Source: a virus
Lineage: Duplodnaviria > Heunggongvirae > Uroviricota > Caudoviricetes
Direction: 5' to 3' (one strand)
Length of the DNA: 42,832 nucleotides
IMG/VR virus record: IMGVR_UViG_2541047913_000006
Numbering within the stretch: position 1 is the stretch's first letter; each line of letters opens with the position of its first letter. The notes beneath the pieces are model-generated. The model had not been told where the DNA came from. It made no database searches and saw nothing but the letters and a program-made list of their open reading frames with translations. A program made the position numbers and the translations under genes. This document shows, piece by piece, positions 1 through 42,832 of the stretch.

Positions 1-1236
1 CTACGATAACCGCGCATTCAACATGGCTATCTGTTCGTCGTTCATGTCATCAATCCACATACCGTAAATTTCATACACCATCTGCGCAGTTTCATGCCCC
101 ATTTGGCTGGCTATAAATGCCGGGTTCGCTCCTGCCGTCAACAGCCAGCAGGCAAAAGTATGCCGCGTATGGTACGGATTACGGCGGCGAATACCAGCAC
201 GTTTTACTGCTGCATTCCACCTTGCCCCCAAACTGCTTACCGAGTAATAAGGTTTTTGTTTTCCGTTACACACCCTGGGCATGAAAACAAAATGCAGTTT
301 TTGCTTTTCGGTTCTGCCGTACTCCCGATGATAAAAGGTGATTTCGCTTTTGCGATGATGCCCGGTCAGTTTGTATTGCTCCTTCAGTGCTTCAAGAGCA
401 GGCTGCAGTAGTGTTACTGTTCGGATCCCGGCATTTGTTTTTGGGGGACCGAACATATCAAGTATCGTCAGGTTTCTTCTGACATTCACTATTCCCTTTT
501 CGAGATCCACATCCTCCCACGCCAGAGCTGCCAGTTCCCCGTGACGAAGTCCTGAGTAAACGGCAAATTTCCACAAGTTCTGGCTCTGTCCTTTTTCACT
601 TTCCATTAATGCATTGAATTCTGTTTTAGATAACGGATCAGGCTTTATTCTGTTTCGCTGTAATTTTTTTACTCCTTCAAATGGTTTGGTTGATATAAAT
701 CCCGACTGATACGCAAAACGCAACAGCGAACAGAGCAGGGCGATATAGTTATCAACTGTGCGCACGGTTCTTCCTTTTTTGTTGGATCTTGGATTATCCA
801 GGTAAAGCGTTTCTCCATGCAGCAGTTCATTCCGGTAGTTTAAGATATCGCTATAACGAATATGTGATATCGGGGTACTTTCACAAATTATTATTCTGAG
901 TGTTTTTAATTGTGATTTCGTTTTCTTCATTGTGTTTGTTGTTAACTCTGTCTCTTTAATTTTTGTCCAGATATCACAAAGCTCTCCGAACGTTTTTATG
1001 ACTCTCGTTGTCACCATTTTTGCCCCAGTGCTGGACTGGGGAAAACGTCTTAAATACTCAAATTCACCGGAGTTTATTTCATGAACTATCAGCGATCTTA
1101 AATTTCCGGCCTTTTTAATATTACTGTTTGTAATCTCCCAGCCTTTTAATGTTTCCCGACATCGTTTTCCTCGAAACATGAACCAGATGCGAATGTATCT
1201 ACCTCTAATCTCGACACCTGTTGGTAATTTAGACAT
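1..1236 (-). CDS. intR: Phage integrase, tyrosine recombinase (Rac-type)
   Basis: 411-aa ORF from track; N-terminus MSKLPTGVEIRGRYIRIWF and C-terminal R..HTRH..Y catalytic region match Rac IntR as I recall it; ATG at 1234-1236, stop at 1-3. Confidence 0.9.
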   Translation of the reverse strand: MSKLPTGVEIRGRYIRIWFMFRGKRCRETLKGWEITNSNIKKAGNLRSLIVHEINSGEFEYLRRFPQSSTGAKMVTTRVIKTFGELCDIWTKIKETELTTNTMKKTKSQLKTLRIIICESTPISHIRYSDILNYRNELLHGETLYLDNPRSNKKGRTVRTVDNYIALLCSLLRFAYQSGFISTKPFEGVKKLQRNRIKPDPLSKTEFNALMESEKGQSQNLWKFAVYSGLRHGELAALAWEDVDLEKGIVNVRRNLTILDMFGPPKTNAGIRTVTLLQPALEALKEQYKLTGHHRKSEITFYHREYGRTEKQKLHFVFMPRVCNGKQKPYYSVSSLGARWNAAVKRAGIRRRNPYHTRHTFACWLLTAGANPAFIASQMGHETAQMVYEIYGMWIDDMNDEQIAMLNARLS

Positions 1237-1237
1237 A

Positions 1238-1453
1238 TCATGAGTCTTTGATAAACTGATTTATCTTTGGATAGTTGTACCAGATAATCCCTCGTTTGCT
1301 GTCTGGCTTACCTAAAGGAGATACTCGTTTGAAGTGGAAGCCCTCCACCCAACAGTTCTGGCGGTATGCTTCAATTTGTCTGGCCCCCAGACCAGTGCGA
1401 AGCATCAGGCCGTATTCAACCATCCACTCTTCATTAAAGATTACTTGTGCCAT
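1238..1453 (-). CDS. xisR: Excisionase (71 aa)
   Basis: Internal Met [15 protein letters not shown] of the 79-aa track ORF gives the 71-aa YdaQ/XisR-like protein directly upstream of int. Confidence 0.75.
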
Positions 1454-1531
1454 CGCATCACCTCTGGCAGGCGCCAATGTTAGACTGAAATTGACGCCCG
1501 ATGTTGATTATTAATAATCAGCTATGAAGTT

Positions 1532-1741
1532 TTAATTTGAATACAATGCAATTCTCGAGGACTGAAGTTTCTCGCAATTAAAATTTATCAGTTTTACTTT
1601 CTGCTCTCTGGAAACGCCTGCTTCTTTTTTACCTGAGAGCATTTTTTCGCATTCTGATTTCGTTAGTTTAGATTTTGAATATCTTGTCCAGTTAGTAGAA
1701 GTGCCACCTTCCTTTTCAATAGTGGCGGTAATTTTATACAT
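1532..1741 (-). CDS. ydaC: Small Rac prophage protein YdaC (69 aa)
   Basis: Internal start MYKITATIEKEGG within the 93-aa track ORF; synteny between xis and ralR; 8-nt overlap with ralR. Confidence 0.65.
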   Translation of the reverse strand: MYKITATIEKEGGTSTNWTRYSKSKLTKSECEKMLSGKKEAGVSREQKVKLINFNCEKLQSSRIALYSN

Positions 1742-1928
1742 GAACACCTCCATTATTATTTCCAGTGGTTCGTTTATTCCATCTTTCGAGTGCTTCTTTT
1801 TCACTTCCACCATAACCGGTTCGGGATTCGCATCCGTTACACTTCGCTCGGTAATATCCTGAAATGGCTTTCACCGTTACTGATGGACAACCACAAAATG
1901 GACATGGTTTAACATTGTCATATCTCAT
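1734..1928 (-). CDS. ralR: RalR restriction-alleviation protein / type I toxin (64 aa)
   Basis: MRYDNVKPCPFCGCPSVTVK...NGGVHV; Cys-rich small protein matching RalR as I recall it; start taken at internal Met of the 77-aa track ORF. Confidence 0.8.
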   Translation of the reverse strand: MRYDNVKPCPFCGCPSVTVKAISGYYRAKCNGCESRTGYGGSEKEALERWNKRTTGNNNGGVHV

Positions 1929-1984
1929 AATTTTTCTCATAAAAAATATTTCAAGTTGGCGGTGCATTACACCGCCAGGCTGAA

Positions 1985-2794
1985 TTATTCCTCTGAATTA
2001 TCGATTACACTGTATTCCCCGGTTAATACAGAGGAATCTGCAGGATCGATTGTCAGTGGTTCCTTTTCATCCATTGATACTGCACGCTGGATCTCAATTG
2101 ATACGGGCAGATATTTGAACAGGCGACGAATAGCCGTTTTCTTTGCCATTTCTTCCCAGTGAGTTACCCACGGCCCGTTATTACCAGCTTTACTCAGGCT
2201 GCGCACCAGCTCAATCTGTTTGCGCGTCATAACTTCAAACTGAGTACCTCCGTCTTTCAGTCTTGCGACAGCATAGACGTGGGTAACCGGGGCATCTTCG
2301 TTTTCTCCCGGGCGGTGTATTAACTTTTCATCAAGGCCAAATTCGAAGCTAAACTCGTCACCTTCACGGACAACACGGGCTGACAGGCTGGCGATTTGAC
2401 CAGAACGGCGAGCCAGATCAATCATGCCGCGATAGCCAATGATTAGCTGAACGTTCTTTTTACCGCTCTTTTCGTTTTTATTACCAAAAGGCAGTAAATA
2501 TGCATGACCGAGGGCGCTACCTGGCTCAAGTCCGAGCTGTGAACACTGTACGATCGCACTGACAAAACTCATAGTGTCACAGTTTCCTAACGCCGGAACT
2601 TTACGAATTTCTGTGGTGGCGATACGGATCATACGTTCAGCCGTCATATGGCGTGGAAGAGCTGCTGCCAGTTGCTCTTTCATTGATGGCTGGTTAATAA
2701 AACTAATCACGTCGCTATTTTTAACTGCTGCTGGTGCACGGTTTCCCTGAGTTTTTTGCAGATCGGCTTTTGCGATTGGTGGTTGCTTAGTCAT
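1985..2794 (-). CDS. recT: RecT single-strand annealing protein (269 aa)
   Basis: Translation from ATG 2792-2794 begins [21 protein letters not shown]; 8-nt overlap with recE stop, the classic recE/recT arrangement. Confidence 0.9.
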
Positions 2795-5387
2795 TTGCAT
2801 ATTCCTTAGCCCAGCGGGGCAGTGATAATGTCTTAATAGCTGGCCATTCATCGGTATTCAGGCAGTCAGACAGGGTTCGCAGATTGCGGTGATATTCCTG
2901 TTGACCTGCCAGTTTTGCTTCTTCGCCCATCATGAAAATTTCAACCGGATAACGTCCGCATTCAATAGTTGTGCTGGCAACCAGAAAAACGAAAGTTGGC
3001 TGCACTCCAAACTGTGCTTCATAACCGTCACTGTAGAATGCATCCTGAACGTGATAGCGGTAGTCGTAATAAGCGGTTTTGAATCGTTGAATATCCGCCG
3101 TAGTTTTCACGTCCATGATCCAGTGAAATTCAGGGATAATTTTGTCCGGACGGCACCGACACAAAATTCCTGTTTCAGGATCTTCCCAGTAAATTGATGA
3201 TTCAGCGTGTCCGGCGCTTTCAACAAGCCATTGCCCCAGCGGCAAAGCCATAACGCTTTGATACATGAGTTCAATTTTCCGGCCTTCTTCCGCAGTGATA
3301 ACCGTTTTTCCTGTGCTTGCGCATTCCATCAGAAACGCTTTCTCTTCTTCTTTTCCGGCGTTTGTACGGCGGTTAAATTCAGGTGCTACGATAAAGCGGT
3401 TACTGAATTCTTCCTGTTCAAGTACCCGGCAGTGGAAAGCAGTTCCTAAATCGAGCGTTTTTGTCTTTGTGGTGTCCACGGGGGCATTTTTACGCCACAA
3501 ATATAGTGCCGGAGTATCAGCAATGTCATCGAGCTGAGACTTACTGATACCGGGACCCGCGTGGTAATTCTCATTCGAAATTCCGTAATAAATACCTGGC
3601 TCTATGTCTTCTACGATTACGGGATCTGCGACTTCGCCAGTTTCATCACTGCAATCGCGATGCGGATCGCTGCCAGCATTCTCATTGTGCGGATGTTCAG
3701 CGCCTTCCATTTCCTCCGGATCATTTTCCTTAGCTTCAACCTGACTCTCTTCATCGAATGTTTCCTGGTATGTTGCGTCGCCCATCACCGCACCACAGTC
3801 AGGGCAGTTATCCCCGCCAGTCTGGCCGCAGGCATTGCAGGCTATTTCCGGTTCCTGTTGCACTACTGGCTCAGGTTGATTCATATCCGGGCTGGTTTTT
3901 TCCGTTTCTGGCTGGTTCTGGTACACACAATCGCGAGTCTGGATCCCCTTTACCCATTTCGGATCGTTCGGGTCGCTAATTCCGTCAACAAATTCACCAC
4001 GTGATGCAGCAAGCAATTTATCGGCATCGACAGGATTTTTTGATGGAATGTTTTTCCGGGCTTCATGGAGTTCTGCCCGCAGTTCCTGATATTTCGCATC
4101 AACAGAATTTACCTGTGACTGAGCATCCAGCGGCTGCGTGTCCTGATGATGTTCAGTTGCGTCCTGTTCCATTGTTTCAGCCTCTCCCTGTTCAACTGCC
4201 GTTGTTCCAGATGGTTGCGGTTTTTCTTCATCATCCTGTTTTCCTTCTTCTGTTACTCGCTGCGGCATCGGGGCAGAGGAGCGACCGCAGGCAATATCCA
4301 CGATTTCCGGATCAGGGTTGGCATGATCGGTTTCAGTCAGTACTTTGTTCAGATATTCAGTGACGTGCGCGGGGATGACCTCGATCCCAATTGGTGCTTC
4401 TTTTACGGACGCAACCACGATGGCGCGGGAATAATCCAGCCCGCCAGGCATGGTGATGAATTTGTCGCGGAAAACAGAAAAGGGCGGTTTATTTTCAGCG
4501 ATAATTTCCTCAATGCGTTTAGCGTGTGCCGGATGAAGGTTATAGATGTCCAGATCCATTGAACGGGCCAGTACGCCAGTGGCTACGTCGCGCGCCAGTG
4601 ACGTCAGATCGTGTACGAAACCTTCGCCGCGATCGGTGAGGTTTCCGCCGCCAGCATTAGCACCGGAAGCCGTGCGAGTGATGTGTGAAACACGATTACC
4701 CTTCATCCACTCTTTTGTCAGCAGTCCTCGATCGGTGTAGTCAGCGTTCAGGTATGCTTCGAAAAAAGCAGTTATCAGTCCCAGGTTTGAATTACCAGGA
4801 TTAGGGAAAACTTTGTCAGTGTCACGAACCAGTTTGTGGAGTTCGCGAATTTCCAGCGGGTCGAGCAGGCTGGTTTTGTGGGAAACAGCCAGGGCAGTAA
4901 CAGCCGGTAGTTCTTCAGCCCGAGCAATGTGTAATGCCTGGAGTCCGTCGCGTGAAACGTGCGTTACCGGTTTTTCGCTGCCGTGTTGAGCAAGCCAACG
5001 AATGGGCAGTTCCTGGCCAGAAATTGGGAGTAGCATATTCTCCTCAATCTCAGTCATGTCTTCGCCGTTGACGTTGGTATTGCCTTGATAGTGAGCGTTG
5101 TCTGGTGCTGCTCCCGGTTTTAGTTCCCATGTCATGGAGTCTTTGCTGAGTTGATAGCGTTCACTCCAGGTAAAATCGATCTCACCTTCAGCGGGCAGGT
5201 CATTAACGACAGGAAAATTCGTGGCAACAGCTTTAAAATAGCTGCTCAGTTTTTTACCTGACTTAACGATCAGGTAGTCCAGAGTGGCACAGGTCGATTC
5301 AAAATCGTTGCTTGCCCACAGGACGACGTCAGGTTCACCGGATGATTTTTTCGCTTTCCGTAACAGGAAGAGTGGTTTTGTGCTCAT
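2787..5387 (-). CDS. recE: Exodeoxyribonuclease VIII RecE (866 aa)
   Basis: 866-aa [23 protein letters not shown]...; acidic central region and C-terminal nuclease domain; length and sequence match RecE as I recall it. Confidence 0.9.
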
Positions 5388-5488
5388 TGTTTTTTAACCT
5401 CAACTCAGATTAAAATTCGTTTTGTTCAGTGAATGATCTTGCCGGATACACACTGTTCATAGCCTGCGTCATACGCAGGCTATTTCTT

Positions 5489-5764
5489 TCAGATTTCACC
5501 TTTTAATTTCATTGCAATTAGAGTTGCCAGAAATTCGGCTTTTTTTTCTGTGGGCAGATTCTTTCCGATATGCACCAGGCACATTTTTTTGACACCTTCA
5601 TCAAGTGTTTTTACGTTGCCTGATGGACCATCGATATCAACCACAGTGAATGGGGTTTCTTTATTTTCTGTTTTAATTACGTAGCCAATGCGCTTTCCTT
5701 CCAGATTCACCTCGTGAACAATGTCATCGGTAGTTACAACAGTGGCTTCATAATTGGTAATCAT
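5489..5764 (-). CDS. racC: RacC protein (91 aa)
   Basis: Internal start MITNYEATVVTTDD of the 107-aa track ORF; position immediately upstream of recE. Confidence 0.7.
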   Translation of the reverse strand: MITNYEATVVTTDDIVHEVNLEGKRIGYVIKTENKETPFTVVDIDGPSGNVKTLDEGVKKMCLVHIGKNLPTEKKAEFLATLIAMKLKGEI

Positions 5765-5838
5765 GTTTTTCTCCTTAATTAAGGTTGAGCGAATACCTGC
5801 CATTTCTGGCATAAATTCAGTTTCGAATAGTCAATTAA

Positions 5839-6009
5839 TTAAAGTTCATGTGCCATCTGGTCTTTTTCGGCACAAGCTTCACTGCAATATTTTCTCGGTT
5901 CGTCTTTTGATAAAATCCCGTGCATGAAGTGAAGCATTCTTTCAATAGCTTTGCTTTCTTCAACGTCTTTTTTGCAAAGGTGGTAAGCACATTTTATTTT
6001 CTTAGTCAT
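5839..6009 (-). CDS. ydaE: Small Cys-rich protein YdaE (56 aa)
   Basis: Not in ORF track (<60 aa); my translation of the reverse complement gives [56 protein letters not shown]; ATGA overlap with kilR stop. Confidence 0.65.
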   Translation of the reverse strand: MTKKIKCAYHLCKKDVEESKAIERMLHFMHGILSKDEPRKYCSEACAEKDQMAHEL

Positions 6010-6230
6010 CACCATGACTCCGCCTTTACAGGTAAACCATCACGACCGAGGAAGACTTTAATCATGCGGTCAGTAATGCATGTTTTTGTGGTCAGGTTAC
6101 GAATATATAGTTTTCGCTTTTTAATATTGTTTGCCGAGGCAATATATGTCCGGCCTTCATGAAGAACATAATCGCCAGGAGTCACACACTGACGTGGTAT
6201 TTCATCAGTTCCGAAGTGATGTGCAATCAT
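6009..6230 (-). CDS. kilR: KilR, FtsZ-inhibiting killing protein (73 aa)
   Basis: [38 protein letters not shown]... matches KilR as I recall it; start at ATG 6228-6230. Confidence 0.85.
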
Positions 6231-6671
6231 AATTATCTCCATTTTTACAAATGAACTTTGTTGATGCGGTGCCTGGTGCCTCCAGGTGACTGCAACCAGT
6301 TAACAATTACAGTCGGCTTTCCCACCCAAACCAATAAGGACTAACATGACTTTTAACTGTGCCACGTGCGCTTAGCCGCATTCACCGCATCACAAAATTC
6401 ACTTTAAAAAGGGCGGACATCAGCCGAACTTCAAGAAAAAAACTGATGCCGCCAGGACTACACACAGCAATGTCGTTATTTACAACCGGAGGCGCACTCC
6501 CACCATTTAAATTTAACAGACAAGACCGACTCTTTATGGATATCGGAAATGCGCCTTCGTGTTGTGCCCGGTTTTATTTCACCACCTCCGGGCTTCGGTG
6601 GTCTCGGCTATACCCCTACAGCGAGAGCTTGTGTTAACATTTCAATACCCTTACAGTTGAGAGTTATTGAT

Positions 6672-7160
6672 ATGTTGGATGTATTTACTCCATTGTTGAA
6701 ATTTTTTGCTAACGAGCCACTCGAAAGACTTATGTATACGATTATCATTTTTGGTCTCACTCTCTGGCTGATACCGAAAGAGTTTACTGTCGCATTCAAT
6801 GCTTATACTGAAATACCTTGGCTCTTTCAGATTATCGTTTTTGCCTTTTCTTTCGTGGTCGCCATTTCCTTCTCAAGATTGCGAGCGCATATTCAAAAGC
6901 ATTATTCATTACTACCAGAGCAACGAGTATTGCTTCGTTTATCTGAGAAAGAAATCGCTGTATTTAAAGATTTCCTTAAAACAGGAAATCTTATTATCAC
7001 TTCTCCTTGCCGTAACCCGGTTATGAAAAAATTAGAACGGAAGGGCATCATTCAACATCAGAGTGATAGCGCAAACTGTTCTTATTATCTCGTCACCGAA
7101 AAATACTCCCATTTTATGAAGTTATTCTGGAACAGCAGGAGTAGACGTTTTAATCGTTAG
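6672..7160 (+). CDS. sieB: Superinfection exclusion protein SieB-like (162 aa, membrane)
   Basis: Internal start MLDVFTPLLKFFANEPLERLMYTIIIFGLTLWLIP; hydrophobic N-terminal helices; position between kil and repressor as in lambda/Rac. Confidence 0.7.
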   Translation: MLDVFTPLLKFFANEPLERLMYTIIIFGLTLWLIPKEFTVAFNAYTEIPWLFQIIVFAFSFVVAISFSRLRAHIQKHYSLLPEQRVLLRLSEKEIAVFKDFLKTGNLIITSPCRNPVMKKLERKGIIQHQSDSANCSYYLVTEKYSHFMKLFWNSRSRRFNR

Positions 7161-7312
7161 CTTACTGTGTGCTTCTCCAACCATCGGCGCGCACCAGTTT
7201 CGGTTTTAAATGTTTTGCTTTTGGTATACGTCATGGCAGTGAACGTTCCATCCTGGTTGGGGAACACGCCGCACACCAGGGATTCGTTGTTGCCGAGGTC
7301 GATTTTTTGCAT
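7157..7312 (-). CDS. ydaF: Small protein YdaF (51 aa)
   Basis: My translation: MQKIDLGNNESLVCGVFPNQDGTFTAMTYTKSKTFKTETGARRWLEKHTVS; synteny with K-12 Rac. Confidence 0.5.
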   Translation of the reverse strand: MQKIDLGNNESLVCGVFPNQDGTFTAMTYTKSKTFKTETGARRWLEKHTVS

Positions 7313-7322
7313 TTTGCGAATC

Positions 7323-7457
7323 TCACATCTTGTTGCTACGTATAGCGACTTCTGCCTGCCAGAGATCCCAGTCGTTGCTGCGTAAAGCCTGCACAGCCTG
7401 GTTGTAAGTGATACCGCAACAATCCATCAAATACTGAACTACTTCGTAATGCACCAT
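7323..7457 (-). CDS. ydaG: Small protein YdaG (44 aa)
   Basis: My translation: MVHYEVVQYLMDCCGITYNQAVQALRSNDWDLWQAEVAIRSNKM; adjacent to ydaF on same strand. Confidence 0.5.
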   Translation of the reverse strand: MVHYEVVQYLMDCCGITYNQAVQALRSNDWDLWQAEVAIRSNKM

Positions 7458-7744
7458 CTTATCTATCCCCTTAACGCCGGGTGGCGGAACTAACTGCTGC
7501 ACTGCAAAATTTGAATCCCGCCGTCATGTTCATACGCCTCGGGCTGGCTACTTAACCCCTGACCACTGCCTGGTAACTCGAAGTATTGCCCGGCGTTCTG
7601 TGGGGCGGGGTGGGTTGGTAGGTATATAATGTACTTTGTGTTCATCATTGTAAAGTACTTTAAGTACATTTTATGTATAAAAAAATGAGACGGGATAAAG
7701 TGAAGCACAAACCCGGAGGGGGACGCTACCGGATTTATGCTGGT

Positions 7745-8164
7745 TTAAGAGGCTTTTTGTTTTTTCTTTCGTGCTAACTCTTCGTAAATTGCATTGTACT
7801 TCTGTTTTTTCTCCTCAAGAGTTTTTAAAAGTTCATCTGTCTCACTGTCAGGGAGCTCGTCCAGAAGGTCAATGATGATTTTTTGTCTTGGATTTAACTC
7901 CTGATAGAAACGTATCTGTCCACTTTCTTCTGTATCCTCTCCCAAAAGATAGGTTGGTGTTGTTCCAATGAGTGTTGCTAATTCCCTTAATTTCTCTCGG
8001 CGAGGAATTGTTTCACCATTAAACCATTTGCTAACCGCTTTTGGTGTTAATTTCATTCGACGGGCAATTTCTGCCTGCCTTCCATGTTGTTCATAACCAG
8101 CGTTTTCACAGGCTAGCGCAAGCCTACTGGCGAACTCTTTACGCGCTTTATCTTCATGAACCAT
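7745..8164 (-). CDS. racR: Prophage repressor, HTH XRE family (RacR-like)
   Basis: 139-aa ORF with N-terminal HTH (GRQAEIARRMKLTPKAVSKWFNGE); divergent from ydaS/ydaT, typical immunity-region layout. Confidence 0.8.
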   Translation of the reverse strand: MVHEDKARKEFASRLALACENAGYEQHGRQAEIARRMKLTPKAVSKWFNGETIPRREKLRELATLIGTTPTYLLGEDTEESGQIRFYQELNPRQKIIIDLLDELPDSETDELLKTLEEKKQKYNAIYEELARKKKQKAS

Positions 8165-8243
8165 AAGTTCAATGATATTCGCTCTTGAATGTACTGTCAG
8201 TTCTGTTATAGCATGTACTCAAAGTTCACATTGTGAGGGTGAT
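8165..8243. promoter_or_regulatory. Divergent promoter/operator region between racR and ydaS
   Basis: 79-bp intergenic region with symmetric motif arrangement: AAGTTCA (8165-8171), ATGTACT (8189-8195), ATGTACT (8213-8219), AAGTTCA (8222-8228). Confidence 0.5.
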
Positions 8244-8498
8244 ATGAACCAGAAAACACTTGAAGATGTAATCAAAACTGTTCGCGTTTCTGTTGTGGCC
8301 GACGTTTGTGGTGTCAGCCAAAGAGCAATCTACAAATGGATGGATAACGGAAAATTGCCTCGCACAGAATATACCGGCGAAACAAATTACGCTGAAAAAA
8401 TCGCTCATGCATCAAACGGATTATTTTCTGCCGATGCAATTTTAACTATTGGCAGAAATAAAACTACTACGAAAAAGCTGATGGGAGTTGATTCATGA
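8244..8498 (+). CDS. ydaS: Cro-like HTH protein YdaS
   Basis: HTH (VSQRAIYKWMDNGKLP); start placed at ATG 8244 (RBS GAGGGTGA upstream) rather than track start 8172, which would sit 7 bp from the racR start. Confidence 0.65.
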   Translation: MNQKTLEDVIKTVRVSVVADVCGVSQRAIYKWMDNGKLPRTEYTGETNYAEKIAHASNGLFSADAILTIGRNKTTTKKLMGVDS

Positions 8499-8917
8499 AA
8501 ATCAAGCATGAGCACATCGAATCAGTGTTGTTAGCCCTGGCAGCCGAAAAAGGGCAGGCGTGGGTCGCTAACGCAATTACTGAAGAATATCTGCGCCAGG
8601 GGGGCGGCGAATTGCCCCTGGTACCAGGCAAGGACTGGAACAATCAGCAGAATATCTATCATCGTTGGTTGAAAGGTGAAACGAATGCGCAAAGGGAAAA
8701 AATTCAGAAACTGATCCCTGCGGTTCTGGCAATTCTTCCTCGCGAGCTGCGTCACCGACTCTGCATCTTCGATACCCTGGAACGCCGTGCATTACTGGCG
8801 GCACAGGATGCACTGAGTACGGCAATTGATGCGCATGATGATGCAGTCCAGGCCGTTTACCGTAAAGCACATTTCAGCGGCGGCGGTTCTCCTAGCGATT
8901 CTGTCGTAGTGCATTGA
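8495..8917 (+). CDS. ydaT: YdaT, CII-like regulator/toxin of Rac (140 aa)
   Basis: MKIKHEHIESVLLALAAEKGQAWV...; ATGA overlap with ydaS stop, indicating translational coupling. Confidence 0.8.
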   Translation: MKIKHEHIESVLLALAAEKGQAWVANAITEEYLRQGGGELPLVPGKDWNNQQNIYHRWLKGETNAQREKIQKLIPAVLAILPRELRHRLCIFDTLERRALLAAQDALSTAIDAHDDAVQAVYRKAHFSGGGSPSDSVVVH

Positions 8918-8994
8918 TTGAAATTAATCGTACCGAACTGTTTTGTTCGGTATCAGTTAAATGTAACGCTGCGAGCGTTACAAGGTGAAAACAA

Positions 8995-9783
8995 ATGGCT
9001 TCAAACTGGATAAAGCTCGAAGTTATTACGCCGGATAAGCCGGAAATATTCAGGCTTGCTGAGATTCTGAATATTGATCCAGATGCCGCATTAGGGAAAG
9101 TCATTCGCTTCTGGGCATGGGCGGATCAACAAATGATAGACGGTAACGCAGAGTGTAACGCTCGCGGCGTTACAAAAAGTGCAATAGATCGCATCACTTT
9201 TATGGCTGGTTTTGCTGATGCGTTAATTCAGGTTGGATGGCTGGTCGAAACTAATGGTGTGTTGTCGCTTCCTAACTTTGAGCGCCATAACGGGAAAAGC
9301 TCTAAAAAACGGGCGGTTACAAACGAGAGAGTAACAAAAATACGAGAACTGAAACGAAAAGGTAACGCTGCCAGCGTTACAAAAACGGATCAAAAAGCGT
9401 TACCAGAGGAAGAGAAAGAGGAAGATATAAATACTTATCTCCCCCTAAATCCCCCTCGCCAAAAACGAGCGTCTAAAAAATTCGAACCGGAGGCTATCGA
9501 GCTGCCTGACTGGTTGCCGGAAACACTCTGGCATGAGTGGGTTCAGTTCAGGCAGGCATTGCGAAAACCGATTCGAACGGAGCAGGGCGCTAACGGGGCG
9601 ATACGGGAGCTGGAAAAATTCCGCCAGCAGGGTTTTTCACCTGAGCAGGTGATTCGACACAGCATCGCCAACGAATACCAGGGCTTGTTCGCGCCGAAAG
9701 GTGTTCGACCTGAGACGTTACTCCGACAGGTTAACACCGTCTCGTTACCGGATAGTGCGATCCCGCCAGGCTTCAGGGGGTAA
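8995..9783 (+). CDS. ydaU: Phage replication initiation protein (YdaU-like, O-like)
   Basis: 262-aa ORF directly upstream of the DnaC-like loader; contains and is preceded by 19-bp palindromic repeats (candidate origin/iterons). Confidence 0.65.
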   Translation: MASNWIKLEVITPDKPEIFRLAEILNIDPDAALGKVIRFWAWADQQMIDGNAECNARGVTKSAIDRITFMAGFADALIQVGWLVETNGVLSLPNFERHNGKSSKKRAVTNERVTKIRELKRKGNAASVTKTDQKALPEEEKEEDINTYLPLNPPRQKRASKKFEPEAIELPDWLPETLWHEWVQFRQALRKPIRTEQGANGAIRELEKFRQQGFSPEQVIRHSIANEYQGLFAPKGVRPETLLRQVNTVSLPDSAIPPGFRG

Positions 9784-9789
9784 CTGACC

Positions 9790-10536
9790 ATGAAAAATAT
9801 TGCGACAGGCGACGTTCTTGAACGTATCCGCAGACTGGCCCCGTCACATGTAACCGCGCCATTCAAGACGGTAGCGGAGTGGCGCGAGTGGCAACTTTCC
9901 GAAGGCCAGAAACGTTGTGAGGAGATCAACCGTCAGAATCGTCAGTTGCGGGTGGAAAAAATTCTGAATCGCTCTGGCATCCAGCCATTGCACCGCAAAT
10001 GCTCGTTTTCGAATTACCAGGTGCAGAACGAAGGGCAGCGATACGCGTTGAGTCAGGCGAAATCCATCGCTGATGAACTGATGACCGGGTGTACAAATTT
10101 TGCGTTCAGCGGAAAACCTGGTACCGGGAAGAACCACTTAGCGGCAGCTATCGGGAATCGCCTGCTGAAAGACGGTCAGACAGTGATTGTGGTTACCGTG
10201 GCTGATGTTATGAGTGCCCTGCACGCCAGCTATGACGACGGGCAGTCAGGCGAAAAATTTTTGCGGGAACTGTGCGAAGTGGATCTGCTGGTTCTTGATG
10301 AAATTGGCATTCAGCGCGAGACGAAAAACGAGCAGGTGGTACTGCACCAGATTGTTGATCGCCGGACAGCGTCGATGCGCAGCGTGGGGATGCTGACAAA
10401 CCTGAACTATGAGGCCATGAAAACATTGCTTGGCGAGCGGATTATGGATCGCATGACCATGAACGGCGGGCGATGGGTGAATTTCAACTGGGAGAGCTGG
10501 CGTCCGAATGTCGTCCAGCCAGGAATTGCGAAGTAA
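9790..10536 (+). CDS. ydaV: DnaC/IstB-like helicase loader ATPase (YdaV)
   Basis: Walker [16 protein letters not shown] and Walker [10 protein letters not shown]; 248 aa. Confidence 0.85.
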
Positions 10537-10558
10537 TTTTTACCGGGAGAAAAATTTA

Positions 10559-11308
10559 ATGGAGACTGTTTTTGACGCACTGAAAGCAATGGGAAAAGCC
10601 ACATCCATAGAACTTGCTGCGCGACTTGATATCAGTCGTGAAGCAGTGCTGAACGAACTATGGGAACTGAAAAAAGCTGGTTTCGTTGATAAAAGCGCGT
10701 ACACCTGGCGTGTGGCTGATAACAACGTTCAGCAGGAACAGCCAATGCAGGCAGAACTGCCGGAAGAAACCACCACGGCAACTGTAGTGAAAATCTCAGA
10801 GTGCGATTTAACCGCGACGATTGAACAACGCGGACCACAAACGGCGGATGAACTGGCTACGCTGTTCGGTACAACATCCCGCAAAGTTGCTTCAACGCTG
10901 GCAATGGCAATCAGCAAAGGACGCCTGATTCGCGTAAACCAGAACGGTAAATTTCGTTACTGCATACCGGGCGATAATTTACCAGCAGAGCCGAAAGCTG
11001 CATCGGTAACGGAAACTGATTTTAAAGCCTTTCCTCAGCCAGCAGGTGTTGCGTTACCGGTACAGAAAGATGCAACACAGGAAGATATTAAAACAGAAAC
11101 TGTAGCGGACATTGTGCAGTCGCTGCCATCGTTTACTGCAACGCGAGAAGATGATTTGATTTTGCCATCGCTGCATATGGCAAACCGCGAACTGCGTAGG
11201 GCGAAGAATCATGTCCAGAAGTGGGAGCGAGTCTGCGCCGCGCTGCGGGAGCTGAACAAGCACTGGGATATTGTCCATAAAGTTATTGCAGCAGGTATGG
11301 AGAAATAA
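10559..11308 (+). CDS. ydaW: Winged-helix protein, YdaW-like (full length)
   Basis: Start at [30 protein letters not shown] (RBS GGGAGA upstream); by recollection ydaW is a truncated pseudogene in K-12, but here it is intact. Confidence 0.55.
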
Positions 11309-11561
11309 ATACTCCTGATTATATGAGTCATCCTGCTGCAGTTGTGACCAATATGATCGGTTGTGCAGAGTTCTTCAGATAGGGGTAATGAAAACTGCGG
11401 TGATTTGTATTCGCTGCAGTTAATATAAACTCGTCGAATTTTTTCATGAAATGTGATCTTAGTCATATTTATATCACGTCTATTTATCAGGTTCTGATGA
11501 AATCATCAGGTGTTAAGATACTATTTGTGCTGTCACCTCAATGGGTTAAAAAGGAATCTGG

Positions 11562-12164
11562 ATGAAAGGTAATATTCTTGGGGATATCCGAGCTGAACAT
11601 GACGAAAAGATGTTGGAAGCTTCATTTTGGCAAACAACTGATTATAAAGCTCTTCTCGAATCCTACGATCGATGCATCATTGTTGGCCGCAGAGGAACAG
11701 GAAAAAGTGCTCTGGTGCATATGCTTTCCAAACATTGGCATGCTAAGCCAAAAACCTATGTGATGACTATTAGTCCGGTTGAAGAACAAATTATTGGATT
11801 AAGGGATGTTATTTCTTTATTTGGTGAAAATTACTTACATATAAAAGCCGGTAGCAAGTTAGCATGGCGATATGCTATTTATATGGAGCTGCTTTCTGAG
11901 ATCGCAAGTCATTACAAGATGAAAAACGATCTTGACTACAAAAGTGTAGAGTCGCATTTATTATCTTGGGGACCGAAGAGACAAAATATAAGTAGCAAAA
12001 TAAGAAAAAAATTGAACGCTATTCTCGATGATAACAAAAATATAAAACCAGCTACAAGAATAGCCGAATTATCCGATAAATTTGAACTTGACTTATTGGA
12101 AGAGGTGATAGAAGAAGCAATTTCGAAGTCAAATAATCAATTTGTTATTTTTGCTGATAGGCTT
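11562..12164 (+). pseudogene. P-loop NTPase gene, 3'-truncated by IS1 insertion
   Basis: Walker A CIIVGRRGTGKSALVHML near N-terminus; AT-rich; the reading frame runs into IS1 at 12165, and the last 27 codons of the track ORF (to 12245) are IS1-derived. Confidence 0.6.
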
Positions 12165-12179
12165 GGTAATGACTCCAAC

Positions 12180-12683
12180 TTACTGATAGTGTTTTATGTT
12201 CAGATAATGCCCGATGACCTTGTCATGCAGCTCCACCGATTTTGAGAACGACAGTGACTTCCGTCCCAGCCTTGCCAGATGTTGTCTCAGATTCAGATTA
12301 TGTCGCTCAATGCGCTGAGTGTAACGCTTGCTGATAACGTGCAGCTTTCCCTTCAGGCGTGATTCATACAGCGGCCAGCCATCCGTCATCCATACCACGA
12401 CCTCAAAGGCCGACAGCAGGCTCAGAAGACGCTCCAGTGTGGCCAGAGTGCGTTCACCGAAGACGTGCGCCACAACAGTCCTCCGTATCCTGTCATACGC
12501 GTAAAACAGCCAGCGCTGACGTGATTTAGCACCGACGTAGCCCCACTGTTCGTCCATTTCAGCGCAGACAATCACATCACTGCCCGGTTGTATGCGCGAG
12601 GTTACCGACTGCGGCCTGAGTTTTTTAAGTGACGTAAAACCGTGTTGAGGCCAACGCCCATAATGCGTGCACTGGCGCGACAT
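12180..12683 (-). CDS. insB: IS1 transposase InsB (167 aa)
   Basis: [64 protein letters not shown]... matches IS1 InsB. Confidence 0.9.
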
Positions 12684-12877
12684 CCGACGCCATTCATGGC
12701 CATATCAATGATTTTCTGGTGCGTACCGGGCTGAGAGGCGGTGTAAGTGAACTGTAGTTGCCATGTTTTACGGCAATGAGAGCAGAGATAGCGCTGATGT
12801 CCGGCAGTGCTTTTGCCGTTACGCACCACGCCTTCAGTAGCGGAGCAGGAAGGACATCTGATGGAAATGGAAGCCAC
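12602..12877 (-). CDS. insA: IS1 InsA (91 aa)
   Basis: [68 protein letters not shown]... matches IS1 InsA. Confidence 0.9.
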
Positions 12878-13049
12878 GCAAGCACCTTAAAATCACCATC
12901 ATACACTAAATCAGTAAGTTGGCAGCATTACCCACGCAGACTTTGTGTAAATGTTAACAAATGTGCGTTTTATTTGATCTGATTCGCTGTTTGAGCGTCC
13001 AAAACAACGGTATATATAATCCTTTACTATATGACATATGTGAGGAAAA

Positions 13050-13478
13050 ATGGGTTTTCGTAGCGCATCAATTCTTACGTTGATTATTAGTGGGATTATT
13101 ATCGGGTGCACTGATGCTGTATCGACAAATTATCATGACCGTACATCATATTACTCCGATAAAGCAATAGAGACACAGTATGTGAGTTCATCTGAACGTA
13201 CTTCTGATGTTAGTGAGGATATCCGTCTGTATGCCCATCAAATCAAGAGCGCCATCGAAAAACAGTTCGGGGATGCGAGTAAGTATTCAGGAAAAGAGTG
13301 TACACTGAGAATGCATATGGCCCCGAATGGCCTTCTACTGGAGGTTAAAAGAGAAAGTGGAGACCTCGATTTATGTCGTGAAGCGATGAATGCGATAAAG
13401 AATGCTGATATACCTGCCCCCCCTTCGCCGGAAGTATATAAAGTATTTCAAAATGGGGTGCTGGATTTTAAACCCTGA
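13050..13478 (+). CDS. Lipoprotein with TolA domain-III-like C-terminal domain
   Basis: Signal peptide with lipobox IIGC; C-terminus YAHQIKSAIEKQFGDASKYSGKECTLRMHMAPNGLLLEVKRESGDLDLCREAMNAIKNADIPAPPSPEVYKVFQNGVLDFKP resembles the TolA C-terminal domain as I recall it (...YAGQIKSAIESKFYDASSYAGKTCTLRIKLAPDGMLLDIKPEGGDPALCQAALAAAKLAKIPKPPSQAVYEVFKNAPLDFKP). Confidence 0.7.
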   Translation: MGFRSASILTLIISGIIIGCTDAVSTNYHDRTSYYSDKAIETQYVSSSERTSDVSEDIRLYAHQIKSAIEKQFGDASKYSGKECTLRMHMAPNGLLLEVKRESGDLDLCREAMNAIKNADIPAPPSPEVYKVFQNGVLDFKP

Positions 13479-13628
13479 TATTTATTGTTTTGTAATAAAC
13501 GGTTTCGGCTTAGGTTTGTTCTGACACAGCTACGGCACTGAGCTAAATTTAGCGGATAGTCAGCTCTGAGCCAGTGGCGGACGTAACAACTACTATTGCT
13601 GAGATTTTAATGGATTGAGGAGCAAGAA

Positions 13629-14024
13629 GTGGGATTAAAGAAAATCGTTATGTTGACTTTTTGGGTCGGTTTTGTTGCGGGATGCACACCTTTACACCCT
13701 TCAGATTGCCACAAAACTACTGCTACAGGTAGTTGCAGTTCAGGACGCTGGGATGATCAGGATGAATGGGGGGCGCAAGCGCGGGGAATCAGAGCTGCAA
13801 TTAATGCCAAACTTGATGAGCCGCATAACTGGAAAGGGAAAAAATGCAGGTTGCATATGGAATTCTCTCAGGATGGCACGGCGTTAAAAATATCTACCAG
13901 TAACGGTGATAAAGCCTATTGCGAAGCGATAAAGTCCGCAGCTCATAAAGCCAAATTTCCGGCCTTCAACAATCCGGAAGTCTACAGAGATTTTCAGAAA
14001 TCTGGCTTTGACATGCGAGGTTAG
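13629..14024 (+). CDS. Lipoprotein, divergent paralogue of the TolA-III-like lipoprotein
   Basis: GTG start with RBS GAGGA; lipobox VAGC; C-terminal KKCRLHMEFSQDGTALKISTSNGDKAYCEAIKSAAHKAKFPAFNNPEVYRDFQKSGFDM aligns with the upstream paralogue and TolA-III. Confidence 0.6.
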   Translation: MGLKKIVMLTFWVGFVAGCTPLHPSDCHKTTATGSCSSGRWDDQDEWGAQARGIRAAINAKLDEPHNWKGKKCRLHMEFSQDGTALKISTSNGDKAYCEAIKSAAHKAKFPAFNNPEVYRDFQKSGFDMRG

Positions 14025-14149
14025 CTCTTCAATTACTATATCTCATTCATAGCAAACTGACAGATTTGATGATGTTCTATATACGAAACCTGTGATGTCA
14101 AGTCTGAGCTAATACAAATAAACATAATATCAGAGAAATACATTTTATT

Positions 14150-14172
14150 AGCTCGCTACGGCGAGCTTTTTA
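14150..14172 (+). terminator. Intrinsic terminator (possible tR'-like, or terminator of the lipoprotein operon)
   Basis: Hairpin AGCTCGC-TACG-GCGAGCT followed by TTTTT, about 100 nt upstream of the holin start. Confidence 0.45.
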
Positions 14173-14275
14173 TATTGCATCGTCTCCAGCATATATATCA
14201 ATTAAGGCTCTGATTGATGTGTCTGAAAGCCTACACATAATAACTATGCCATCCGTTCCGTGCGGAGGTGAGGCT

Positions 14276-14491
14276 ATGAAATCCATGGACAAAATTTCAA
14301 CAGGCATTGCCTACGGCACCTCCGCAGGCAGTGCTGGCTACTGGTTTTTACAGTTGCTCGATAGAGTAACTCCGTCACAGTGGGCTGCAATCGGTGTGCT
14401 GGGTAGTCTGGTATTTGGCCTACTGACGTACCTGACAAACCTTTATTTCAAGATTAAAGAAGATAAGCGCAAGGCTGCGAGAGGTGAATAA
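14276..14491 (+). CDS. Holin (class II, EssD/S21-like, 71 aa)
   Basis: [71 protein letters not shown]; two TM segments; dual-start motif MKSM; RBS GGAGGTGAG; 1-nt overlap (TAATG) with endolysin. Confidence 0.8.
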
Positions 14492-14988
14492 TGCCTCCAT
14501 CATTACGAAAAGTCGTTGCTGCTGCTATTGGTGGCGGAGCAATTGCTATAGCATCAGTGTTAATCACTGGCCCAAGTGGTAACGATGGTCTGGAAGGTGT
14601 CAGCTACATACCATACAAAGATATTGTTGGTGTATGGACTGTATGTCACGGGCATACAGTAAAAGACATCATGCTCGGTAAAACGTATACCAAAGCAGAA
14701 TGCAAAACACTCTTGAATAAAGACCTTGCCACGGTCGCCAGACAAATTAACCCGTACATCAAAGTCGATATACCGGAAACAACGCGCGGCGCTCTTTACT
14801 CATTCGTTTACAACGTGGGTGCTGGCAATTTCAGAACATCGACGCTTCTTCGCAAAATAAACCAGGGCGATATCAAAGGCGCATGTGATCAGCTACGTCG
14901 CTGGACATATGCTGGCGGTAAGCAATGGAAAGGTCTCATGACTCGTCGTGAGATTGAGCGTGAAATCTGTTTGTGGGGTCAGCAATGA
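14491..14988 (+). CDS. SAR endolysin (GH24 lysozyme, R21/RrrD-like)
   Basis: 165 aa; N-terminal Gly/Ala-rich signal-anchor-release segment ([20 protein letters not shown]); lysozyme motifs (EG..Y.PY.D..G..T.G.GHT). Confidence 0.85.
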
Positions 14989-15286
14989 ACAGAGTAACCG
15001 CGATTATCTCCGCTCTGGTTATCTGCATCGTCGTCTGCCTGTCATGGGCTGTTAATCATTACCGTGATAACGCCATCGCCTACAAAGAACAGCGCGACAA
15101 AAATGCCAGAGAACTGAAGCTGGCGAACGCGGCAATTACTGACATGCAGATGCGTCAGCGTGATGTTGCTGCGCTCGATGCAAAATACACGAAGGAGTTA
15201 GCTGATGCGAAAGCTGAAAATGATGCTCTGCGTGATGATGTTGCCGCTGGTCGTCGTCGGTTGCGCATCAAAGCAGTCTGTCAGTC
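14985..15286 (+). pseudogene. rzpR: Rz i-spanin, N-terminal fragment (interrupted by IS3)
   Basis: [21 protein letters not shown]...[14 protein letters not shown] then frame enters IS3 at 15287; ATGA overlap with endolysin stop. Confidence 0.8.
15205..15286 (+). pseudogene. rzoR: Rz1 o-spanin lipoprotein, N-terminal fragment embedded in +1 frame of Rz (interrupted by IS3)
   Basis: [27 protein letters not shown]; lipobox VVGC; continues after IS3 at 16547-16651 (QCVKPPPPPAWIMQSPPDWQTPLNGIISPSGNDW). Confidence 0.75.
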
Positions 15287-15316
15287 TGATCCTACCCACG
15301 TAATATGGACACAGGC

Positions 15317-16183
15317 CTAAGCGAGGTTCTTGTTTTCAAATTGTTCCGGACTGAGGCCGCCACACCAACTGTGCCGCCGCCACCGATTGTAATCACATTC
15401 GATATAATTAAACACCGTTGCCCGCATTATTTCCCGGCTGATAAAGTGTTCTCCATGGATACATTCCACTTTCAGCGAATGAAAGAAGCTTTCCACGCAG
15501 GCATTATCGTAGCAGCAACCTTTTGCGCTCATACTTCCACGCAGATTATGCCGCTTCAGTTGCGCCTGATAATCTGCTGAACAGTACTGGCCTCCACGGT
15601 CCGTGTGAACGATAACGTTCCGGGGCCTCTTACGCCGCCACAGCGCCATCTGCAGGGCATCGCAGGCCAGTTGCGCCGTCATGCGTGGCGACATTGACCA
15701 GCCAATAACGGCACGTGACCACAGGTCAATGACCACTGCCAGATACAGCCAGCCTTCATCTGTACGTAAGTACGTGATGTCTCCTGCCCACTTCTGGTTC
15801 GGGCCACTGGCGTAAAAATCCTGCTCCAACAGATTTTCTGACACAGGCAGGCCGTGTGCGCGGTAGCTGACCGGGCTGAACTTCCGGGAGGCCTTTGCCC
15901 TCAGTCCCTGACGGCGCAGGCTTGCCGCCACGGTTTTTACGTTAAAGGGGTAACCCTGAGCACGCAGTTCATCCGTCAGGCGTGGGGCACCGTAACGCTG
16001 TTTTGACCGGGTAAAAGCCGCGAGGACAACGCTGTCGCAGTGTTGGCGGAACTGCTGACGCGTGCTTATCCTTGTCCGCCGCTGACACCACGTATACCAG
16101 CCGCTGCGGGCCACCCGGAGCACGCGGCACATTGCTTTGATGCTGAACTCAGCCTGATGTTTTTCAATAAAGACATACTTCAT
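15317..16183 (-). CDS. insF: IS3 transposase OrfB (InsF, 288 aa)
   Basis: DDE integrase-type transposase, [32 protein letters not shown]...; matches IS3 InsF. Confidence 0.9.
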
Positions 16184-16479
16184 TTCAGGCGCTTCGCGAA
16201 GTATGTCGCGGCCTTTTGGAGGATAGCCAGCTCTTCATCCCGTTCTGCCAGCTGGCGTTTGAGACGTGCAATCTCGGTAGACATCTCCAGTTCACGTTCA
16301 GAAGACGTCTGCTGATTTTGCTGTTTACTGCGCCAGTTGTAGAGTTGTGATTCATACAGGCTGAGTTCACGGGCTGCGGCAGTAACACCGATGCGTTCAG
16401 CAAGCTTCAGGGCTTCACTGCGAAATTCAGGCGAATGCTGTTTACGGGGTTTTTTACTGGTTGATACTGTTTTTGTCAT
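16180..16479 (-). CDS. insE: IS3 OrfA (InsE, 99 aa)
   Basis: [32 protein letters not shown]...; HTH; overlaps insF as expected for -1 frameshift fusion. Confidence 0.85.
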
Positions 16480-16544
16480 GTGAGTCACCTCTGACTGAGA
16501 GTTTACTCACTTAGCCGCGTGTCCACTATTGCTGGGTAAGATCA

Positions 16545-16710
16545 GTCAGTGCGTGAAGCCACCGCCACCTCCAGCGTGGATAATGCAGTCTCCCCCAGAC
16601 TGGCAGACACCGCTGAACGGGATTATTTCACCCTCCGGGAACGACTGGTAATGATGCAGGCCCAACTTGAAGGTGCTCAGCAATACATAACCGAACAGTG
16701 TTTAAAGTAA
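16545..16710 (+). pseudogene. rzpR: Rz i-spanin, C-terminal fragment (after IS3)
   Basis: After removing IS3 and one GTC copy, the frame continues ...AVCQSVREATATSSVDNAVSPRLADTAERDYFTLRERLVMMQAQLEGAQQYITEQCLK with stop at 16708-16710. Confidence 0.75.
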
Positions 16711-16847
16711 AATCTTAACTACAATATGATTCATTTTGATGATTGTTTCATAAGGAACAGTGAAGTAAGATCTAAGAGGAGTTAAATTTTATACAGTATA
16801 ATCATAATATTGCAGCAAGGTGGTTATAATTGAAAGAATATTTAGAT

Positions 16848-18305
16848 ATGAATACATCTCATGTAAGAGTTGTTACTCATATGTGTGGGTTCCTGGTTTG
16901 GCTCTATAGTCTTTCAATGTTGCCACCAATGGTTGTAGCATTGTTTTATAAAGAAAAAAGCCTGTTCGTTTTCTTTATAACTTTCGTTATATTTTTTTGC
17001 ATTGGTGGCGGAGCGTGGTATACAACTAAGAAATCTGGCATTCAATTACGTACCCGTGATGGGTTTATTATAATTGTAATGTTTTGGATTTTGTTTTCTG
17101 TTATTAGTGCATTCCCTTTATGGTTTGACTCAGAACTTAATTTAACGTTCATTGATGCTCTGTTTGAAGGGGTTTCTGGAATAACAACAACAGGAGCAAC
17201 TGTAATTGATGATGTTAGTTCATTACCTCGGGCATATTTGTACTATCGGTCACAGTTAAATTTTATAGGTGGTTTAGGAGTTATTGTTCTGGCGGTTGCA
17301 GTATTGCCATTATTGGGTATTGGTGGTGCAAAGCTTTATCAGTCAGAAATGCCGGGGCCATTTAAGGATGACAAACTCACTCCCCGCCTGGCCGATACGT
17401 CACGGACACTGTGGATAACTTATTCTTTATTAGGTATTGCTTGTATTGTCTGTTATAGACTTGCAGGAATGCCTTTGTTTGATGCTATTTGTCACGGGAT
17501 TTCCACAGTTTCGCTTGGTGGTTTCTCAACTCATAGCGAGAGTATCGGATATTTTAATAACTATTTGGTTGAGCTGGTGGCTGGTTCTTTTTCCCTGCTA
17601 TCGGCTTTCAACTTCACTCTTTGGTATATTGTTATTAGCAGAAAAACGATAAAACCTTTAATCAGAGATATTGAACTTCGTTTCTTTCTGTTAATAGCCT
17701 TAGGGGTGATCATTGTTACCTCTTTCCAGGTCTGGCATATAGGTATGTATGACTTGCATGGAAGTTTTATTCATTCGTTTTTTCTTGCCAGCTCCATGCT
17801 CACTGATAATGGTTTAGCTACGCAGGATTATGCAAACTGGCCCACGCACACGATAGTGTTTTTGCTGTTGTCAAGTTTCTTTGGGGGATGTATAGGTTCA
17901 ACCTGTGGTGGAATTAAGTCACTTCGATTTCTTATACTTTTCAAACAAAGCAAACACGAGATAAATCAGCTTTCTCATCCCAGAGCGTTGTTGAGTGTAA
18001 ATGTAGGAGGGAAGATAGTTACAGATCGTGTAATGAGGTCTGTATGGAGTTTCTTTTTTCTTTATACTCTCTTCACGGTGTTTTTTATACTGGTGTTAAA
18101 TGGTATGGGATATGATTTTCTTACATCATTTGCAACAGTGGCTGCATGTATTAATAATATGGGATTAGGTTTTGGGGCTACTGCATCGTCATTCGGAGTG
18201 CTTAATGACATTGCAAAATATTTAATGTGCATAGCTATGATTCTTGGTCGCCTTGAAATTTATCCTGTTATTATATTGTTTTCAGGTTTTTTTTGGCGCT
18301 CCTAA
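16848..18305 (+). CDS. trkG: Trk-system potassium uptake protein TrkG (485 aa)
   Basis: MNTSHVRVVTHMCGFLVWLYSLSMLPPMVVALFYKEKSLF...; multi-pass membrane protein; AT-rich gene; matches Rac trkG as I recall it. Confidence 0.9.
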   Translation: MNTSHVRVVTHMCGFLVWLYSLSMLPPMVVALFYKEKSLFVFFITFVIFFCIGGGAWYTTKKSGIQLRTRDGFIIIVMFWILFSVISAFPLWFDSELNLTFIDALFEGVSGITTTGATVIDDVSSLPRAYLYYRSQLNFIGGLGVIVLAVAVLPLLGIGGAKLYQSEMPGPFKDDKLTPRLADTSRTLWITYSLLGIACIVCYRLAGMPLFDAICHGISTVSLGGFSTHSESIGYFNNYLVELVAGSFSLLSAFNFTLWYIVISRKTIKPLIRDIELRFFLLIALGVIIVTSFQVWHIGMYDLHGSFIHSFFLASSMLTDNGLATQDYANWPTHTIVFLLLSSFFGGCIGSTCGGIKSLRFLILFKQSKHEINQLSHPRALLSVNVGGKIVTDRVMRSVWSFFFLYTLFTVFFILVLNGMGYDFLTSFATVAACINNMGLGFGATASSFGVLNDIAKYLMCIAMILGRLEIYPVIILFSGFFWRS

Positions 18306-18442
18306 TATATGGCTGATTTATAATTGTGAGTTTAATATTATGTTGACTCACTCATTGATCCAATACCTAACTTTACCAGCAACACCTCCGCCCCCAGTAG
18401 CACTGGCTGCTGGGGTGCGTTTTATTCATAAAGCAAGGCTGT

Positions 18443-19237
18443 ATGAGCGAGAAATTAAAGATAGTCTATCGCCCATTACAAGAATTGTCACCGTATGCGC
18501 ACAACGCCAGGACGCACAGTACTGAGCAGGTGGCACAACTGGTAGAAAGTATTAAGCAATTCGGCTGGACTAATCCGGTGCTGATTGACGAAAAGGGCGA
18601 AATTATTGCGGGTCACGGTCGTGTTATGGCGGCTGAAATGCTCAAAATGGATTCTGTTCCGGTCATTGTTCTGTCTGGCCTGACGGATGAGCAGAAAAAG
18701 GCGTACCGCCTGGCAGATAATCGCCTGCCGATGAATGCTGGCTGGGATGAAGATCTGTTGCGGATGGAGCTGTCGGACCTAATCAATGCTGATTTTGATG
18801 TCTCCCTGACAGGCTTCATCCCGACAGAAATTGATGAACTGTTGACGGATGTTTTGCCCGGTACAGGAAATGAGGAGGAGCCGTATACGACGAAAATTGA
18901 TACGCCTGTTTATGAGCCGTCGGGCGGTAAACCGGATATCAGTGAACTGTACGACGATACGAAAACTCAGGAGCTGATCAGCCGGATACGTTCGGCGTCC
19001 CTTGATCCTGATATTGAGAAATTCCTCCTGTGTGCGGCAGAACGTCACACAGTGTTTAATTTCAGCAGAATTGCGGACTATTACGCTCATGCCCCCGCTG
19101 AAATTCAGTGCCTTTTCGAGGAGTCGGCGCTGGTGATCATTGATTATCAGCAGGCTATTGAAAATGGATTTGTCCGAATGACGCAGCGCATGGTGGAGAT
19201 CATGCATGGCGGGGAGGAGGAGGAGGAATATGCGTGA
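18443..19237 (+). CDS. ParB-like nuclease domain protein (full-length YnaK-like)
   Basis: 264 aa; ParB/Srx N-terminal domain with GHGR motif (GEIIAGHGRVMAA); acidic C-terminal tail GGEEEEEYA; position after trkG as ynaK in K-12 Rac. Confidence 0.7.
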   Translation: MSEKLKIVYRPLQELSPYAHNARTHSTEQVAQLVESIKQFGWTNPVLIDEKGEIIAGHGRVMAAEMLKMDSVPVIVLSGLTDEQKKAYRLADNRLPMNAGWDEDLLRMELSDLINADFDVSLTGFIPTEIDELLTDVLPGTGNEEEPYTTKIDTPVYEPSGGKPDISELYDDTKTQELISRIRSASLDPDIEKFLLCAAERHTVFNFSRIADYYAHAPAEIQCLFEESALVIIDYQQAIENGFVRMTQRMVEIMHGGEEEEEYA

Positions 19238-20162
19238 TGATTTTTGCGCCTTTATTCTGACTCACGGGCGACCGGACAAAGTTCTGACTTACCGGACGTT
19301 GCGTCGTGCTGGCTATACCGGGAAAATTTTTATCGTTGTTGATGATGAAGATAAGACACGGCATCAGTACATGGCTGAATTTGGTGAACAGGTGCTGGTA
19401 TTTTCCAAAGCCGATATTGCCAGTCGTTTTGACGAAGCCGATAATTTTGGTGATCGCCGCTCAATTTTTTACGCCCGTAATGCCTGTTTCGACCTGGCAA
19501 AACTGGTCGGGTGTAAATACTTCATTCAGCTCGATGATGATTATCACGAGTTCCAGTTTCGGGTGGATCGCAACTATGACCAGGCCTATTTCCCGATAAG
19601 GAAACTGGATGCGATCCTTTCTGAAATGCTGGCGTATTACGAATCAATACCCGCGCTTTCCATCGCTATGTCGCAGGGCGGGGATTTTCTTGGTGACAAT
19701 GGCGGCCATGCTTCGTGGGTGAAACGCAAGGCAATGAACAGCTTTATCTGTTCGGTTGATCGACCGTTCTCATTCATGGGGCGCATTAACGAGGATGTGA
19801 ATACGTACACGAATCTCGGTCGCTGTGGTGAATTGTTTATGACGATCGGTGCTGTCCAGTTAGGGCAGAAACAGACGCAGAAAAACAGCGGCGGAATGAC
19901 CGAGCTGTATCTGGATTCCGGAACCTACGTTAAAAGTTTTTACTCCGTCATGTATTCGCCGTCGTGCGTAAAAATCTCACTGATGGGTGCCAGCCATAAA
20001 CGCATTCACCATCAGGTCACCTGGAACAACGCTGCAGTAAAAATCCTTCACGAAAAATACAGGAAGAAGACACCCTGCATATCAATGGGGGTGACAAATG
20101 ATTCCGTATTCGAAAGTCGAGTCTCTGGCAGCGTGCCGGATGACTGCACAACAAATCGCTGA
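19230..20162 (+). CDS. Hypothetical protein, possible GT-A-like fold (full-length YdaY-like)
   Basis: Start at ATG 19230 with RBS GGAGGAGG, 8-nt overlap with the ParB-like gene; N-terminal FILTHGRPDKVLTYRTL...IFIVVDDEDK and DxD-like motif IQLDDDYHEF; function not established. Confidence 0.5.
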   Translation: MRDDFCAFILTHGRPDKVLTYRTLRRAGYTGKIFIVVDDEDKTRHQYMAEFGEQVLVFSKADIASRFDEADNFGDRRSIFYARNACFDLAKLVGCKYFIQLDDDYHEFQFRVDRNYDQAYFPIRKLDAILSEMLAYYESIPALSIAMSQGGDFLGDNGGHASWVKRKAMNSFICSVDRPFSFMGRINEDVNTYTNLGRCGELFMTIGAVQLGQKQTQKNSGGMTELYLDSGTYVKSFYSVMYSPSCVKISLMGASHKRIHHQVTWNNAAVKILHEKYRKKTPCISMGVTNDSVFESRVSGSVPDDCTTNR

Positions 20163-20349
20163 CGTTCTGGATGTTGATCTGAACCGACTGAAAGAAAATC
20201 GGGAAGCAATGACAGATTTTTATGCGGCCATCCGTAAGGGCAGAGCGAAAGGTGAAGCCGAGTTACGAGCGGCATTGTTTAAGCTTGCCAGAAAAGGGGA
20301 TGCCTTTGCTCTGCGCGAACTACTCAGGGTGGATAAAAATCAGGACTAA
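20098..20349 (+). CDS. Small HTH DNA-binding protein (packaging-associated?)
   Basis: 83 aa; RBS GGGGGTGA 5 nt upstream; MTAQQIADVLDVDLNRLKENREAM helix-turn-helix-like; immediately precedes terminase genes. Confidence 0.45.
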   Translation: MIPYSKVESLAACRMTAQQIADVLDVDLNRLKENREAMTDFYAAIRKGRAKGEAELRAALFKLARKGDAFALRELLRVDKNQD

Positions 20350-20352
20350 CTG

Positions 20353-21447
20353 ATGAGCAGACCGGACTGGGGGGCGTTGCAGCAGGAGTATATTGCTGAA
20401 TACACCCGCTCCGGTATATCTCCGGTGGCATGGTGTGAAGCAAGGGGACTGAACTACGCAACAGCCCGTCGTTACATCAAAAAAACTCCGAAAAATGCGC
20501 AGAAAGAAATGCGCAAAACTGCGCAAAAAAGTGCGCGAAAAAAAACTGCGCAGACTGCGCAAAGGCAGAACGGAAAATCTCAGAAAAAAAAGGCTGTATC
20601 CGATGCACTCCTGATTGAGGGGGACACGGAAGAAATTTCGTTCTGCCCCGATGAATTCGGTATTTCTGACCAGCAGGCAAAATTCGCCATGTTGGTTGCT
20701 CAGGGGAAAAAGCCGACAGAGGCATACCGACTGGCTGGTTATGAGGGGCAAGGTGCGACAGCTAACAGCAACGCCAGCCGTATGCTTAGAAATGCCAGGG
20801 TTTATCGTGCTATCAGCTACTTCCGCAATCAGTACCAGAAACGCTATACCGCAGACCTGGATTTACTGGTGAGCCAGTTGATGGCCATTGTCCAGGCCGA
20901 CCCCAATCAGTTGGCACAATTTCGCCGTGTTAACTGCCGTTATTGCTGGGGCGAGAATCATCTCTACCAGTGGCGTGATATTGCAGAATTCGATAAGGCT
21001 GCGGCACAGGCCTCCAGAGATGGTAAACCCGAGCCGGAATATGGAGGCCTCGGCTTTGTTGATAACGCCATACCCAATCCTGATTGCCCGAAGTGCTGCG
21101 GTGAGGGAACAGGACAGCTTTATATGGCTGATACCACACTGCTTGATGGGGATGCGCGGCAATTATATGCAGGGTCAAAGCTCGGAAAATACGGTGTTGA
21201 GATCCTGCTGGAGGATAAGGCTGCCGCCCGGCGTGAATTGTTGCGTTTGCTTTCTGCTGGCGGGGCATTATGTGCAGATAAGCGGCTACAGGAACTGGAA
21301 ATTGAACGGCGCAGAATAGAGAACCAGAAGCTGCGCAAAGAGATCGAAACGGTGGAGGATAATGAACATCCCCAGCCTGTGGCGATCAATATTAATGTGG
21401 TTGATGCCAGATTAAGGAGTGATGAAGATGATCTCTCCGACGCTTAA
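20353..21447 (+). CDS. Putative terminase small subunit (HTH N-terminus, basic repeat region, zinc-ribbon Cys cluster)
   Basis: 364 aa; position directly upstream of large terminase with overlap; CxxC...CPKCC cluster; internal TGCGCA-rich DNA repeats at 20495-20560. Confidence 0.55.
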   Translation: MSRPDWGALQQEYIAEYTRSGISPVAWCEARGLNYATARRYIKKTPKNAQKEMRKTAQKSARKKTAQTAQRQNGKSQKKKAVSDALLIEGDTEEISFCPDEFGISDQQAKFAMLVAQGKKPTEAYRLAGYEGQGATANSNASRMLRNARVYRAISYFRNQYQKRYTADLDLLVSQLMAIVQADPNQLAQFRRVNCRYCWGENHLYQWRDIAEFDKAAAQASRDGKPEPEYGGLGFVDNAIPNPDCPKCCGEGTGQLYMADTTLLDGDARQLYAGSKLGKYGVEILLEDKAAARRELLRLLSAGGALCADKRLQELEIERRRIENQKLRKEIETVEDNEHPQPVAININVVDARLRSDEDDLSDA

Positions 21448-22729
21448 TGTGCCTCAGGCGCGATTTCTTTCAATGCCCCATAAATTTAAAGCCTATATTG
21501 CTGGTTTTGGCTCGGGCAAAACATGGGTTGGGTGTGGCGGCATATGCAAGGGGATTTGGGAGCATCCAGGTATAAATCAGGGATATTTTGCGCCAACGTA
21601 TCCCCAAATTCGCGATATTTTTTACCCTACAGTGGAAGAAGTTGCTGCTGACTGGGGATTGAACGTAAAAATTAATGAGGGAAATAAAGAGGTTCACTTT
21701 TATTACGGACGCCAGTATCGGGGAACCACTATCTGCAGATCGATGGAGAAGCCACAAACGATCGTCGGTTTCAAAATTGGTAATGCGCTGGTGGATGAAC
21801 TGGACATTTTGCCGAAGGAAAAAGCCAGAACGGCGTGGCGCAAGATAATTGCGCGTATGCGTTATAAGATTGATGGACTTCGCAACGGTATTGACGTTAC
21901 AACCACGCCGGAAGGATTCAAATTTGTCTACGAGCAGTTTGTTAAAGCCGTGCGTGAAAAAACAGAGCTGGCCTCACTGTATGGTCTGGTGCAGGCATCT
22001 ACTTTCGATAATGAAAAGAACCTGCCAGCAGATTACATTCCTTCACTTCTTGAATCATACCCTCCAGAGCTGATTAAAGCCTATCTTCTAGGACGGTTTA
22101 CTAACCTGACAAGTGGTACTGTTTACCATCAGTTTGACCGGAAACTGAATAATTGCGAAGAAGTGGAGCAGCCAGGGGAGCCGATTTATATTGGGATGGA
22201 TTTTAACGTTGGAAAGATGGCGGGAATCGTCCATGTGCTGCGTTTGGGGCTTCCATGTGCGGTAACTGAAATCATCAATGCCTACGATACGCCGGATATG
22301 ATCCGCCTCATTAAAGAACGCTTCTGGCTGTATGACGGGCATGATTACCGGAAAGTGAGGGAGATTTATATTTATCCAGATGCTTCCGGAGATTCCAGAA
22401 AATCAAGTAACGCAAGTACGACGGATATAGCCCAGCTTAAGCAGGCAGGTTTTAACGTTGTGGTGAACAGCTCGAACCCGCCAGTAAAAGATCGCGTTAA
22501 CTCAATGAATGCAATGTTCTGCAATGCCAATGGTGAGCGTCGCTATAAAGTTAATGTGAAGCGTTGTCCGGTATATGCCGAATCTCTGGAGCAACAGGTC
22601 TGGGATGATAAGGGGGAGCCTGATAAAAAATCTGGCAATGATCACCCGAATGATGCCGGAGGTTATTTCATCGTTAAGCAATTCCCTATTGTCAAACCGA
22701 CCGGAAGAGTCACATCACTTCGGATTTAA
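21419..22729 (+). CDS. Terminase large subunit
   Basis: 436 aa; Walker A-like IAGFGSGKTW near N-terminus; C-terminal nuclease-like region; followed by portal. Confidence 0.85.
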   Translation: MMKMISPTLNVPQARFLSMPHKFKAYIAGFGSGKTWVGCGGICKGIWEHPGINQGYFAPTYPQIRDIFYPTVEEVAADWGLNVKINEGNKEVHFYYGRQYRGTTICRSMEKPQTIVGFKIGNALVDELDILPKEKARTAWRKIIARMRYKIDGLRNGIDVTTTPEGFKFVYEQFVKAVREKTELASLYGLVQASTFDNEKNLPADYIPSLLESYPPELIKAYLLGRFTNLTSGTVYHQFDRKLNNCEEVEQPGEPIYIGMDFNVGKMAGIVHVLRLGLPCAVTEIINAYDTPDMIRLIKERFWLYDGHDYRKVREIYIYPDASGDSRKSSNASTTDIAQLKQAGFNVVVNSSNPPVKDRVNSMNAMFCNANGERRYKVNVKRCPVYAESLEQQVWDDKGEPDKKSGNDHPNDAGGYFIVKQFPIVKPTGRVTSLRI

Positions 22730-22731
22730 TT

Positions 22732-24138
22732 ATGGCTGATATATCAACACCCAACCTCGACTATAACGATATGCTGGAGGCGTGGGATATTAACGACGCA
22801 TTGATGGGCGGTACGCTTGAAATGCGCAGGCAGGGGGAAAATTATCTCCCCAAATGGCCTAATGAAGATGAAGACGCTTATAAAAAACGCCTGTCTGTGG
22901 CTACGTTACTTCCTGTGTATGAAGAAAGCATCAAACAAAATATTGGGCGCATATTTGCAGAGCCGACAGTATTGAGTGAGGAAACGCCGGAAAAAATCAG
23001 GGAATATGCAGAAAATATCGACATGGAGGGGAGCCGACTGGATGTGTGGGCGCAGCAATTTTTCAGTCTCGCATTTCAGTATGGTGTGGCACATGCGCTG
23101 GTGGACTATCCACGAACGGATATGAACGAGATTCGGACAAAAGCCGATGAAAACGCGGCCGGTGGTCGCCCGTACGTTACGATGCTGAATCCACGCCAGG
23201 TTATTGGATGGAAATCGAAAGTTGAAAAAGGGAAAGTTGTTCTCACTGATTTGCGTATAAAAGAGGTCATCATTATTGATGGTGATGATTTCGGGCAGAA
23301 GAAGGTGGAGCAGATCCGCCATATTATGCCCCGTCGAGTAGAAATTTATCGACGCAGCGAAGGTACTAATGGCGAATCTGTCTGGATGCTTCATGAGTCA
23401 TGGAATACCAGCCGTGATGATATTCCTCTGGTAACACTGTATACGAAGAAAACAGGGTTTATGCGTGGTACACCGCCATTGCTTAATCTTGGCTTGCTGA
23501 ATATCAAGCACTGGCAAAGCCAGAGCGAGCAGGACAATATTCTTCATGTTGCCCGCGTTCCATTGCTGGTGGCCTACGGGCTGGACAGGAATGAAGAACT
23601 GACGGTTGGTGCATCCACGGCTACGATTTTTGAGGACAGAACAAAAAATGGCCTCGAATATGTTGAACATAGTGGCGCAGCGATAGAATCTGGCGAAACA
23701 TCACTTGAGAAGCTGGAAAATCAGATGCGTCATGCCGGCGCTAAACTTCTGCGGGCTGAAAATACATCCACCAAATCTGTTGATCAGACTAATGAAGAGC
23801 GGATGCAGGAACACTCGCCGCTTTATACAATGGCGAACTCCCTCGAAGATGCCCTCGATAATATTCTCCAGATAATGGCGGAATGGAGCGGAGAGAGTTG
23901 CGGTGGCAATGTGGATGTGCGCACTGAACTGGATGTATCTGCCCAGGTGTTTGACTCATCCTCCGCGCTGGCTGTTCAGTCATTGCGTCAGGGCGGTGAT
24001 ATACGTCAGATTGATGCGGTTCGGGTGTTGCAGGCGTTGAAATTTATCGATCAGGATTCCCGTCCAGAGGATGTGATCGATGAATTAAAAAATCAGAGTG
24101 TAATGTTGATGGAAATCAATGATGCAAACCGTGAATGA
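22732..24138 (+). CDS. Portal protein
   Basis: 468-aa ORF immediately downstream of large terminase; size and position typical of portal. Confidence 0.7.
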   Translation: MADISTPNLDYNDMLEAWDINDALMGGTLEMRRQGENYLPKWPNEDEDAYKKRLSVATLLPVYEESIKQNIGRIFAEPTVLSEETPEKIREYAENIDMEGSRLDVWAQQFFSLAFQYGVAHALVDYPRTDMNEIRTKADENAAGGRPYVTMLNPRQVIGWKSKVEKGKVVLTDLRIKEVIIIDGDDFGQKKVEQIRHIMPRRVEIYRRSEGTNGESVWMLHESWNTSRDDIPLVTLYTKKTGFMRGTPPLLNLGLLNIKHWQSQSEQDNILHVARVPLLVAYGLDRNEELTVGASTATIFEDRTKNGLEYVEHSGAAIESGETSLEKLENQMRHAGAKLLRAENTSTKSVDQTNEERMQEHSPLYTMANSLEDALDNILQIMAEWSGESCGGNVDVRTELDVSAQVFDSSSALAVQSLRQGGDIRQIDAVRVLQALKFIDQDSRPEDVIDELKNQSVMLMEINDANRE

Positions 24139-25234
24139 ACGGCTGCGTGATGAATCAATTGCTCATGCAGTCTGGATATCCCGCTATAGCACTGGTGTGG
24201 CTGCCAGAATGGTGAAAATACTGAATGACAGCGATGCGGAGCTTACAGCTCGCCTGCTGGTAGCACTGGACAGCCTCGATCCTGGTAGTTTTACCGTTAC
24301 GCGCCTAGAGTCACTTCTGGCGAGTGTCAGAGAGGTTAACCGCGCTGCTATTAACAGCATGTTTACCAGTCTCTCCGGAGAGCTGAACGAGCTGGCAATT
24401 TATGAGGCTGGTTATCAGTTAAGTCTGTTTGATTCTCTGCTACCTGATTTTGTTGCTGATGTTCACCCTCTGGTTGGTATATCTTCTGATGCACTTTACG
24501 CCGCTGCAATGGCGCGACCATTCCAGGGACGACTGCTCAGTGAGTGGGCCTTGGATCTTGAGGCGGATCGGCTCAGACGCATAACAAATACGGTGCGTCA
24601 GGGTTTTTTGCTGGGGGATACCAATGAGCAGATCGCAAGAAAAATTCGGGGACATGTCAGCAAGGGATTTCAGGATGGTGCATTGCAGATGAGCCGGGCT
24701 AATGCGGCCAGCATTGCAAAAACAGCGGTTGGACATCTTGCTGCTACTGCCCGTGAGAGTTTTGCCAGCGCGAATAATGATTTGATTAAGGGTAAGCAAT
24801 GGTTATCAACGCTTGATAATCGTACTACGCCACAATGTCGAATCAGGGATCGCCTCAAATATACGCTGGATAATAAACCTGTAGGTCACAGTGTGCCTTA
24901 TTTGCATGGGCCGGGAAAAATTCATTTCTGCTGCCGCTCAACGGAAACGTTCATTCTGAAATCAGCGAAGGAACTGGGTATTGATGTTCGTGATATTTCC
25001 CCGGCTGAGCGGGCCAGCATGGATGGCGTGGTGGCCGGAGATACAACCTACAGGGAATGGTTTTTGCGTCAGCCTTACACCAGACAAAAACAGATTGTGG
25101 GGGAAACCCGGGCAAAGCTGATTCGGGATGGCGGTATGTCGCCAGATGAATTTTACACCGATAAAGGCGAATGGCTGACGCTGAAGCAACTCCGTGAGCG
25201 TGATGCACAGGTATTCAGAAAAGCAGGGATTTAA
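24119..25234 (+). CDS. Head morphogenesis protein (SPP1 gp7 / Mu F-like minor head protein)
   Basis: 371 aa; position after portal; overlaps portal stop by 20 nt. Confidence 0.65.
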   Translation: MMQTVNERLRDESIAHAVWISRYSTGVAARMVKILNDSDAELTARLLVALDSLDPGSFTVTRLESLLASVREVNRAAINSMFTSLSGELNELAIYEAGYQLSLFDSLLPDFVADVHPLVGISSDALYAAAMARPFQGRLLSEWALDLEADRLRRITNTVRQGFLLGDTNEQIARKIRGHVSKGFQDGALQMSRANAASIAKTAVGHLAATARESFASANNDLIKGKQWLSTLDNRTTPQCRIRDRLKYTLDNKPVGHSVPYLHGPGKIHFCCRSTETFILKSAKELGIDVRDISPAERASMDGVVAGDTTYREWFLRQPYTRQKQIVGETRAKLIRDGGMSPDEFYTDKGEWLTLKQLRERDAQVFRKAGI

Positions 25235-25244
25235 ATAAATCATT

Positions 25245-25269
25245 TATTACAACAGGCTACCTTCGGGTG
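25245..25269 (+). terminator. Putative intrinsic terminator after head morphogenesis gene
   Basis: Hairpin GGCTACC-TTCG-GGTGGCC followed by TTTTTT. Confidence 0.4.
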
Positions 25270-25338
25270 GCCTTTTTTATTGCTGCGATCCGGATGGTGA
25301 GCAGCGTAACTGTCGGAAGACTTAAACCAGGTACTAAT

Positions 25339-26103
25339 ATGAAACTGAAAACGGTCGAGATTAACGGAAAACAATACGCAGAAATTGATACTGCTGGCCT
25401 GCCAGTTTATGTGCACGACGATGGTAAAGAAATCGGCTTCGATGCACCGCTGGCGATAAAAAAAATTACAGAGCTTAATGGCGAGGCAAAAAATCATCGC
25501 CTGGCTAAAGAAGCTGCAGAGGAAAAACTGGCTAAGTTTGCCGCTATCGAAGACCCGAAGAAGGCGATCGAGGCACTGGAAATGCTGTCAAAAATCGACC
25601 AGAAAAAGCTGATCGATGCGGGACAGGTTGACCAGGTTAAGGCAGAAATTACGAAAAATTTTCAGCAGCAATTAGATGAAGAAAAGCAACGCTCTCAGAT
25701 GCTGGAGACGCAGCTTTACGATTCTATGATTGGCGGTAGTTTTGCGGGTTCAAAATATATTGCCGATAAAATTGCGATCCCGGCAGATTTATTACAAGCC
25801 CGCTTCGGGCAGGCATTCAAAGTGGAAGAAGGGAAGATCGTTGCTTATGACGCTTCCGGCAACAAAATTTATTCCCGCGCGAAGCCTGGCGAACTGGCGC
25901 AGTTTGATGAGGCGCTGGAGTTCCTCGTCGAAAATTACCCTCAGAAAGACTACATCCTGAAAGCCAGTGGCAACAATGGCGGCGGCTCCCGTCCGACACA
26001 GCATGATGTTGGTCAGAAAACGATGAAACGCTCTGCTTTTGATGCACTGGATGTTGCAGGTAAGCAAAACGCATTGAAAGACGGTATCACAATTGTTGAT
26101 TAA
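25339..26103 (+). CDS. Scaffolding protein
   Basis: Charged, helix-rich (AKEAAEEKLAKFAAIEDPKKAIEALEML), located immediately upstream of major capsid gene; start could alternatively be 25294. Confidence 0.55.
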   Translation: MKLKTVEINGKQYAEIDTAGLPVYVHDDGKEIGFDAPLAIKKITELNGEAKNHRLAKEAAEEKLAKFAAIEDPKKAIEALEMLSKIDQKKLIDAGQVDQVKAEITKNFQQQLDEEKQRSQMLETQLYDSMIGGSFAGSKYIADKIAIPADLLQARFGQAFKVEEGKIVAYDASGNKIYSRAKPGELAQFDEALEFLVENYPQKDYILKASGNNGGGSRPTQHDVGQKTMKRSAFDALDVAGKQNALKDGITIVD

Positions 26104-26201
26104 CACATTTGTCAGCTTCCGGATGGGAGCTGGTGTCAGGGCTGGATAGCTCATTACTCCATCTATTCACAATTACGCAAATTTTTAAGGAATATTTAAT
26201 T

Positions 26202-27341
26202 ATGGCTGGAAATACCCTGACCGGGTTGATCCCGACTATTTATACCGCCCTGGATGTTGTATCCCGTGAGCAGGTAGGTTTTATCCCTGCGGTAGCAAAA
26301 AACGCAAAAGCTGACGCCGCAGCAAAAGATCAGACGGTAACCGCGCCAGTTGCGCCTGAGGCGAAAACCGAAGATATCGTACCGGGGCCGTCAGCTCCGA
26401 ATACCGGTGATCAAAATATTGGCACTGTTGATGTAAAAATTACTAAATCCAAAATGGCACCGGTTAAATGGAATGGTGAAGAACAACTGGCTCTTGGCCC
26501 TTCAGGGACTTACAACACCATTCTGGCTGATCAGTTCAAGCAGGCTTTTCGCGCCCTTGCAAACGAGGTTGAGGCTGATCTTGGTGCGTTGTATTTCGGT
26601 GCTTCCCGCGCCGTGGGAACCGCAGGGACAACGCCGTTTGGTGTTAAAGATGATCTTTCTGATGCTGCTCTGGCTCGTCAGGTTCTGGAGGATAACGGCG
26701 CACCGACAACCGATCTGCAGATGGTGCTTGGCTCCACTGCCATTGCTAATTTGCGCGGAAAACAGTCTGTATTGTTTAAAGTGAATGAATCCGGCACTGA
26801 ACAGCTACTGCGTGAGGGCGTGTTGGGGCGTCTGGAGGGATTCAATATTCACAGTTCGGCAGGTGTGAAACGAGCGCCAAAGGTTGCTGCAACTGGTTAT
26901 CTCGTGAATGGAGAGAAAAAAGAAGGCGATGTTCTTATTTCCATTGATACTGGTTCGGGGAGTATTTCTGCAGGTCAGATTGTTACGTTCGCTGGTGATC
27001 CGAATCAGTATGTTGTGGCAGCAGCGACCAGCAATCTGATTACTCTTGCAGCGCCCGGACTGCGTCAGGATCTGGCCGATGATACTGCCATCACAGTTGT
27101 TGGGGCCTTTACTGCAAATATGGCGTTTGATCGCAACGCGTTTCTGCTGGCATCCCGTACTCCGGCAATGCCGGAAGGTGGCGATAATGCTGATGATGTA
27201 ATGAATGTTACGGACCCGATTTCAGGGATTACGTTCCAGATTGCACTGTATCGTCAGTATCGCCAGGTGCGCTATGAAGTTGGACTGGCATGGGGTGTTT
27301 CATCAGTGAAGCCGGCACATGGTTGTCTGATTCTTGGTTAA
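26202..27341 (+). CDS. Major capsid protein
   Basis: 379 aa from MAGNTLTGLIP (RBS AAGGA); follows scaffold; strong terminator hairpin downstream. Confidence 0.75.
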   Translation: MAGNTLTGLIPTIYTALDVVSREQVGFIPAVAKNAKADAAAKDQTVTAPVAPEAKTEDIVPGPSAPNTGDQNIGTVDVKITKSKMAPVKWNGEEQLALGPSGTYNTILADQFKQAFRALANEVEADLGALYFGASRAVGTAGTTPFGVKDDLSDAALARQVLEDNGAPTTDLQMVLGSTAIANLRGKQSVLFKVNESGTEQLLREGVLGRLEGFNIHSSAGVKRAPKVAATGYLVNGEKKEGDVLISIDTGSGSISAGQIVTFAGDPNQYVVAAATSNLITLAAPGLRQDLADDTAITVVGAFTANMAFDRNAFLLASRTPAMPEGGDNADDVMNVTDPISGITFQIALYRQYRQVRYEVGLAWGVSSVKPAHGCLILG

Positions 27342-27351
27342 ACATTCAAAC

Positions 27352-27371
27352 GGGGCTTCGGCCCCATTTTT
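27352..27371 (+). terminator. Intrinsic terminator after major capsid gene
   Basis: GGGGC-TTCG-GCCCC hairpin followed by ATTTTT. Confidence 0.6.
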
Positions 27372-27383
27372 AATGGGGGGCAT

Positions 27384-27560
27384 ATGGCCGGATTAACTAA
27401 AGAGCAAAGAGCACAGCGTGAAGCCGCACAAAAAACGCAAATTGAGTTAGTGGTTATGGTGACCGATTATCAGATGTTTCCCGGCGCACCAACTATCGCT
27501 AATGTTCATCCTGATGAAGTTGACAACTGGAAGGCTATGGGCTGGAAAACTCAGGAGTAA
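27384..27560 (+). CDS. Small hypothetical protein (58 aa)
   Basis: Not in ORF track; my translation MAGLTKEQRAQREAAQKTQIELVVMVTDYQMFPGAPTIANVHPDEVDNWKAMGWKTQE fills the gap between capsid terminator and next gene. Confidence 0.35.
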   Translation: MAGLTKEQRAQREAAQKTQIELVVMVTDYQMFPGAPTIANVHPDEVDNWKAMGWKTQE

Positions 27561-27563
27561 CAC

Positions 27564-27959
27564 ATGATCACTTACGTGACCTGTGATGACGTTGATAATG
27601 CGTTTGGGAACGCCTGGACGAGTGAGAACGCTAAAAATAAAGCTGTTTTAATGGCTAATGCCTGGCTTAATGGCTTCAACCTGAAAATTAACCCATCCCG
27701 TATTCCTGAAGAGGTAAAACTTGCGGGAGCATATGCAGCCAGAATTGCCTCATTCGGTAAGTTGTTTCAGCAGAAAAATGATTCTGGCGTTGTTATCAGT
27801 AAAGCCGTGTCGGCTGACGGGGTCAGTGTATCGAAATCATTTTCTGAGTTGCCAGCAAACAGCACTGCATTGCTTGAACCCGATTTACAGCTTGCGATAG
27901 CACTGCTGAAACCGTACGGACTTAGTCGCTCACAAGTCAGGGTTGTGAGGGGGGGATAA
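27564..27959 (+). CDS. Head-tail connector / adaptor protein (gp6-like)
   Basis: 131 aa; position after capsid; tightly packed with following genes. Confidence 0.5.
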   Translation: MITYVTCDDVDNAFGNAWTSENAKNKAVLMANAWLNGFNLKINPSRIPEEVKLAGAYAARIASFGKLFQQKNDSGVVISKAVSADGVSVSKSFSELPANSTALLEPDLQLAIALLKPYGLSRSQVRVVRGG

Positions 27960-28342
27960 TGGGGCTTCGTGAAGAGATTCAGTCAGAGGTTGCCGCTGCT
28001 TTTGATGAGGATTTAGCGGACGCCGTGAGTGATTTTTCTGGTTCTTACGTTACGCACCGGCACTGGGATCCTGTGACGGAAACTGGCGGCGAATCCACCG
28101 CAATCTATACCGGGCGAGGCGTGTTGACACGTTATAAGCTGGGCAGAATTGATGGGATTAATATTTTGCATGGTGACCTTAAATTAACCGCTCTGGTATG
28201 CGAGGTTACGGATAAACCAGCTGTCGACCATATTATTGAGATTTATGATCCTGTATCAAGGCAGTTACAACGATACGAGGTAATTACAGCAAGTGTAGAT
28301 CCTTCCGCATCAGTTTACTCTATCCAGTTAAGGAGAGCGTAA
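27959..28342 (+). CDS. Head closure / head-tail joining protein
   Basis: 127 aa; ATGG-overlap coupling with upstream gene; position in head-tail joining block. Confidence 0.45.
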   Translation: MGLREEIQSEVAAAFDEDLADAVSDFSGSYVTHRHWDPVTETGGESTAIYTGRGVLTRYKLGRIDGINILHGDLKLTALVCEVTDKPAVDHIIEIYDPVSRQLQRYEVITASVDPSASVYSIQLRRA

Positions 28343-28723
28343 ATGGCAAAGGCATGGGATATAGAACCGTCAATATTTGCCGGGATGATTGAGGAAAATG
28401 TAGGGCTGAAGATTCGCTACATCGCTATTCAGATTCTTACTGCTATTGATATTGCTGCTCCGGTTGATACCGGACGTTTCAGAAATAACAACCTGGTGTC
28501 GTTACAGCATCCCGATTTTGGTATATCTGATAACGTGGATCCGAACGGTACGATTGCTGTTCAGCGTGGGATCGGGGTTATTTCGAAAGCTGCAAATTAC
28601 GGGGTTATTTATATCCAGAATAACCTTCCTTATGCAGAGGCTCTTGAAAACGGTCATTCACAACAAGCGCCAACTGGCGTGTATGCCAACGCTTTTCATG
28701 GTGTTTTACAGGCTTACAAATGA
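28343..28723 (+). CDS. Tail completion / neck protein
   Basis: 126 aa; position. Confidence 0.4.
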   Translation: MAKAWDIEPSIFAGMIEENVGLKIRYIAIQILTAIDIAAPVDTGRFRNNNLVSLQHPDFGISDNVDPNGTIAVQRGIGVISKAANYGVIYIQNNLPYAEALENGHSQQAPTGVYANAFHGVLQAYK

Positions 28724-29112
28724 AGTTTACTGAAATCAGAAATACGGTTATTTCCAGAATGACGGCACAGACGATTATTGATGGAAAAGACGTATTGTAT
28801 CCGAACGGGCCAACGTTCGATCCTTCCGGTAAGTTAATCTGGGCGCGGTTAAGTAATATTCCCGGGCAGGCTGGAGTTAATGAAATTGGCGCGGGGCCGG
28901 TTGTTTATCGCACGGGGATAATCATTATTCAGTTATTTGTCCCCGCAGGTTCTGGTTCAAAACTCATTACTGAGACAGCCGATAAATTGCGGGAACTGTT
29001 TGAGTTTCAGGATGACGATCGTCTCAGTTACCAGGCTGTTTCCTCAATAGCCGTTGGCGAAAAGAATGGCTGGTTCCAGCTTAATCTTCAAATTCCATAT
29101 CGCGCGCTCTAG
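28720..29112 (+). CDS. Tail terminator / tail completion protein
   Basis: 130 aa; ATGA overlap with upstream gene; precedes major tail protein. Confidence 0.4.
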   Translation: MKFTEIRNTVISRMTAQTIIDGKDVLYPNGPTFDPSGKLIWARLSNIPGQAGVNEIGAGPVVYRTGIIIIQLFVPAGSGSKLITETADKLRELFEFQDDDRLSYQAVSSIAVGEKNGWFQLNLQIPYRAL

Positions 29113-29138
29113 CGCAATTAATGACATAGGAGGCTCCT

Positions 29139-30101
29139 GTGAGTTCAGGTGCAAAGGTTATCTCGGCATTTATCCGGGAGACGGTTGCAGGCACTACGCC
29201 AGCAAGTGGTGACTGGAGTTTATTAAAACGCACAAGCTGGGGAGTAAAACCCACCCAGAATAAAGGCGAAAATAATGAGATTGGTGGCTCCCGGATGGCT
29301 CAGGGGGCGACGCCTGGCACTGTGGATGTCGGCGGTGATGTTGGTACCAAATTTCGCTGGGGTCAACATGATGATTTTCTTGCATCCTGTTTCGGCGCGG
29401 AATGGTCAGGCGATTCTCTGACAATGGGGAATGAGCGAATAACATTTTCTCTAGCGACCTATGCGTCCGATGTCGGAATTGCCTCTGTCGTCAGAGGAGC
29501 GCAGGTTGGCTCATGGAAAATGCAGATCCCTAACGACGGCGATATTACAGCGACCGTAACCTTTGCCGGACTGGACTGGGAATCAAAGGCCGATGATACG
29601 AATTTTATCAAAGGCGAACCTGTGGATAGTGCAGGAAAGCTACGTTATTCGTTTAAGGAGGTTTCAGCAGTAAGCCTGAATGGTGTTGCCGGAGGTAACG
29701 GTTTTTGTATCGACAGTTTTGATATTCAGTTCGATAACAAACTCCAGACACAGCGTTGTATCGGGACTGGCTCGCCTTATGCAGGAGCAAATATTCCGAC
29801 TACTTTTACACCGTCCGGTACGGTGACGCTTTCATGGTCTAAAGCCGCGTGGGAAATCTGGAGTAAAACACTGACTGGAGAAACAGTTTCGTTCAGCTTC
29901 ACGCTTTCGAATGGAGAGGGTGCATACACTTTCAGTTTCCCGAAGGTTCAGGTGTCAGGTGAATGGCCTGATGGGGGTAATAGCGACATTATCCAGGTTC
30001 AATTGAGCATTACCGCAGCAGATGAAGCACCTACGATAACCAGAAAAAAAAATTCCCCGGCTGCCGTGATCGCAAAAGCCAGTGCTGAGGCGATTAGTTG
30101 A
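29139..30101 (+). CDS. Major tail (tube) protein
   Basis: 320 aa; precedes the G/GT chaperone pair and tape measure, the conserved siphovirus order. Confidence 0.7.
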   Translation: MSSGAKVISAFIRETVAGTTPASGDWSLLKRTSWGVKPTQNKGENNEIGGSRMAQGATPGTVDVGGDVGTKFRWGQHDDFLASCFGAEWSGDSLTMGNERITFSLATYASDVGIASVVRGAQVGSWKMQIPNDGDITATVTFAGLDWESKADDTNFIKGEPVDSAGKLRYSFKEVSAVSLNGVAGGNGFCIDSFDIQFDNKLQTQRCIGTGSPYAGANIPTTFTPSGTVTLSWSKAAWEIWSKTLTGETVSFSFTLSNGEGAYTFSFPKVQVSGEWPDGGNSDIIQVQLSITAADEAPTITRKKNSPAAVIAKASAEAIS

Positions 30102-30149
30102 TTTTCCGTTATTCCTCCTGTGGTACTGCCCTACAGGGGGACGCATTGA

Positions 30150-30611
30150 ATGAGGTTATGGATGTTTATTCTTAATCAGAAAATTATCATTGGTGGAGAA
30201 CGCTGGTTTACGCCAATGAAGGACTTAAAACCTGTAGACGGGTTAAAACTGTTGGTGGCAAGCAGCGATAACGATCAGTATCGCTCCCGTAATGCATTAA
30301 TCCGTCGCCACATTGAGAAAATGGATGCCAGTTTGCACGTCGGAACGAAGGAGTTTGATATTTCAAAGGTTTCCGAGGTGGATTCTGTTGATGATTTACT
30401 CATTGATAATGCCGCTCGTTATCTGCTGAAAGACTGGAAAGGGGTTGGTGAACTGGTTAATGGTGTTGAGGTTGCACTGGAATATACGGCAGAACGAGGG
30501 ATCGCGCTGCTTAAGCAGAATCCAGAGTTGTACTGGCAGATCCTTGCAGAAGCAGCCAGCATCGCCCAGGGTAAAGAGCAGCAGAAGCAGGATACGATAA
30601 AAAAGCCATAG
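30150..30611 (+). CDS. Tail assembly chaperone (lambda gpG analogue)
   Basis: 153 aa; ends ...DTIKKP with slippery heptamer A_AAA_AAG at 30599-30605 just before its stop. Confidence 0.75.
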   Translation: MRLWMFILNQKIIIGGERWFTPMKDLKPVDGLKLLVASSDNDQYRSRNALIRRHIEKMDASLHVGTKEFDISKVSEVDSVDDLLIDNAARYLLKDWKGVGELVNGVEVALEYTAERGIALLKQNPELYWQILAEAASIAQGKEQQKQDTIKKP

Positions 30612-30952
30612 CTGCCCAGCGGTGGTTATCGGAGTTCGGGGGAGAAAGGGGGGAAAAGGCAAGATGGAAGCGAGAAAAACTCAGGTTGCCACCGATACCG
30701 GAACCAGAAATAGACCCGGTGCTTAAGGAGTTGTTGTACGCCTATTCGGTAATATCCCGTGCCCGACGTTATGCTGGAATGGCTGGGGTGCCTTTGCCTT
30801 TATCTCTGACAGAGATAAATGAATATTTAGCCACTCATCCGGTATTGATTGAGCGCGATGAATTTGAAGCAGTGATCTTTGCACTGGATGACCAGTATTT
30901 TCAGGAGCAGTGTGTAGTTGTTAATTACGTACACTCTGTTACAGAGATGTGA
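30150..30952 (+). CDS. Tail assembly chaperone G-T fusion via programmed -1 ribosomal frameshift
   Basis: The -1 frame after A_AAA_AAG (30599-30605) is open to 30952 and matches the track ORF 30686-30952; conserved G/GT arrangement upstream of the tape measure. Confidence 0.65.
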
Positions 30953-31082
30953 TGGTGTCTTTAATTAAATCGATGATGCTCCTTGAGAAAAGCATTGCGT
31001 GGCCTCGTAATCGCTATATCTACTATTATGTCGCCTGAAACCCACTTCGCGGTGGGTTTTTTGTTGTCAGGAGTTTTAATAA

Positions 31083-34000
31083 ATGGCAGAGCAAACCTCG
31101 CGTCTCGCAATAATTATTGATAGCACTGGAGCGAAAAATAATGCTGACAATCTGACCTCCTCATTAGTCAAAATGACGCAGGCTGGGGAAACTGCTGCAA
31201 ATAGCGCAGGGAAAGTGACTAAGGCAACAGAAGATGAGAAGAACGCGCTCGCAAAATTAAAAGCAGTTATTGATCCAGTTGGTGCCGCAATTGATACTGT
31301 CGGTCGACGCTATTCTGAATTAAAGAAATTTTTCGATAAAGGGCTTATTGATAAAGAAGAATATGAATTTCTTGTCCGTAAACTTAATGAAACCACAGAG
31401 GAATTGAGCGGGGTTGCGCAAGCGCAGAGAGAAGCCGAGAAGGCCGGAAAACTTGCTGCCGCCCAGCAGGAAGCGCAGGCTCAGGCCTTTCAAAGAATGC
31501 TGGACAAGATCGACCCTCTGGCTGCGGCGCTAAGAAATCTTGAACAACAGCATGATGAACTTAATGCTGCGTTTGCATCCGGGAAAATAAATGGTTCTCA
31601 GTTTGAGAATTATAGCCGAAAAATACAGGAAACACGGCGAGAGCTTACTGGAGAGGCTCAGGCAGAGCGAGAAGCAGCAAAAGCGCATGATGAACAGGTT
31701 GTTGCTTTGCAACGTCTGATTGCTCAACTTGATCCTGTCGGAACTGCTTTTAATCGTCTGGTAGAACAACAGAAACAGCTCAATGAAGCAAAAGCTAAGG
31801 GGATGCTTTCTCCTGAAATGTATGAGGAGCTTTCTGGAAAACTTTGTGCTATGCGGAGTGAGCTTGAGGTTACTCAATCACAATTAAGCAAAACCGGAAT
31901 GTCGGCAAAACAAACGGCTTTTGCTATGCGCATGTTGCCTGCACAAATGACGGATATTGTTGTTGGGTTGTCCACTGGTCAGTCGCCATTTATGGTGTTA
32001 ATGCAGCAGGGCGGCCAGCTAAAAGATATGTTCGGTGGGATTGGCCCGGCGATCAAAGGTGTAGGTTCTTATGTGCTGGGATTAATTAATCCTTTTACCC
32101 TGGCCGCAGCAGCCGTTGGGGTCTTAGGACTGGCTTACTATAAAGGCTCTCAGGAGCAGGACGAATTTAATAAATCTCTTATTCTTACCGGAAATCAGTT
32201 GGGGACAACCAGCGGGCAATTGGGCGATATAGCTCAACGTGCCGGGAATGCGGCTGATTCGACAACTGGTGCTGCGGCGGCAGTATTAAATCAGCTTGTG
32301 CGTTCGGGAAAGGTAGCGAGCAGTTCGCTGGAGCAAGTGACGACAGCGATAGTAAAAACGAGCGAAGTAACAGGAATATCAACCGAACAACTGGTTAATG
32401 ACTTCAATGAAATTGCAAAGGATCCTGTCAGTGCCATATCAAAACTTAATGATCAGTACCATTTTCTGACACTTGCGACTTATAACCAGATTAAGGCGCT
32501 ACAGGATGAAGGGAACCAGCAGGAGGCCGCCCGCATTGCGACAGAAGAATACTCATCCTCAATGATCCAGCGCACCAACCAGATTAAAGAAAATCTTGGT
32601 TATCTTGAGACTGCATGGAAAGCTGTCGCAGACTCCGCAAAATGGGCATGGGATTCCATGCTGGATATTGGCCGTGAGGCCTCCCTTGATCAAAAAATCT
32701 CAGATGTTCTCCGTCAAATTGATGAAATAGAAAAAAATACCCGACCCGGAGTTTTCGGGTTAGGTGGCATTGGAGATGGCGGAGCTCAAAATAAAAGGCT
32801 GGCACGATTAAAGCAGCAATTGGGCGTACTTCAAGCAGAAAAAATTGCTCAGGACGTACTAAATTCATCAATAAACGATTACAACAAGCGACAACAGGAA
32901 GGAATTGAACTCAGACAGAGAGCAGATGCCTTTTCAAAACAATATCAGACCCGGGAGCAGCAGAGAGCTAGTGAACTTGCAAAACTGGAAAAGCTAAAGA
33001 ATCAGTATTCAAAGGAAGAATATAATAATCTTATCGCTCAAATAAATGAGCGTTATAAAGATCCAAAGCAACCAAAGGCGAAAGGTTATTCTGATGATGC
33101 AGCCCAACGAATGATTGATCATCTGAATCAACAGAATGCGTTACTAAGTTCACAAGCTGAGTTGACCGTTAAATTAAGTTCCTCTGAACAGGAACTGGTT
33201 AAGTGGCGTCAGCGGATTGCCGACCTAGAGTCACGACCATCATCGAAATTAACCCAGGATCAGAAATCGCTTCTCTTACACCGGGAAGAAATAACCACGT
33301 TGATGGAGAAAAATGTTGCGATTGAAAAAAATAACAGGCTAATCAAGGAATCCGCCGAAATAACAGCATGGCGTGATTCATTGCAGGCTTCGATTGATAA
33401 TCGTCAGCAGGGGTATGATATTCAGATTGCTGGTTATGGGGTTGGCGATAAAAATCAGCAACGCCAGCAGGAATTACTGCGGATTGAACATGGATATAAC
33501 AATCAGCGTCTGCAACTTGAACGTGACTATGCAGATAAATCCCGTGGAATGTCAGATCATGTTTTTCAAGAGAAAATGCAGGCTCTGAATGATGCTCTGG
33601 AACGGGAAAAAGAAATTGTCAGACAGAAAAACGAGCAGCTCGATATTCAGGCAGGAGACTGGGTTAGTGGTGCCTCCCAGGGATTCAATAACTGGCTGGA
33701 TGACACTAAGGATATCAGTGAGCAGATAAAATCAACCACGACTCAGATGTTTGATGGGATGACCGATGCGCTGGGTGATTTTGTCACGACAGGCAAGGCA
33801 AATTTTCGTTCTTTCGCTACTTCCGTGATTTCGGATCTTAGTCGAATAGCATTAAAGGCTTCAATTACTGGGATTTTCGACAGCATTAGTAACAGTTCTT
33901 CTGGGGGGATTTTAGGAACTATCGGGAGTGCTATTAGTAAATTTATTCCGAATGCAAAGGGCGGTGTTTATGAGTCTCCGTCATTGAGCACGTATTCGAA

Positions 34001-34316
34001 CGGTATTTATGATTCCCCGCAATTTTTTGCTTTTGCAAAAGGGGCTGGTGTTTTTGGTGAGGCTGGACCGGAAGCCATTATGCCATTAACACGAACTTCC
34101 GATGGTTCTCTTGGTGTCAGAGCTATTAATAGTAAAAGTGGTAATGGAGGCGGAGATATTACCTATGCCCCTGTATACCAAATCACTATTCAAAATGACG
34201 GCCAGAATGGAGAGATTGGCCCTCAGGCAATAAAAGCACTTATGGGGATGGTTGATCAGCGGGTGCAGGGCAATCTGTTAAATATGCGACGTGATGGGGG
34301 AATGTTAAGTGGCTAA
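31083..34316 (+). CDS. Tail tape measure protein
   Basis: 1077 aa; long coiled-coil-rich N-terminal half; position. Confidence 0.9.
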
Positions 34317-34647
34317 TACGGAAGAATTTCACTGGTTACCAGAGGATGGAATGAAAACAGAAAATAAACCATCGATAAAAACTGTAAGATTTGGCGATGG
34401 TTATGAGCAACGAAGTCCAAATGGACTTAATCATTCTCTGCGCGTTTTCACCTGTGATTTCAAAGTTGAGGCGAATGAACGTGATTCATTTGAAAAATTT
34501 TTAGCCCGGCATGAAGGCTATAAATCTTTTTTTTGGCGCCCGCCGGGTATTAACAGAAAAATCAGAGTGGTGTGTCGAACGTGGTCAGCGACAGAACATA
34601 TCACCTATACCGATTTTTCGTGTCAGTTTGACGAAGTGGTGATCTGA
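34309..34647 (+). CDS. Minor tail protein, lambda gpM-like
   Basis: 112 aa; [16 protein letters not shown]...FFWRPPG...FDEVVI resembles lambda M. Confidence 0.85.
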
Positions 34648-35345
34648 TGCAGGACATACAACAGGAAACGCTGAATGAATGCATTCGTGCGGAGCAGTCG
34701 GCCAGCGTGGTGCTCTGGGAAATCGACCTGACCGAGGTAGGCGGGGATCGCTACTTTTTCTGTAATGAGCAGAACGAAAAAGGTGAGTCTGTCACCTGGC
34801 AGAGTCGGCAGTATCAGGCCTATCCCATTCAGGGGAGTGGATTTGAGATGAACGGCAAGGGCAGTGCTGCCCGTCCGACACTGACGGTCTCTAACCTGCA
34901 CGGCATGATCACCGGGATGGCGGAAGATCTGCAGAGTCTGGTCGGCGGAACGGTGGTCCGGCGTAAGGTTTACGCCCGCTTTCTGGATGCGGTGAACTTC
35001 GTCAACGGAAACAGCGAAGCCGATCCGGAGCAGGAGGTGATCAGCCGCTGGCGCATCGAGCAGTGCAGCGAACTGAGCGCGGTCAGTGCCTCTTTTGTAC
35101 TGTCCACGCCGACTGAAACGGATGGCGCTGTTTTTCCGGGACGTATCATGCTGGCCAACACCTGCACCTGGACCTATCGCGGCGATGAGTGCGGTTATAG
35201 CGGTCCGGCGGTCGCGGATGAATATGACCAGCCGACGTCCGATATCACGAAGGATAAATGCAGCAAATGCCTGAGTGGCTGTAAGTTTCGCAATAATGTC
35301 GGCAACTTTGGCAGCTTCCTTTCCATTAACAAACTTTCGCAGTAA
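34647..35345 (+). CDS. Minor tail protein, lambda gpL-like
   Basis: 232 aa; C-terminal Cys cluster (CTWTYRGDECGYSG...CSKCLSGCKFRNN) as in lambda L. Confidence 0.85.
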   Translation: MQDIQQETLNECIRAEQSASVVLWEIDLTEVGGDRYFFCNEQNEKGESVTWQSRQYQAYPIQGSGFEMNGKGSAARPTLTVSNLHGMITGMAEDLQSLVGGTVVRRKVYARFLDAVNFVNGNSEADPEQEVISRWRIEQCSELSAVSASFVLSTPTETDGAVFPGRIMLANTCTWTYRGDECGYSGPAVADEYDQPTSDITKDKCSKCLSGCKFRNNVGNFGSFLSINKLSQ

Positions 35346-35350
35346 ATCCC

Positions 35351-36094
35351 ATGACAGAGACAGAATCAGCGATTCTGGCGCACGCCCGGCGATGTGCGCC
35401 AGCGGAGTCGTGCGGCTTCGTGGTGAGAACGCCGGAGGAGGAAAGATATTTTCCCTGCGTGAATATCTCCGGTGAGCCGGAGGAGTATTTCCGGATGTCG
35501 CCGGAGGACTGGCTGCAGGCCAAAATGCAGGGAGAGATTGTGGCGCTGGTCCACAGCCACCCCGGTGGTCTGCCCTGGCTGAGTGAGGCCGACCGGCGGC
35601 TGCAGGTACAGAGTGATTTGCCGTGGTGGCTGGTCTGCCGGGGGGCGATTCATAAATTCCGCTGTGTGCCGCATCTCACCGGGCGGCGCTTTGAGCACGG
35701 GGTAACGGACTGTTACACGCTGTTCCGGGACGCTTACCATCTGGCGGGAATTGAGATGCCGGATTTTCATCGCGGGGATGACTGGTGGCGTAACGGTCAG
35801 AATCTCTATCTGGATAATCTGGAGGCCACAGGGCTGTATCAGGTGCCGTTGTCAGCGGCGCAGCCGGGCGATGTGCTGCTGTGCTGTTTTGGTTCATCGG
35901 TGCCGAATCATGCCGCCATTTACTGTGGTGACAGCGAGCTGCTGCACCATATTCCTGAACAACTGAGCAAACGAGAGAGGTACACCGACAAATGGCAGCG
36001 ACGCACACACTCCCTCTGGCGTCACCGGGCATGGCACGCATCTGCCTTTACGGGGATTTACAACGATTTGGCCGCCGCATCGACCTTCGAGTGA
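35351..36094 (+). CDS. Tail assembly protein, lambda gpK-like (JAB/MPN + NlpC/P60)
   Basis: 247 aa; HSHP motif (IVALVHSHPGG) and NlpC/P60-type Cys (VTDCYTLFRD). Confidence 0.85.
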   Translation: MTETESAILAHARRCAPAESCGFVVRTPEEERYFPCVNISGEPEEYFRMSPEDWLQAKMQGEIVALVHSHPGGLPWLSEADRRLQVQSDLPWWLVCRGAIHKFRCVPHLTGRRFEHGVTDCYTLFRDAYHLAGIEMPDFHRGDDWWRNGQNLYLDNLEATGLYQVPLSAAQPGDVLLCCFGSSVPNHAAIYCGDSELLHHIPEQLSKRERYTDKWQRRTHSLWRHRAWHASAFTGIYNDLAAASTFE

Positions 36095-36633
36095 AAACGG
36101 GGTCCGAAGCCATCCGGGCGCTGGCCATGCAGATCCCGGCATTTCGTCAGAAACTGAGCGACGGCTGGTACCAGGTACGCATTGCCGGGCGTGATGCAGG
36201 TGAAACCGAATTGTCTGCCCGTCTTAATGAGCCGCTGGAAAATGGTGCCGTGATCCATATCGTGCCGCGTCTGGCAGGAGCCAAAAGTGGCGGTGTGTTT
36301 CAGGCTGTGCTGGGGGCGGCTGTTATGGCGGTTGCTATATGGATGCCGGGGGTAGGAATTATGGCGAGTAATCTGCTGTTTTCTCTCGGTGCCAGTATGA
36401 CGCTTGGCGGTGTTGCACAGATGCTGGCACCGAAAGCCAGAACCCCCCGCACACAGACAACGGATAACGGTAAGCAGAACACCTATTTCTCCTCACTGGA
36501 TAACATGGTTGCCCAGGGCAATGTTCTGCCTGTTCTGTACGGGGAAATGCGCGTGGGGTCTCGCGTGGTTTCTCAGGAGATCAGCACGGCAGACGAAGGG
36601 GATGGTGGTCAGGTTGTGGTAATTGGTCGCTGA
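35992..36633 (+). CDS. Tail assembly protein, lambda gpI-like
   Basis: 213 aa; overlaps K 3' end; C-terminus ...NVLPVLYGEMRVGSRVVSQEISTADEGDGGQVVVIGR as in lambda I. Confidence 0.8.
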   Translation: MAATHTLPLASPGMARICLYGDLQRFGRRIDLRVKTGSEAIRALAMQIPAFRQKLSDGWYQVRIAGRDAGETELSARLNEPLENGAVIHIVPRLAGAKSGGVFQAVLGAAVMAVAIWMPGVGIMASNLLFSLGASMTLGGVAQMLAPKARTPRTQTTDNGKQNTYFSSLDNMVAQGNVLPVLYGEMRVGSRVVSQEISTADEGDGGQVVVIGR

Positions 36634-36689
36634 TGAAAAACGTTTATGTGAAACCGCCTCCGGGCGGTTTTGTCGTTTATGGAGCGTGA

Positions 36690-40091
<3,402 letters not shown>

Positions 40092-40109
40092 ATTTTATAA
40101 CCCAGAACG

Positions 40110-40133
40110 GGCGTCAGAAATGACGCCTTTTTT
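40110..40133 (+). terminator. Intrinsic terminator after J
   Basis: GGCGTCA-GAAA-TGACGCC hairpin followed by TTTTTT. Confidence 0.6.
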
Positions 40134-40157
40134 ATTGCAGAAAAGCGAGAGGTAATT

Positions 40158-40757
40158 ATGCGTAAAGTTTGTGCAGCCATTTTGTCCGCAGCCATTTGTC
40201 TGGCCGTATTCGGTGCGCCTGCATGGGCATCTGAACATCAGTCCACGCTGAGCGCGGGGTATCTTCATGCCTTGACGAACGTTCCCGGCAGCGATGATCT
40301 TAACGGGATTAACGTGAAATACCGTTATGAGTTTACGGACACACTGGGGCTGGTGACGTCATTCAGCTATGCAGGAGACAAGAATCGCCAGCTGACCCGT
40401 TACAGCGATACCCGCTGGCATGAAGATTCCGTGCGTAACCGCTGGTTCAGCGTGATGGCGGGGCCGTCTGTGCGCGTGAATGAATTGTTCAGCGCGTATG
40501 CGATGGCGGGTGTGTCTTACAGCCGTGTGTCGACTTTCTCCGGGGATTATCTCCGCGTAATTGACAACAAGGGGAAAACGCACGACGTGCTGACCGGAAG
40601 TGATGACGGTCGCCACAGCAACACGTCTCTGGCGTGGGGAGCTGGCGTGCAGTTTAACCCGACCGAATCCGTGGCCATTGATATTGCTTATGAAGGCTCC
40701 GGCAGTGGTGACTGGCGCACTGACGGTTTCATCGTGGGTGTCGGTTATAAATTCTGA
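40158..40757 (+). CDS. lomR: Lom outer membrane protein (Ail/Lom family), intact
   Basis: 199 aa with signal peptide; beta-barrel OMP ending ...GFIVGVGYKF; position after J as in lambda. Confidence 0.85.
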   Translation: MRKVCAAILSAAICLAVFGAPAWASEHQSTLSAGYLHALTNVPGSDDLNGINVKYRYEFTDTLGLVTSFSYAGDKNRQLTRYSDTRWHEDSVRNRWFSVMAGPSVRVNELFSAYAMAGVSYSRVSTFSGDYLRVIDNKGKTHDVLTGSDDGRHSNTSLAWGAGVQFNPTESVAIDIAYEGSGSGDWRTDGFIVGVGYKF

Positions 40758-40783
40758 TTAGCCAGGTAACACAGTGTTATGAC

Positions 40784-40810
40784 AGCCCGCCGGTTCAGAC
40801 GGGCTTTTTT
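40784..40810 (+). terminator. Intrinsic terminator after lom
   Basis: AGCCCG...CGGGCT hairpin followed by TTTTTT. Confidence 0.6.
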
Positions 40811-40821
40811 GTGGGGTGAAT

Positions 40822-42832
40822 ATGGCAGTAAAGATTTCAGGTGTACTGAAAGACGGCACAGGAAAACCGGTACAGAACTGCACAATCCAGCTGAAAGCAA
40901 AACGTAACAGTACCACTGTGGTGGTGAACACGCTGGCCTCAGAAAATCCGGATGAAGCCGGGCGTTACAGCATGGACGTTGAGTACGGTCAGTACAGCGT
41001 TATTCTGTTGGTGGAAGGATTCCCGCCGTCACATGCCGGGACCATCACCGTGTATGAAGATTCTCAACCCGGTACGCTGAATGATTTTCTCGGTGCCATG
41101 ACGGAGGATGATGCCCGTCCGGAGGCACTGCGCCGTTTTGAACTGATGGTGGAAGAGGTGGCGCGTAACGCGTCCGCGGTGGCACAGAACACGGCAGCCG
41201 CGAAGAAGTCAGCCAGTGATGCCAGCACATCAGCCCGTGAGGCGGCAACCCATGCGGCTGATGCTGCGGACTCAGCACGCGCAGCCAGCACGTCAGCCGG
41301 ACAGGCCGCGTCGTCGGCTCAGTCAGCGTCTTCCAGCGCAGGAACGGCATCAACAAAGGCCACTGAAGCCTCAAAAAGTGCTGCCGCTGCAGAGTCCTCA
41401 AAAAGCGCGGCGGCCACCAGTGCCGGTGCGGCGAAAACGTCAGAAACGAATGCGGCAGCGTCAGAACAATCAGCCGCCACTTCTGCATCCACCGCGACCA
41501 CGAAAGCGTCAGAAGCAGCCACTTCAGCACGGGATGCGTCGGCTTCAAAAGAGGCGGCAAAATCATCAGAAACGAGCGCAGCCTCGAGCGCCAGTAGTGC
41601 AGCCTCCTCGGCAACAGCGGCAGGAAATTCCGCGAAGGCGGCAAAAACGTCCGAGACGAACGCCAGGTCTTCTGAGACGGCAGCGGGACAGAGCGCCTCA
41701 GCTGCGGCAGGCTCAAAAACAGCGGCTGCGTCATCTGCCAGCGCCGCGTCAACAAGTGCCGGGCAGGCCTCAGCCAGTGCCACCGCTGCCGGAAAGTCGG
41801 CAGAAAGTGCCGCATCGTCTGCTTCAACAGCCACAACGAAGGCTGGCGAAGCCACTAAACAGGCCAGCGCAGCAGCGAGTTCTGCTTCCGCAGCGAAGAC
41901 ATCCGAAACGAACGCGAAAGCCTCGGAAACCAGTGCAGAATCCTCAAAAATGGCAGCTGCATCGTCCGCCAGTTCGGCGGCGTCATCGGCATCATCTGCG
42001 TCTGCTTCAAAAGATGAGGCGAGCAGACAGGCATCAGCAGCGAAAGGCAGCGCCACGACGGCATCCACGAAGGCGACAGAGGCAGCTGGTAGTGCGACGG
42101 CGGCAGCTCAGAGCAAAAGTACGGCGGAATCCGCGGCAACGCGCGCCGAGACAGCAGCAAAACGGGCAGAGGATATTGCATCCGCCGTGGCGCTTGAGGA
42201 TGCAAGTACGACGAAAAAGGGGATAGTACAGCTCAGCAGTGCGACCAACAGTACGTCTGAAACGCTGGCGGCAACGCCAAAGTCAGTAAAATCAGCCTAT
42301 GACAATGCAGAGAAACGTCTGCAGAAAGACCAGAACGGCGCTGATATACCCGATAAGGGACGCTTCCTGAACAACATTAACGCGGTCAGTAAAACAGACT
42401 TTGCTGATAAGCGTGGTATGCGTTATGTGCGGGTTAACGCTCCTGCAGGTGCAACATCTGGAAAATATTACCCTGTTGTTGTTATGCGTTCTGCTGGCTC
42501 AGTAAGCGAACTGGCATCAAGGGTCATTATCACCACGGCAACGCGAACCGCAGGCGATCCGATGAATAACTGCGAGTTTAACGGATTTGTTATGCCTGGT
42601 GGCTGGACTGACAGGGGGCGTTATGCTTATGGAATGTTCTGGCAATATCAAAACAATGAACGAGCCATCCACTCAATAATGATGAGTAATAAGGGCGATG
42701 ATTTGCGCTCTGTGTTCTATGTTGATGGCGCTGCTTTCCCTGTTTTTGCGTTTATCGAAGATGGCCTGTCAATATCCGCACCTGGTGCTGATCTCGTTGT
42801 TAATGATACGACCTATAAGTTTGGGGCAACAA
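40822..42832 (+). CDS. stfR: Side tail fibre protein Stf (3' end beyond window)
   Basis: Frame open from ATG 40822 to the window end by my translation (MAVKISGVLKDGTGKPVQNCTIQLKAK...); long Ala/Ser-rich repeat region (...KTSETNA... units); not in track because it has no stop within the window. Confidence 0.8.
   Translation, partial: MAVKISGVLKDGTGKPVQNCTIQLKAKRNSTTVVVNTLASENPDEAGRYSMDVEYGQYSVILLVEGFPPSHAGTITVYEDSQPGTLNDFLGAMTEDDARPEALRRFELMVEEVARNASAVAQNTAAAKKSASDASTSAREAATHAADAADSARAASTSAGQAASSAQSASSSAGTASTKATEASKSAAAAESSKSAAATSAGAAKTSETNAAASEQSAATSASTATTKASEAATSARDASASKEAAKSSETSAASSASSAASSATAAGNSAKAAKTSETNARSSETAAGQSASAAAGSKTAAASSASAASTSAGQASASATAAGKSAESAASSASTATTKAGEATKQASAAASSASAAKTSETNAKASETSAESSKMAAASSASSAASSASSASASKDEASRQASAAKGSATTASTKATEAAGSATAAAQSKSTAESAATRAETAAKRAEDIASAVALEDASTTKKGIVQLSSATNSTSETLAATPKSVKSAYDNAEKRLQKDQNGADIPDKGRFLNNINAVSKTDFADKRGMRYVRVNAPAGATSGKYYPVVVMRSAGSVSELASRVIITTATRTAGDPMNNCEFNGFVMPGGWTDRGRYAYGMFWQYQNNERAIHSIMMSNKGDDLRSVFYVDGAAFPVFAFIEDGLSISAPGADLVVNDTTYKFGAT

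Follow-up and report, generated by a model that had tools for sequence, protein, structure and literature searches.

A nearly full-length, probably defective Rac-lineage prophage carrying the late region that Rac of Escherichia coli K-12 lacks

Early arm, immunity genes and lysis region

The window, by which we mean the whole 42,832-nucleotide stretch analyzed (IMG/VR record IMGVR_UViG_2541047913_000006), was compared by blastn with Rac, a lambdoid prophage of Escherichia coli whose integration site is ttcA. It aligns with the cryptic copy in K-12 MG1655 (NC_000913.3, 1411899–1434958) in collinear blocks of 92.5–99.8% nucleotide identity. The first position of the window coincides with the intR stop codon, leaving attL and ttcA outside it; attR is not in the window either. 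The integrase gene intR (1–1236, minus strand; gene names follow the annotation of K-12 and strain 64) and the excisionase gene xisR (1238–1453, minus) are 99.8% identical to K-12 Rac. The early-left region that follows (1532–7502, minus) comprises rcbA, ralR, recT, recE, racC, ydaE, kilR, ydaF, and a ydaG-like gene, with sieB (6672–7160) set into it on the plus strand, and falls inside a block (1–7620) that is 99.79% identical to K-12. The RalA antitoxin sRNA is encoded at 1557–1735 on the plus strand (Rfam RF02694, 224 bits). The RalR/RalA, recET, kilR, and sieB genes are identical in kind in K-12 Rac, whereas lambda has exo/bet/gam in place of recET.

The immunity region (7621–8498, both strands) consists of a repressor gene (7745–8164, minus; Pfam HTH_3) and a cro-like HTH gene (8244–8498, plus; Pfam HTH_17), a pair that matches PHROG transcriptional repressor families. 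K-12 Rac has racR/ydaS at this place instead, and segment 7621–8488 gave no blastn block against them. This replaced immunity region, which a preliminary description of the DNA did not mention, is identical in strains 64 and PCP06022. Beyond it, on the plus strand and identified by Pfam and PHROG matches, are ydaT (8495–8917), a replication initiator gene (8995–9783) whose 5′ part (8916–9409) is unlike K-12 ydaU, the DnaC/IstB-like ydaV (9790–10536), and a full-length DUF1627 gene, ydaW (10559–11308). The ydaT–ydaW region matches K-12 in blocks at 92.5% and 95.2% nucleotide identity. Because the immunity/replication segment is only 92–95% identical or unmatched, the window and K-12 Rac are not simple deletion variants of each other, and recombination must also have contributed.

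A gene for a Sll1717-family, nSTAND-like P-loop ATPase is represented by its 5′ part only (11562–12164, plus; about 200 of 689 codons, with weak Pfam matches to nSTAND3 and ORC-CDC6) and is truncated by IS1. Strain 64 has the complete gene (15562–17631 of its Rac locus, L002), and its match to the window ends at 12165. The IS1 copy (12165–12932, minus; 768 bp, terminal repeats read directly; Pfam DDE_Tnp_IS1) is 99% identical to IS1 copies genome-wide, and no target duplication flanks it. It replaces 4.5 kb kept by relatives (L002, 16166–20666), namely the remainder of the ATPase gene, a hok fragment, genes of the DUF1367 (NinB-like), DUF1364 (HNH-like), and DUF1133 families, and 917 bp downstream of the last. 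The IS1 and its adjoining deletion were also missing from the preliminary description, and this junction was not found in any complete genome searched. From PHROG naming and gene position, we infer that the DUF1133 gene encodes a Q-like antiterminator; it matches phrog_753 (“anti-termination protein Q-like,” E = 4e-79) and faintly Phage_antitermQ, and is annotated q in Escherichia phage Rac-SA53. Consensus promoter scans placed a promoter-like site, with a terminator-like site after it, only inside the deleted segment, and the late promoter probably lay in this lost DNA. Two tandem genes with TolA C-terminal domains (13050–13478 and 13629–14024, plus; Pfam TolA, E = 2e-23 and 1e-14) and lipobox-like N-termini follow the deleted Q region and precede the holin gene.

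The lysis genes had been described as intact, which is true of the holin and endolysin but not of Rz/Rz1. The holin (14276–14491, plus; Pfam Phage_holin_2_1, E = 4.5e-35) belongs to the phage-21 S family, and the endolysin (14491–14988, plus; Pfam Phage_lysozyme, E = 5.7e-45) has a Gly/Ala-rich, signal-anchor-like N-terminus; neither gave a tblastn match to lambda. Rz (i-spanin) with the embedded Rz1 (o-spanin, start 15205) extends over 14985–16710 (plus) and is split at 15286/16545 by IS3, which interrupts Rz roughly 100 codons into its 154 and Rz1 roughly 27 codons into its 61. Rz is 97% identical to lambda Rz in nucleotides and 95% in amino acids; Pfam Phage_lysis covers only profile positions 1–74 of 126. 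The IS3 (15287–16544, minus; 1258 bp, ends read directly; Pfam rve, HTH_21, and HTH_Tnp_1) carries orfA (16180–16488) and orfB (15317–16183) and is bounded by a 3-bp target duplication, GTC, at 15284–15286 and 16545–16547. By alignment, the insertion is present in neither K-12, which has an intact rzoR, nor strain 64; in strain 2017.01.04CC, a single alignment spans the IS3 uninterrupted. The insertion is common to a few genomes, and most full-length relatives have an uninterrupted Rz/Rz1. Lambda spanin mutants are still able to lyse under some conditions, so the IS3 lesion by itself would not be lethal.

Cargo genes and the mosaic late region

Between the lysis and packaging genes lies trkG (16848–18305, plus), a K+ transporter gene carried as cargo and 99.3% identical in nucleotides to K-12. 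The full-length ynaK (18443–19237, plus; 264 aa) encodes a Pfam ParB_N domain and a conserved C-terminal domain. Homologues from an archaeal virus and a Lactobacillus phage align with the protein over its whole length at 41% identity, confirming 264 aa as the complete size. It is followed by a gene for a TAGT/GREB1-related, GT-A-like glycosyltransferase (19230–20162, plus; Pfam TAGT, E = 6e-35) with an invariant DDD motif, whose model (medium confidence) matches the GT-A fold. This ParB-like and TAGT pair, matching phrog_620 and phrog_842, is conserved upstream of terS; the window contains no dioxygenase gene. The corresponding prophage locus of another strain (L010) contains an independent decay product, a TAGT::fibre fusion.

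The packaging and head module, all on the plus strand and named from PHROG matches, consists of a small ORF (20098/20140–20349), terS (20353–21447; Pfam Terminase_2), terL (21428–22729; Terminase_6N/6C), a portal gene (22732–24138; DUF4055), a Mu F/SPP1 gp7-like minor head protein gene (24122–25234; Phage_Mu_F), a scaffold gene (25339–26103; DUF6651), and the major capsid gene (26202–27341; P22_CoatProtein). All late ORFs are open, and none differs in length from its strain 64 counterpart. The earlier view that this module is not lambda-like is borne out: no tested Pfam family is held in common, TerL, portal, and capsid belonging to different families in lambda, and tblastn gave no match to lambda. 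Where lambda has C/Nu3/D, the window has the Mu F-like protein and a scaffold. The order terS–terL–portal–minor head protein–scaffold–capsid is that of Bacillus phage SPP1 (NC_004166), yet no window protein had a tblastn match in SPP1, and Phage_Mu_F, carried also by SPP1 gp7, is the only domain shared with its head module. SPP1 has SPP1_portal rather than DUF4055, Terminase_3/3C rather than Terminase_6N/6C, and a Gp13-like rather than P22_CoatProtein-like capsid. Outside E. coli prophages, the nearest relatives of the portal are in Pseudomonas and Xanthomonas siphophages (31–41%). Judging from the TerL family and the Mu F-like protein, packaging is probably of the headful and not the cos type.

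The connector and proximal tail genes (PHROGs 493, 161, 169, 179, and 290) continue on the plus strand with a small ORF (27384–27560), head-tail adaptor (27564–27959), head closure protein (27959–28342), tail completion protein (28343–28723), tail terminator (28720–29112; Pfam Phage_tail_terminator_5), and tail tube (29139–30101; Phage_tube_2). Lambda has Phage_tail_U and Phage_TTP_12 for the last two, its adaptors are not matched by those of the window, and its chaperone is also in a different Pfam family. The tail assembly chaperone pair (30252–30952, plus; phrog_313 “tail assembly chaperone”), analogous to lambda G/GT, comprises ydaY (30252–30611, plus; the G analogue) and a T-like frame open over 30575–30952. 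Frame analysis located a slippery heptamer, A AAA AAG, at 30599–30605 in ydaY, and we infer that the pair uses a −1 frameshift there, analogous to the −1 slippery site of lambda G/T; neither member has sequence similarity to lambda G or T. The tape measure protein (31083–34316, plus; 1077 aa; Pfam TMP_2 and Tape_meas_lam_C) and M-like minor tail protein (34309–34647, plus; Phage_min_tail) are, judged by their sequences, distant homologues of lambda H (28% amino acid identity) and M (42%).

At 34625, GC content rises from 0.448 upstream to 0.564 in the lambda-type tail tip, and 34625–39649 is 93% identical in nucleotides to lambda 13407–18461 (NC_001416; blastn). The plus-strand genes, also assigned by Pfam matches, are L (34647–35345; 93.5% amino acid identity to lambda), K (35351–36094; 97%), I (36031–36633; 80%), and J (36693–40091; 90%). 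They are followed by an intact lom (40158–40757, plus; Pfam Ail_Lom; 46.5% to lambda Lom) and the first 670 codons of stfR (40822–42832, plus; Pfam phage_tail_N), cut by the window end; the lom–stfR segment is 97.3% identical in nucleotides to K-12, and the Stf N-terminus is 93% identical in amino acids to lambda. The tail had been called clearly lambda-like. This applies, at the DNA level, from 34625 on to L, K, I, and most of J, and to the last part of lom and the first part of stf (87–93% nucleotide identity in all), but not to the remote H and M nor to the adaptor, terminator, tube, and G/T analogues, which have no detectable lambda similarity. Only L–K–I–J and the stf start are thus close to lambda among the tail genes (80–97% amino acid identity), although the lambdoid layout is shared overall. 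The late region is a mosaic of a non-lambda head, a non-lambda or remotely lambda-like proximal tail, and a lambda-like distal tail.

The element is a modular phage in which a Rac-specific early-left arm is joined to an exchangeable immunity/replication segment unlike K-12 racR/ydaS, a holin and endolysin without lambda match set before lambda-type Rz/Rz1, a head module of Terminase_6-type TerL, DUF4055 portal, Mu F-like protein, DUF6651 scaffold, and P22-coat-like capsid, and a tail whose non-lambda proximal part switches to a lambda-type tip at 34625.

Relatives and the deletions of K-12 Rac

Of 5426 complete E. coli genomes, 680 contain at least 80% of the late half, which also occurs in deposited prophage records; the Rac-type late region is real but ordinary, common, and already sequenced, and not new. 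Full-length examples are strains 64 (NZ_CP142590.1) and PCP06022, vB_EcoS-666R9/673R7/613R10, and “Salmonella phage SPF_0923” (ON032529). The two strains are 99.7–100% identical to the whole window except at the two IS sites. The deposited records, which are PHASTER-derived software-predicted prophages and not isolated virions, are 98.3–98.4% identical to the head module and reach 98.8% across the early half; SPF_0923 is 96.4% identical over the tail region. Full-length relatives keep the complete Sll1717-family ATPase, DUF1367, DUF1364, and DUF1133 Q-like genes that the window lacks. In another strain (L012), the corresponding locus contains an independent decay product, with an IS1 deletion in recE and the same IS3. 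Rac-SA53 (KU052037) resembles the window in its ttcA-side intR, recET–kilR early arm, and ydaT-U-V-W, and has the DUF1367–DUF1364–q trio, missing from the window, upstream of its lysis genes. It matches only 6% of the window's head module and has an unrelated late region with baseplate-type genes; the Rac early arm therefore travels with different late modules. Rac-SA53 also carries LT-II and pertussis-like toxin genes.

The gene order had been said to match K-12 Rac, and alignment agrees: the loci are collinear for intR-xisR-rcbA-ralR-recT-recE-racC-ydaE-kilR-sieB-ydaF-ydaG and ydaT-ydaU-ydaV-ydaW, and again for Rz-trkG-ynaK, ydaY to the tape measure gene, and lom-stfR. Identity is 99.8% from intR to ydaG, 99.3% over Rz′-trkG-ynaK′, 99.6% over ydaY-ynaA, and 97.3% over lom′-stfR. 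The roughly 20 kb of additional packaging, head, and tail genes amounts to 19.9 kb absent from K-12 (18697–30259 plus 32018–40359). The preliminary description's central claim, a more complete relative of K-12 Rac whose head and tail regions are deleted or fragmentary in K-12, is supported by the alignment: the loci are syntenic and the extra genes are not full length in K-12, and neither of the contrary outcomes it named was seen. A review citing Lawrence et al. 2001 likewise describes K-12 Rac as incomplete and intact in another strain (PMC6379469).

K-12 has lost three segments. The first is 11009–15004 (the ydaW end, nin/Q region, holin, endolysin, and Rz start). The second, 18697–30259 (11.56 kb), took in the greater part of ynaK together with the glycosyltransferase, terminase, portal, head, connector, and tube genes. 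The third, 32018–40359 (8.34 kb), began within the tape measure gene, most of which is gone, and ran through M, L, K, I, and J into lom, whose first third is missing. Holin and endolysin are accordingly absent from K-12 Rac, and the window's IS1-linked deletion cannot be seen there, hidden by the larger first deletion. On the window, ydaW is cut at 11008, ynaK at 18696, and the tape measure gene at 32017. Comparison of junction sequences gave a 2-bp microhomology at each. The genes cut in K-12 are ydaW, rzpR, ynaK, ynaA, and lomR: ydaW lacks its end and continues as a fusion into Rz, ynaK keeps its first ~85 codons and is 87 rather than 264 aa, and ynaA corresponds to the N-terminal ~310 aa of the 1077-aa tape measure protein (935 bp at the 5′ end of its gene) joined to lom. 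Since every K-12 junction is marked by gene fragments, the direction of change is deletion in K-12 and not gain in the window. In K-12, an IS5 lies in the truncated lomR and was gained after the deletions.

Ancestry and functional state

We place about 90% probability on the reading that the window is a nearly full-length Rac-lineage prophage, itself defective, and that K-12 Rac is a deletion derivative of the same type. The reverse history, in which the K-12 arrangement is original and recombination with other phages later brought head and tail DNA into the window's prophage, draws on the free exchange of modules among lambdoid phages, on the clear mosaicism of the window (an immunity region unlike K-12, a tail tip ~93% identical to lambda), and on the different late region that Rac-SA53 joins to its Rac-type early arm. 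All three K-12 junctions, however, cut genes that are complete in the window (ynaK, tape measure, ydaW, and lom, with Rz also cut), and both flanks of every junction are 98.9–99.6% identical to the window, making this history very unlikely. We give practically no credence to the idea that the window is a lambdoid prophage of other descent, with no more than some Rac modules in common and a different chromosomal site. The window has no chromosomal flank that would make its location directly visible, and its immunity region is not that of K-12, but identity is 99.8% across 7.6 kb including intR and xisR, and the trkG–ynaK and ydaY–ynaA blocks (99.3–99.6%) have the K-12 order. Moreover, intR adjoins ttcA in strains 64 and PCP06022 as in K-12, and genomes matching the window at 99.7–100% have the element between ttcA on the left and uspF–ompN on the right.

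Although more complete than K-12 Rac, the window copy is not intact, since IS1 and IS3 have each damaged it. The alternative of a temperate phage still intact and inducible, the working ancestor of Rac, would fit the open packaging, head, connector, and tail ORFs, the presence of integrase, excisionase, repressor, replication, holin, and endolysin genes, and the “intact” PHASTER calls for close relatives. We nevertheless consider it improbable, though less so than the other two alternatives: the 4.5 kb replaced by IS1 contained the sole Q-like antiterminator gene together with its downstream DNA, Rz and Rz1 are split, and the “phage” records of relatives are software predictions. In the preferred reading of a defective Rac-lineage prophage, the IS1-linked deletion has taken the Q-like gene and the DNA just downstream, and IS3 adds the spanin lesion. 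Late transcription appears to be lost, judging from gene content and the promoter scans. The window copy is probably defective too, because its late operon would be without an activator even though every structural ORF is open. If the late activator is lost, no plaque-forming particles would be expected from the prophage unaided.

Comparison with the K-12 Rac prophage

We aligned the window to the annotated Rac interval of K-12 (NC_000913.3, 1408000-1438000). The matching blocks are collinear, with nucleotide identities of 92.5-99.79%, and this whole-region alignment upholds the Rac gene order given in the preliminary description. Window 1-7620 corresponds to intR through ydaG of K-12 (99.79%), 8489-8915 to ydaT (92.5%), 9410-11008 to the 3′ part of ydaU, ydaV and the 5′ part of ydaW (95.2%), and 15005-15286 to the start of Rz (98.9%). 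Further right, 16542-18696 corresponds to the remainder of Rz, trkG and the 5′ part of ynaK (99.3%), 30260-32017 to ydaY through ynaA (99.6%), 40360-40573 to the first part of lom (97.2%) and 40568-42832 to the end of lom and stfR (97.3%). K-12 lacks window 11009-15004, 18697-30259 and 32018-40359. The latter two segments sum to 19.9 kb, in line with the earlier estimate of about 20 kb of packaging, head and tail DNA additional to K-12. With all three segments present, the window is more complete than K-12 Rac, as had been proposed, yet it is not intact.

Each K-12 junction carries 2 bp of microhomology (TA, AA and CA) and cuts genes that are whole in the window. In K-12, ydaW is fused into Rz, YnaK has 87 aa (versus 264 aa in the window), and YnaA consists of the first ~310 residues of a 1077-residue tape measure protein, joined to lom. 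This pattern shows deletion in K-12 and not gain by insertion in the window. K-12 additionally has an IS5 inside lom, which the window lacks. The alignment gives base-accurate coordinates for three deletions that reduced a Rac-type phage of ~47-50 kb to the 23-kb K-12 remnant, and it explains the K-12 orphan genes ydaW, rzpR, ynaK, ydaY, ynaA and lomR as junction fragments. Citing Lawrence et al. 2001, a review from 2019 already describes Rac as incomplete in K-12 and intact in another strain (PMC6379469).

Other features place the window in the Rac lineage. The lineage integrates at the 5′ end of ttcA. The window starts with the intR stop codon (gene at 1-1236 on the minus strand; 411 codons here and in K-12), so that it includes no flank on this side, and its right end lies inside stfR. 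The IntR/XisR module (1-1453) falls within the block 99.79% identical to K-12 Rac, and ttcA lies directly beside intR in the genomes that match the window at 99.7-100% (E. coli strain 64 [NZ_CP142590.1] and PCP06022). The early-left arm follows the Rac order, rcbA-ralR/RalA-recT-recE-racC-ydaE-kilR-sieB, and the trkG cargo gene follows the lysis genes, as expected for the lineage. The RalA antitoxin sRNA (1557-1735) was the sole match in an Rfam scan of the window, and a tRNA scan found no tRNA gene in the window or in the Q-to-lysis region of strain 64.

No blastn match to racR or ydaS, the K-12 Rac immunity pair, was found in window 7621-8488, which is occupied by an HTH_3 repressor gene and a cro-like gene different from the K-12 pair. 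A nucleotide match to K-12 ydaU is likewise missing for 8916-9409, the 5′ part of the gene for the replication initiator, and ydaT and ydaV, which flank the unmatched segments, are 92-95% identical to K-12. These comparisons suggest that the immunity and replication cassette, too, was exchanged within the Rac lineage. The immunity of the window is of a different type within the lineage and is not grounds for exclusion from it.

The right end of the element differs from K-12 in relatives: past the right end of the window, the interval from tfaR to uspF holds a GGDEF-domain gene and sitABCD (strain 64, segment L003, 32834-38071), where K-12 has pinR-ynaE-ynaM.

The initial observation is real and its interpretation supported, with three corrections: both spanin genes are disrupted, the window lacks the Q-like region, and only the distal tail is lambda-like. 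The window is an ordinary element of an already-known kind, nothing new in kind, and the main use of the finding is as a clean worked example.

Packaging, head and tail modules

The late region begins with full-length YnaK (ParB N-terminal domain), a TAGT-family glycosyltransferase and a small ORF, followed by TerS (Terminase_2) and TerL (Terminase_6N/6C). Downstream lie a DUF4055 portal, a Mu F-like minor head protein, a DUF6651 scaffold and the capsid, the last assigned from a weak P22_CoatProtein match, and then a head-tail adaptor, head closure and tail completion proteins, a Phage_tail_terminator_5 terminator and a Phage_tube_2 tube. The ydaY chaperone gene contains a slippery heptamer, A AAA AAG, at 30599-30605, from which we infer a -1 frameshift into a T-like ORF. 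The distal order is tape measure, M, L, K, I, J, Lom and StfR. All late ORFs are open and equal in length to those of strain 64, the sole 1-nt indel lying between I and J. TerS is unusually long (364 aa; region 20098-21447). An 83-codon ORF before it matches the middle of the TerS PHROG phrog_309, and the counterpart of the TerS gene in Escherichia phage Rac-SA53 (KU052037) is annotated as a two-gene fusion.

DNA similarity to lambda is confined to three stretches. In Rz, identity is 97% up to the IS3 insertion and 82% beyond it; window 34625-39649 corresponds to lambda 13407-18461, from the end of M through most of J (93%); and window 40630-41730, the end of lom and start of stf, is 87% identical, with a further 79% over 42035-42290. 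At the protein level, L (93.5% aa identity), K (97%), I (80%), J (90%) and the N-terminus of Stf (93%) are close to lambda, Lom is 46.5% identical, and M (42%) and the tape measure H (28%) are remote homologues. The tail-tip proteins L, K, I and J are lambda homologues that carry Phage_tail_L, Lambda_tail_I and J domains in Pfam. The mosaic joint at 34625 coincides with a step in GC content, which is 0.39-0.48 across most of the window and 0.56 from ~34.6 kb on. Within J, in the lambda-like block of 57-61% GC, lies an antisense ORF of 510 codons (37785-39317, minus strand), which has probably stayed open by chance, as coding DNA here is rich in GC.

Upstream of the joint, the packaging, head, connector, terminator, tube and chaperone proteins gave no lambda match in tblastn at E < 1e-3. 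The lambda tail shaft belongs to Phage_tail_U, Phage_TTP_12 and Phage_TAC_2, whereas the window has Phage_tail_terminator_5 and Phage_tube_2 and lacks Phage_TAC_2; its shaft is thus not built from lambda-family proteins (U, V, G/T). The description of the tail as clearly lambda-like therefore holds for its distal half and fails for the terminator, tube and chaperone and for the remote H and M. The head, said not to be lambda-like, indeed is not: besides the negative tblastn search, TerL, portal and capsid belong to Terminase_6N/6C, DUF4055 and P22_CoatProtein in the window and to GpA_ATPase/GpA_nuclease, Phage_portal_2 and Phage_cap_E in lambda, a Pfam comparison that covered these three head and packaging proteins. 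By its family, the TerL of the window suggests headful packaging.

An SPP1-like head was also considered and was rejected, as the likeness extends only to layout and the Mu F domain. No window protein had an SPP1 match in tblastn; Phage_Mu_F is the only shared domain, and the SPP1 portal, TerL and capsid belong to other families than those of the window (SPP1_portal, Terminase_3 and Gp13-like capsid). The nearest relatives of the portal outside E. coli prophages are in Pseudomonas and Xanthomonas siphophages (31-41%). Rac-SA53 combines a Rac-type early arm with a late region unrelated to that of the window, which confirms modular exchange.

Among 5426 complete E. coli genomes, 680 contain at least 80% of the late half of the window and 95 contain at least 80% of its early half. 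Matching GenBank "phage" records comprise the vB_EcoS-...R series and Salmonella phage SPF_0923, with identities of 98.3-98.4% in the head module and 96-97% in the tail region; those of the vB_EcoS series are prophages predicted by PHASTER and not isolated virions.

Insertion sequences and probable loss of function

The window is 99.7-100% identical to strain 64 and PCP06022, and the two standout differences are insertion sequences of canonical length. IS1 (12165-12932; 768 bp) has terminal repeats and a DDE_Tnp_IS1 transposase and lacks a target duplication, consistent with an adjacent deletion. It stands in place of 4.5 kb of strain 64 (segment L002, 16166-20666), comprising the C-terminal two-thirds of a Sll1717-family P-loop ATPase gene, a hok fragment, DUF1367 (NinB-like in PHROG), DUF1364 (HNH in PHROG), and a DUF1133 gene with 917 bp downstream of it. 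DUF1133 has a match to phrog_753, "anti-termination protein Q-like" (E 4e-79), and a faint one to Phage_antitermQ, and its counterpart in Rac-SA53 bears the annotation q. The lost DNA also contains the best promoter-like site, with a terminator-like hairpin after it; both are consensus matches only. An intact lambdoid prophage would carry a Q or Q-like antiterminator gene with a late promoter region downstream; in the window, IS1 has replaced the DUF1133 Q-like gene and the 917 bp after it, both of which relatives keep. The IS1 junction is absent from all 5426 complete E. coli genomes; their best coverage of the first 21 kb of the window, 94%, is owed to an unrelated IS match.

The Sll1717-family/nSTAND-like ATPase (689 aa in relatives; L002 15562-17631) is encoded between ydaW and the nin/Q region; in the window, IS1 truncates its gene to a fragment (11562-12164). 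At full length, the protein matches the PADLOC candidate systems PDC-M36A and PDC-M28C only weakly, and could be the product of a prophage-borne defence gene. In PADLOC, sieB, the TolA-like genes, TAGT and the truncated ATPase were not assigned to any defence system.

IS3 (15287-16544; 1258 bp) has TGATC...GATCA ends, orfA and orfB, and a 3-bp GTC target duplication. It sits within Rz and the embedded Rz1, breaking them after ~codon 100 of 154 and ~codon 27, respectively. The holin (phage 21 S family) and endolysin are intact. Because Rz and Rz1 are split, the lysis genes, previously taken as intact, are so only in part, and the complete cassette of an intact prophage (holin, endolysin, Rz and Rz1) is absent. 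The cassette (14276-16710) is mosaic, with a phage-21 S holin and endolysin followed by Rz/Rz1 95-97% identical to lambda; neither holin nor endolysin had a lambda tblastn match. The endolysin N-terminus is Gly/Ala-rich, and holin and endolysin presumably resemble the phage 21 pair of pinholin and signal-anchor-release endolysin. Two tandem genes for small proteins with lipobox-like N-termini and a TolA C-terminal domain (13050-13478 and 13629-14024) occupy the usual position for cargo genes, after the deleted Q region and before the holin; their products might interfere with Tol-dependent colicins or filamentous phages.

The IS3 insertion is common to a few sequenced strains. In strain 2017.01.04CC (segment L012, 1259-3504 and 8055-9780), PGAP coordinates had suggested an independent insertion; blast runs straight through in one 8.4-kb block, and we therefore treat it as the same insertion. 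Besides the shared IS3 in Rz, this strain carries a different IS1-linked deletion, which extends from recE to a point upstream of DUF1367, so IS1-mediated erosion is recurrent. Fuller Rac copies thus decay independently via IS1 and IS3. As the window copy lacks the Q region and has broken spanins, it bears on the revival of a Rac-type phage: both would need restoring.

The ynaK-TAGT pair

YnaK (264 aa; a ParB N-terminal and a conserved C-terminal domain) adjoins the TAGT/GREB1-related GT-A-like glycosyltransferase directly upstream of terS (18443-20162). At its N-terminus, YnaK has a further match to the N-terminal domain of ParB-methyltransferase fusions. Adjacent homologues of both proteins, at 41-44% aa identity, occur in Lactobacillus phage phi jlb1, where they immediately precede terS, and in halovirus HHTV-2, where terL follows ~3 kb downstream. 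For the glycosyltransferase by itself, there are matches in phages of Nocardia and Vibrio (44-46%) and of Porphyromonas (~27%). It has an invariant DDD motif and at least 7983 homologues. Its structural model is of medium quality (pLDDT 68), and the matches, all GT-A glycosyltransferases, have low TM-scores (0.3-0.4); the model is therefore used only as support for assignment to the GT-A fold class.

Recent work shows thymine dioxygenases to be activated by ParB homologues of phages and to co-occur with glycosyltransferases, ParB proteins and terminases (PMC13229309; bioRxiv 10.1101/2023.12.21.572611). The ParB-dependent T-dioxygenases (PMC13229309) are the closest published system to the YnaK-TAGT pair. 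No Tet_JBP dioxygenase or ThyS-type domain was found in the scanned window ORFs (all but the small early-left ORFs, which carry K-12 names), and these ORFs thus lack the 5-methylpyrimidine dioxygenase or thymidylate-synthase-like enzyme that would supply the hydroxymethyl acceptor base in a phage DNA hypermodification pathway of TET/JBP dioxygenase, ParB and glycosyltransferase. A search of the literature on TAGT with ParB, or on ynaK, returned nothing on function. Speculatively, and in our judgment improbably, the pair might be a self-contained, packaging-tied modification module in which the ParB fold activates or targets the glycosyltransferase without a TET/JBP dioxygenase. Its substrate would then be something other than 5hmC/5hmU in DNA, or a protein, and K-12 ynaK would be the stump of a modification module.

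PGAP labels ynaK a pseudogene, "missing C-terminus", in full-length copies (strain 64, L002 24926-25183, equivalent to window 18443-19237). Because the 264-codon ORF is open and its alignment with phage homologues spans the full length, this flag is probably an annotation artefact, named from the truncated K-12 protein, and ynaK is probably mis-flagged in the full-length copies, a point of use for annotation.

Many E. coli proteins consist of the TAGT N-terminus fused to the C-terminus of a tail fibre, J or tube protein (P0029, P0038 and P0046). One TAGT-tail-fibre fusion, in GCA_001614825.1 (segment L010, 8001-9674), arose from a single large deletion. These fusions are independent large deletions in Rac-type prophages at the same chromosomal locus, analogous to and distinct from those of K-12.

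Follow-up and report, generated by a model that had tools for sequence, protein, structure and literature searches.

Genes and features at the locus

The window analysed here is a stretch of viral DNA of 42,832 nt, and all positions given below are positions in that window. A hairpin followed by a U-run had been predicted from its sequence on the minus strand upstream of kilR, as a possible terminator. The part of the window around the hairpin is a Rac-type prophage, and the site lies between kilR and sieB, as it does in K-12. The features that matter for the analysis are listed in Table 1.

Table 1. Genes, RNA segments and signals around the KilS hairpin (window positions).
Feature	Position	Strand	Basis or remark
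recE	2787-5387	minus	
racC, ydaE	between recE and kilR	minus	
kilR (FtsZ inhibitor)	6009-6230	minus	gene downstream of the terminator
kilR leader, STnc100-like	6243-6405	minus	Rfam RF02076 and similarity to the Qin spacer
KilS sRNA, 98 nt (K-12 b4833)	6406-6503	minus	NC_000913.3 annotation and identity
C + U5 tract	6406-6411	minus	C at 6411, U5 at 6410-6406; CCGCCCUUUUUAAAGUGAAU identical in Qin dicF
Terminator 3' arm	6412-6423	minus	RNA CUGAUGUCCGCC, one bulged U; window letters GGCGGACATCAG
Terminator loop	6424-6442	minus	RNA UUUUUUUCUUGAAGUUCGG; variable part of the family
Terminator 5' arm	6443-6453	minus	RNA GGCGGCAUCAG; window letters CTGATGCCGCC; aligns to the 5' arm of the DicF model
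Likely seed region, AAAUAACGACAUUGCUGUGUGUAGUC	6456-6481	minus	directly 5' of the terminator; begins at about the RNase E site
Putative extended -10 of the KilS promoter, TGTTAAATT	6510-6518	minus	read from the sequence
sieB	6672-7160	plus	
racR-like repressor, 139 aa	7745-8164	minus	

A stable hairpin with a short U-tract

The hairpin and U-run are present where the original prediction had seen them, except that its coordinates were one base low. The stem comprises 11 pairs (5 + 6) with one bulged base and a formal loop of 19 nt, and its base is a GGCGG/CCGCC clamp. The centroid fold has 13 pairs and a 15-nt loop. Following the U5 tract, the minus-strand RNA continues with AAAG (AAA, 6405-6403).

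A folding calculation, which had been named as a check, returned a stable structure. The 66-nt minus-strand RNA reached -19.5 kcal/mol compared with -11.9 ± 2.5 kcal/mol for 200 dinucleotide shuffles (z = -3.09), and none of the 200 shuffles folded as well. Stability had been doubted because of the 19-nt loop; at this energy, a large loop is evidently compatible with a stable fold. On the plus strand the same stem can form (-17.1 kcal/mol), yet no U-run follows there, which would confine terminator activity, if any, to the minus strand.

The site has the features of an intrinsic terminator: a stable, GC-rich stem-loop, a U-tract, albeit a short one, directly 3' of the stem, and an RNA 3' end within that tract (K-12 position 1418405, window 6406, the last U). 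The evidence for this 3' end is RNA-seq and northern sizing by Bar et al. 2021 (PMC8175672), and we infer that termination is what produces it. Because the U-tract is short (U5, then AAAG) and the nominal loop is large, termination efficiency may be modest. A standard terminator scan does not report the site, which is no argument against it since that scan allows loops of at most 8 nt. The supplements of the 3'-end mapping study of Adams et al. 2021 that we searched had no entry for kilR, sieB or the coordinate, and we found no independent 3'-end-mapping record for the site.

The hairpin as the terminator of KilS

In the K-12 reference genome NC_000913.3, an ncRNA named kilS (b4833, "small RNA KilS") is annotated at 1418405..1418502 on the minus strand, between kilR and sieB. 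Using the offset of 1411999 between K-12 and the window, as set by kilR, this interval corresponds to window 6406-6503. The two sequences have 0 mismatches, and the nearest differences lie at 6272 and 6702. The annotated 3' end of KilS is the last U of the U5 tract, which bears out the prediction of a minus-strand intrinsic terminator upstream of kilR. The RNA is therefore identical to that of K-12, whereas the prophage that carries it is different, with the window diverging from about 7616 onward in the immunity region.

The KilS RNA, its ends, its Hfq dependence and its RIL-seq chimeras are known from Bar et al. 2021 (PMC8175672). In that work the RNA was predicted from RIL-seq as "sieB.kilR.IGR", in the class of 5' UTR-derived sRNAs, and was verified by northern blot. 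The signal was lost in a delta-hfq strain and built up in stationary phase. The transcription start site (TSS) was placed at 1418502, which is window 6503, an RNase E site was recorded at 1418471, which is window 6472, and the reproducible RIL-seq partner was yncL. Northern probe 1 of that study, GCGGACATCAGCCGAACTTCAAG, corresponds to window 6413-6435, that is, to the 3' arm and loop of the hairpin. As for the structural part of the class of Hfq-dependent sRNAs, KilS has it in the form of a terminator hairpin with a U tail.

We are thus highly confident that the hairpin and U5 tract are the Rho-independent terminator of KilS, a 98-nt Hfq-dependent sRNA of the Rac prophage. The hairpin itself is no new element: the sRNA that it ends is already part of the E. 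coli reference annotation, and this explains the feature that had been predicted. No feature was annotated at the KilS site in the PGAP-annotated genomes or phage records that we examined, which is probably why the hairpin had looked unexplained.

Among 5426 complete E. coli genomes, 1748 carry the kilR-sieB intergenic region over at least 80% of its length. KilS and its leader are also found in four phage records (ON470614.1, ON470616.1, ON470590.1 and KU052037.1). They are 100% identical in the Escherichia phages vB_EcoS-666R9, -673R7 and -613R10 and 88.8% identical in phage Rac-SA53 (KU052037.1), and none of the four matches has an annotated feature under it.

Promoter, processing and proposed mechanism

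The putative extended -10 element TGTTAAATT ends 7 nt upstream of the KilS TSS. Nearly all KilS-type loci retain the longer motif that contains it, TTGTC(T)GTTAAAT, and these include loci with otherwise diverged or replaced flanks (L006, L031, L116 and L124). We saw no good -35 element for this putative promoter. As a candidate promoter element, the conserved extended -10 fits the independent KilS TSS reported by Bar et al.

The following mechanism would accommodate these features. Polymerase would start at 6503 on the minus strand from the extended -10 promoter and transcribe the 5' domain and the seed-like segment. It would then mostly halt at the GC-clamped hairpin and U-run. A terminator hairpin with a U tail is the usual Hfq-binding module, and in KilS these elements would serve as the 3' Hfq-binding module, which would explain the loss of the RNA in the delta-hfq strain. 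An RNase E cut at about 6472, between AC and AUU, would yield a 66-nt form with the AUUGCUGUGUGUAGUC segment free at its 5' end, much as DicF has a 5' end made by RNase E. Read-through polymerases would make the STnc100-like leader and the kilR mRNA, so that the terminator would act as a leaky attenuator in the kilR 5' UTR.

KilS is related to DicF of the Qin prophage

A permissive Rfam scan matched the DicF family (RF00039) at 6411-6466 on the minus strand over the full model (positions 1-52 of 52), with 39.1 bits and E = 4.7e-7. The gathering score of the family is 48 bits and KilS falls short of it, so we regard KilS as a homologue of DicF and not as a member of the curated family. A 305-nt alignment of the Rac minus strand with the dicF-dicB region of Qin had a mean column identity of 79%, and identity was higher downstream of the hairpin. 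Shared segments include TGGCGG.ATCAGTTTT, the 3' clamp with its U-run (CCGCCCTTTTTAAAGTGAATTTTGTGATG) and most of the leader up to the start codon. The 5' part and the loop differ between Rac and Qin dicF, while the U-run and the start of the leader are identical.

On these sequence grounds, KilS is a diverged homologue of DicF. Both RNAs contain GGCGG.AUCAGUUUU and CCGCCCUUUUUAAAGUGAAU, and both are encoded by a lambdoid prophage directly upstream of a small division-inhibitor gene, behind a conserved leader of which about 165 nt are common to the two. Both also have a 3' end at the hairpin and an RNase E-generated 5' end. That the 3' end of DicF is made by transcription termination is stated in the title of Faubladier 1990, as cited elsewhere. 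The two differ in their 5' region and loop, which are the target-pairing parts of DicF and are unrelated in KilS. They differ as well in how they are made, KilS from its own TSS and DicF by processing of a ydfABC-dicF transcript, and in the gene downstream, which is kilR for KilS and dicB for DicF. The gene orders can be set side by side: dicA, ydfA (DUF1391), ydfB, ydfC, dicF, dicB in Qin, and racR, ydaG, ydaF (DUF1391), sieB (on the opposite strand), KilS, kilR in Rac. An sRNA with its terminator, a conserved leader and a division-inhibitor gene make up a prophage cassette that is common to Rac and Qin.

In the literature that we searched, neither the homology of KilS and DicF nor a mosaic family was found stated; a 1994 paper on dicF-related prophage sequences lay outside its coverage. 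The main text of Bar et al. 2021 does not mention DicF, and Balasubramanian et al. 2016 does not mention Rac. Priority for the KilS-DicF relation is therefore uncertain. For work on prophage sRNAs, it could be useful to know that KilS is a diverged DicF homologue that routine annotation has overlooked.

A possible mosaic family of prophage sRNAs

Searching IMG/VR with the shared 20-mer CCGCCCTTTTTAAAGTGAAT gave at least 120 loci. Their upstream parts were of the DicF type, the KilS type, a third type, or hybrids of these. The third type has the 5' part CCAUGUUGAUUACC..., with CCAUGUUGAUUACCUUUUGGCGGGUAUCC...GAUACCCGCCC; L052 and L093 are examples among the mosaic IMG/VR loci (L005-L124). Hybrids combine a DicF 5' part with a KilS-like stem (L011), a KilS 5' part with a DicF-like stem (L104), or a third-type 5' part with a KilS-like stem (L045 and L072). 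The downstream ORFs are swapped too: DicF is followed by kilR in L033, the third type by kilR in L115, and KilS by a DicB-like ORF in L104. In L116, a KilS-type element is followed by a 94-aa ORF with a YdaE-like C-terminus (...YCSKRCASHDQMAHEL).

We folded the variants one by one because a joint alignment of 14 hairpin variants (MAFFT and RNAalifold) did not bring the variable loops into register, nor the bulged stems with the unbulged ones; its consensus was poor, at -5.7 kcal/mol, with double changes at only 2 pairs. Immediately 5' of U5, every variant except L124 and L108 formed a simple hairpin, with energies from -10.7 to -22 kcal/mol; those two have a damaged 5' arm and irregular minimum-energy folds. 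The inner stem varies. In L006, the U that bulges out of the KilS stem has a partner in an inserted A, and the third type has a different inner stem that is fully complementary (GGCGGGUAUC/GAUACCCGCC). A hairpin at the position of the KilS/DicF terminator is thus conserved while its inner sequence changes. The invariance of the outer stem is partly an artefact of the search, as the pattern contained CCGCCC, and covariation of the outer GGCGG/CCGCC pairs is thus not assessable.

A leader-motif scan with one genome per species placed elements of the DicF/KilS type essentially only in Escherichia and Shigella and yielded no extra outer-stem variants. In one locus from Pantoea latae (L186), a hairpin of -17.2 kcal/mol (GGCGGUUUCUUCAG...CUGAUUUGACCGCCC, then CUCUUUUU) lies about 177 nt upstream of an STnc100-like motif. 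It is similar in design to the DicF/KilS terminator, of which it may be a distant relative outside Escherichia.

Likeness to RprA and candidate targets

The most unexpected by-product of the analysis is, at the level of sequence, a likeness between KilS and RprA. The KilS segment AAAUAACGACAUUGCUGUGUGUAGUC, which we chose as the likely seed region, and nt 51-75 of E. coli RprA (AAACAACGA-AUUGCUGUGUGUAGUC) are identical at 24 of 26 nt, and in both RNAs the common segment lies 2-4 nt before the terminator hairpin. A rough Karlin-Altschul estimate makes the match unlikely by chance even across all Rfam families. The RNase E site (6472) falls inside the RprA-like segment, directly before AUUGCUG, and the core of the segment, GCUGUGUGUA, is conserved in KilS-type loci. 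RprA (RF00034) is a core-genome activator of rpoS, and its remainder, terminator included, is unrelated to KilS; the whole RprA model scores insignificantly on KilS (28 bits, E = 0.38).

The best local duplex between KilS and the yncL 5' UTR uses the seed segment (-21.4 kcal/mol), with 8 of 40 shuffles doing as well. It pairs KilS UGUGUGUAGU with yncL ACUAUACACA, and AUUGC with GCAAU. This is no more than suggestive of the seed segment as the predicted yncL-pairing region. When applied to the validated pair of DicF and ftsZ, the same windowed method gave no separation (7 of 40 shuffles were as good), and for this reason the target predictions are to be taken as suggestive only. Unrestricted RNAduplex runs of KilS or DicF against ftsZ and yncL returned unrealistically long duplexes and no signal.

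We put forward a wider reading tentatively, as one that is possible but would more easily prove wrong than right. KilS, DicF and at least one further type, the third type above, would form a mosaic sRNA family with a fixed GGCGG...CCGCCCUUUUU terminator, an STnc100-like leader and a division-inhibitor gene, in which 5' seeds, inner stems and ORFs are recombined. The Rac-type prophage would possibly mimic, or have donated, part of the RprA targeting region and so tap the RprA regulon. If true, interchangeable seeds on one chassis of terminator and leader, one of them RprA-like, would be a case of prophage regulators evolving by seed swapping.

The kilR leader

From the KilS terminator to kilR, the sequence matches STnc100 (RF02076), a prophage-associated sRNA/leader family. 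The match spans 6223-6409 on the minus strand and covers the full model at 35.5 bits (E = 4e-6), which is below the gathering score of 47, and it lies outside the predicted hairpin. An inverted repeat (I1) and the model alignment point to a long-range helix within the leader, in which GAUGCGGUG, just after the terminator, pairs with CACCGCAUC, which closely precedes the ribosome-binding site of kilR.

The STnc100 core hairpin CACCNGGAGGCACCNGGCAC is widespread in Enterobacterales, including Kosakonia, Enterobacter, Pantoea and Trabulsiella. Unlike the Rac and Qin loci, most STnc100-like loci outside Escherichia and Shigella have no element of the DicF/KilS type upstream. The core is often repeated, with 2-3 copies in a stretch of some hundreds to some thousands of bases at one locus (loci L127-L246, e.g. 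L200, L222, L194 and L176); L200 has three copies about 570 nt apart. A few matches in Actinobacteria and Bacteroidota look like chance.

Alternative explanations and the control of kilR

Could the hairpin be a chance inverted repeat without function? A custom scan of the window for hairpins of -15 kcal/mol or lower whose end falls no more than 2 nt from a T5 found 6, compared with 3.1 ± 2.2 in 15 dinucleotide shuffles. By sequence statistics alone, a hairpin with U5 of comparable energy is thus not rarer than chance in the window, although the KilS hairpin is the sole compact single stem-loop among the six. We nevertheless judge it to be real because an annotated, experimentally mapped RNA 3' end falls exactly at the site and because the hairpin is retained, with differing sequences, throughout the diverged prophage variants of the DicF/KilS family; the northern probe also covers it. 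A functionless repeat is accordingly so improbable that we give it almost no weight. An antisense role like that of DicF, in which the hairpin loop and 3' half of KilS would pair with ftsZ mRNA and back KilR in blocking division, is also quite improbable, if less extremely so. It draws on the homology over the whole DicF model, the placement upstream of a division inhibitor, and the pairing of the DicF 3' region with the ftsZ ribosome-binding site (PMC5069750). The KilS loop matches the ftsZ-pairing segment of DicF in position, but its sequence is not conserved: where DicF has the nucleotides predicted to pair with ftsZ (CUCCG ... UGCUCUGCC), KilS has others, both in the loop and in the inner 3' arm. 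In the top-scoring local duplex of KilS with ftsZ it is the 5' end of KilS that pairs, and 13 of 40 shuffles equalled this duplex in what is a low-power test, and the RIL-seq partner is yncL, not ftsZ (PMC8175672).

A further possibility is a dedicated terminator resembling lambda tL, which would stop transcripts that run leftward out of the immunity region and thereby keep kilR, racC and recET silent. We consider this unlikely, but less so than the two readings above. The terminators tL1 and tL2 of lambda belong to the pL operon and are read through by N antitermination. The KilS hairpin resembles them in being an intrinsic terminator that precedes the kil and recombination genes in the leftward early region of its lambdoid prophage. 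It stands in the path of any leftward transcript, with kilR, ydaE, racC and recET all on the minus strand beyond it, and some fraction of incoming polymerases must stop there; the homologous DicF terminator of Qin likewise sits within the dicB operon, upstream of dicB. Unlike tL1 and tL2, the KilS terminator ends an sRNA that has its own promoter. Only 97 nt separate the TSS from the 3' end, and what is made is a stable, discrete RNA bound by Hfq. Matches to boxA (YGCTCTTWA) in the window lie only at 14790, 27398 and 30572, with none between the immunity region and kilR and no boxA-like sequence within about 8 kb, so a terminator/antiterminator pair in the style of lambda is not indicated. In the K-12 gene table, sbcA is a synonym of both racC and recE, which is a weak hint that recET is activated downstream of the hairpin; a search of the sbcA literature found no mapping detail. 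The documented silencing also differs from that of lambda. In K-12, leftward transcription toward kil is blocked by t_rac, a Rho-dependent terminator that lies within racR. When t_rac fails, kil is expressed, which is reported to be lethal, and bicyclomycin or Psu raises the expression of Rac genes (PMC4150792). It follows that upstream transcripts pass the hairpin in amounts that matter and that the hairpin cannot be a tight block.

We therefore return to the hairpin as the KilS terminator. The original prediction had cast it as a gate on leftward transcripts that could contribute to the silence of recET. What stands of the gate is a terminator within the kilR 5' UTR, which from that position must reduce transcription into kilR to some degree. 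What falls away is gating as its main role: it ends a discrete sRNA with its own TSS, and the documented kil block is t_rac. Nothing ties the hairpin to the silence of recET. As an attenuator of kilR the terminator is probably leaky, given that it has only U5, that dicB in Qin lies beyond the homologous terminator in the same operon, and that t_rac failure is reportedly lethal through kil. Control of kilR is probably two-layered, with a leaky intrinsic terminator in the 5' UTR and, in K-12, the Rho-dependent t_rac upstream as well.

Near-identity of the window to K-12 Rac extends to about 7615; beyond that point, in the immunity region, the two diverge. Its racR-like repressor has 139 aa, and racR of K-12 spans 477 nt. 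With a divergent immunity region and a different racR-like gene, the K-12 t_rac may not apply to the prophage in the window.

A second hairpin was seen elsewhere in this part of the prophage. At 5459-5483 on the plus strand, between recE and racC and on the strand opposite to both genes, there is a strong terminator-like hairpin with 11 pairs and a 3-nt loop (ATAGCCTGCGTCATACGCAGGCTAT, then TTCTTTC).

Follow-up and report, generated by a model that had tools for sequence, protein, structure and literature searches.

Five 15-bp palindromes flanking a short repressor gene as probable operators of an HK022/933W-type immunity switch in a Rac-type Escherichia coli prophage

Two heptamers, ATGTACT and AAGTTCA, recur on both sides of a repressor gene in a prophage of the Rac type, which raises the questions of whether they are operators, which regulator would bind them and whether they form two sets in the manner of lambda OL and OR. 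The window analyzed here is the whole 42,832-nucleotide stretch of IMG/VR record IMGVR_UViG_2541047913_000006. Its gene order is intR, xisR, ralR, recT, recE, kilR, sieB, ydaF, ydaG, immunity region, ydaT and a dnaC-like gene. The prophage has the Rac-type location at ttcA, and the region of interest is a cassette between ydaG and ydaT with the following components.

7621..8488: immunity cassette (OL, repressor, OR, cro), 868 bp; edges from the comparison with K-12
7745..8164, minus strand: repressor gene, 139 aa, WP_000233319.1; Pfam HTH_3; phrog_5736
8244..8498, plus strand: gene for a Cro homologue, 84 aa, 62% identity to HK022 Cro (E = 1e-34); phrog_35

A sequence-only reading of this DNA had placed ATGTACT at 7629-7635, 8189-8195 and 8213-8219 on the plus strand and at 7663-7669 on the minus strand, and AAGTTCA at 8165-8171 and 8222-8228, and all of these copies are where it put them. 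It had also picked out an inverted repeat, AATGTACTT / AAGTACATT (7628-7636 / 7662-7670), which a repeat search recovered and which can be extended to 13 nt with 92% complementarity (arms 7624-7636 and 7662-7674). Four of the five ATGTACT copies of the window lie in the immunity region. In the 42.8-kb window, the five copies compare with 3.2 expected, a number reached by 19 of 100 shuffles and therefore not significant, and the 12 copies of AAGTTCA (6.6 expected) are not significant as a heptamer either. With heptamer counts at chance, a signal emerges only once each heptamer is treated as one half of a 15-bp palindrome. Indeed, TGWACT-N3-AGTWCA with at most one mismatch has exactly five sites in the 42.8-kb window, where 0.29 are expected, and none of 100 shuffles reached five. 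All five are found within 600 bp, on both sides of the 139-aa repressor gene. They also rank among the top six positions of the window with a position weight matrix trained only on the OR sites of three other phages, and all five fit, with at most one mismatch, the 15-bp operator defined by G-W-A-C at positions 2-5 and an A/T centre (PMC3317979). ATGTACT and AAGTTCA are best read as half-sites of this palindrome, with the consensus TGWACY-nWn-RGTWCA. We named the sites according to their place relative to the repressor gene.

7630..7644: candidate operator OL1, TGTACTTTGTGTTCA on the plus strand, TGAACACAAAGTACA on the minus strand; pattern match with one mismatch
7654..7668: candidate operator OL2, AGTACTTTAAGTACA on the plus strand, TGTACTTAAAGTACT on the minus strand; pattern match and alignment
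8157..8171: candidate operator OR3, TGAACCATAAGTTCA; pattern match and top score with the independent weight matrix
8190..8204: candidate operator OR2, TGTACTGTCAGTTCT; 24 bp from OR1 and 33 bp from OR3
8214..8228: candidate operator OR1, TGTACTCAAAGTTCA; perfect consensus match, at the presumed PR transcript start

The operator unit had been taken to be the heptamer, at two sites; it is instead the 15-bp inverted repeat, in a set of three plus two. The symmetric arrangement AAGTTCA-ATGTACT-ATGTACT-AAGTTCA noticed earlier does exist, as a product of the adjacent OR3, OR2 and OR1. These three sites lie between the divergent repressor and cro genes at distances of 24 and 33 bp, with OR3 over the repressor ATG. 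Across the repressor gene, OL1 and OL2, a pair as in 933W, lie 24 bp apart over a leftward promoter. The core idea that one regulator has operator sets on both sides of the repressor gene, as lambda does with OL and OR, was upheld. The likeness to lambda spacing holds for the flanking of the repressor gene but not for the separation, which is about 0.5 kb instead of the 2.3 kb of lambda. The centre-to-centre distance of OR1 and OR2 in lambda is 24 bp, the same as for OR1-OR2 and OL1-OL2 here, and this spacing is compatible with pairwise cooperativity. Neither an OL3 nor an HK022-like far-right operator was found in the window at up to two mismatches. We consider it very likely that an HK022/933W-type lambdoid immunity switch uses the five motifs as its operators.

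Which proteins would use these sites? The repressor had been taken for RacR and the divergent gene for YdaS, and neither assignment was borne out: 12 of 33 HTH residues match K-12 RacR, and the best match to K-12 YdaS comprises 6 of 18 residues (E = 0.028). The K-12 RacR operator is WTAGGC-n3-GCCTAW (PMC9638921). Six such operators were found in the K-12 control and none, with up to one mismatch, in positions 7600-8260; the single match at this threshold in the whole window, at 14301, is at chance level. What the locus shares with the RacR/YdaS module is the Rac-type location, while orthology and operators are lacking. Protein and operator comparisons identify the gene pair as a cI/Cro switch of HK022 specificity and not as RacR/YdaS. 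In its literal form, the earlier model made ATGTACT and AAGTTCA the symmetric recognition units of RacR or YdaS. Although the heptamers are present where described, their chance-level counts, the identity of the proteins and the absence of the RacR operator leave this model with hardly any probability. Moreover, the 15-bp dyad explains every heptamer, the fifth site at 7654-7668 that had been missed and the left half of 8157-8171. We rejected the literal heptamer model, since the sequence comparisons already refute it.

Candidate promoters and neighboring signals were mapped as follows.

7626..7654, minus strand: PL-like promoter; -35 TTTACA at 7654..7649, 17-nt spacer, -10 CATTAT at 7631..7626
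7704..7741, minus strand: RNA hairpin directly after the repressor stop codon; folding -20.5 kcal/mol, z = -3.98
8172..8200, minus strand: PRM-like promoter; -35 CTGACA at 8200..8195, 17-nt spacer, -10 TATCAT at 8177..8172
8185..8212, plus strand: probable PR promoter, assigned by eye; -35 TTGAAT at 8185-8190, 16-nt spacer, TG-n-TATAGC at 8204-8212
8488..8505: YdaT box TTGATT-N6-AATCAA, overlapping the start codon of ydaT at the right cassette edge; perfect match

The PL-like promoter (9 of 12 matches in a promoter scan) would read leftward into ydaG, ydaF, kilR and recET from a presumed transcription start. OL1 overlaps its spacer and -10 and aligns with OL1 of HK022 and Omnitron, and OL2 adjoins its -35. 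Its hexamers are conserved in HK022, Omnitron, Salmonella and the IMG/VR loci among the matches listed. A plus-strand TATAAT beside the left inverted repeat had been pointed out at 7626-7631. The hexamer is present one base away, at 7625-7630, where the promoter scan called no plus-strand promoter; it is not the relevant promoter element, as the conserved hexamers are on the minus strand. On the right side, the PRM-like promoter (10 of 12 matches) has its -35 inside OR2, and phi345, a phage of the 933W type, has an annotated promoter in the equivalent place. Transcription from PRM is predicted to start at or next to the A of the repressor ATG, giving a leaderless mRNA, as described for lambda cI, for paaR2 (PMC8630535) and for racR P3 of K-12 (PMC9638921). 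OR3 overlaps both this start codon (8162-8164) and the presumed +1. The PR candidate aligns with TTGACT/CATAAT of HK022 and probably reads rightward into cro and ydaT. It fell below the threshold of the promoter scan, which makes the hexamer assignment uncertain. Its -10, near 8207-8214, is either TATAGC or, after an 18-nt spacer, TAGCAT, and fits the consensus poorly. The YdaT box follows a published motif (PMC9986795; PMC11879457) and is the site of a separate regulator, outside the repressor operator set. The hairpin after the repressor gene is a possible terminator of the repressor transcript, at which a terminator scan made no call. Separately, an Rfam scan of positions 5000-9500 gave only sub-threshold DicF-like and STnc100-like matches, outside the operator finding.

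The cassette stands out from its surroundings. Positions 5001-7620 are 99.7% identical to K-12 Rac and positions 8489-8915, which begin with the ydaT start, are 92.5% identical, while no match to K-12 Rac DNA was found for 7621-8488. The edges are just outside OL1 (7621) and just past cro (8488), where those of a lambdoid immunity region classically lie. DNA matches to HK022 within the cassette are limited to 7625-7683 (80% identity) and 8004-8414 (70% identity), with none in the part coding for the repressor C-terminal domain. Judged by these boundaries, the cassette has been swapped into an otherwise K-12-like Rac backbone. It is present in 1047 of 5426 complete E. coli genomes, and most copies are at least 96.7% identical. 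A literature search for the repressor accession found nothing; to our knowledge, this specific cassette has not been described before, and its public annotation is generic.

To examine conservation, we aligned the OR of the window with those of a JGI relative and two Salmonella prophages (repressors 89% and 62-65% identical to that of the window, respectively), Klebsiella phage 2b, Omnitron, HK022 and phi345. From OR1 to OR3 the alignment is free of gaps, except for one base in phi345, and the register is identical throughout. In phi345, 15-bp oR1-oR3 are annotated at the aligned positions, spaced by 24 and 32 bp and with oR3 over the ATG. For the left pair of the window, the counterparts in HK022 and Omnitron are OL2 and OL1, and the alignment includes the PL hexamers. 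All 66 half-sites of seven immunity regions have G2, A4 and C5, and only A or T is seen at the centre. Invariant columns account for 52 of 60 half-site columns versus 21 of 51 others (Mann-Whitney p = 4e-7). Site for site, this layout recurs in HK022, in 933W-type phages and in phages of Citrobacter, Klebsiella and Salmonella.

We then scanned IMG/VR with the exact OR2-18 nt-OR3 arrangement as the query, which matched at least 120 contigs. Among the matches listed, OR1 is perfect in 118 of 120 loci. The repressor ORF starting from the ATG inside OR3 codes for 139-142 aa in 63 of the contigs listed and for 233-245 aa, the S24 type, in 49. Downstream of the repressor, 95 contigs among those listed have the OL pair (24 bp apart), at a distance of 501-3091 bp and beyond any intervening cargo. 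Such cargo is seen in the Salmonella relatives, in which a higBA cassette lies between repressor and OL and the operators are kept at its far side. OL3 is present in 36 of 42 long-repressor loci and in 0 of 53 short-repressor loci among the matches listed.

This record can be set against the idea that the operators are relics of a cryptic prophage, no longer bound or needed, and that their conservation merely appears so because of recent spread. The prophage is of the Rac/Sp10 type, and the Sp10 repressor, which has no peptidase domain, was scored as 'defective' (PMC2669165). The identity of at least 96.7% among most E. coli copies implies that little time has elapsed, one 96.7% variant has G in place of the otherwise invariant A4 in OL1, and the -10 of PR is weak. 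However, the short-repressor loci have at least 19 different OL sequences, in which the half-sites and the -35 are fixed and the central triplets and inter-site spacer vary, and the Salmonella relatives, although only 62-65% identical, keep all five sites. Selection should also act against loss of repression, because kilR lies downstream of the cassette, as does ydaT, whose product is toxic in K-12 (PMC9638921). We regard the relic explanation as very improbable and retain the reading as operators of a lambdoid switch.

The repressor itself combines an N-terminal HTH domain of the HK022/933W type with a linker and a C-terminal domain made of helices. Over its first 75 residues, identity is 46-51% to cI of HK022 and 933W-type phages (51% for 933W) and 63-71% to the repressors of Klebsiella phage 2b LV-2017 and Citrobacter phage Omnitron. 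Between its recognition helix, TPKAVSKWFNGE, and that of HK022, TPKAISKWFNGE, there is a single, conservative residue change. K42 and K46 are kept in the alignment with HK022 and 933W; in a model of the 933W repressor, both touch operator positions 2-5, a role that mutation confirmed for K46 (PMC3317979). Among the short-form homologues, residues T40-R56 do not vary. The locus has both a cognate repressor HTH with the contact lysines and a Cro homologue, as the HK022/933W type does.

The similarity ends after the HTH domain. Pfam shows only HTH families in the repressor, and the alignment has no counterpart of the S24 peptidase domain. Beyond residue ~80, the AF2 model has a disordered linker followed by helices at 92-103 and 106-138. 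This C-terminal module matches phrog_5736 and recurs at the C-terminal end of small proteins in 37 clusters, whose HTH N-termini vary. A PDB sequence search with the repressor had the P22 C2 N-terminal domain as its sole match (E = 0.006). With the AF2 model as query, Foldseek found nothing in PDB beyond generic XRE-HTH matches, with SinR-like and arbitrium-phage repressor architectures at weak E-values.

Could the sites be bound mainly by the Cro homologue or another factor, the 139-aa protein having lost its oligomerisation domain and no longer binding as a dimer? It is true that the HK022 and 933W repressors dimerise through the S24 domain, to which this C-terminal domain is unrelated, and that Cro co-varies with the operators as much as the repressor does. 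Yet conservation is strong in the N-terminal domain and the recognition helix, with T40-R56 invariant, and a conserved helical C-terminal module shared by many small HTH proteins fits an alternative dimerisation domain. Furthermore, the position of OR3 over the repressor's own ATG makes sense solely for autoregulation. We give this alternative only a slim chance, and the 139-aa repressor remains the preferred ligand. Because its C-terminal domain differs, dimerisation, pairwise cooperativity and OL-OR looping, the last of which was shown for HK022 CI (PMC8053113), are not transferable from HK022 and 933W.

A repressor without the S24 domain should not respond to RecA. This expectation agrees with reports on Sp10, whose type of repressor lacks the peptidase motif and is not inducible by mitomycin C (PMC2669165). 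Sp10 of O157 Sakai, which sits at the Rac attachment site, is able to lysogenise K-12 alongside Rac (PMC2669165). Exactly the same cassette as here is found at ttcA in an O157:H7 genome. No LexA box of the exact pattern CTGT-N8-ACAG, a possible mark of an SOS-controlled antirepressor, was found.

From the sites, their conservation and spacing and the protein homologies found here, and with binding, transcription starts and the order of site filling extrapolated from HK022 and 933W, we propose how the switch may work. Dimers of the 139-aa repressor would most likely bind the five sites, and the divergent Cro homologue would very probably bind them as well. Occupation of OR1 and OR2, 24 bp apart, by repressor dimers would block the rightward cro/ydaT promoter; OR2 additionally overlaps the -35 of the putative leftward repressor promoter. 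By covering the start of the probably leaderless repressor mRNA and its ATG, OR3 would shut this promoter at high repressor levels, and its occupancy would amount to negative autoregulation. OL1 and OL2 would cover the leftward promoter of the ydaG-ydaF-kilR-recET operon.

A repressor of HK022 specificity without the RecA-cleavable domain is present in about 1 in 5 complete E. coli genomes, O157:H7 included. These findings correct how a very common prophage module of E. coli is annotated, so far as a 'helix-turn-helix' gene pair, and the operator and promoter map offers a basis to study the control of kilR, recET and ydaT in carrier strains. The operator set and the DNA-binding domain travel as a unit while the repressor C-terminal domain is exchanged, an exchange that would decide the prophage's ability to respond to SOS. 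The prophage is predicted to exclude phages of HK022-type immunity. A more speculative and, in our opinion, rather unlikely extension is SOS-insensitive repression in trans of HK022-type phages, perhaps partly including 933W-type Stx phages through the common G-W-A-C core. The basis of this cross-immunity idea is the similarity of recognition helix and operators. If it were true, incoming or resident phages with the same operators would meet constitutive immunity or dampened induction, and the consistent absence of OL3 wherever the repressor is short would mean a switch without HK022-style higher-order cooperativity. The known principles of lambdoid switches are unchanged by our findings.

The closest known system is that of HK022. 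In its account of the HK022 immunity region, PMC8053113, citing Carlson & Little 1993, describes cI, cro, OL1-3 and OR1-3, with OL3 and a further site to the right of OR. Applied to HK022, our pattern recovers both, OL3 at 53 bp from OL2 and the other site ~270 bp to the right of OR. Both loci share the 15-bp operator consensus, the OR1-24-OR2-33-OR3 layout with OR3 over the cI ATG, the OL2-24-OL1 arrangement around -35 TTTACA and -10 CATYAT, and DNA that is 70-80% identical over OL and over the stretch from the N-terminal domain through OR to cro. They differ in the repressor, which ends here in a 60-aa helical module and in HK022 in the S24 autocleavage and oligomerisation domain. In addition, OL3 (in HK022 53 bp from OL2) is missing here, as is an operator downstream of cro like the far-right one of HK022 (L005 1164). 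Cro is followed by ydaT and not by an HK022-type cII, and OL and OR are separated by ~0.5 kb, versus ~0.78 kb in HK022.

933W has five natural 15-bp operators, three OR and two OL, with conserved positions 2-5 (PMC3317979). The present prophage resembles it in this 3 + 2 set, in the 15-bp symmetry on a central A/T, in G-W-A-C followed by T/C at position 6 and in the conserved K42 and K46. In contrast, position 1 is C in several 933W half-sites and never in the 66 HK022-type half-sites, residue 41 is S in 933W and P here, and the 933W repressor has an S24 domain and is SOS-inducible. The operator family, the 15-bp dyad, the 3 + 2 or 3 + 3 layout and the contact residues are already established for HK022 and 933W.

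The PaaR2/YdaS/YdaT system of CP-933P (PMC8630535) also belongs to a cryptic lambdoid prophage, with a repressor and a Cro analogue that bind OR, a demonstrated OL/PL across the repressor operon, a leaderless repressor mRNA and YdaT as cII analogue. Its toxin-antitoxin cassette between repressor and OL recalls the Salmonella relatives of the present cassette. Its operators, however, are 18-bp palindromes with the half-site GTTTAGTAA, and its OR has four inverted repeats. K-12 RacR/YdaS/YdaT (PMC9638921; PMC5700373) lies in the same prophage backbone and likewise occupies the position between ydaG and ydaT. It also has 6-n3-6 inverted repeats, three to four of them in the divergent intergenic region and one over the repressor ATG, and a repressor without a peptidase domain. 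We found two further RacR-type sites at the homologous left position of K-12 Rac, where silencing of racR derepresses the leftward genes too (bioRxiv 10.64898/2026.09.06.749655). However, the K-12 repressor and Cro analogue are unrelated in sequence to those described here, and their operator is TAGGC-n3-GCCTA. Since the operator sequences differ, K-12 Rac and the present prophage should be heteroimmune. The cassette is a functional parallel to K-12 RacR/YdaS and not a member of that module.

The Rac prophage of Escherichia coli K-12 MG1655 (locus L002) carries, downstream of racR and with a spacing of 25 bp, two RacR-type inverted repeats whose position is homologous to that of the OL pair of the window:

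L002 3631-3643, RacR-type inverted repeat TAGGTAATGCCTA
L002 3656-3668, RacR-type inverted repeat TAGGCTATGCCTA

The sites described in the RacR operator paper are the racR-ydaS intergenic ones only (PMC9638921). This repeat pair is probably the OL of K-12 Rac, which would be consistent with the finding that racR silencing derepresses kilR, recET and ydaG (bioRxiv 10.64898/2026.09.06.749655).

Among the IMG/VR matches listed, a third left operator, OL3, was found 53 bp from OL2 in 36 of the 42 loci encoding an S24-domain repressor, and in none of the 53 whose repressor is the short 139-aa form, one of which is the window (7669-7745). In these loci, loss of the third left operator tracks the exchange of the C-terminal domain. 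In the short repressor, residues 75-139 (window 7745-7942) form a helical C-terminal module with the motif RQ..I..LLDELP.SE.DELLKTLEEKK. The same module is also C-terminal in 37 clusters of 120-185-aa proteins with varying HTH N-termini, and it is a portable domain, possibly serving in oligomerisation or antirepressor docking.

In E. coli strain 504211 (L013), a 96.7% variant of the cassette adjoins a ydfA-type DUF1391 gene. In one of its OL1 half-sites the otherwise invariant A4, corresponding to window 7633, is changed from A to G. Fourteen of its 22 differences fall within 7615-7723 (window numbering), and this clustering, together with the A4 change, may mean that its OL is in decay or has recombined. 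At the right-hand edge, similarity to K-12 Rac restarts at 8489, and this mosaic junction coincides with a YdaT box:

window 8488-8505, YdaT box TTGATT-CATGAA-AATCAA, perfect match, over the ydaT start codon

Left of the cassette, between sieB and kilR, two Rfam matches were sub-threshold, namely DicF (window 6411-6466, minus strand), which reached 39 bits where the gathering score is 48, and STnc100 (6223-6409, minus strand), which reached 35.5 where it is 47. The K-12 annotation places the small RNA KilS in the sieB-kilR interval.

Several features lie between the repressor gene and OL, or overlap the OL/PL region:

window 7704-7741, minus strand, stable RNA hairpin directly 3' of the repressor stop codon (-20.5 kcal/mol, z = -3.98)
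window 7490-7708, minus strand, 72-aa ORF overlapping the OL/PL region, mechanical call
window 7673-7777, plus strand, 34-aa ORF overlapping the OL/PL region, mechanical call
L007 3053-3720, Salmonella enterica prophage, inserted higB-higA toxin-antitoxin pair, separating the short repressor gene from OL
L008 3088-3755, Salmonella enterica prophage, inserted higB-higA toxin-antitoxin pair, separating the short repressor gene from OL

The predicted hairpin, which has no clean U tract, may end the repressor transcript ahead of OL. Neither ORF has a RefSeq annotation, and both are most likely spurious. The slot filled by higB-higA in the Salmonella prophages is that of rexAB in lambda and of paaA2-parE2 in CP-933P.

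Follow-up and report, generated by a model that had tools for sequence, protein, structure and literature searches.

[quoted passage not shown] The Rac prophage of Escherichia coli K-12 carries oriJ (PMC3945230) and is described as replication-defective after excision (PMC11014345). Here, we analysed a 42.8-kb stretch of phage DNA (the window, whose positions are used throughout), in which a first-pass annotation had noted palindromes in and before a replication initiator gene and likened them to the origin repeats within λ O. The genes surrounding these repeats are as follows.

7745–8164, minus strand: racR-like gene (gene context)
8172–8498: ydaS-like gene (gene context)
8495–8917: ydaT-like (cII-like) gene (gene context)
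8995–9783, plus strand: replication initiator gene, 262 aa, with a predicted winged-helix-like N-terminal domain and a YdaU/DnaT-like C-terminal domain
9790–10536, plus strand: ydaV, encoding a DnaC-like helicase loader and putative partner of the initiator (NCBIfam PRK12377, 7.9e-153; DnaC, 2.3e-92; Pfam IstB_IS21)
10508–11308: ydaW (DUF1627; gene context)

The locus resembles a λ-type origin in that repeated candidate initiator-binding sites lie inside the initiator coding sequence, an AT-rich tract lies directly beside the repeats and a helicase-loader gene, ydaV, is positioned directly downstream of the initiator. As in λ, window sites fall in the stretch that encodes the link joining a putative DNA-binding N-terminal part to a putative loader-recruiting C-terminal part, and phage recombination joints fall at the origin. 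However, the initiator matches neither the λ O family (Pfam Phage_rep_O) nor any other Pfam family, and its loader is DnaC-like rather than P. The window repeats are 6–7-bp half-sites, direct and inverted mixed, spaced 11–13 bp apart, whereas λ has four to six tandem iterons. The window family also differs in having two or three clusters at intervals of ~200 bp, of which one lies within the sequence encoding the putative DNA-binding domain, and in its polypurine tract, which is conserved across phyla and adjoins the final half-site.

K-12 Rac has the same gene order, racR-ydaS-ydaT-ydaU-ydaV-ydaW, and from ~9410 on, through the AT-rich/CCCCCTAAATCCCCC stretch, the C-terminal domain and ydaV, the two sequences share 88 % DNA identity. 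In contrast, the N-terminal half of YdaU is unrelated (no alignment), K-12 having a DUF1376-type N-terminal domain, and K-12 Rac lacks GTAACGC, carrying its own repeats GATGTTCAAACA and inverted TGTTTGAACAT at the equivalent spot. As K-12 Rac has another N-terminal domain and other repeats, the window palindromes belong to a Rac-like prophage and are not the iterons of K-12 Rac. The earlier suggestion of a possible Rac origin can therefore be retained for a Rac-like prophage and not for K-12 Rac itself, where different repeats and a different N-terminal domain occupy the same position. Such prophages are common in E. coli: positions 8400–10600 (running from the 3′ terminus of ydaS into the beginning of ydaW) are 99.9 % identical to deposited phages (vB_EcoS-666R9 and others), and a 901-bp query was covered to at least 80 % in 679 of 5426 complete E. 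coli genomes.

The initiator and its N-terminal domain

Alignments indicate that the initiator gene is a chimera that is 'ydaU' in its C-terminal half only. Residues 139–262 alone align to K-12 YdaU (81 % identity), and the match of K-12 ydaU at the DNA level is limited to 9410–9800. Residues 1–145, on the other hand, are 66 % identical to the initiator of E. coli prophage L001 (the same as that of phage TL-2011b), a type with a different C-terminal domain and a λ-P-type loader. The joint of the protein mosaic is at residues 139–145, and because the N- and C-terminal domain alignments end there, we place it within the polypurine/AT-rich stretch just past the last half-site. Assignment of the gene as ydaU, made in the first-pass annotation, is thus borne out for the C-terminal half and fails for the N-terminal half, which is unrelated to K-12 YdaU. 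As 'ydaU' genes are mosaics, separate naming of both halves is advisable in annotation.

No Pfam family was returned for the whole protein at E≤0.01 or for the N-terminal domain with 28 homologues at E≤1, NCBIfam gave no family for the N-terminal domain, and a PDB sequence search gave DnaT-like matches only, to the C-terminal parts of relatives. The protein matches phage 'replication initiation' PHROGs (phrog_2509 at 4.7e-88). Using phmmer, we found 6173 representative clusters with the N-terminal domain at E≤1e-3, a family of >6000 protein clusters at the 50 % identity level, and tblastn detected the family in named phages. In an AlphaFold model (mean pLDDT 73), the N-terminal domain consists of helices followed by a beta-hairpin and bears some resemblance to winged-helix DNA binders, so that its fold may be winged-helix-like.

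Iteron plasmids of the RepA/RepE/pi type encode a winged-helix initiator, and their origins contain direct repeats beside an AT-rich unwinding element. Their iterons are ~17–22 bp long and lie outside rep, and auto-repression acts through an inverted repeat built from the same half-site close to the rep start. The window differs from these plasmids in that direct and inverted half-sites are mixed in one array within the gene, and comparison of its N-terminal domain with plasmid initiators revealed neither detectable sequence similarity nor strong fold similarity. A plasmid collection returned two matches only, both phage-like circular records, with no experimentally defined replicon among them.

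Further counterparts are the initiators of Salmonella phage epsilon15 (NP_848250) and of phages TL-2011b and CP2, which belong to the same N-terminal domain family (32–65 % identity) and whose genes share the two-cluster layout ending in CCAGAGAAGAGAAGAG. Epsilon15 differs in its half-site (GTCCGC/GCGGAC), in the earlier position of the first cluster in the gene (L156, 1555–1606) and in its C-terminal domain, which is DnaT-like (PF17948) and not YdaU-like. The stretch of the epsilon15 record that was examined carries no annotated origin feature.

Palindromes, half-sites and the adjoining tract

The repeats and the elements around them are arranged in the window as follows.

8932–8953: hairpin ACCGAAC-TGTTTT-GTTCGGT, between the ydaT stop codon and palindrome 1
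8963–8981: palindrome 1, GTAACGCTGCGAGCGTTAC, non-coding, 14 nt upstream of the initiator ATG, by the ribosome-binding site
9143–9149, plus strand: direct half-site GTAACGC of cluster A, exact, 12 bp upstream of palindrome 2
9155–9173: palindrome 2, GTAACGCTCGCGGCGTTAC, of cluster A, coding for the conserved loop C-N-A-R-G-V-T
9313–9336: degenerate half-site-like GCGGTTAC (9313–9320) and GTAACA (9331–9336), weak, within the conserved peptide RAVTNERVTK
9362–9380: palindrome 3, GTAACGCTGCCAGCGTTAC, of cluster B, in the linker-coding region
9397–9403, minus strand: inverted half-site GCGTTAC, exact, the last of cluster B
9405–9425, plus strand: polypurine tract AGAGGAAGAGAAAGAGGAAGA, beginning 1 nt past the last half-site, a candidate unwinding element
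9425–9457: AT-rich ATATAAATACTTATC then CTCCCCCTAAATCCCCCTC, common to K-12 ydaU and containing the mosaic joint

The pattern GTAACGC-N5-GCGTTAC, with up to two mismatches allowed, has exactly three matches in the window (8963–8981, 9155–9173 and 9362–9380), against a mean of 0.11 in dinucleotide-preserving shuffles, none of 100 of which reached three. All three palindromes described earlier as lying about 200 bp apart were thus recovered in place and in numbers far above chance, their start-to-start distances being 192 and 207 bp in a direct-repeat search. The first does sit just upstream of the gene, with a gap of 14 nt to the start codon at 8995. Their description as arms around a 3-nt centre applies to copies 1 and 3, which have 8-bp arms around a 3-nt spacer, and has to be amended for copy 2, whose arms are 7 bp (GTAACGC TCGCG GCGTTAC).

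Single half-sites are enriched as well. The 7-mer GCGTTAC/GTAACGC occurs 16 times in the window (3.8 expected, a fourfold excess), and eight of these occurrences fall inside the ~440 bp of 8963–9403. Among the partial copies previously listed between the palindromes, those at 9143–9149 and 9397–9403 are exact half-sites that are conserved in distant relatives; those at 9313–9320 and 9331–9336 are degenerate, an exact CGTTAC at the equivalent place being present only in L088 and L091 among the relatives examined. Judged by sequence comparison, the functional unit is a 6–7-bp half-site in phased direct and inverted arrays that extend beyond the three 19-bp palindromes. The spacing of neighbouring half-sites is 11–12 bp for direct copies and 13 bp within an inverted pair, and the usual order is direct copies, an inverted pair, one or two more inverted copies and then C(C/T)AGAGAAGAGAAGAG. 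Most cluster B arrays end in the motif CGTTAC C(A/T)AGAG.... The hallmark of the family, two phased half-site clusters within the gene with the second abutting a polypurine tract, is present in the window, where cluster A spans 9143–9173, cluster B 9362–9403 and the tract 9405–9425.

The GC content of 0.325 at 9400–9439 is the minimum within the gene. Of 56 non-redundant loci, 39 carry three or more cluster B sites and 39 a purine run of ≥14 nt, the two features coinciding in 33. Typically, the run starts 1–2 nt after the last half-site; the flanks contain just 15 runs of this length in 145 kb. The tract is usually (GAGAA)n, sometimes of GAGGA type, and is nearly constant across half-site classes, so it may serve all classes alike as an element for unwinding or single-strand binding, recognised by a conserved region of the initiator.

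Palindrome 1 is less widely distributed than the clusters within the gene. In 47 close relatives, its variation is confined to 8969–8973, with GTAACG and the whole right arm constant, and in Winslowiella, Serratia and Pantoea (L087, L089, L086 and L091) it recurs 29–56 nt ahead of the gene, amid upstream DNA that is otherwise unrelated. It is absent in L001, L088, L090 and L092 and missing from most of the family, suggesting that it is an optional extra, most simply viewed as an operator for self-limitation or as a third origin cluster. A scan for promoters and terminators found no sigma-70-like promoter near palindrome 1, which makes auto-regulation the weakest step of our proposal.

The ACCGAAC hairpin at 8932–8953, noted previously as a second palindrome, is present as described; its membership in the conserved system did not hold up. 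Among close relatives it is perfect in one haplotype only: the left arm is often GCCGGAT/GCCGGAC (A>G, C>T), leaving just G.U pairs on the plus strand, and the right arm is constant. Upstream of distant homologues, the hairpin is absent. We therefore rejected it as a conserved duplex operator, and it is probably a lineage-specific element outside the conserved system, as far as these comparisons indicate. The element folds on either strand and was flagged as terminator-like on the minus strand only, such hairpins being weak and no more numerous than in shuffles; a role as an mRNA hairpin is conceivable. An Rfam search of 8500–9900 gave nothing meaningful.

Conservation and concerted change of the half-sites

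Scanning one genome per species, we located the N-terminal domain at 71 loci, in Enterobacterales and other Pseudomonadota, Planctomycetota, Verrucomicrobiota (Akkermansia among them) and further groups. In these, GTAACG/CGTTAC reaches 6.8 per kb from −100 to +500 relative to the gene, compared with 0.36 per kb in the flanks, and its positions are fixed, cluster A at ~148/161 (148+/161−) and cluster B at ~345–405. Overall, ~130 related loci, together with phages epsilon15, CP2 and TL-2011b, have half-sites at the same two places within the gene. No recognisable array was found in some family members (a Verrucomicrobia subgroup, L145 and L148).

The codons of cluster A are nearly always GGT AAC GCT nnn AGC GTT ACA, also in genomes of 60–68 % GC. 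We compared them in 56 sequences of <90 % identity with the codon usage of the same genes (Fisher test) and found GGT in 41/53 (background 27 %), AAC in 42/42 (69 %), GCT in 30/41 (24 %), AGC in 28/28 serines (22 %) and GTT in 43/52 (32 %). The resulting P values range from 6e-7 to 3e-17 with counts that ignore phylogeny, although synonymous sites should be saturated at 40–70 % protein identity. The residue before Val in the loop is S, G, C or R, always with NGC codons. Cluster A overlaps the conserved protein loop G-N-A-x-S-V-T, and part of its conservation could therefore be at the protein level.

Cluster B, present in 39/56 non-redundant homologues, has half-sites in all three reading frames; the L001 palindrome equivalent to palindrome 3 is read as VTPTALQ, and that of the window as GNAASVTK. 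Among 47 unique close relatives, variable positions concentrate in the palindrome centres, and the 6-bp GTAACG/CGTTAC cores are invariant save in one sequence each at 9168 and 9403. These comparisons indicate that the sites are under DNA-level selection. Conservation of the repeats across relatives despite synonymous variation, proposed with the first-pass annotation as a check, thus held, with fixed codons, sites in three frames and non-coding copies.

Aligned loci further indicate that all half-sites of one locus change in concert while the layout stays. In loci with a G-H-A loop instead of G-N-A, every half-site is GTCACG/CGTGAC, including runs of as many as four direct copies, spaced 11 bp apart and unable to pair (L118). 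As the nearest relative of L115 is a GTAACG-type protein, this switch occurred more than once. The association was repeated in an independent set of viral contigs, which added the classes GTGACG, GTCACA, GTAGAC, TGTCGC and GTGGCG in the same layout. Eight of the nine copies of the epsilon15 half-site GTCCGC lie in two clusters within the gene; Xanthomonas phage CP2 and E. coli phage TL-2011b have GTAACG half-sites.

Site class tracks the lineage of the N-terminal domain and not the host taxon, neighbouring genes, C-terminal domain or loader; one half-site is found in hosts of different phyla, and differing half-sites occur in closely related hosts. The alignments thus indicate that the sites travel with the N-terminal domain. 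Inheritance follows two units, the repeats with this domain in one and the AT-rich tract, C-terminal domain and loader in the other, as would be expected of repeats recognised by the N-terminal domain. Linker peptides also vary with half-site class (SRxxRDxxVT in GTCACG loci).

Residue 55 (Asn/His/Asp, encoded by the half-site as AAC/CAC/GAC) was considered as a strict determinant of specificity and rejected. It was the sole column separating the GTAACG from the GTCACG class in the first set of loci; exceptions are GTAACG loci with Gln at this position and GTCACG loci with Val, Thr or Ser, which suggests that the residue simply follows from the site overlapping that codon.

A candidate origin and its alternatives

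Taken together, DNA-level conservation, concerted change, co-inheritance with the N-terminal domain, helical phasing and the adjacent polypurine/AT-rich tract support the earlier proposal that the repeats in and before the initiator gene are origin repeats like those of λ O. We consider it likely that the half-sites are λ-like origin iterons at which the N-terminal domain binds, the tract opens and the C-terminal domain recruits YdaV with DnaB. The replication defect described for excised K-12 Rac, despite its oriJ, speaks against this reading. The candidate iterons would form an upstream group (8963–8981), a group in the N-terminal domain coding region (9143–9173) and a group in the linker coding region (9362–9403). 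We infer the identity of the binder, the unwinding step, helicase loading and origin firing as follows. The N-terminal domain of the protein encoded by the gene itself would bind the half-sites, as dimers on inverted pairs and side by side on direct copies, and copies bound one helical turn apart (11–13 bp) would build a nucleoprotein complex reminiscent of the λ 'O-some'. This complex would open the adjoining polypurine/AT-rich tract (9405–9440), where the C-terminal YdaU/DnaT-like domain would bring in the DnaC-like YdaV and the host DnaB helicase. Through non-coding palindrome 1, the initiator probably also restrains its own expression.

If the repeats were instead operators used by the initiator, or by some other phage regulator, to control how the replication genes are transcribed or translated, with the origin elsewhere, this would fit palindrome 1, which lies 14 nt before the start codon beside the ribosome-binding site and is kept in several Enterobacterales lineages; inverted repeats serve plasmid Rep proteins as auto-repression operators. 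We regard this as unlikely, since most sites lie deep in the coding sequence, in phased multi-copy arrays ending at the polypurine/AT-rich tract, most of the family lacks the upstream copy, near which no promoter-like sequence is predicted, and the mosaic pattern mirrors the exchange of lambdoid origins. That a host factor or another phage protein binds the sites in place of the encoded initiator is very improbable: the same half-site occurs across host phyla and different ones in closely related hosts, and site class follows the lineage of the N-terminal domain and not the neighbours, C-terminal domain or loader. The constancy of the polypurine tract while half-sites vary would nevertheless be consistent with a constant partner that reads the tract.

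Each palindrome folds stably (z-scores −2.1 to −4.7), the symmetric A>C/T>G change preserves pairing and the spacers, as loops, vary freely, all of which could point to mRNA or single-stranded DNA hairpins (acting in translation control, RNA stability or priming) rather than duplex protein sites. This is quite improbable, as unpaired direct half-sites switch together with the palindromes (L118 has up to four in a row, spaced 11 bp apart, L219 has five and L183 many), the half-sites exceed the possible stems and the 11–12-bp phasing fits one face of a duplex and not stems. We give least credence to the repeats being a by-product of a conserved peptide, N-A-x-S-V-T-K, with no role as DNA, which we consider barely credible. 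The loop G-N-A-x-x-V-T is nearly invariant and the linker of the window protein contains a similar peptide, GNAASVTK; however, synonymous codons are fixed far above background, the residue before Val varies while NGC codons are kept, the sites occur in three frames and in non-coding DNA, the L001 palindrome encodes a different peptide and linker peptides differ by half-site class.

Returning to the origin reading, we see an even chance that the locus belongs to a very large class of phage origins in which an array within the coding sequence of the initiator determines some of the protein sequence (the G-N-A-x-S-V-T loop, as well as linker peptides such as VT..ALP or SR..RD..VT followed by REEKRREE), a class that would extend from Enterobacterales to Planctomycetota, Verrucomicrobiota and Burkholderiales with the 6-bp half-site in at least eight specificity classes. 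The literature covered, chiefly outside subscription journals, yielded no description of the repeats, the initiator family, the half-site grammar, the purine tract or their breadth.

The analysis provides a testable map of a candidate origin for a common Rac-like prophage of E. coli and, beyond it, maps a candidate origin for a large initiator family without a Pfam entry that includes epsilon15-, TL-2011b- and CP2-like phages. Natural half-site variants on a constant scaffold offer a series for studying initiator–origin specificity and the evolution of replicon incompatibility, and the overlap of putative binding sites with the coding sequence of the binder's own gene would be a clear case of DNA function shaping protein sequence. 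Finally, the invariant polypurine tract beside variable candidate iterons raises the question of how the duplex is opened in these phages.

The polypurine tract and the adjoining AT-rich stretch

Among the homologous initiator loci compared (L161-L240 and L084-L154, from genomes and viral contigs), a polypurine tract lies approximately 300-450 nt into each gene, usually as (GAGAA)n translated as REEKRREE. The tract changes very little between phyla, or between the half-site classes, which number at least eight (half-sites being the short repeats regarded as candidate origin iterons); the linker peptide adjoining the tract consists mostly of DNA sites in translation. Within the window, the AT-rich stretch of the initiator gene is spanned by an imperfect inverted repeat that may have a role in duplex opening; in the promoter/terminator scan this repeat was picked up on the minus strand as a terminator-like hairpin:

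9417-9446, imperfect inverted repeat AGAGGAAGATA...TATCTCCCCCT

Sequences flanking the replication genes

The CP-933P YdaT protein has a reported operator of 5'-TTGATTN6AATCAA-3' (PMC9986795). At the ydaT-initiator junction, TTGATT-GAAATT-AATCGT (window 8914-8931) overlaps the ydaT stop codon and agrees with this operator at 10 of its 12 specified bases; it could be a YdaT site. Two overlapping ORFs occur downstream of ydaW:

11562-12245, plus strand, 227-aa ORF
12180-12683, minus strand, ORF overlapping the end of the 227-aa ORF

The minus-strand ORF looks like the IS1 InsB transposase, and the plus-strand ORF seems shortened, which suggests a possible IS1 insertion in this interval (11562-12683).

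Repeat sets in related initiator genes

Repeats of other sequence were found in the initiator genes of E. coli K-12 Rac (locus L003, ydaU) and Salmonella phage epsilon15 (locus L156, replication initiation gene):

L003 2402-2485, K-12 ydaU's own repeat set, (A/G)GATGTTCAAACA and inverted TGTTTGAACAT
L156 1555-1606 and 1834-1874, eight GTCCGC/GCGGAC half-sites in two clusters

The K-12 set lies immediately upstream of an AT-rich/CCCCCCCTAAATCCCCC stretch, and its repeats are candidate oriJ iterons. In epsilon15, CCAGAGAAGAGAAGAGAAGAGAAGATATT is positioned at the end of the second cluster; the stretch of the record examined carries no origin feature annotation. The Verrucomicrobiota subgroup (L117, L119, L122-L124, L129, L136, L139 and L141) lacks both a counterpart of the window's second half-site cluster (cluster B) and the purine tract, and retains one half-site upstream (approximately 57 nt from the gene) and a second at gene position 161, suggesting that the origin in this subgroup may be organised differently or located elsewhere.

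Finally, the window's initiator family is present amid phage-type genes in two circular records typed as plasmids, namely the 41-kb 'plasmid' of Pusillimonas sp. T7-7 (L159) and E. coli pE16EC1016-8 (L160). These may represent extrachromosomal phage genomes that replicate from the proposed in-gene half-site type of origin.

Follow-up and report, generated by a model that had tools for sequence, protein, structure and literature searches.

An IS1-associated deletion has very probably removed the Q antiterminator module from a Rac-family lambdoid prophage

Gene content of the interval between the replication genes and the holin

The window, that is the whole stretch of 42,832 nucleotides analysed here (IMG/VR record IMGVR_UViG_2541047913_000006), follows the gene order of Rac-family prophages: intR, recET, kilR, sieB, repressor, a ydaT-like gene, ydaU-V-W, lysis genes, trkG and structural genes. 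The features around the interval from ydaV/ydaW to the holin are listed in Table 1. The ydaW-like gene corresponds to the annotation at 8250-8999 of L003, from the annotated Rac-family prophage of E. coli H10, and its DUF1627 product has a winged-helix-like N-terminal region. The ORF of the P-loop ATPase runs from 11562 to 12245, its final 27 codons and its stop lying in IS1, while the full-length gene of H10 (L003 9253-11322) codes for 689 aa. The IS1 element exhibits the Pfam domains DDE_Tnp_IS1, HTH_Tnp_IS1 and Zn_ribbon_InsA, and its termini are GGTAATGAC...GCATTACC. In the window the holin now has neither Q nor a late promoter 5' of it, and a further lesion, the IS3 that splits Rz, also disables the late region.

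Table 1 Features of the window from ydaV to the Rz gene.
Feature	Position	Strand	Remarks
ydaV, DnaC/IstB-like replication ATPase	9790..10536	+	Pfam IstB_IS21, E 9e-20; named ydaV by the H10 annotation; left landmark
ydaW-like DUF1627 gene	10559..11308 (H10 annotation; ORF 10508-11308)	+	Pfam DUF1627, E 1e-93; intact
Sll1717-family P-loop ATPase, 5' 201 codons	11562..12164	+	Gene cut by IS1; weak AAA/STAND Pfam matches
IS1, 768 bp	12165..12932	-	Both terminal inverted repeats; insA and insB present
Leader remnant of the lipoprotein cassette, 117 bp	12933..13049	+	Includes the final ~8 nt of the STnc100 homologue
Promoter-like site	12991-13020	+	TTGAGC-18-TATAAT; consensus match only
TolA C-terminal domain lipoprotein 1	13050..13478	+	Pfam TolA, E 2.4e-23; lipobox IIGC
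TolA C-terminal domain lipoprotein 2	13629..14024	+	Pfam TolA, E 1.3e-14; lipobox VAGC; annotated start (H10) 13650
Intrinsic-terminator-like hairpin and T run	14150..14172	+	3' end of the putative lipoprotein moron
S21-type holin, essD-like	14276..14491	+	Pfam Phage_holin_2_1, E 4.5e-35; H10 annotation; opens the lysis cassette
IS3, 1258 bp, in the Rz/spanin gene	15287..16544	-	3-bp target duplication GTC

Search for a Q gene

An earlier note on this DNA had described the interval as holding a truncated ATPase, IS1 and two lipoproteins, with no Q. A Pfam scan of all stop-to-stop ORFs down to a length of 30 aa, on either strand between 10400 and 14400, confirmed this content, returning DUF1627, weak AAA-type matches, the IS1 InsA/InsB domains, TolA and the holin, and nothing else. 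The same note had proposed a profile search for Q-like families in the ORFs around 10.5-14.3 kb; no Q family was matched, PF06530, PF06323, PF03589 and PF06576 giving no match at E <= 0.05 in the scanned ORFs. Over the whole window, searches with the DUF1133 Q, Q21-type Q, lambda Q and mEp460 Q (tblastn, hmmsearch and phmmer) and with irsA and ybcO (tblastn) gave only noise. Neither the ORFs lying from trkG to the terminase nor the early left operon yielded any other regulator family. The earlier observation that neither Q nor N is visible is thus confirmed for Q. Its mention of N is beside the point: N sits in the leftward early operon, so that no lambdoid phage would be expected to have it in this interval, and its absence there carries no information.

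IS1 stands in place of a 4.5-kb segment of the H10 prophage

Comparison with intact relatives, also proposed in the earlier note, located irsA-ybcO-q (DUF1133) in the H10 prophage, which adjoins ttcA, at the place where the window has IS1. The two prophages are collinear: window 1-12165 matches H10 L004 7825-19989 with 99.992% identity, 12931-15286 matches L004 24499-26854 with 99.87%, and 16542-38688 matches L004 26849-49001 with 99.57%. They differ by the IS3 in Rz and by the IS1, which replaces about 4.51 kb of H10 (L003 9857-14366). The missing sequence begins exactly at the IS1 ends, between flanks that are 99.87-99.99% identical, and through IS1 codon 201 of the ATPase gene is now connected directly with the position 117 bp 5' of the first lipoprotein gene. 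The H10 annotation of this segment comprises the remainder of the Sll1717 ATPase, a Hok/Gef remnant, DUF1367, DUF1364 and DUF1133; the segment also spans most of the spacer between q and the lipoprotein genes, including an STnc100 sRNA homologue. IS1 interrupts two elements midway, the ATPase ORF and the STnc100 homologue; the remaining ATPase fragment is 100% identical in 40 E. coli genomes, the identity ending at base 12164/12165. The IS1 has no 8-9 bp target duplication, its left flank being GATAGGCTT and its right flank CACGCAGAC.

These data support the earlier suggestion that the IS1 event had removed Q, since H10, 99.99% identical, has irsA-ybcO-q and a putative late promoter exactly at the IS1 site, the target duplication is missing and the ATPase gene is cut mid-ORF. 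The same loss separates the window from two other carriers of a DUF1133-type q, Rac-SA53 (KU052037) and phage Rac (MN652886). Like H10, these share with the window the integrase, recET, kilR, sieB, immunity region and ydaU-V-W, as well as the lysis cassette, trkG and structural genes. Unlike in these prophages, there is no hok', irsA, ybcO, q, putative pR'/tR' or STnc100 homologue in the window, which has IS1 in the place of the lost genes and IS3 in Rz.

The reverse polarity, in which the window would be ancestral and the H10-type prophages would have gained the 4.5-kb q segment, is formally conceivable, the nin-equivalent region being mosaic among Rac-family phages. It is already refuted by the ATPase ORF, which retains only 201 of the 689 codons, counted from its 5' end, and runs out within IS1; IS1 moreover lies exactly at the discontinuity without target duplication, and no late activator would have served the lysis and structural genes. 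We give this reading practically no weight.

We also considered that two IS1 copies flanking an intact 4.5-kb q segment had been collapsed into one during assembly. IS1 is a high-copy element (median of 10-16 matching places per E. coli genome), and the exact junction seen here is absent from the 5,426 complete E. coli assemblies examined. Such an artefact would however need two IS1 copies of the same orientation at precisely these sites, each without duplication on its outer side. IS1 is present at neither site in any relative, and the window is otherwise clean and colinear, with a normal IS3 insertion and its target duplication. A collapsed assembly is accordingly very unlikely. Strain NCTC9112, taken up as a candidate for sharing the junction between IS1 and the lipoprotein cassette, was rejected, its IS1 sitting elsewhere.

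Two routes could have produced the deletion, an intramolecular transposition of IS1 (adjacent deletion) and recombination of one IS1 copy with another. Both routes would leave the same product, a single intact IS1 exactly at the junction without target duplication. None of the 5,426 complete E. coli assemblies has IS1 simply inserted at the right-hand breakpoint: a synthetic junction built for such an insertion was covered to less than 80% in every record. With no intermediate found that would show the order of events, the two routes are indistinguishable.

DUF1133 proteins are related to the Q of phage 21

The DUF1133 gene is annotated as q in Rac-SA53 and in phage Rac, and DUF1133 has been designated Q via HHpred (PMC8136144). 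In our searches the DUF1133 protein matched the Pfam family PF06530 (Phage_antitermQ) with 26.1 bits for a cutoff of 26 (E 8.6e-6). Its best PDB match was Q21 (6P18 and 6JNX), with a marginal phmmer match of the N-terminal part only (E 0.3). As this match was insufficient alone, a profile-profile comparison was used: hhalign of the DUF1133 alignment against the Q21-type alignment gave a probability of 98.5% and an E-value of 2.4e-15 over 136 columns spanning both proteins. Judged by these alignments, the DUF1133 proteins are full-length homologues of phage 21 Q, from which they differ by an insertion of about 29 residues.

Putative late control elements downstream of q

The region downstream of q was compared in seven phages with a DUF1133 gene, from the genera Escherichia, Klebsiella, Providencia and Edwardsiella. 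All seven have a TTGnnn hexamer at the q stop codon or close to it (in the Klebsiella phage 26 nt upstream, within q), followed 34-35 nt 3' by a TAnG(C/A)T element and, about 45-60 nt further on, by a hairpin with a T run in six of them; in Rac-SA53 the alignment exhibits only a degraded hairpin. In H10 the element reads TATGCT (L003 13470-13475), and the hairpin occupies L003 13523-13543, 84 to 104 nt beyond the q stop codon, whose last base is 13439. The layout is shared with phage 21: in both groups a TTGAnn hexamer at the Q stop codon is followed 34-36 nt downstream by TAnGCT and then by a terminator. It recurs in two of three other Q21-type phages, the offset in these and in phage 21 being 35-36 nt. 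The phage 21 record annotates a promoter and a 50-nt RNA (aRNA). The hairpin is found at +84 to +108 after the stop codon in most DUF1133 phages and at +53 to +70 in Klebsiella, compared to +64 to +81 in phage 21. By analogy with phage 21, we infer that the three elements correspond to pR', its sigma-dependent pause element and tR'. The hairpin was clearer by folding each sequence than by RNAalifold, which on loosely cut segments gave a weak consensus of 6 pairs, 3 of them with double changes. Annotators may read DUF1133 as a Q21-class antiterminator whose stop codon is adjoined by its putative promoter, pause element and terminator.

The putative pR' of the relatives was missed by a simple promoter scan, because its -10 is without the required A2; the scan gave instead a separate promoter/terminator pair at H10 L003 13811-13895.

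In the window the late promoter, the promoter-proximal -10-like pause element and tR' are absent, the homologous region of H10 (L003 13436-13545) being deleted.

The lipoprotein cassette and the hairpin at 14150

The earlier note had proposed that the hairpin at 14150-14172 could be a tR'-like attenuator or the terminator of the lipoprotein genes. The stem-loop (14150-14167, AGCTCGCTACGGCGAGCT) is followed by TTTTTATATT and has 7 pairs, 5 of them G-C; its 56-nt context folds with -13.8 kcal/mol (z = -2.6 versus shuffles). One terminator-like site was found in 12900-14500 for 1.3 expected, a count not above chance. The hairpin is identical in all relatives and in phage mEp460_ev081, and other phages that carry 21-type lysis genes become homologous only 3' of it, from about 14237-14265 on. 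Because the hairpin lies inside an apparently mobile cassette and the 21-type homology begins only 3' of it, it is better described as the presumed terminator of the lipoprotein moron than as a promoter-proximal tR'. In the relatives, the tR'-like element is found some 85-105 nt beyond the q stop codon; the window has lost it. In the intact phage, Q-modified polymerase would have to read through the 14150 hairpin.

The 12933-13049 leader is 100% identical in mEp460_ev081, a phage in which this cassette follows a lambda-type Q. Of the 774 genomes in which the lipoprotein cassette occurs, only 453 have a DUF1133 q directly upstream, so the cassette can sit behind other Q types. Given this proportion, the present copy could in principle have had a different history, against which the 99.99% identical flanks and the mid-gene truncation argue strongly. 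PADLOC gave no match for the cassette, and a literature search on TolA-like prophage lipoproteins found nothing relevant. Like the morons between Q and S, such as stx in Stx phages and eplBA in Rac-SA53, the TolA-like pair lies between Q and the holin, with a promoter-like and a terminator-like site of its own, each a consensus match. The pair seems to behave as a mobile cassette of the Q-to-holin interval, accompanied by an STnc100-type RNA.

These sites bear on the other possibility raised in the earlier note, that late-gene control is unconventional, a Q-type antiterminator never having been needed here and another activator or read-through serving in its place. No Q-like ORF is present anywhere in the window, and the promoter-like site at 12991-13020 could feed some transcription toward the holin. 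However, the terminator-like hairpin lies between this site and the holin, the ORFs from trkG to the terminase and the early left operon offer no alternative regulator family, and irsA-ybcO-q lies upstream of the lysis genes in all Rac-family phages sampled. A 99.99% identical relative carries q exactly at the IS1 site, and IS1 interrupts the ATPase ORF and the STnc100 homologue mid-element. Comparison with the relatives therefore largely refutes unconventional control, which we consider extremely unlikely. Because the intact members have a Q21-homologous Q together with a putative phage-21-like promoter, pause element and terminator, late control in the family is presumably conventional, and the copy in the window is crippled by ordinary prophage decay.

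Probable loss of the late control region

It is thus very probable that a Rac-family lambdoid prophage lost its Q antiterminator module through an IS1-associated deletion. The ancestor, represented by the near-identical H10 prophage, would have had the order ydaV - ydaW - P-loop ATPase - hok remnant - irsA (DUF1367) - ybcO (DUF1364) - q (DUF1133), then the late promoter, pause site and terminator, the STnc100-like RNA and the two TolA-like lipoprotein genes, and from the lysis region on holin - endolysin - Rz - trkG - terminase. The deletion would have taken both Q and its target promoter with the pause site, and therefore no Q-dependent late transcription of the lysis and structural genes would take place. 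The only plausible signals left upstream would be the promoter-like site of the cassette and the terminator at 14150-14172, and the prophage presumably cannot run its late programme. For annotation, it should be called defective (no late activator, no late promoter, split Rz); its structural gene set is nearly complete despite the defect, and a flag of unusual late regulation is unwarranted.

Instead of neutral decay, the loss of q and pR' might be a selected domestication, the host keeping trkG and the lipoprotein cassette along with lysis and structural genes that are still largely intact; all these genes would gain a new low-level or conditionally regulated use from residual Q-independent transcription, starting at the promoter-like site of the cassette or coming out of IS1 and passing through the 14150 hairpin. 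We regard such selection as very improbable.

The cryptic Rac prophage of E. coli K-12 is not known to carry q either. In that prophage a deletion joins a ydaW remnant to an rzpR remnant, and most structural genes are also gone, as are the holin and the endolysin. K-12 Rac would thus be another Rac copy without the late control region; unlike it, the window retains the holin, the endolysin and the structural genes, and its lesion is IS1-associated.

Absence of Q from the window

The earlier note had placed only a truncated ATPase gene, IS1 and two lipoprotein genes between ydaW and the holin, an inventory that the ORF listing and Pfam bear out (see table). A Pfam scan of all stop-to-stop ORFs in 10400-14400 (both strands, 30 aa or longer) returned DUF1627, AAA-type, IS1, TolA and holin families and nothing else, with no Q family at E <= 0.05. 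Searches of the whole window for the late-gene antiterminator Q by tblastn, with DUF1133 and Q21-type profile HMMs, and by phmmer with lambda Q and mEp460 Q gave noise only, the top match (27.7 bits, E 0.008) lying within the tape-measure gene. Neither irsA (DUF1367) nor ybcO (DUF1364) was found in the whole window by tblastn, and the trkG-to-terminase ORFs and the first leftward-operon ORFs contained no late-gene regulator or N-like product. The scan and the whole-window searches confirm that Q is missing from the ydaW-to-holin interval, a genuine loss that an ordinary IS1-associated deletion in a decaying Rac-family prophage accounts for.

Features of the ydaV-holin interval and segments of the window collinear with E. 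coli H10 (L004, coordinates of the H10 prophage region)
Feature	Window	Strand	Details
ydaV	9790-10536		IstB/DnaC-like (ORF listing, Pfam)
DUF1627 ydaW-like gene	to 11308		ORF listing, Pfam
ORF	11562-12245		Weak P-loop/STAND-type matches only (ORF listing, Pfam)
IS1	12165-12932	minus	768 bp, both inverted repeats, insA/insB
First TolA C-terminal domain protein	13050-13478		Lipobox (Pfam)
Second TolA C-terminal domain protein	13629/13650-14024		Lipobox (Pfam)
S21-type holin	14276 (annotated start)
Collinear segment	1-12165		L004 7825-19989, 99.992% identity
Collinear segment	12931-15286		L004 24499-26854, 99.87% identity
Collinear segment	16542-38688		L004 26849-49001, 99.57% identity

An IS1-associated deletion

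The annotated order in H10 is ydaV, DUF1627, a 689-aa Sll1717-family P-loop ATPase, a Hok/Gef remnant, DUF1367, DUF1364, DUF1133, a 1,046-bp spacer, two TolA-like genes, essD, rrrD, Rz and trkG. The window differs from it structurally by two IS elements only, IS1 and IS3. IS1 replaces L003 9857-14366 of H10 (L003, another set of H10 coordinates; about 4.51 kb, endpoints ambiguous by 1-2 bases); GATAGGCTT and CACGCAGAC, the sequences on either side of it, do not form a duplication, which rules out a simple insertion and therefore indicates an IS1-associated deletion, arising either as an adjacent deletion or by recombination between two IS1 copies. The proposal that the IS1 event removed Q was thus right: H10 carries DUF1367-DUF1364-DUF1133 where the window has the duplication-less IS1. 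The same three genes are present in all the other Rac-like prophages and phages compared (A14, ECZP248, NCTC9112, vB_EcoS-673R7, Rac-SA53 and phage Rac), upstream of the lysis cassette in all except phage Rac, whose record is an 8-kb fragment ending just past q.

The ATPase fragment is matched at 100%, up to the first IS1 base, in 40 of 5,426 complete E. coli genomes, H10 among them; neither the IS1 junction of the window nor a simple IS1 insertion at the right-hand site was found in any of the 5,426. Judged by this collection, only the source strain has undergone the event. The late region bears a second, independent lesion, a 1,258-bp IS3 (15287-16544, 3-bp duplication GTC) inside the Rz/spanin gene.

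DUF1133 and late control in the relatives

DUF1133 matches Pfam PF06530 (Phage_antitermQ) at a borderline 26.1 bits (cutoff 26), and its top match among PDB sequences is phage 21 Q, at only E 0.3. An alignment of six DUF1133 proteins, drawn from phages of Escherichia, Klebsiella, Providencia and Edwardsiella, was compared profile to profile with one of four Q21-type proteins, phage 21 Q among them (probability 98.5%, E 2.4e-15, 136 columns). The match takes in residues 13-177 of DUF1133 and 5-153 of Q21, interrupted by a single insertion of about 29 residues. The gene is named q in GenBank records of others, and a survey of Stx phages saw DUF1133 as Q via HHpred (PMC8136144). By homology, we regard DUF1133 as a putative Q21-class antiterminator.

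Directly 3' of the q stop codon, all seven DUF1133 phages share a layout. First comes a TTGnnn hexamer, placed at the stop codon or close to it; the Klebsiella phage, in which Q is extended at its C-terminus, has it 26 nt upstream and within q. A TA(N)G(C/A)T element begins 34-35 nt downstream of the hexamer, and a G+C-rich hairpin with a T run stands about 45-60 nt past this element. Stem sequences vary while pairing is kept; per-sequence folding found the hairpin and T run in six of the seven, Rac-SA53 having only a degraded hairpin visible in the alignment. The arrangement recurs in phage 21 and in two of the three remaining Q21-type phages (TTGACA, TAAGCT/TACGCT 35-36 nt later, then a hairpin), and the phage 21 record annotates a promoter and a 50-nt terminated RNA. 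By analogy, H10 would have its late promoter pR' around L003 13436-13464, its -10-like pause element at 13470-13475 and its terminator tR', a hairpin plus T run, around 13523-13551. This putative module falls entirely within the segment deleted from the window. We infer that late control in the Rac family is conventional and Q21-like; unconventional control, offered as the other explanation of the missing Q, is not supported.

The deleted segment also included, at L003 13811-13895 and about 370 bp past q, another promoter-like site (AAGACA-18-TATAAT) with a strong terminator-like hairpin, AACCGCCTGTTTAGGCGGTT, and a T run some 30 nt further on; the pair could represent a small RNA gene or be left over from a different late-promoter module. 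tRNA-like sequences were seen by eye at L008 1320-1503 (phage 21) and L011 about 1350-1460 (Edwardsiella phage GF-2). They come after a short terminated leader downstream of the Q21-type gene, as in Stx phages, whereas in Rac-type relatives an STnc100 homologue and the lipoprotein cassette occupy this position.

The lipoprotein cassette and its hairpin

Of the sequence leading up to the first lipoprotein gene, 117 bp remain in the window, including a promoter-like site (12991-13020, TTGAGC-18-TATAAT, 10/12 consensus match). One terminator-like site lies at 14150-14167 with its T run (56-nt context, -13.8 kcal/mol, z = -2.6). The earlier note had suggested that the hairpin at 14150-14172 could be a tR'-like attenuator or simply the terminator of the lipoprotein genes. 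Phage mEp460_ev081 has the block L003 14197-15927 at 96.8% identity, there behind a 273-aa Q with a lambda Q-like N-terminus; the block runs from the STnc100 homologue and promoter-like site through both lipoprotein genes and the hairpin to the holin. The many other 21-type holin phages are homologous only from about 14237-14265 onwards, past the hairpin. This assigns the hairpin to the cassette, and it is best read as the cassette's terminator, which Q-modified polymerase would override in the intact phage. Promoter-like site and hairpin are identical across all relatives, so that their conservation gives no covariation evidence.

The complete cassette occurs in 774 of the 5,426 genomes and the contiguous q-to-tolA block in 453. 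The tandem TolA C-terminal domain lipoproteins (13050-14024) form a mobile cassette in the Q-to-holin position, and relatives of the second gene, about 87% identical, occur on several hundred plasmid records, O157 plasmids included. The pair had no defence-database match and nothing was found on it in the literature; a role as decoy for TolA-binding colicins or filamentous phages is speculation.

Other cargo

Just upstream of the cassette in H10, L003 14188-14374 is a full-length match to Rfam STnc100 (RF02076, 86.6 bits), of which about 8 nt (12933-12940) are left in the window, the rest being lost to the IS1 deletion. The homologue moves with the cassette into mEp460_ev081, and two 30-nt stretches of it also match Klebsiella phage 1 LV-2017, in the interval that separates the q-TciA genes from the gene after them (putative membrane protein). 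A 2026 preprint ties STnc100 to prophage PasD sRNAs near Q genes.

The truncated ATPase (11562-12164) corresponds to the full 689-aa gene at L003 9253-11322, in the variable nin-equivalent region, a gene that only the 40 genomes above carry. It has weak partial PADLOC matches (PDC-M36A, E 3e-11) and may have served as cargo for anti-phage defence, now inactivated in the window. Between trkG and the small terminase gene (18443-20162), a 264-aa ParB_N-domain protein that is intact in the window (its H10 counterpart is a pseudogene) is paired with a TET-associated glycosyltransferase (TAGT, E 6e-35), which suggests a DNA-modification function.

Follow-up and report, generated by a model that had tools for sequence, protein, structure and literature searches.

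[quoted passage not shown]

The tip domain of TolA is required by all group A colicins and by filamentous phages, and the natural protections known are specific immunity proteins or the loss or blocking of a receptor. The phage lipoproteins Llp (T5) and Cor (phi80/N15-type phages) are found in the outer membrane and exclude other phages and colicins by binding and plugging the receptor FhuA. Boeke, Model and Zinder are said to have found in 1982 that host-expressed g3p makes cells tolerant to colicins and to superinfection, with g3p occupying the real TolA. Periplasmic TolA domain III (TolAIII) itself reportedly gave colicin-tolerant cells in the 1993 work of Levengood-Freyermuth et al. (J Bacteriol 175:222). 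A later paper describes engineered periplasmic TolAIII without domains I and II as perturbing the envelope, interfering with Tol-dependent processes and causing leakage (PMC6195910, citing Levengood-Freyermuth et al. 1993; Wan and Baneyx 1998).

The interfaces of TolAIII with g3p and with colicins have been described (PMC4339652, PMC7391070). The colicin A site on TolA is 375-LLDIKP-380, while residues 415-420 of strand beta3 make up a site common to TolB, colicin N and g3p. Colicin N binds TolA with an affinity of 1 uM compared with 40 uM for TolB, which is about 40-fold tighter, and beta3 mutants that do not bind TolB have a full tol phenotype (PMC4339652). The established partner of TolAIII is the N-terminus of TolB, and direct contact between TolA and Pal is disputed (PMC7391070); of the docking of Pal and TolB assigned to this domain in a preliminary description of the present DNA, the TolB part is established and the direct Pal contact is in dispute.

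The window, meaning the whole stretch of 42,832 nucleotides of viral DNA that was analysed (IMG/VR record IMGVR_UViG_2541047913_000006), contains two neighbouring genes for small lipoproteins that end in a TolAIII-like domain. The features of this region are:

12165..12932, reverse strand: IS1 copy of 768 bp, 117 bp upstream of ORF1, recognized by its InsA/InsB ORFs, its inverted-repeat ends and comparison with the intact prophage L001
12991..13020, forward strand: sigma-70-like promoter, TTGAGC-18 nt-TATAAT, with 10/12 consensus matches, 30 nt 5' of ORF1; the site is also present in L001
13050..13478, forward strand: ORF1, a TolAIII lipoprotein of 142 aa with an ATG start and GAGGA 5' of the start; signal peptide 1-19, lipobox IIGC with Cys20 (13107-13109), disordered linker 21-54, TolA domain III 55-142 (13212-13475)
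13629..14024, forward strand: ORF2, a TolAIII lipoprotein of 131 aa from a second subfamily, with a GTG start 6 nt 3' of GAGGAG (13617-13622); signal peptide 1-18, lipobox VAGC with Cys19 (13683-13685), conserved Cys-rich linker 20-44, TolA domain III 45-131 (13761-14021)
14150..14177, forward strand: intrinsic-terminator-like hairpin (14150-14167) and T run, 3' of ORF2 and 5' of the holin gene; the site is conserved in L001
14276..14491, forward strand: phage-21-type holin gene (PF04971, E=4.5e-35), annotated essD in L001
14491..14988, forward strand: phage lysozyme gene (PF00959, E=5.7e-45)
14985..15286, forward strand: 5' portion of the Rz spanin gene, which IS3 interrupts (PF03245, profile positions 1-74 of 126 only)
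15287..16544, reverse strand: IS3 copy of 1258 bp that interrupts Rz/Rz1 and has a GTC target duplication; L001 differs in length by 1261 bp

Both ORFs lie exactly where the preliminary description had put them. Its further statements, that the pair occupies an accessory slot before the holin and endolysin genes and that the Rz/Rz1 spanins are disrupted, are borne out by the position between late regulator and lysis genes and by the IS3 copy. Comparison with L001 reveals that IS1 stands in place of the late-regulator, late-promoter and late-terminator region of intact relatives, where a late-promoter-like site and a terminator precede the pair and the holin gene follows it at a distance of about 200 bp. 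The ORF1-ORF2 unit is variably present in the slot between late regulator and holin, has a GC content of 0.41 against 0.48 in the window, and is intact here despite the lost late regulator and late promoter and the broken spanin. The best explanation is that ORF1 and ORF2 are accessory (“moron”) genes of a Rac-like lambdoid prophage. With a promoter-like site, two genes and a terminator-like hairpin the pair is plausibly an autonomous unit, and its expression in the lysogen, outside lysis, is likewise plausible from these features, the promoter evidence being matches at consensus level.

Lipoprotein signal peptides with lipoboxes IIGC and VAGC had been proposed for the two proteins, and both N-termini agree with the PROSITE PS51257-type rule of a positively charged N-region, a hydrophobic core and a lipobox [LVI][ASTVI][GAS]C at residues 15-35. 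ORF1 begins with MGFRSASILTLIISGIIIGC, carrying its charge at R4 and the lipobox Cys at residue 20, and ORF2 begins with MGLKKIVMLTFWVGFVAGC, with K4 and K5 as charges and the Cys at residue 19; in both, Thr occupies position +2. The lipobox is kept in 118 of 120 ORF2 relatives, 31 of 37 ORF1 relatives and 55 of 78 full-length small TolAIII representatives, and Asp at +2 occurs in none of the ORF1 relatives, ORF2 relatives and small TolAIII representatives checked. From these signals we infer that both proteins are exported and lipid-modified at the lipobox Cys, and anchoring in the outer membrane is predicted. The linker of ORF2, C-x-PLHPS-x-CHKTTATGSCSSGRWDDQDEW, is nearly invariant between genera.

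The remainder of each protein is TolA domain III. Pfam PF06519 (“TolA C-terminal”) matches ORF1 with E=2.4e-23 and 82.6 bits and ORF2 with E=1.3e-14 and 54.6 bits, both above the curated gathering cut-off of 25 bits, and phmmer against PDB sequences retrieves E. coli TolAIII (1s62, 3qdp, 2x9a, 1tol) with E=5e-28 for ORF1 and E=5e-9 for ORF2. Residues 55-142 of ORF1 align with TolA 334-421 without gaps at 60% identity (BLASTP, 86 residues), whereas ORF2 is about 32% identical to E. coli TolAIII. These searches uphold the earlier suggestion that the C-terminal ~85 residues resemble TolA-III and that the terminal LDFKP is common to ORF1 and TolA. Structure prediction, which had been proposed as a check, gave AlphaFold2 models with pLDDT of about 90 over residues 51-142 of ORF1 and ~45-131 of ORF2; in Foldseek the ORF1 model superimposes on 2x9a_B with TM 0.96 and rmsd 0.6 A, and the ORF2 model on 3qdp with TM 0.93 and rmsd 1.1 A. 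Both proteins thus share the helix-strand-strand-helix-helix-strand fold and the disulfide of E. coli TolAIII (1TOL, 1S62, 2X9A, 3QDP/3QDR), the disulfide cysteines (C363/C388) being invariant in the alignment.

The hydrophobic helix residues I344 and I348 of TolA, the colicin A box and the beta3 strand are also kept in the alignments. The colicin A box reads LLEVKR in ORF1 compared with LLDIKP in TolA, and beta3 (415-APLDFK-420 in TolA) reads GVLDFKP in ORF1 and a diverged SGFDMRG in ORF2, where the strand is nevertheless retained in the model. ORF1 is a close TolA mimic, and ORF2 is more diverged, at both beta3 and the colicin A box, as far as the aligned residues tell. Neither protein is a complete TolA. 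Scores against the full-length TolA model NF007065 (107.8 bits for ORF1, 53.7 bits for ORF2) fall below its cut-off of 213, and although ORF1 scores 75.6 against TIGR02794, with a cut-off of 59.45, the match covers model positions 265-362 of 362 only. The inner-membrane anchor of domain I and the long helical domain II are absent from these chains of 142 and 131 aa with linkers of 25-35 residues. In contrast to E. coli TolA, with its anchor, domain II and link to TolQ-TolR, ORF1 and ORF2 possess a lipoprotein signal peptide and are found on mobile elements, outside the tol-pal operon.

A conserved stretch of ORF2, SSGRWDDQDEWG, resembles the colicin “TolB box” DGSGWSSENNPWG. The resemblance is of low complexity, and the second Trp of the stretch is aligned to TolA I337, within the first helix of the folded domain; mimicry of a TolB box by this stretch is speculation.

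Among 5,426 complete E. coli genomes, 774 carry the pair at ≥99% identity, and 1,342 have some version of a small TolAIII lipoprotein; the number of E. coli records matched at ≥99% identity is 786. ORF1 and ORF2 are only 27% identical to each other and, judged by their sequences, are separate old subfamilies with unlike distributions, which rules out a recent tandem duplication. Recent capture of host tolA is ruled out as well, since even E. coli TolAIII, which of the full-length relatives compared is nearest to the ORF1 domain, has just 60% identity with it. ORF1-type genes are always found in the slot between late regulator and holin. Relatives of ORF2 occur on 607 plasmids, including I-complex conjugative plasmids, where the gene lies 68 bp 3' of the relaxase gene, and pO157-like virulence plasmids, where it lies in a region bounded by psiB/psiA/hok and toxB. 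They are also found at non-prophage chromosomal sites in Serratia, in a defence-gene neighbourhood, and in Enterobacter, with stable chromosomal copies and at least 15 further similar places; another context is a prophage end adjoining umuDC. The dN/dS values are 0.08-0.16 for ORF2 and 0.23-0.37 for the ORF1 domain, which points to strong purifying selection on the ORF2 subfamily. Small TolAIII lipoproteins form at least 55 more clusters at 50% identity; those of Klebsiella, Rahnella, Dryocola, Citrobacter, Enterobacter and Serratia have the same lipobox-linker-TolAIII architecture and an xLDFKP-like end, with sequences more than 50% different from ORF1 and ORF2.

The idea of a decoy or of a perturbation of Tol-Pal, raised in the preliminary description, is reasonable, and ORF1 keeps the known binding surfaces. 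We tentatively prefer to think of ORF1 and ORF2 as TolAIII decoys, tethered to the outer membrane, which make the cell tolerant to group A colicins and filamentous phages, while granting this reading rather less than an even chance. By sequence and models, a flexible linker of about 25-35 residues holds a free domain III out in the periplasm, and as domains I and II are missing the protein cannot be coupled to TolQ-TolR or driven by the proton motive force. As a decoy the domain would lie directly beneath the outer membrane. TolAIII is bound by beta-strand addition by colicin translocation domains, for example that of colicin N and probably that of colicin A, and by the N1 domain of g3p. A tethered, unenergised copy may then capture invaders ahead of the real TolA, so that import stalls. 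As colicin N binds so much more tightly than TolB, a moderate dose of decoy could suffice to catch invaders and yet leave TolB untitrated. The divergence of ORF2 at beta3 and the colicin A box suggests that it probably has a different ligand set. Conservation of motifs is consistent with binding of colicins, g3p and TolB, but beta-strand addition depends little on side chains, which makes the conservation of beta3 weak evidence for any particular ligand.

The beneficiary of such a decoy would be the living carrier cell, which would explain the relatives on conjugative plasmids and chromosomes; the pili of conjugative plasmids attract TolA-dependent filamentous phages. The plasmid and chromosomal contexts of ORF2 relatives, which are without any lysis genes, support the decoy. 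It is possible, though doubtful in so broad a form, that lipid-anchored TolAIII copies provide a widespread and unstudied “co-receptor decoy” immunity in prophages, conjugative and virulence plasmids and Enterobacterales chromosomes, with carriers tolerant to Tol-dependent bacteriocin groups and pilus-specific filamentous phages and with ORF1-type and ORF2-type proteins covering different invaders. The decoy would share a free domain III in the periplasm with engineered TolAIII, but the latter is artificial, soluble and overexpressed, whereas ORF1 and ORF2 occur naturally, are held by a lipid tether, have diverged from host TolA and evolve under selection. Like host-expressed g3p it would interfere with the g3p-TolAIII or colicin-TolAIII contact, by the opposite logic: ORF1 and ORF2 would mimic TolA and occupy the invader. 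Unlike them, Llp and Cor do not copy a host import protein, and they are unrelated in sequence and fold. Against the decoy, free TolAIII can harm Tol-Pal, which would be a cost to the lysogen, and the close association of the pair with the holin gene agrees just as well with expression late, at the time of lysis.

That linkage leads to a different proposal, in which, after induction, a flood of unenergised TolAIII from the late operon would titrate the TolB N-terminus, stop Tol-Pal and loosen the outer membrane, thereby speeding or completing lysis together with holin, endolysin and spanin. A survey of co-occurrence with lysis genes, suggested in the preliminary description, found that a phage-21-type holin directly follows the pair in all 34 IMG/VR viral loci that carry it, while the endolysin varies. 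This fits an aid to lysis, as do the position of the pair in intact relatives, 3' of a late-promoter-like site and shortly before the holin gene, the restriction of ORF1-type genes to this slot, the leakage of periplasmic proteins from E. coli that overproduces periplasmic TolAIII (PMC6195910) and the full tol phenotype of beta3 mutants without TolB binding (PMC4339652). We nevertheless consider it unlikely. The genes are carried by one of 50,697 sequenced phage genomes (mEp460_ev081), and the BFVD viral structure library contains no TolAIII-like fold, which suggests that lysis cassettes do not normally include the pair. The proposal is weakened further by the ORF2 subfamily, which is under strong purifying selection on plasmids and at ordinary chromosomal sites without lysis genes. 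The unit also has its own promoter-like site and a terminator-like hairpin before the holin gene, and it is intact in a degraded prophage that has lost the late regulator and whose spanin is broken.

The same tethered domain might act in growing cells by binding TolB or another partner, tuning Pal mobilisation, vesicle release or local tethering of outer membrane to wall, for example near the conjugation apparatus, instead of blocking invaders. In agreement with this, the gene is fixed directly 3' of the relaxase gene in I-complex transfer regions, Enterobacter has stable chromosomal copies, the near invariance of the ORF2 linker across genera suggests a second specific contact, and a review of Tol-Pal notes that altered TolB interactions could regulate vesiculation (PMC7391070). 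Such modulation of the envelope seems improbable to us, as the ORF2-type gene recurs in unrelated contexts, from the prophage late region and the umuDC-adjacent prophage end to plasmids and the Serratia defence neighbourhood, which a self-contained protective cargo fits better than part of one machine. That the ORFs are decaying pieces of a captured tolA is hardly credible. PGAP does call ORF1 an incomplete tolA, and some database copies are frameshifted or truncated (e.g. P0130, P0144-P0166), but each ORF is complete and has a ribosome-binding site and a conserved lipoprotein signal peptide, which is absent from TolA, dN/dS is well under 1, the pair is preserved in the many near-identical E. 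coli records, and the architecture recurs across the clusters described above. The pseudogene reading is contradicted by these selection and architecture data.

If the decoy reading is true, a mobile, outer-membrane-tethered mimic of TolA would represent a new means of broad-spectrum tolerance with horizontal spread. It would bear on colicin competition in the gut, on therapeutics based on Tol-entering bacteriocins or phages, on hosts for phage display and on the tuning of Tol-Pal.

Full-text literature searches returned no functional study of phage- or plasmid-encoded TolA-like lipoproteins, and PADLOC models gave no match to ORF1 or ORF2 at E up to 1. A remark on a “TolA” at EDL933_2012 (PMC11125564) was dropped, the gene being annotated as a tail fibre protein. 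PHROG 5772 lists these proteins under “unknown function”. The homology to TolA is already named by PGAP and RAST, and most other Enterobacterales TolAIII lipoproteins bear the automatic labels “TolA” or “colicin import membrane protein”. The RefSeq/PGAP label for ORF1, “tolA pseudogene, missing N-terminus”, is a mis-call, and the annotated start codon of ORF2 cuts off part of the signal peptide; together they amount to a systematic annotation error.

ORF1 and ORF2 are adjacent small prophage genes, found exactly where the preliminary description had placed them, and are accompanied in the window by several signals and insertion elements:

12165-12932, IS1 copy, 117 bp upstream of ORF1
12991-13020, promoter-like site upstream of ORF1, 10 of 12 consensus matches
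13050-13478, + strand, ORF1, 142 aa, ATG start with GAGGA upstream
13629-14024, + strand, ORF2, 131 aa, GTG start six bases 3' of GAGGAG
14150-14167, terminator-like hairpin 3' of ORF2
15287-16544, IS3 copy of 1258 bp with GTC target duplication, inside Rz/Rz1

Both proteins begin with a basic N-region followed by a hydrophobic core and a lipobox, and the motifs claimed for them earlier, IIGC in ORF1 (Cys20) and VAGC in ORF2 (Cys19), are indeed present. Since residue +2 is Thr in both, the Asp(+2) retention rule predicts outer-membrane sorting, and both would probably reside there. PGAP/RefSeq labels ORF1 an incomplete ‘tolA’ pseudogene with a missing N-terminus, recognising only the last 87 codons (L001, an intact relative prophage, 14269-14529; window 13050-13478). 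Despite this label the full 142 codons, lipoprotein signal included, are intact; the pseudogene reading is contradicted and very improbable, and the label is likely a systematic mis-call in hundreds of E. coli genomes. For ORF2, PGAP starts at an internal ATG at 13650 (window 13629-13652), which strips the signal peptide of its basic MGLKKIV N-region; a strong ribosome-binding site, GAGGAG, precedes the GTG at 13629, and the KK motif is kept by relatives in other genera.

The C-terminal parts of both proteins are, beyond reasonable doubt, TolA domain III (TolAIII), and profile, sequence and structure comparisons all agree with the likeness first noticed by eye. Pfam PF06519 matches ORF1 at E=2.4e-23 and ORF2 at E=1.3e-14, NCBIfam full-length TolA models are matched over their last 80-100 positions only, and a phmmer search of PDB sequences recovers E. 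coli TolAIII with E=5e-28 and 5e-9, respectively. AlphaFold2 models residues 51-142 of ORF1 and ~45-131 of ORF2 with pLDDT ~90, while everywhere N-terminal of either domain pLDDT is under 50, in keeping with a signal peptide and flexible linker. Superposition by Foldseek, a structural check of the kind proposed in the preliminary description, places the ORF1 model on 2x9a_B (TM 0.96, rmsd 0.6 Å, 59% identity) and the ORF2 model on 3qdp (TM 0.93, rmsd 1.1 Å, 31% identity). Unlike TolA, which has a membrane anchor and a helical domain II, ORF1 and ORF2 possess neither and are not energisable by TolQ-TolR.

The regions of interest in TolAIII are the first helix (334-349), the colicin A box on beta2 (375-LLDIKP-380) and the C-terminal beta3 (415-APLDFK-420), the last being the beta-strand-addition site for the TolB N-terminus, colicin N and phage g3p-N1 (PMC4339652, PMC7391070). 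In alignments ORF1 retains TolA Y340, I344 and I348; its colicin A box reads LLEVKR and its beta3 GVLDFKP. In ORF2 the two cysteines and the helix core are preserved, but the corresponding two sites read ALKIST and SGFDMRG. This makes ORF1 a close mimic of TolA and ORF2 a diverged relative; both are putative ligand-binding proteins.

The two proteins share 27% identity and belong to different family branches, the ORF1 domain being nearest, among the full-length relatives compared, to E. coli TolAIII (60% identity). Searching 1.84 billion cluster representatives with a profile gave 598 matches; among the best 150 of these, 96 are 170 aa or shorter, and 78 are full-length small representatives, of which 55 carry a lipobox (none with Asp at +2) and 55 an xLDFKP-like C-terminal strand. 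A few small TolAIII proteins in this set have an ordinary signal peptide instead. Named members, found in Klebsiella, Rahnella, Dryocola, Citrobacter, Enterobacter and Serratia, bear the automatic label ‘TolA’ or ‘colicin import membrane protein’. Purifying selection is evident: dN/dS is 0.08-0.16 (dS 0.5-1.05) for ORF2 against plasmid, viral, Serratia and Enterobacter copies, and 0.27-0.45 overall among ORF1 variants (domain 0.23-0.37, linker 0.3-0.9). Both are being preserved at the protein level.

The window, with its sieB, trkG, ydaT-like and ydaV-like genes and its structural genes, is a Rac-like lambdoid prophage. In L001 a DUF1133 late-regulator-like gene precedes a late-promoter-like site with a strong terminator, the promoter-like site of ORF1, ORF1 and ORF2, a terminator-like hairpin, a phage-21-type holin, lysozyme and Rz. 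In the window, too, the pair is bracketed by its own promoter-like site and hairpin, and the AT-rich unit has a GC content of 0.41 against 0.48 for the window; its anatomy is that of a putative moron, which would be expressed in non-lysing cells. IS1 here stands in place of the regulator, late-promoter and late-terminator region, which it appears to have deleted relative to other genomes, and truncates a P-loop ATPase gene (11562-12932 region; Sll1717 family, weak nSTAND3 and ORC-CDC6-like matches). IS3 in turn splits Rz/Rz1, bearing out the spanin disruption described earlier, and the two insertions together mark the prophage as defective for late gene expression and the last lysis step. Another low-GC cargo gene, the potassium transporter trkG (16848-18305, GC 0.38), lies between the lysis cassette and packaging genes, as it does in Rac of E. 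coli K-12.

The whole 1.3-kb unit occurs in 774 of 5,426 complete E. coli genomes, nearly all at ≥99% identity, and some match to it in 1,342. One deposited phage genome in 50,697 carries it (mEp460_ev081), and the BFVD viral structure library holds no TolAIII-like fold. IMG/VR contigs show three arrangements. The pair (34 loci) always has the same holin ~200 bp downstream, with varying endolysins. The ORF1-type gene alone (23 loci, 65-68% identity) has its lysis cassette, where found, 3-4.5 kb downstream; in loci L061 and L092 it has the late regulator on one side and nanS-p, DUF826 and holin on the other. The slot between late regulator and holin is the stx position in Shiga-toxin phages. 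TfpB-family and AraC-type regulator genes also occupy it in L090-L092 (3636-5539), prophages with the ORF1-type gene alone, which suggests a cargo hotspot. The ORF2-type gene alone (18 loci, 83% identity) follows umuDC at the prophage end in the examples examined, and most of the 18 contigs end ~740 bp beyond it. One such gene (L040, 3088-6128; 83% identity) comes after umuD/umuC homologues, facing a SRAP (YedK-like) gene.

ORF2 relatives also reside on 607 plasmids (87-88% DNA identity), lying 68 bp 3' of the relaxase gene in I-complex conjugative plasmids (IncB/O, IncK/Z) and, in a pO157-like plasmid, within a region that psiB/psiA/hok and toxB border. The relative is a plain chromosomal gene lacking phage neighbours in both Serratia marcescens and the Enterobacter cloacae complex; in Serratia it adjoins nrdDG and a GmrSD/HEPN pair. 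There (L084, 6957-8736) it stands directly upstream of the GmrSD-family and HEPN-domain genes, a likely anti-phage defence.

The reading that best fits all these contexts, held tentatively and at somewhat less than even probability, is that of a decoy: a tethered, unenergised TolAIII just beneath the outer membrane would capture TolA-seeking invaders. Engineered periplasmic TolAIII reportedly had effects in line with this (Levengood-Freyermuth and colleagues, 1993). The effects of such a protein described in PMC6195910 would by analogy likewise be consistent with a decoy, as is the affinity of TolA for colicin N (~1 µM) against TolB (~40 µM; PMC4339652). If1 phage attacks I pili and uses TolAIII (complex, PDB 2X9A), which together with the fixed place in I-complex transfer regions makes a notable though circumstantial link. 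The main rival, late-expressed sabotage of Tol-Pal that aids lysis, fits the position beside the holin but poorly accommodates plasmid and chromosomal copies, and we consider it unlikely; we give similarly low weight to a modulator of Tol-Pal or vesiculation acting through TolB or another partner.

The TolA-domain assignment is already in databases, while the PHROG entry reads ‘unknown function’, PADLOC has no entry for the family, and full-text literature searches found no study of TolA-like lipoproteins from phages or plasmids. As decoys, these would be lipoproteins of mobile elements that stop import across the envelope, built in this case by copying the import hub of the host itself. The decoy hypothesis is specific, cheaply testable and concerns a common gene family.

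The ligand range of ORF2 may differ from that of ORF1. Its linker (residues 20-46, window 13686-13766), C-x-PLHPS-x-CHKTTATGSCSSGRWDDQDEW, hardly varies between E. coli and Serratia; besides two additional cysteines it includes an acidic W-x5-W stretch with a faint resemblance to colicin TolB boxes.

Follow-up and report, generated by a model that had tools for sequence, protein, structure and literature searches.

An IS3 insertion interrupts the overlapping genes of the Rz/Rz1 spanin in a Rac-like prophage from the Escherichia coli UMEA 3201-1 lineage

In the prophage analysed here, an IS3 element lies within the overlapping spanin genes Rz and Rz1, the products of which would serve to disrupt the outer membrane at lysis. 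This raises the question of whether a single transposition event accounts for the interruption and what it would mean for lysis. The locus was studied within a stretch of 42,832 nucleotides, which is referred to as the window in the following. Window positions 11985-18320 (6336 bp) are 100% identical to KE701986.1 from E. coli UMEA 3201-1, the assembly of which (GCA_000460755.1) is a scaffold-level draft. From the data presented below, we conclude with high confidence that one IS3 transposition into Rz/Rz1 of a Rac-like prophage beside ttcA, as part of IS-driven decay, took place in the UMEA 3201-1 lineage.

The window contains a Rac-like lambdoid prophage that is integrated beside ttcA. It starts at intR and continues with xisR, ralR, recT/recE, kilR, sieB, ydaT/ydaV-type genes, the lysis cassette, trkG, and the terminase gene, after which portal, head and tail genes, J, and lom follow, before it runs into stfR. 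Many genomes align collinearly with the morphogenesis region (window positions 18300-42832) as one unbroken piece of 99.7% identity, and no further large lesion is visible in the alignment of this region. The Rac-like character is marked by the cargo gene that follows the lysis cassette:

16848..18305, plus strand: trkG, a moron (cargo) gene directly downstream of Rz

The insertion element itself and its immediate flanks comprise the following features:

15284-15286: left copy of the target duplication, GTC, which is present as a single copy at the empty site of E. coli strain 64
15287-16544, minus strand: IS3, exactly 1258 bp
15287-15325 and 16506-16544: imperfect inverted repeats of IS3
16479 down to 16180, minus strand: orfA of IS3, 99 aa with a helix-turn-helix (HTH) region; Pfam HTH_Tnp_1
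16183 down to 15317, minus strand: orfB of IS3, 288 aa, DDE/rve type; Pfam HTH_21, rve, and rve_2
16213-16217: A-AAA-G motif for a -1 frameshift, just before the ATGA overlap of orfA and orfB
16545-16547: right copy of the target duplication, GTC, directly to the right of IS3

The element starts with TGATCC and ends with GATCA, and its terminal inverted repeats are complementary at 28 of 39 positions. From the position of the A-AAA-G motif, orfA and orfB are predicted to be joined via a programmed -1 frameshift. Sequence comparison with the annotated IS3 copies in two other E. coli loci (L001 and L009) yielded 0 base differences, whereby the identical copies carry the RefSeq label [quoted passage not shown] Copies with at least 99% identity are present in at least 4076 E. 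coli records, with a median of 3 places per genome. The length, which lies in the family range of about 1.2-1.5 kb, the TG...CA ends, the orfA/orfB arrangement, the 3-bp target duplication, and the near-identity to known copies all assign the element to the IS3 family. Thus, the ends, the Pfam domains, and the identity to annotated copies bear out the initial annotation of the window, which had described a 1258-bp IS3 at 15287-16544.

The same annotation had reported a 3-bp GTC duplication at the insertion site. GTC is indeed present on both flanks of IS3, where the duplication cannot be extended beyond 3 bp, and it occurs only once at the corresponding site of E. coli strain 64 (NZ_CP142590). 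A 3-bp match arises by chance with a probability of 1/64. The decisive test of the insertion is the natural empty site in strain 64, which carries a full-length Rac-like prophage without IS3 at this position. Its sequence across the empty site reads AAAGCAGTCTGTCAGTCAGTGCG. When IS3 and one GTC were removed from window region 14000-17400, the remaining sequence aligned with that of strain 64 without any gap and with 2 mismatches in 2140 bp. This confirms that IS3 has been inserted at this site and that the flanking triplets are not a chance pattern. A comparison with intact spanin loci, which had been recommended with the annotation, was thereby carried out not only with strain 64, as the restored sequence also aligns to isolated phages. 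Along the entire restored holin-to-Rz block, the identity to the isolated phage vB_EcoS-683R6 amounts to 97.4%, and a holin, a lysozyme, and a spanin are annotated in the matching block of this phage. With several phages for which growth on K-12 or ECOR13 is recorded, the restored block shares an identity of about 96%.

As the window sequence stems from a draft at scaffold level and IS3 is a repeat with multiple copies, it might be that the arrangement is an assembly artefact or resulted from recombination between two IS3 copies instead of a simple insertion. However, the flanks are contiguous at the natural empty site, and the 3-bp duplication is perfect. Moreover, the independent assembly GCA_002207705.1 possesses a contig (L019) that shows the left junction of the window and breaks off within IS3, and another one (L027) that begins within IS3 and shows the right junction, reading GATCA followed by GTCAGTGCG, so that both junctions are identical to those of the window. 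An artefact or a recombination between copies is thus extremely unlikely. The reading preferred here is a single, standard IS3 transposition, which hit the overlapping Rz/Rz1 genes and produced the usual 3-bp duplication of GTC.

The insertion divides the two spanin genes into the following parts, to which the restored genes are added:

14985..15286, plus strand: 5' part of Rz, codons 1-100 and 2 nt of codon 101
15205..15286, plus strand, +1 frame within Rz: 5' part of Rz1 with the signal peptide, the lipobox Cys20, and the residues up to 27
16548..16651, plus strand: 3' part of Rz1 with Cys29, PPPPP (residues 32-36), and the C-terminus
16548..16710, plus strand: 3' part of Rz with the last nt of codon 101, codons 102-154, and the stop codon
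14985 to 16710 after excision, plus strand: restored Rz (i-spanin), 154 aa; Pfam Phage_lysis, 1.2e-51
Start 15205, stop 16651, plus strand, +1 frame: restored Rz1 (o-spanin), 61 aa; Pfam Rz1, 1.1e-18

The Rz start codon overlaps the stop codon of the endolysin gene (ATGA), and an AAGGAG Shine-Dalgarno sequence is located upstream of Rz1. As had been proposed before, the overlapping genes are cleanly broken, and the breaks follow codon 100 of Rz and codon 27 of Rz1. In the interrupted Rz frame, the 100 native codons are extended by a short tail that is read from the target duplication and then 10 codons into IS3 up to a stop at 15320, which results in a 111-aa product that has been deposited as EQX97505.1 under the name “phage murein endopeptidase.” In the interrupted Rz1 frame, the 27 native codons are followed by 5 more, and the 32-aa product is devoid of Cys29 and the penta-proline motif. 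In silico excision of IS3 together with one GTC, a check that had also been suggested with the annotation, restored a continuous 154-aa Rz and a 61-aa Rz1. The Phage_lysis match covers residues 29-152 of the restored Rz, which has a hydrophobic N-terminus and retains Cys99 and Cys152. Rz1 lies entirely within Rz, with its stop codon at 16651 being internal to the latter, and presents Cys20 after LVVVG, Cys29, and PPPPP at residues 32-36. The restored genes thus fit the sequence-level definition of an embedded two-component spanin of the lambda Rz/Rz1 type. In the window itself the reading frames are interrupted, and the locus represents a disrupted member of this family. With domain positions taken from lambda Rz, coiled-coil 2 and Cys152 are assigned to the 3' part of Rz, beyond IS3 (PMC5295617).

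The two lysis genes upstream of Rz were described as intact in the initial annotation, and both reading frames are in fact uninterrupted:

14276..14491, plus strand: pinholin gene of the phage-21 type (S21), 71 aa, frame intact; Pfam PF04971 Phage_holin_2_1, 2.1e-35
14491..14988, plus strand: SAR endolysin gene (R21/RrrD type), 165 aa, frame intact; Pfam Phage_lysozyme, 5.7e-45

The pinholin has the N-terminus MKSMDK, in which Met is encoded at positions 1 and 4, and is identical to the EssD protein of strain 64. The endolysin yields full-length matches of about 1e-109 to the structures PDB 3HDE (R21) and 4ZPU (RrrD) and contains E35, D44, and T50, which by the R21 positions we take to be the Glu-Asp-Thr catalytic triad. 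Judged from the sequence, the cassette is of the phage-21 type, with a pinholin and an endolysin that has an N-terminal signal-anchor-release (SAR) segment, and not of the lambda S/R type. The endolysin also carries a G57V substitution. Val57 was seen only in the lineage of the window, whereas residue 57 is Gly in 12 of 12 other cluster members that were inspected, as it is in the structures of R21 and RrrD. This substitution was considered as a possible cause of endolysin failure, given the Gly in the relatives, but a distant solved homologue has Val in the column that aligns to residue 57.

For the consequences of the insertion, lambda genetics serves as a guide. In lambda, lysis fails with all Rz nonsense mutations up to codon 151, and the C-terminal part of Rz contacts Rz1. 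Lambda Rz1 depends on its proline-rich region and tolerates truncation no further back than residue 55 (PMC5295617). If either spanin subunit is defective, spherical cells bounded by the outer membrane are formed, which are stabilised by Mg2+ (PMC5295617). By analogy, Rz of the window would be deprived of coiled-coil 2 and of its C-terminal Rz1-contact region, and Rz1 would be deprived of Cys29 and the essential proline-rich region. Since essential C-terminal parts are missing in both Rz and Rz1, we infer from the lambda Rz/Rz1 genetics that both spanin subunits would be null. In an otherwise competent prophage, the pinholin would be expected to trigger and the SAR endolysin to degrade the cell wall, after which lysis would presumably stall at the stage of Mg2+-stabilised spheres. 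The initial annotation had proposed to look for such spherical cells “in the absence of divalent cations”; this condition is reversed, as it is Mg2+ that stabilises them (PMC5295617).

It had further been claimed that the prophage would be defective specifically in the outer-membrane step of lysis. This has to be seen in the light of a second lesion upstream of the lysis genes, which becomes apparent in the alignment with strain 64, the nearest intact relative:

12165-12932, minus strand: IS1-like element, 768 bp, which replaces 4512 bp present in strain 64

The lost 4512 bp include most of a gene for a Sll1717-family P-loop ATPase, a hok remnant, NinB-like and DUF1364 genes, as well as a DUF1133 gene that matches PHROG 753 (phrog_753), “anti-termination protein Q-like,” at 4e-79. 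Also lost are about 930 bp downstream of the Q-like gene, where the late promoter is expected to be located and where, in strain 64, a terminator-like hairpin comes after a promoter-like site. By its PHROG family label and its genome position, the lost DUF1133 protein is a putative late activator. A tblastn search detected no copy of the Q-like gene in the whole window, which departs in this respect from a Q-dependent lambdoid late operon, where a Q-type antiterminator gene and its promoter/qut region lie upstream of the lysis genes. A terminator-like hairpin just upstream of the holin gene (14150-14167) is still present. As the Q-like gene and its downstream region are lost, the late genes, those for lysis among them, are probably silent in UMEA 3201-1 regardless of IS3. 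A low level of Q-independent expression would be possible from a weak promoter-like site just upstream of the holin gene (14214-14241; 9 of 12 matches). At the junctions between IS3 and Rz, a consensus promoter scan detected no outward or hybrid promoter directed to trkG or in antisense. In the UMEA 3201-1 prophage, the IS3 lesion would hence be accompanied by at least one further disabling hit. The claim of a specific outer-membrane defect does not hold for the genome of the window, which has lost the Q-like gene, and is reasonable for the sister assembly GCA_002207705.1.

In the sister assembly, the upstream region can be aligned to strain 64 without a break, the Q-like gene included. Since GCA_002207705.1 has both the IS3 junctions and the Q-like gene, the IS3 insertion probably preceded the IS1-linked deletion, as parsimony over the two assemblies suggests. 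According to this order, IS3 would have hit a prophage that was still able to transcribe its late genes, and the IS1-linked deletion would have occurred later in the UMEA 3201-1 branch; the IS1-associated deletion might also have been an event separate from the IS3 insertion. The deletion junction is absent from 5426 complete E. coli genomes.

The question remains whether the position of IS3 reflects chance, a preferred target, or selection. In the 5426 complete E. coli genomes, IS3 is located in or within about 1.7 kb of the essD-rrrD-Rz cassette in 50 distinct genomes, whereby the orientation is as in the window in 17 genomes and opposite in 34. The 16 cassette IS3 loci that were examined represent at least 14 distinct sites, most of them with 3-bp duplications. 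For example, strain 2017.01.04CC (L001) has IS3 49 bp upstream of the window site with an ATG duplication, other insertions within Rz/Rz1 have CAC, AAA, GCC, and TAT duplications, and further ones interrupt the endolysin gene or lie at the stop codon of the holin gene. From the first matches it had appeared that other genomes share both site and orientation with the window; this was rejected, as the junctions differ. The shared orientation was a product of the search, which joined pieces on one strand, and a query with reversed IS3 found more cases.

It could be that the window site is a sequence-specific IS3 hotspot, so that target preference rather than chance determined the position. A GTC site at window-equivalent position 14601 has received IS3 in three loci (L008, L012, and L014) and in both orientations, and it has GTC|AG like the window site. 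On the other hand, the exact IS3/Rz junction of the window is present in 0 of the 5426 complete genomes and is also absent from the GTDB species-representative genomes, the other Rz insertions have hit other positions, where the triplets bear no relation to GTC (ATG, CAC, AAA, GCC, TAT), and the cassette is overall not hit more frequently than a control segment. A hotspot is thus highly unlikely.

The control was an equal-sized segment of the terminase gene from the same type of prophage, which was searched with both IS3 orientations. It contained IS3 in 4 (1 + 3) of about 680 carrying genomes, in comparison with 50 of at least 3682 genomes that carry a near-full-length cassette. This gives an odds ratio of 2.3 (p = 0.13), with genomes counted that are not independent events. 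The excess of IS3 in the lysis cassette over the terminase control is therefore not significant, and neither a hotspot nor selection is demonstrated by it, while a roughly two-fold excess may be compatible with the data. These numbers also bear on the possibility that the insertion was selected by the host, whereby knocking out the last lysis step would let lysogens survive spontaneous induction, in the sense of prophage domestication. Such selection would fit to the 50 affected genomes and the many distinct sites in the cassette, as well as to small frameshifts that break Rz/Rz1 in other Rac-like prophages. Against it stand the non-significant odds ratio over non-independent genomes and the consideration that a spanin-null cell would not be viable after holin and endolysin have fired, which makes a benefit to the host doubtful. 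Overall, host selection of this insertion appears improbable. In its general form, i.e., that lysis cassettes of resident Rac-like and other lambdoid prophages in E. coli suffer inactivation more frequently than other prophage parts owing to a benefit for the host, with this IS3 insertion as one instance of a convergent, selected means of “disarming,” the idea is speculative and only slightly less doubtful. Lesions of this “disarming” kind would include IS3 insertions as well as slippage at a C5 run inside Rz/Rz1. The single, standard transposition remains the reading that we prefer.

The IS3 insertion in Rz/Rz1 is real, well explained, and ordinary. In the literature, no description of the window allele or of IS3 in Rz was found, and the retrieved reports were general accounts of prophage decay and of spanin genetics. 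It is well known that resident IS elements inactivate prophage genes by insertion, and this has been described in such general accounts of prophage decay (PMC6379469). The overall picture is that of routine, stepwise IS-driven prophage decay and is a textbook case, the importance of which is slight beyond annotation. For the annotation, the allele accounts for the 111-aa protein EQX97505.1 and for a stray C-terminal Rz fragment in the GenBank entries of UMEA 3201-1. It also provides a clean, datable marker of a small lineage, with the IS3 insertion as the probable first and the IS1-linked loss of the Q-like gene as the second event. If the sister strain with the Q-like gene were inducible, it would represent a natural spanin-null lysogen for a cassette of the phage-21 type.

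In comparison with known systems, the element has no detectable difference to the E. coli IS3 (IS3 family, IS3 group), with which it shares the length, the ends, the inverted repeats of about 39 bp, orfA/orfB, the frameshift site, and the 3-bp duplication; its location alone is peculiar to the UMEA 3201-1 lineage. The prophage has the ttcA site, intR, xisR, ralR, and recET in common with K-12 Rac and with full-length Rac-like prophages such as that of strain 64, and further shares kilR, sieB, ydaT, ydaV, and the position of trkG after the lysis genes with the Rac prophages. The prophage of the window retains morphogenesis genes that K-12 Rac is not known to possess. In contrast to its Rac-like relatives, it has two lesions of its own, namely IS3 in Rz/Rz1 and the IS1-linked 4.5-kb deletion. 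With regard to S21/R21 of phage 21 and essD/rrrD of K-12 DLP12, the holin matches the Pfam family “Bacteriophage P21 holin S” and the endolysin matches over its full length, while differing by G57V and a few other substitutions, and the spanin of the window is disrupted. The restored spanin genes share the embedded +1 architecture directly after the endolysin gene with lambda Rz/Rz1 and with rzpD/rzoD and rzpR/rzoR of K-12. Like in lambda, the restored Rz possesses an N-terminal transmembrane segment, Cys99, and Cys152, and the restored Rz1 possesses Cys20, Cys29, and PPPPP. Unlike lambda Rz/Rz1 and the K-12 homologues, both genes of the window are split by IS3, so that neither full-length product is possible.

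Complete E. coli genomes were surveyed for IS3 copies within or beside essD-rrrD-Rz lysis cassettes, and such copies were present in 50 of the 5426 genomes, in both orientations. The loci examined (L001, L003-L017) represent at least 14 distinct insertion sites, which lie between the window equivalents of 14491 and 16626; 3-bp duplications were found at most of these sites and adjacent deletions at a few. For a terminase control of equal size, the rate of IS3 insertion was comparable to that of the cassette (odds ratio 2.3, p = 0.13).

Rz and Rz1 are also broken by small lesions in other Rac-like or related prophages from further E. coli assemblies (L021-L026). These lesions sit at or near a five-C run equivalent to window 16591-16595 and comprise one additional C (three assemblies), a loss of 2 bp (two assemblies), and a 13-bp insertion (one assembly), whereby some of those at the homopolymer may be sequencing errors.

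Further features of the window flank or belong to the lysis cassette:

12165-12932, IS1-like element (768 bp, approximately 91% identity to IS1A)
12991-13020, promoter-like site
13050-13478 and 13629-14024, two tandem genes whose small products both belong to PHROG 5772 and carry a TolA C-terminal domain
14150-14167, terminator-like hairpin
14659-14661, endolysin codon 57 (Val)
16848-18305, cargo gene trkG (Trk potassium transporter)

Gly occupies position 57 (motif HGHTGKD) in the R21 and RrrD endolysin structures, as it does in each of the 12 further cluster members that were read. Val57 is shared by the sister assembly GCA_002207705.1, which bears the same IS3 insertion, and Val also occupies the aligned column in one distant solved homologue.

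Upstream of the cassette, in the region 11562-12932, the IS1-like element, which has no flanking duplication, replaces 4512 bp that include NinB-like, DUF1364, and Q-like antiterminator genes, and it cuts short a gene for an Sll1717-family P-loop ATPase, whose version in strain 64 has 689 aa. The TolA-domain gene pair, which separates the holin from the lost Q region and is preceded by the promoter-like site and followed by the hairpin, looks like a cargo cassette (moron).

On the other side, trkG starts approximately 300 bp downstream of the IS3 insertion, and a search of the IS3 junction upstream of it yielded no promoter-like site. The gene follows the lysis cassette and precedes the terminase genes, and it occupies the same position in other Rac-like prophages.

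Follow-up and report, generated by a model that had tools for sequence, protein, structure and literature searches.

A TAGT-family glycosyltransferase and its coupled partner protein in a Rac-like Escherichia coli prophage: a candidate two-subunit DNA glycosyltransferase

Introduction

The window (the whole 42,832-nucleotide stretch of DNA analysed here) is a Rac-like Escherichia coli prophage. Two of its late genes, ORF A and ORF B, overlap and encode a glycosyltransferase of the TAGT family (ORF B) and the protein that nearly always precedes it (ORF A). ORF A joins a ParB/Srx domain to a previously undescribed second domain, the C-terminal domain (CTD). As the best explanation, held tentatively, we propose that the pair is a two-subunit, ParB-assisted DNA glycosyltransferase that is active late in infection and that uses an acceptor other than the usual phage-made 5hmC or 5hmU. 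An earlier note on this DNA, made from its letters alone, had suspected an intact, poorly characterised module. That suspicion was well founded. Literature searches turned up no paper on the ORF A/ORF B pair, and none on the function of ynaK, the truncated K-12 version of ORF A, beyond a screen.

Organization of the locus

Positions in the window are as follows.

18443..19237, plus strand: ORF A, glycosyltransferase partner protein (264 aa, pI 4.5), with a ParB/Srx N-terminal domain and the novel CTD
18443..18847, plus strand: ORF A ParB/Srx (ParB-CTPase fold) domain, residues 1-135; GHGR P-motif at residues 57-60
18878..18955, plus strand: ORF A conserved linear motif PYTTKIDTPVYEPSGGKPDISELYDD, residues 146-171, predicted disordered
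18956..19192, plus strand: ORF A helical part of the CTD, residues 172-250; motifs AAERHTVFNF, IADYYAH and SALVIID
19208..19237, plus strand: ORF A acidic tail GGEEEEEYA, whose codons are the Shine-Dalgarno run for ORF B, then the ATGCGTGA stop/start overlap
19230..20162, plus strand: ORF B, TAGT-family GT-A glycosyltransferase (310 aa, pI 8.0)
19533..19541, plus strand: ORF B D102-D103-D104, DxD-type metal/nucleotide-sugar motif
19881..20084, plus strand: ORF B conserved C-terminal region, residues 218-285; GGMTELY, GTYVKSFY and HH..W
20085..20162, plus strand: ORF B C-terminal extension (~25 aa), overlapping the next gene by 23 nt
20140-20349, plus strand: small terminase-associated ORF (69 aa; phrog_309; start according to PGAP)
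20353-21447, plus strand: terminase small subunit
21419-22729, plus strand: terminase large subunit

The terminase genes were assigned from PF03592, phrog_51 and the PGAP annotation of identical prophages. The pair had been placed between trkG and the terminase, which is correct, but the phrog_309 ORF intervenes before the terminase small subunit. In GC content the pair resembles the late genes (0.48-0.50) and not trkG (0.38). A promoter scan of positions 16400-20600 yielded six hits, not above the 7.3 expected from shuffled sequence.

Between window positions 18696 and 30260 there is no homology to K-12, which has an 11.56-kb deletion here; ynaK is therefore the first ~85 codons of ORF A, and the glycosyltransferase is absent from K-12. 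The earlier statement that ynaK and ydaY are truncated equivalents of the two genes thus holds for ynaK, a truncated ParB gene, but not for ydaY, which is unrelated: it is what K-12 retains of the tail-region ORF at 30150-30611, and in strain EC93, whose prophage is intact, ydaY sits between the genes for the tail tube and the tape measure. The prophage copy in the window bears IS1 and IS3 lesions.

The codons of the GGEEEEEYA tail form a purine run, GGGGAGGAGGAGGAGGAA (19211-19228), and the ATG of ORF B follows at 19230, with ATGCGTGA (19230-19237) common to both genes. The window therefore has the 8-nt overlap behind a GGAGG-rich run, within the poly-Glu codons, that had been described. ORF B could also be read in frame from an earlier ATG, at 19206 (MAGRRRRNM...), which gives a longer ORF; because all homologues start MR(D/E/N)DF, 19230 is the true start. 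The proposed translational coupling of the two genes is upheld. A stop/start overlap of 4-20 nt is kept in 163 of about 171 loci, and ATGCGTGA itself was seen at the junction in 74 loci.

The TAGT glycosyltransferase

Although the function of ORF B had seemed unassignable by eye, a profile search places the protein in the TAGT glycosyltransferase family (PF20691) with 121.6 bits against a cut-off of 27.5 (E 5.5e-35); the match runs over residues 8-222 and takes in positions 4-205 of the 205-position model. ORF B has the GT-A (nucleotide-diphospho-sugar transferase) fold and the catalytic R...DDD...ED(Y/F) signature; an R...DDD...ED signature has been reported for phage DNA GT-A enzymes (bioRxiv 10.1101/2023.12.21.572611). 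Across 285 sequences, R14 (98%), D102/D103/D104 (98-100%), N187 (96%) and D189 (100%) are conserved, and E188 is invariant in the homologue alignment. The segments FILTHGRPDK, IFIVVDDEDK and QLDDDYHEF had been read as a GT-A-like start and a DxD-like motif, and rightly so: the DDD follows strand 97-102 of the structure model, where GT-A enzymes have theirs.

ORF B is named “GREB1-related protein” at NCBI. No NCBIfam model was found for it, no PADLOC defence model matches it, and the glycosyltransferase profile gave only chance-level matches to solved structures (T4 gp54, E 0.4). The TAGT enzymes of T-even phages were not retrieved with tblastn at E 1e-3, and their relationship to ORF B is thus distant. 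With ORF B alone as the query, 1330 clusters (50% identity) were found at E <= 1e-3 and 497 at E <= 1e-30. Residues 218-285 lie outside the Pfam model and have pLDDT values below 50, and this region includes the 95-100% conserved G222, Y227, P244 and H260/H261. The C-terminal extension occurs only in the E. coli Rac-type glycosyltransferases; other homologues end at ~285-290 aa.

Phage TAGT glycosyltransferases include the 5hmC glycosyltransferases of TET/5mYOX clusters and the beta-glucosyl-HMC-alpha-glucosyltransferase of T2/T6, which share with ORF B the Pfam family, the GT-A fold and the R...DDD...ED signature and, like it, are phage-encoded with tailoring enzymes nearby. What sets the ORF B subfamily apart from these is an obligatory partner domain encoded upstream, together with a C-terminal region of ~65 aa that is conserved but lies outside the Pfam model. 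The base J glucosyltransferase (JGT) and animal GREB1 have distantly related glycosyltransferase domains of the same superfamily and lack a CTD-type partner; JGT depends on JBP-made 5hmU, and GREB1 is a cytoplasmic protein glycosyltransferase of 1949 aa. The T4 alpha- and beta-glucosyltransferases are functional analogues, since they glycosylate DNA after replication in association with the replication machinery (T4 alpha-GT is associated with the replisome); unlike ORF B, they have a GT-B fold, belong to other families and rely on 5hmC incorporated during replication.

Long members of the family carry the glycosyltransferase fused to a SAM methyltransferase, a sulfotransferase, a second glycosyltransferase or a ~185-aa N-terminal domain without assignment; ParB-glycosyltransferase fusions were sought among these proteins and none was found. 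Tailoring enzymes either fused or adjacent to the glycosyltransferase comprise SAM methyltransferase, sulfotransferase, second glycosyltransferase, CofD with a MobA-like transferase, and radical SAM. Such tailoring enzymes are typical of hypermodification clusters.

The partner protein

ORF A belongs to the ParB/Srx group by both HMM match and fold, as the earlier note had recognised: it scores 29.3 bits against PF02195 (cut-off 26.3 bits; E 8.9e-7) and 1.7e-90 against phrog_620. The Box II P-motif arginine (GxxR) is present within AGHGR (residues 56-60), with an invariant G57 and an R60 conserved to at least 90%. The GERR of ParB is GHGR in ORF A, with the CTP-hydrolysis-linked Glu replaced by His and the first Arg by Gly. 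The “nuclease” label that had been attached to ORF A is historical and lacks support, since the protein shows just the generic ParB/Srx fold and matched none of the nuclease families. A canonical partition ParB (ParABS) was also rejected: the Pfam search returned no HTH and no dimerisation-domain match, TIGR00180 scored 38 bits (below its 58-bit cut-off), and no ParA gene was found in the prophage.

The ParB domain of ORF A is nearest to those of ParB-DNA methyltransferase fusions (9e-51 and 1.7e-38; phrog_498 and PADLOC MTase_II). These fusions (PF02195 + PF01555) are enriched in prophages. ORF A matches only positions 13-151 of 436 in the PADLOC model and 31-171 of 633 in the phrog_498 model. 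Among the known defence systems in PADLOC, its sole match is to a methyltransferase model, by way of the ParB portion. Unlike the fusions, ORF A lacks a methyltransferase domain: its ParB domain is followed by the CTD, and the catalytic partner is encoded as a polypeptide of its own. A second comparison, by description, is with the phage thymine dioxygenase 5mYOX176, which on dsDNA requires ParB176, a protein without a DNA-binding domain whose N-terminal nucleotide-binding domain and C-terminal domain are both needed (PMC13229309). As in that system, the gene of a phage ParB homologue that lacks an evident DNA-binding domain stands beside that of an enzyme which, in the case of ORF B, is a candidate for post-replicative DNA modification. 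ORF B differs in being a glycosyltransferase rather than a dioxygenase, and the CTD also occurs without ParB in many phages.

The earlier account of ORF A captured the ParB/Srx part and missed the conserved CTD, the region of the protein with the closest tie to the glycosyltransferase. Among 261 distinct partner sequences, Y148, P155 and Y157 are 97-99% conserved; in the CTD, R201, A211, Y214 and D234 are 100% conserved and E226 99%. The CTD alone had no significant match in Pfam, and its profile matched only designed armadillo repeats among solved structures (PDB), with no single matched stretch significant. Residues 137-169 have pLDDT values below 50 when ORF A is folded alone. Partner residues 146-171 and glycosyltransferase residues 218-285 are both unmodelled when alone, which fits segments that fold on each other.

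Conservation and genomic setting of the pair

The ORF A/ORF B arrangement occurs far beyond chance. An ORF A homologue lies directly upstream of the glycosyltransferase in 88 of 88 close loci, and a partner does so in all 64 distant viral loci with enough upstream DNA and in 71 of 74 species genomes (the remaining three have a partner at most 1.7 kb away). When the search is reversed and begins from the CTD, a TAGT glycosyltransferase is found within 2.6 kb in 80 of 80 loci and directly downstream in 74. Altogether, a CTD protein adjoins this glycosyltransferase subfamily in ~300 loci from more than 12 phyla, archaeal viruses included, and stop and start nearly always overlap. The pair is found in phages of Lactobacillus, Nocardia, Porphyromonas and Vibrio and in a Haloarcula virus. 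In E. coli its prevalence is ~16-30% of complete genomes (867 with at least 80% of the 2.2-kb query; 1619 of 5426 with any match).

Judged from sequence distributions, the CTD rather than the ParB domain is probably the core partner of the glycosyltransferase. A stand-alone CTD protein without the ParB domain is present in 37 of the 80 CTD loci, and distances between glycosyltransferases correlate more strongly with those between CTDs (r 0.94; 0.60 among distant pairs) than with those between ParB domains (0.87; 0.19 among distant pairs), correlations that do not prove contact because neighbouring genes have a common history.

ParB-fused pairs are located directly upstream of Terminase_2/6, Terminase_3, Terminase_4/TerL_ATPase and GpA-type terminases. 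CTD-only pairs lie among genes for DNA_pol_A (18 hits), 3'-5' exonuclease (14), the beta clamp (7), the clamp loader and DnaB. In the virulent 31.8-kb Lactobacillus phage c5, the cos site is immediately followed by the pair; in Nocardia phage NTR1 the large terminase comes next after the pair, and no small subunit is annotated between them; and in HHTV-2 eight genes separate the pair from the terminase.

The acceptor

No genomic association with a 5hmC/5hmU-making enzyme was seen for ORF B in the prophage, the window or the whole c5 genome. The annotations of the Rac-like prophage and of phage c5 (50 ORFs) contain no TET/5mYOX, no thymidylate-synthase-like enzyme and no DNA methylase, and neither TET/5mYOX nor a thymidylate-synthase-like hydroxymethylase was found in the window. 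The locus differs from the TET/5mYOX clusters in that it has no 5mYOX/TET, C5-methylase or thymidylate-synthase-like gene. Enzymes that make 5hmC or 5hmU are likewise not among the 25 commonest families around CTD-only pairs, and only one unassigned ORF of c5 (208 aa) is big enough for a plausible dioxygenase. We know of no glycosyltransferase that modifies canonical DNA bases.

Proposed function and alternatives

In the explanation that we tentatively prefer, ORF A and ORF B would form one translationally coupled, two-subunit enzyme, the physical complex being inferred. ORF B would be the catalytic subunit, a basic, metal-dependent GT-A enzyme of the TAGT family with a nucleotide-sugar donor, and the CTD its obligatory docking or activating subunit. 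The ParB/Srx domain may be an optional add-on that takes the complex to DNA or gates it with nucleotide, much as ParB activators serve phage thymine dioxygenases and ParB domains are fused to phage DNA methyltransferases. The pair would be expressed with the late operon, so that phage DNA could be glycosylated before or during packaging, most plausibly for protection from host nucleases.

DNA as the target, its chemical acceptor and an anti-restriction role are inferred. DNA modification, one of the roles first put forward, is a reasonable candidate. TAGT and ParB were reportedly first described in DNA-modification neighbourhoods by Iyer et al. in 2013. The DNA reading is favored by the characterised TAGT members, which act on DNA (5hmC in TET clusters; the second glucose on T2/T6 DNA), by the precedent of ParB176, the two independent settings of the pair (terminase and replication genes), by a ParB domain closest to methyltransferase-fused ones, by the nearby tailoring enzymes and by the charge of the proteins, with a basic glycosyltransferase (pI about 8.7; 8.0 for ORF B) and an acidic partner (about 4.5). 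Against it stand the strong acidity of a partner with no recognisable DNA-binding domain and the lack of an enzyme that makes a hydroxyl acceptor, either annotated in the Rac-like prophage or c5 or found in the window. A less probable possibility is that the CTD-glycosyltransferase pair carries out hydroxymethyl-independent glycosylation, in which a sugar is placed on canonical DNA (exocyclic amine, backbone or ends) during replication or packaging, or a glycan on the partner's invariant tyrosine rides on or with DNA.

The main rival, which we consider rather unlikely, is protein glycosylation. The glycosyltransferase would O-glycosylate its partner (e.g., at the invariant Tyr148/Thr149 of the disordered motif) or the terminase, portal or capsid, and ParB would merely put the glycoprotein on DNA. 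Glycogenin-type GT-A enzymes self-glycosylate on Tyr, and the Y-[TS]...P-x-Y motif of the partner, 97-99% conserved and predicted disordered, is what would be expected of a substrate or docking peptide; a docking peptide explains it equally well. That no enzyme making a DNA acceptor is present also suits a protein target, and the glycan-tailoring fusions are compatible with any glycoconjugate. The TAGT-domain protein GREB1 O-GlcNAcylates a protein (PMC7968844), a relationship that counts against DNA, but the nearest characterised phage relatives of ORF B modify DNA. A protein target also sits poorly with a ParB domain of the DNA methyltransferase-fused type and with CTD-only pairs in replication rather than structural modules.

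The terminase-proximal position of the pair, directly upstream of terminase genes in phages of five phyla, right after cos in c5 and directly before the large terminase in NTR1, would suit a packaging accessory, in which the ParB-like protein serves the terminase by marking or organising phage DNA (as a pac- or cos-proximal loader) and the glycosyltransferase is secondary. This role is improbable: nearly half of the CTD-first sample lacks ParB and lies beside DNA polymerase instead of terminase, the HHTV-2 pair is eight genes away, and the terminases come from different families, which leaves no conserved specific protein partner. DNA methylases often occupy the same pre-terminase slot.

Still less probably, the glycosyltransferase would act on hydroxymethylated or glycosylated DNA made elsewhere, by a competing phage (superinfection interference) or by an unrecognised enzyme of the same genome. 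All characterised phage TAGT enzymes have 5hmC or a sugar on 5hmC as their acceptor, and the survey of phage glycosyltransferases floats anti-phage hypermodification by prophage glycosyltransferases. The pair, however, also occurs in an archaeal virus and in virulent phages (c5, for example), lies in a late operon that is silent in lysogens, and has in c5 only the 208-aa ORF as a plausible unassigned dioxygenase. Lysogenic conversion of the cell envelope (like TarP or Gtr), or an unrelated “moron” glycosyltransferase beside a ParB-type partition or nuclease gene, is very improbable, and seroconversion and partition were rejected, given the absence of other membrane or flippase genes, of ParA and of an HTH domain, the late-gene rather than trkG-like GC content, and a pairing and coupling kept in ~300 loci that include lytic phages and archaeal viruses.

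Implications for phage glycosyltransferases

In a survey of phage glycosyltransferases, ~65% of the contigs that bear one lacked a neighbouring DNA-preparing enzyme, and their role was left open (bioRxiv 10.1101/2023.12.21.572611). The CTD-glycosyltransferase pair represents a large, coherent part of this group, and it is made tractable by its diagnostic partner domain, its DNA-machinery context and its presence in a substantial share of complete E. coli genomes. Should DNA be the target, the pair would make a sugar modification without 5hmC or 5hmU, with a bearing on restriction evasion, type IV restriction, and the sequencing and cloning of phage DNA, and would widen the newly shown partnership of ParB-fold proteins with DNA-modifying enzymes. 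If the target is protein, the pair would be a widespread phage counterpart to GREB1-type glycosylation. Were the hydroxymethyl-independent reading true, more than 12 prokaryotic phyla would harbor an undescribed phage nucleic-acid or nucleoprotein modification that is testable in E. coli.

The genes and their junction

The partner and the glycosyltransferase (GT) encoded by ORF A and ORF B form a conserved unit, and the constant partner of the GT is the C-terminal domain (CTD) of ORF A, not its ParB domain. The two genes lie as follows:

18443-19237: ORF A, GT partner protein, 264 aa
19230 (ATG) to 20162 (end): ORF B, GT, 310 aa

The genes overlap by 8 nt, sharing ATGCGTGA. The run GGGGAGGAGGAGGAGGAA (19211-19228), formed by codons of the ORF A end GGEEEEEYA, holds several GGAGG boxes 3-9 nt 5' of the ORF B ATG. 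Both the overlap and the use of the poly-Glu codons as a ribosome-binding site, proposed in the earlier note, are borne out, and the peptides it read by eye (GHGR, FILTHGRPDK, IFIVVDDEDK and QLDDDYHEF) all occur in window proteins. A longer in-frame ORF B is possible from the ATG at 19206; because every homologue begins MR(D/E/N)DF, the start is placed at 19230. Stop and start overlap by 4, 8, 11, 14, 17 or 20 nt in 163 of ~171 loci, and 74 loci show precisely the ATGCGTGA junction. At its C-terminus the E. coli Rac-type GT is extended by ~25 aa (20085-20162) that are missing from homologues; the extension overlaps by 23 nt a 69-aa ORF (20140-20349) matching part of the terminase small-subunit family phrog_309. 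A similar 85-aa ORF directly follows the GT in Pantoea prophages (L006).

ORF B, the glycosyltransferase

ORF B encodes a glycosyltransferase. It matches the TET-associated glycosyltransferase family (TAGT, PF20691; E 5.5e-35, 121.6 bits against a cut-off of 27.5 bits) and phrog_842 (E 1.4e-103), and the identical protein appears as "GREB1-related protein" in recent PGAP annotations. Residues 1-217 of the AlphaFold2 model are mostly confident, and the top matches in a viral structure library are TAGT-domain phage proteins (E 1e-21). D102-D103-D104 follow strand 97-102 and, with R14, D41, D68, R83 and D189, are 98-100% conserved among 285 distinct sequences, forming the R...DDD...ED signature known from phage DNA GT-A enzymes. 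The earlier note had left room for a structural or packaging protein, or for a non-catalytic DxD-like motif; given the TAGT match and the place of the motif within a conserved catalytic signature, ORF B is neither structural nor packaging and its motif belongs to the catalytic signature. Some family members carry a fused class I SAM methyltransferase domain, Sulfotransfer_2, another TAGT domain or an unknown N-terminal domain of ~185 aa (P0128, P0131, P0165, P0167, P0147, P0148, P0151, P0187 and P0196).

ORF A, the partner

The ParB-type domain recognized in the earlier note stands, but nothing was found to support the label "nuclease". Its nearest sequence matches are the ParB domains of phage DNA methyltransferase fusions (phrog_498, 9e-51; PADLOC MTase_II, 1.7e-38). 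The GERR box of Spo0J reads GHGR in ORF A, keeping the P-motif Arg and replacing with His the Glu linked to CTP hydrolysis (residue roles from PMC13229309). No helix-turn-helix domain was found in ORF A, and no ParA in the prophage.

The CTD (residues 146-250) comprises a linear motif, Y-[TS]-x-K-I-x-x-P-x-Y-E-P-x-G, in the disordered stretch of the model, followed by helices with AAERH, IADYYAH and SALVIID. Partner residues Y148, Y157, R201, Y214, E226 and D234 are 98-100% conserved among 261 distinct sequences, and the domain has no significant match in Pfam or the PDB. The GT also carries a conserved tail (218-285), beyond the Pfam model and unmodelled in isolation; this tail and the partner motif may fold against one another. 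The GT has a basic pI (median 8.7), the two domains of its partner an acidic one (4.5-4.7).

Pairing and distribution

The gene immediately before the GT encodes the partner in all 88 close loci, in all 64 viral loci with enough upstream DNA (GT identity 41-47%) and in 71 of 74 loci from one-genome-per-species contigs, the other three having it within 1.7 kb. The species-genome loci span Enterobacterales, Bacteroidota, Bacillota, Verrucomicrobiota, Kiritimatiellota, Acidobacteriota, Ignavibacteriota, Spirochaetota, Saccharibacteria, relatives of Chlorobi and SAR11, Methanosphaera and an uncultured archaeon; cultured viruses with the pair include Lactobacillus phages c5 and phi jlb1, Nocardia phage NTR1, a Porphyromonas gingivalis phage and Haloarcula virus HHTV-2. 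The "ParB nuclease" ORF of Lactobacillus phage Ld25A (KJ564036.1 366-500) matches only GT residues 235-279, which suggests a decayed module in which a deletion fused partner to GT tail. Near-identical E. coli-type ParB or GT records under a nematode (Cooperia oncophora), Bacillus sp. and a "Borreliella garinii" MAG (P0376, P0377, L265) most likely reflect contamination or mis-binning in public data.

Searching outward from the CTD, a TAGT gene occurs within 2.6 kb in 80 of 80 loci, directly downstream in 74; 37 of the 80 have a partner of 120-155 aa that lacks a ParB domain. Vibrio phage pv27 (191 kb) has such a CTD-only partner just 5' of its GT. One viral contig (L127 6409-8849) has two CTD-only/GT units in tandem, the first GT being far more divergent than the second. 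Across 102 non-redundant pairs, GT distances correlate with CTD distances (r 0.94; 0.60 among distant pairs) and less closely with ParB-domain distances (0.87; 0.19 among distant pairs), values that are supportive of GT-CTD contact and no proof of it, because linked genes have common ancestry.

Both protein families are already known, and earlier work has placed ParB proteins and GTs in DNA-modification neighbourhoods of phages (for ParB, PMC13229309). In the literature compared, which did not extend to Iyer et al. 2013, no description was found of the partner domain, of its one-to-one pairing with this GT subfamily, whether or not ParB is present, or of the pair's consistent lack of a hydroxymethyl-pyrimidine pathway.

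The prophage and its K-12 relative

A Rac-like lambdoid E. coli prophage makes up the window, its genes running intR, recET, immunity and replication functions, lysis genes, trkG, ORF A, ORF B, a small ORF, terminase small and large subunits, portal, head, tail and stfR. It is 99.7-100% identical to the intact prophage of E. coli strain EC93 across aligned segments, and differs by IS elements in two regions (12166-12930 and 15287-16541). IS1 stands in place of 4.5 kb, a loss that includes the remainder of an Sll1717/STAND-like P-loop ATPase and the DUF1367, DUF1364 and DUF1133 genes; an IS3-family element sits within the Rz/lysis region. Late expression or lysis is probably impaired in this copy, whose ParB-GT pair is intact. 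The trkG/ORF A gap contains a strong terminator-like hairpin (18392-18415, + strand; 10 pairs, 7 G-C, then TGCGTTTTAT) that transcription of the late operon would need to pass. The GC content of trkG (38%, against 48-50% in adjoining genes) is as expected for a moron.

Homology to K-12 Rac reaches 18696 and restarts at 30260, marking an 11.56-kb deletion (18697-30259; locus L174) that takes out two thirds of ORF A and the whole of ORF B, along with terminase, portal, head and proximal tail, including the tail tube genes. At its junction, codon ~85 of the ParB gene (ynaK) runs into the middle of ydaY, a tail-region gene. Of the two K-12 genes named in the earlier note as truncated equivalents, ynaK (87 aa) is indeed the ORF A stump, but ydaY is a remnant of ORF 30150-30611, which in the intact prophage is flanked by the tail tube and tape measure genes. 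PGAP treats the intact 264-aa ParB gene inconsistently, as at L001 20244-20501 (window 18443-18700): in some genomes a complete, 100% identical ORF A is labelled a partial pseudogene "ynaK, missing C-terminus", probably from use of the K-12 stump as naming reference.

Acceptor and proposed function

Characterized TAGT enzymes require a hydroxyl, on 5hmC (TET clusters), on the glucose of 5hmC (T2/T6) or on Ser/Thr (GREB1). No TET/5mYOX, thymidylate-synthase-like enzyme or DNA methylase was found in the Rac-like prophage, none is annotated in phage c5, whose whole genome has 31.8 kb and 50 ORFs, and the 25 commonest neighbour families around CTD-only pairs include no acceptor-making family. Transfer of the sugar to the partner's invariant Tyr/Thr motif or to another phage protein is rather unlikely, and action on foreign or cryptically made hydroxymethyl DNA very improbable.

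A packaging function for the ParB protein would accord with the position of ParB-fused pairs immediately 5' of terminase genes, which belong to four or more unrelated Pfam types, and of the c5 pair directly 3' of the cos site; it is nonetheless improbable. CTD-only pairs are located in replication modules, where the most frequent families in 148 neighbouring ORFs are DNA_pol_A (18), the associated 3'-5' exonuclease (14), sliding clamp (7), clamp loader (4) and DnaB (4), then recombinases, N6/N4 methylase (3), CofD (3) and MobA-like transferase (3). Envelope conversion, or adjacency by chance, is the least credible explanation.

Elaborate modules (L187, L188 and L190, at about 2.4-7.7 kb) run GT, CTD, CofD-like phosphotransferase (with HAD), MobA-like nucleotidyltransferase and second GT, and one version (L183 4372-5361) has a radical SAM enzyme between CTD and GT. 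They suggest phospho-linked or further tailored glycans; the glycan-tailoring activities fused to or near members of this GT family resemble those of DNA hypermodification clusters.

The likeliest reading, though at a little under even odds, is that the pair is a two-subunit enzyme that acts on phage DNA late in infection. Translational coupling would deliver the subunits in a fixed ratio; the basic GT would be catalytic and probably contact nucleic acid, with the CTD docking on or activating it. The optional ParB domain would bring the complex to DNA or gate it with nucleotide. ParB-dependent thymine dioxygenases, whose ParB lacks a DNA-binding domain and is needed on dsDNA (PMC13229309), offer a parallel to this arrangement, and ParB-methyltransferase fusions (PMC12704722) a further one.
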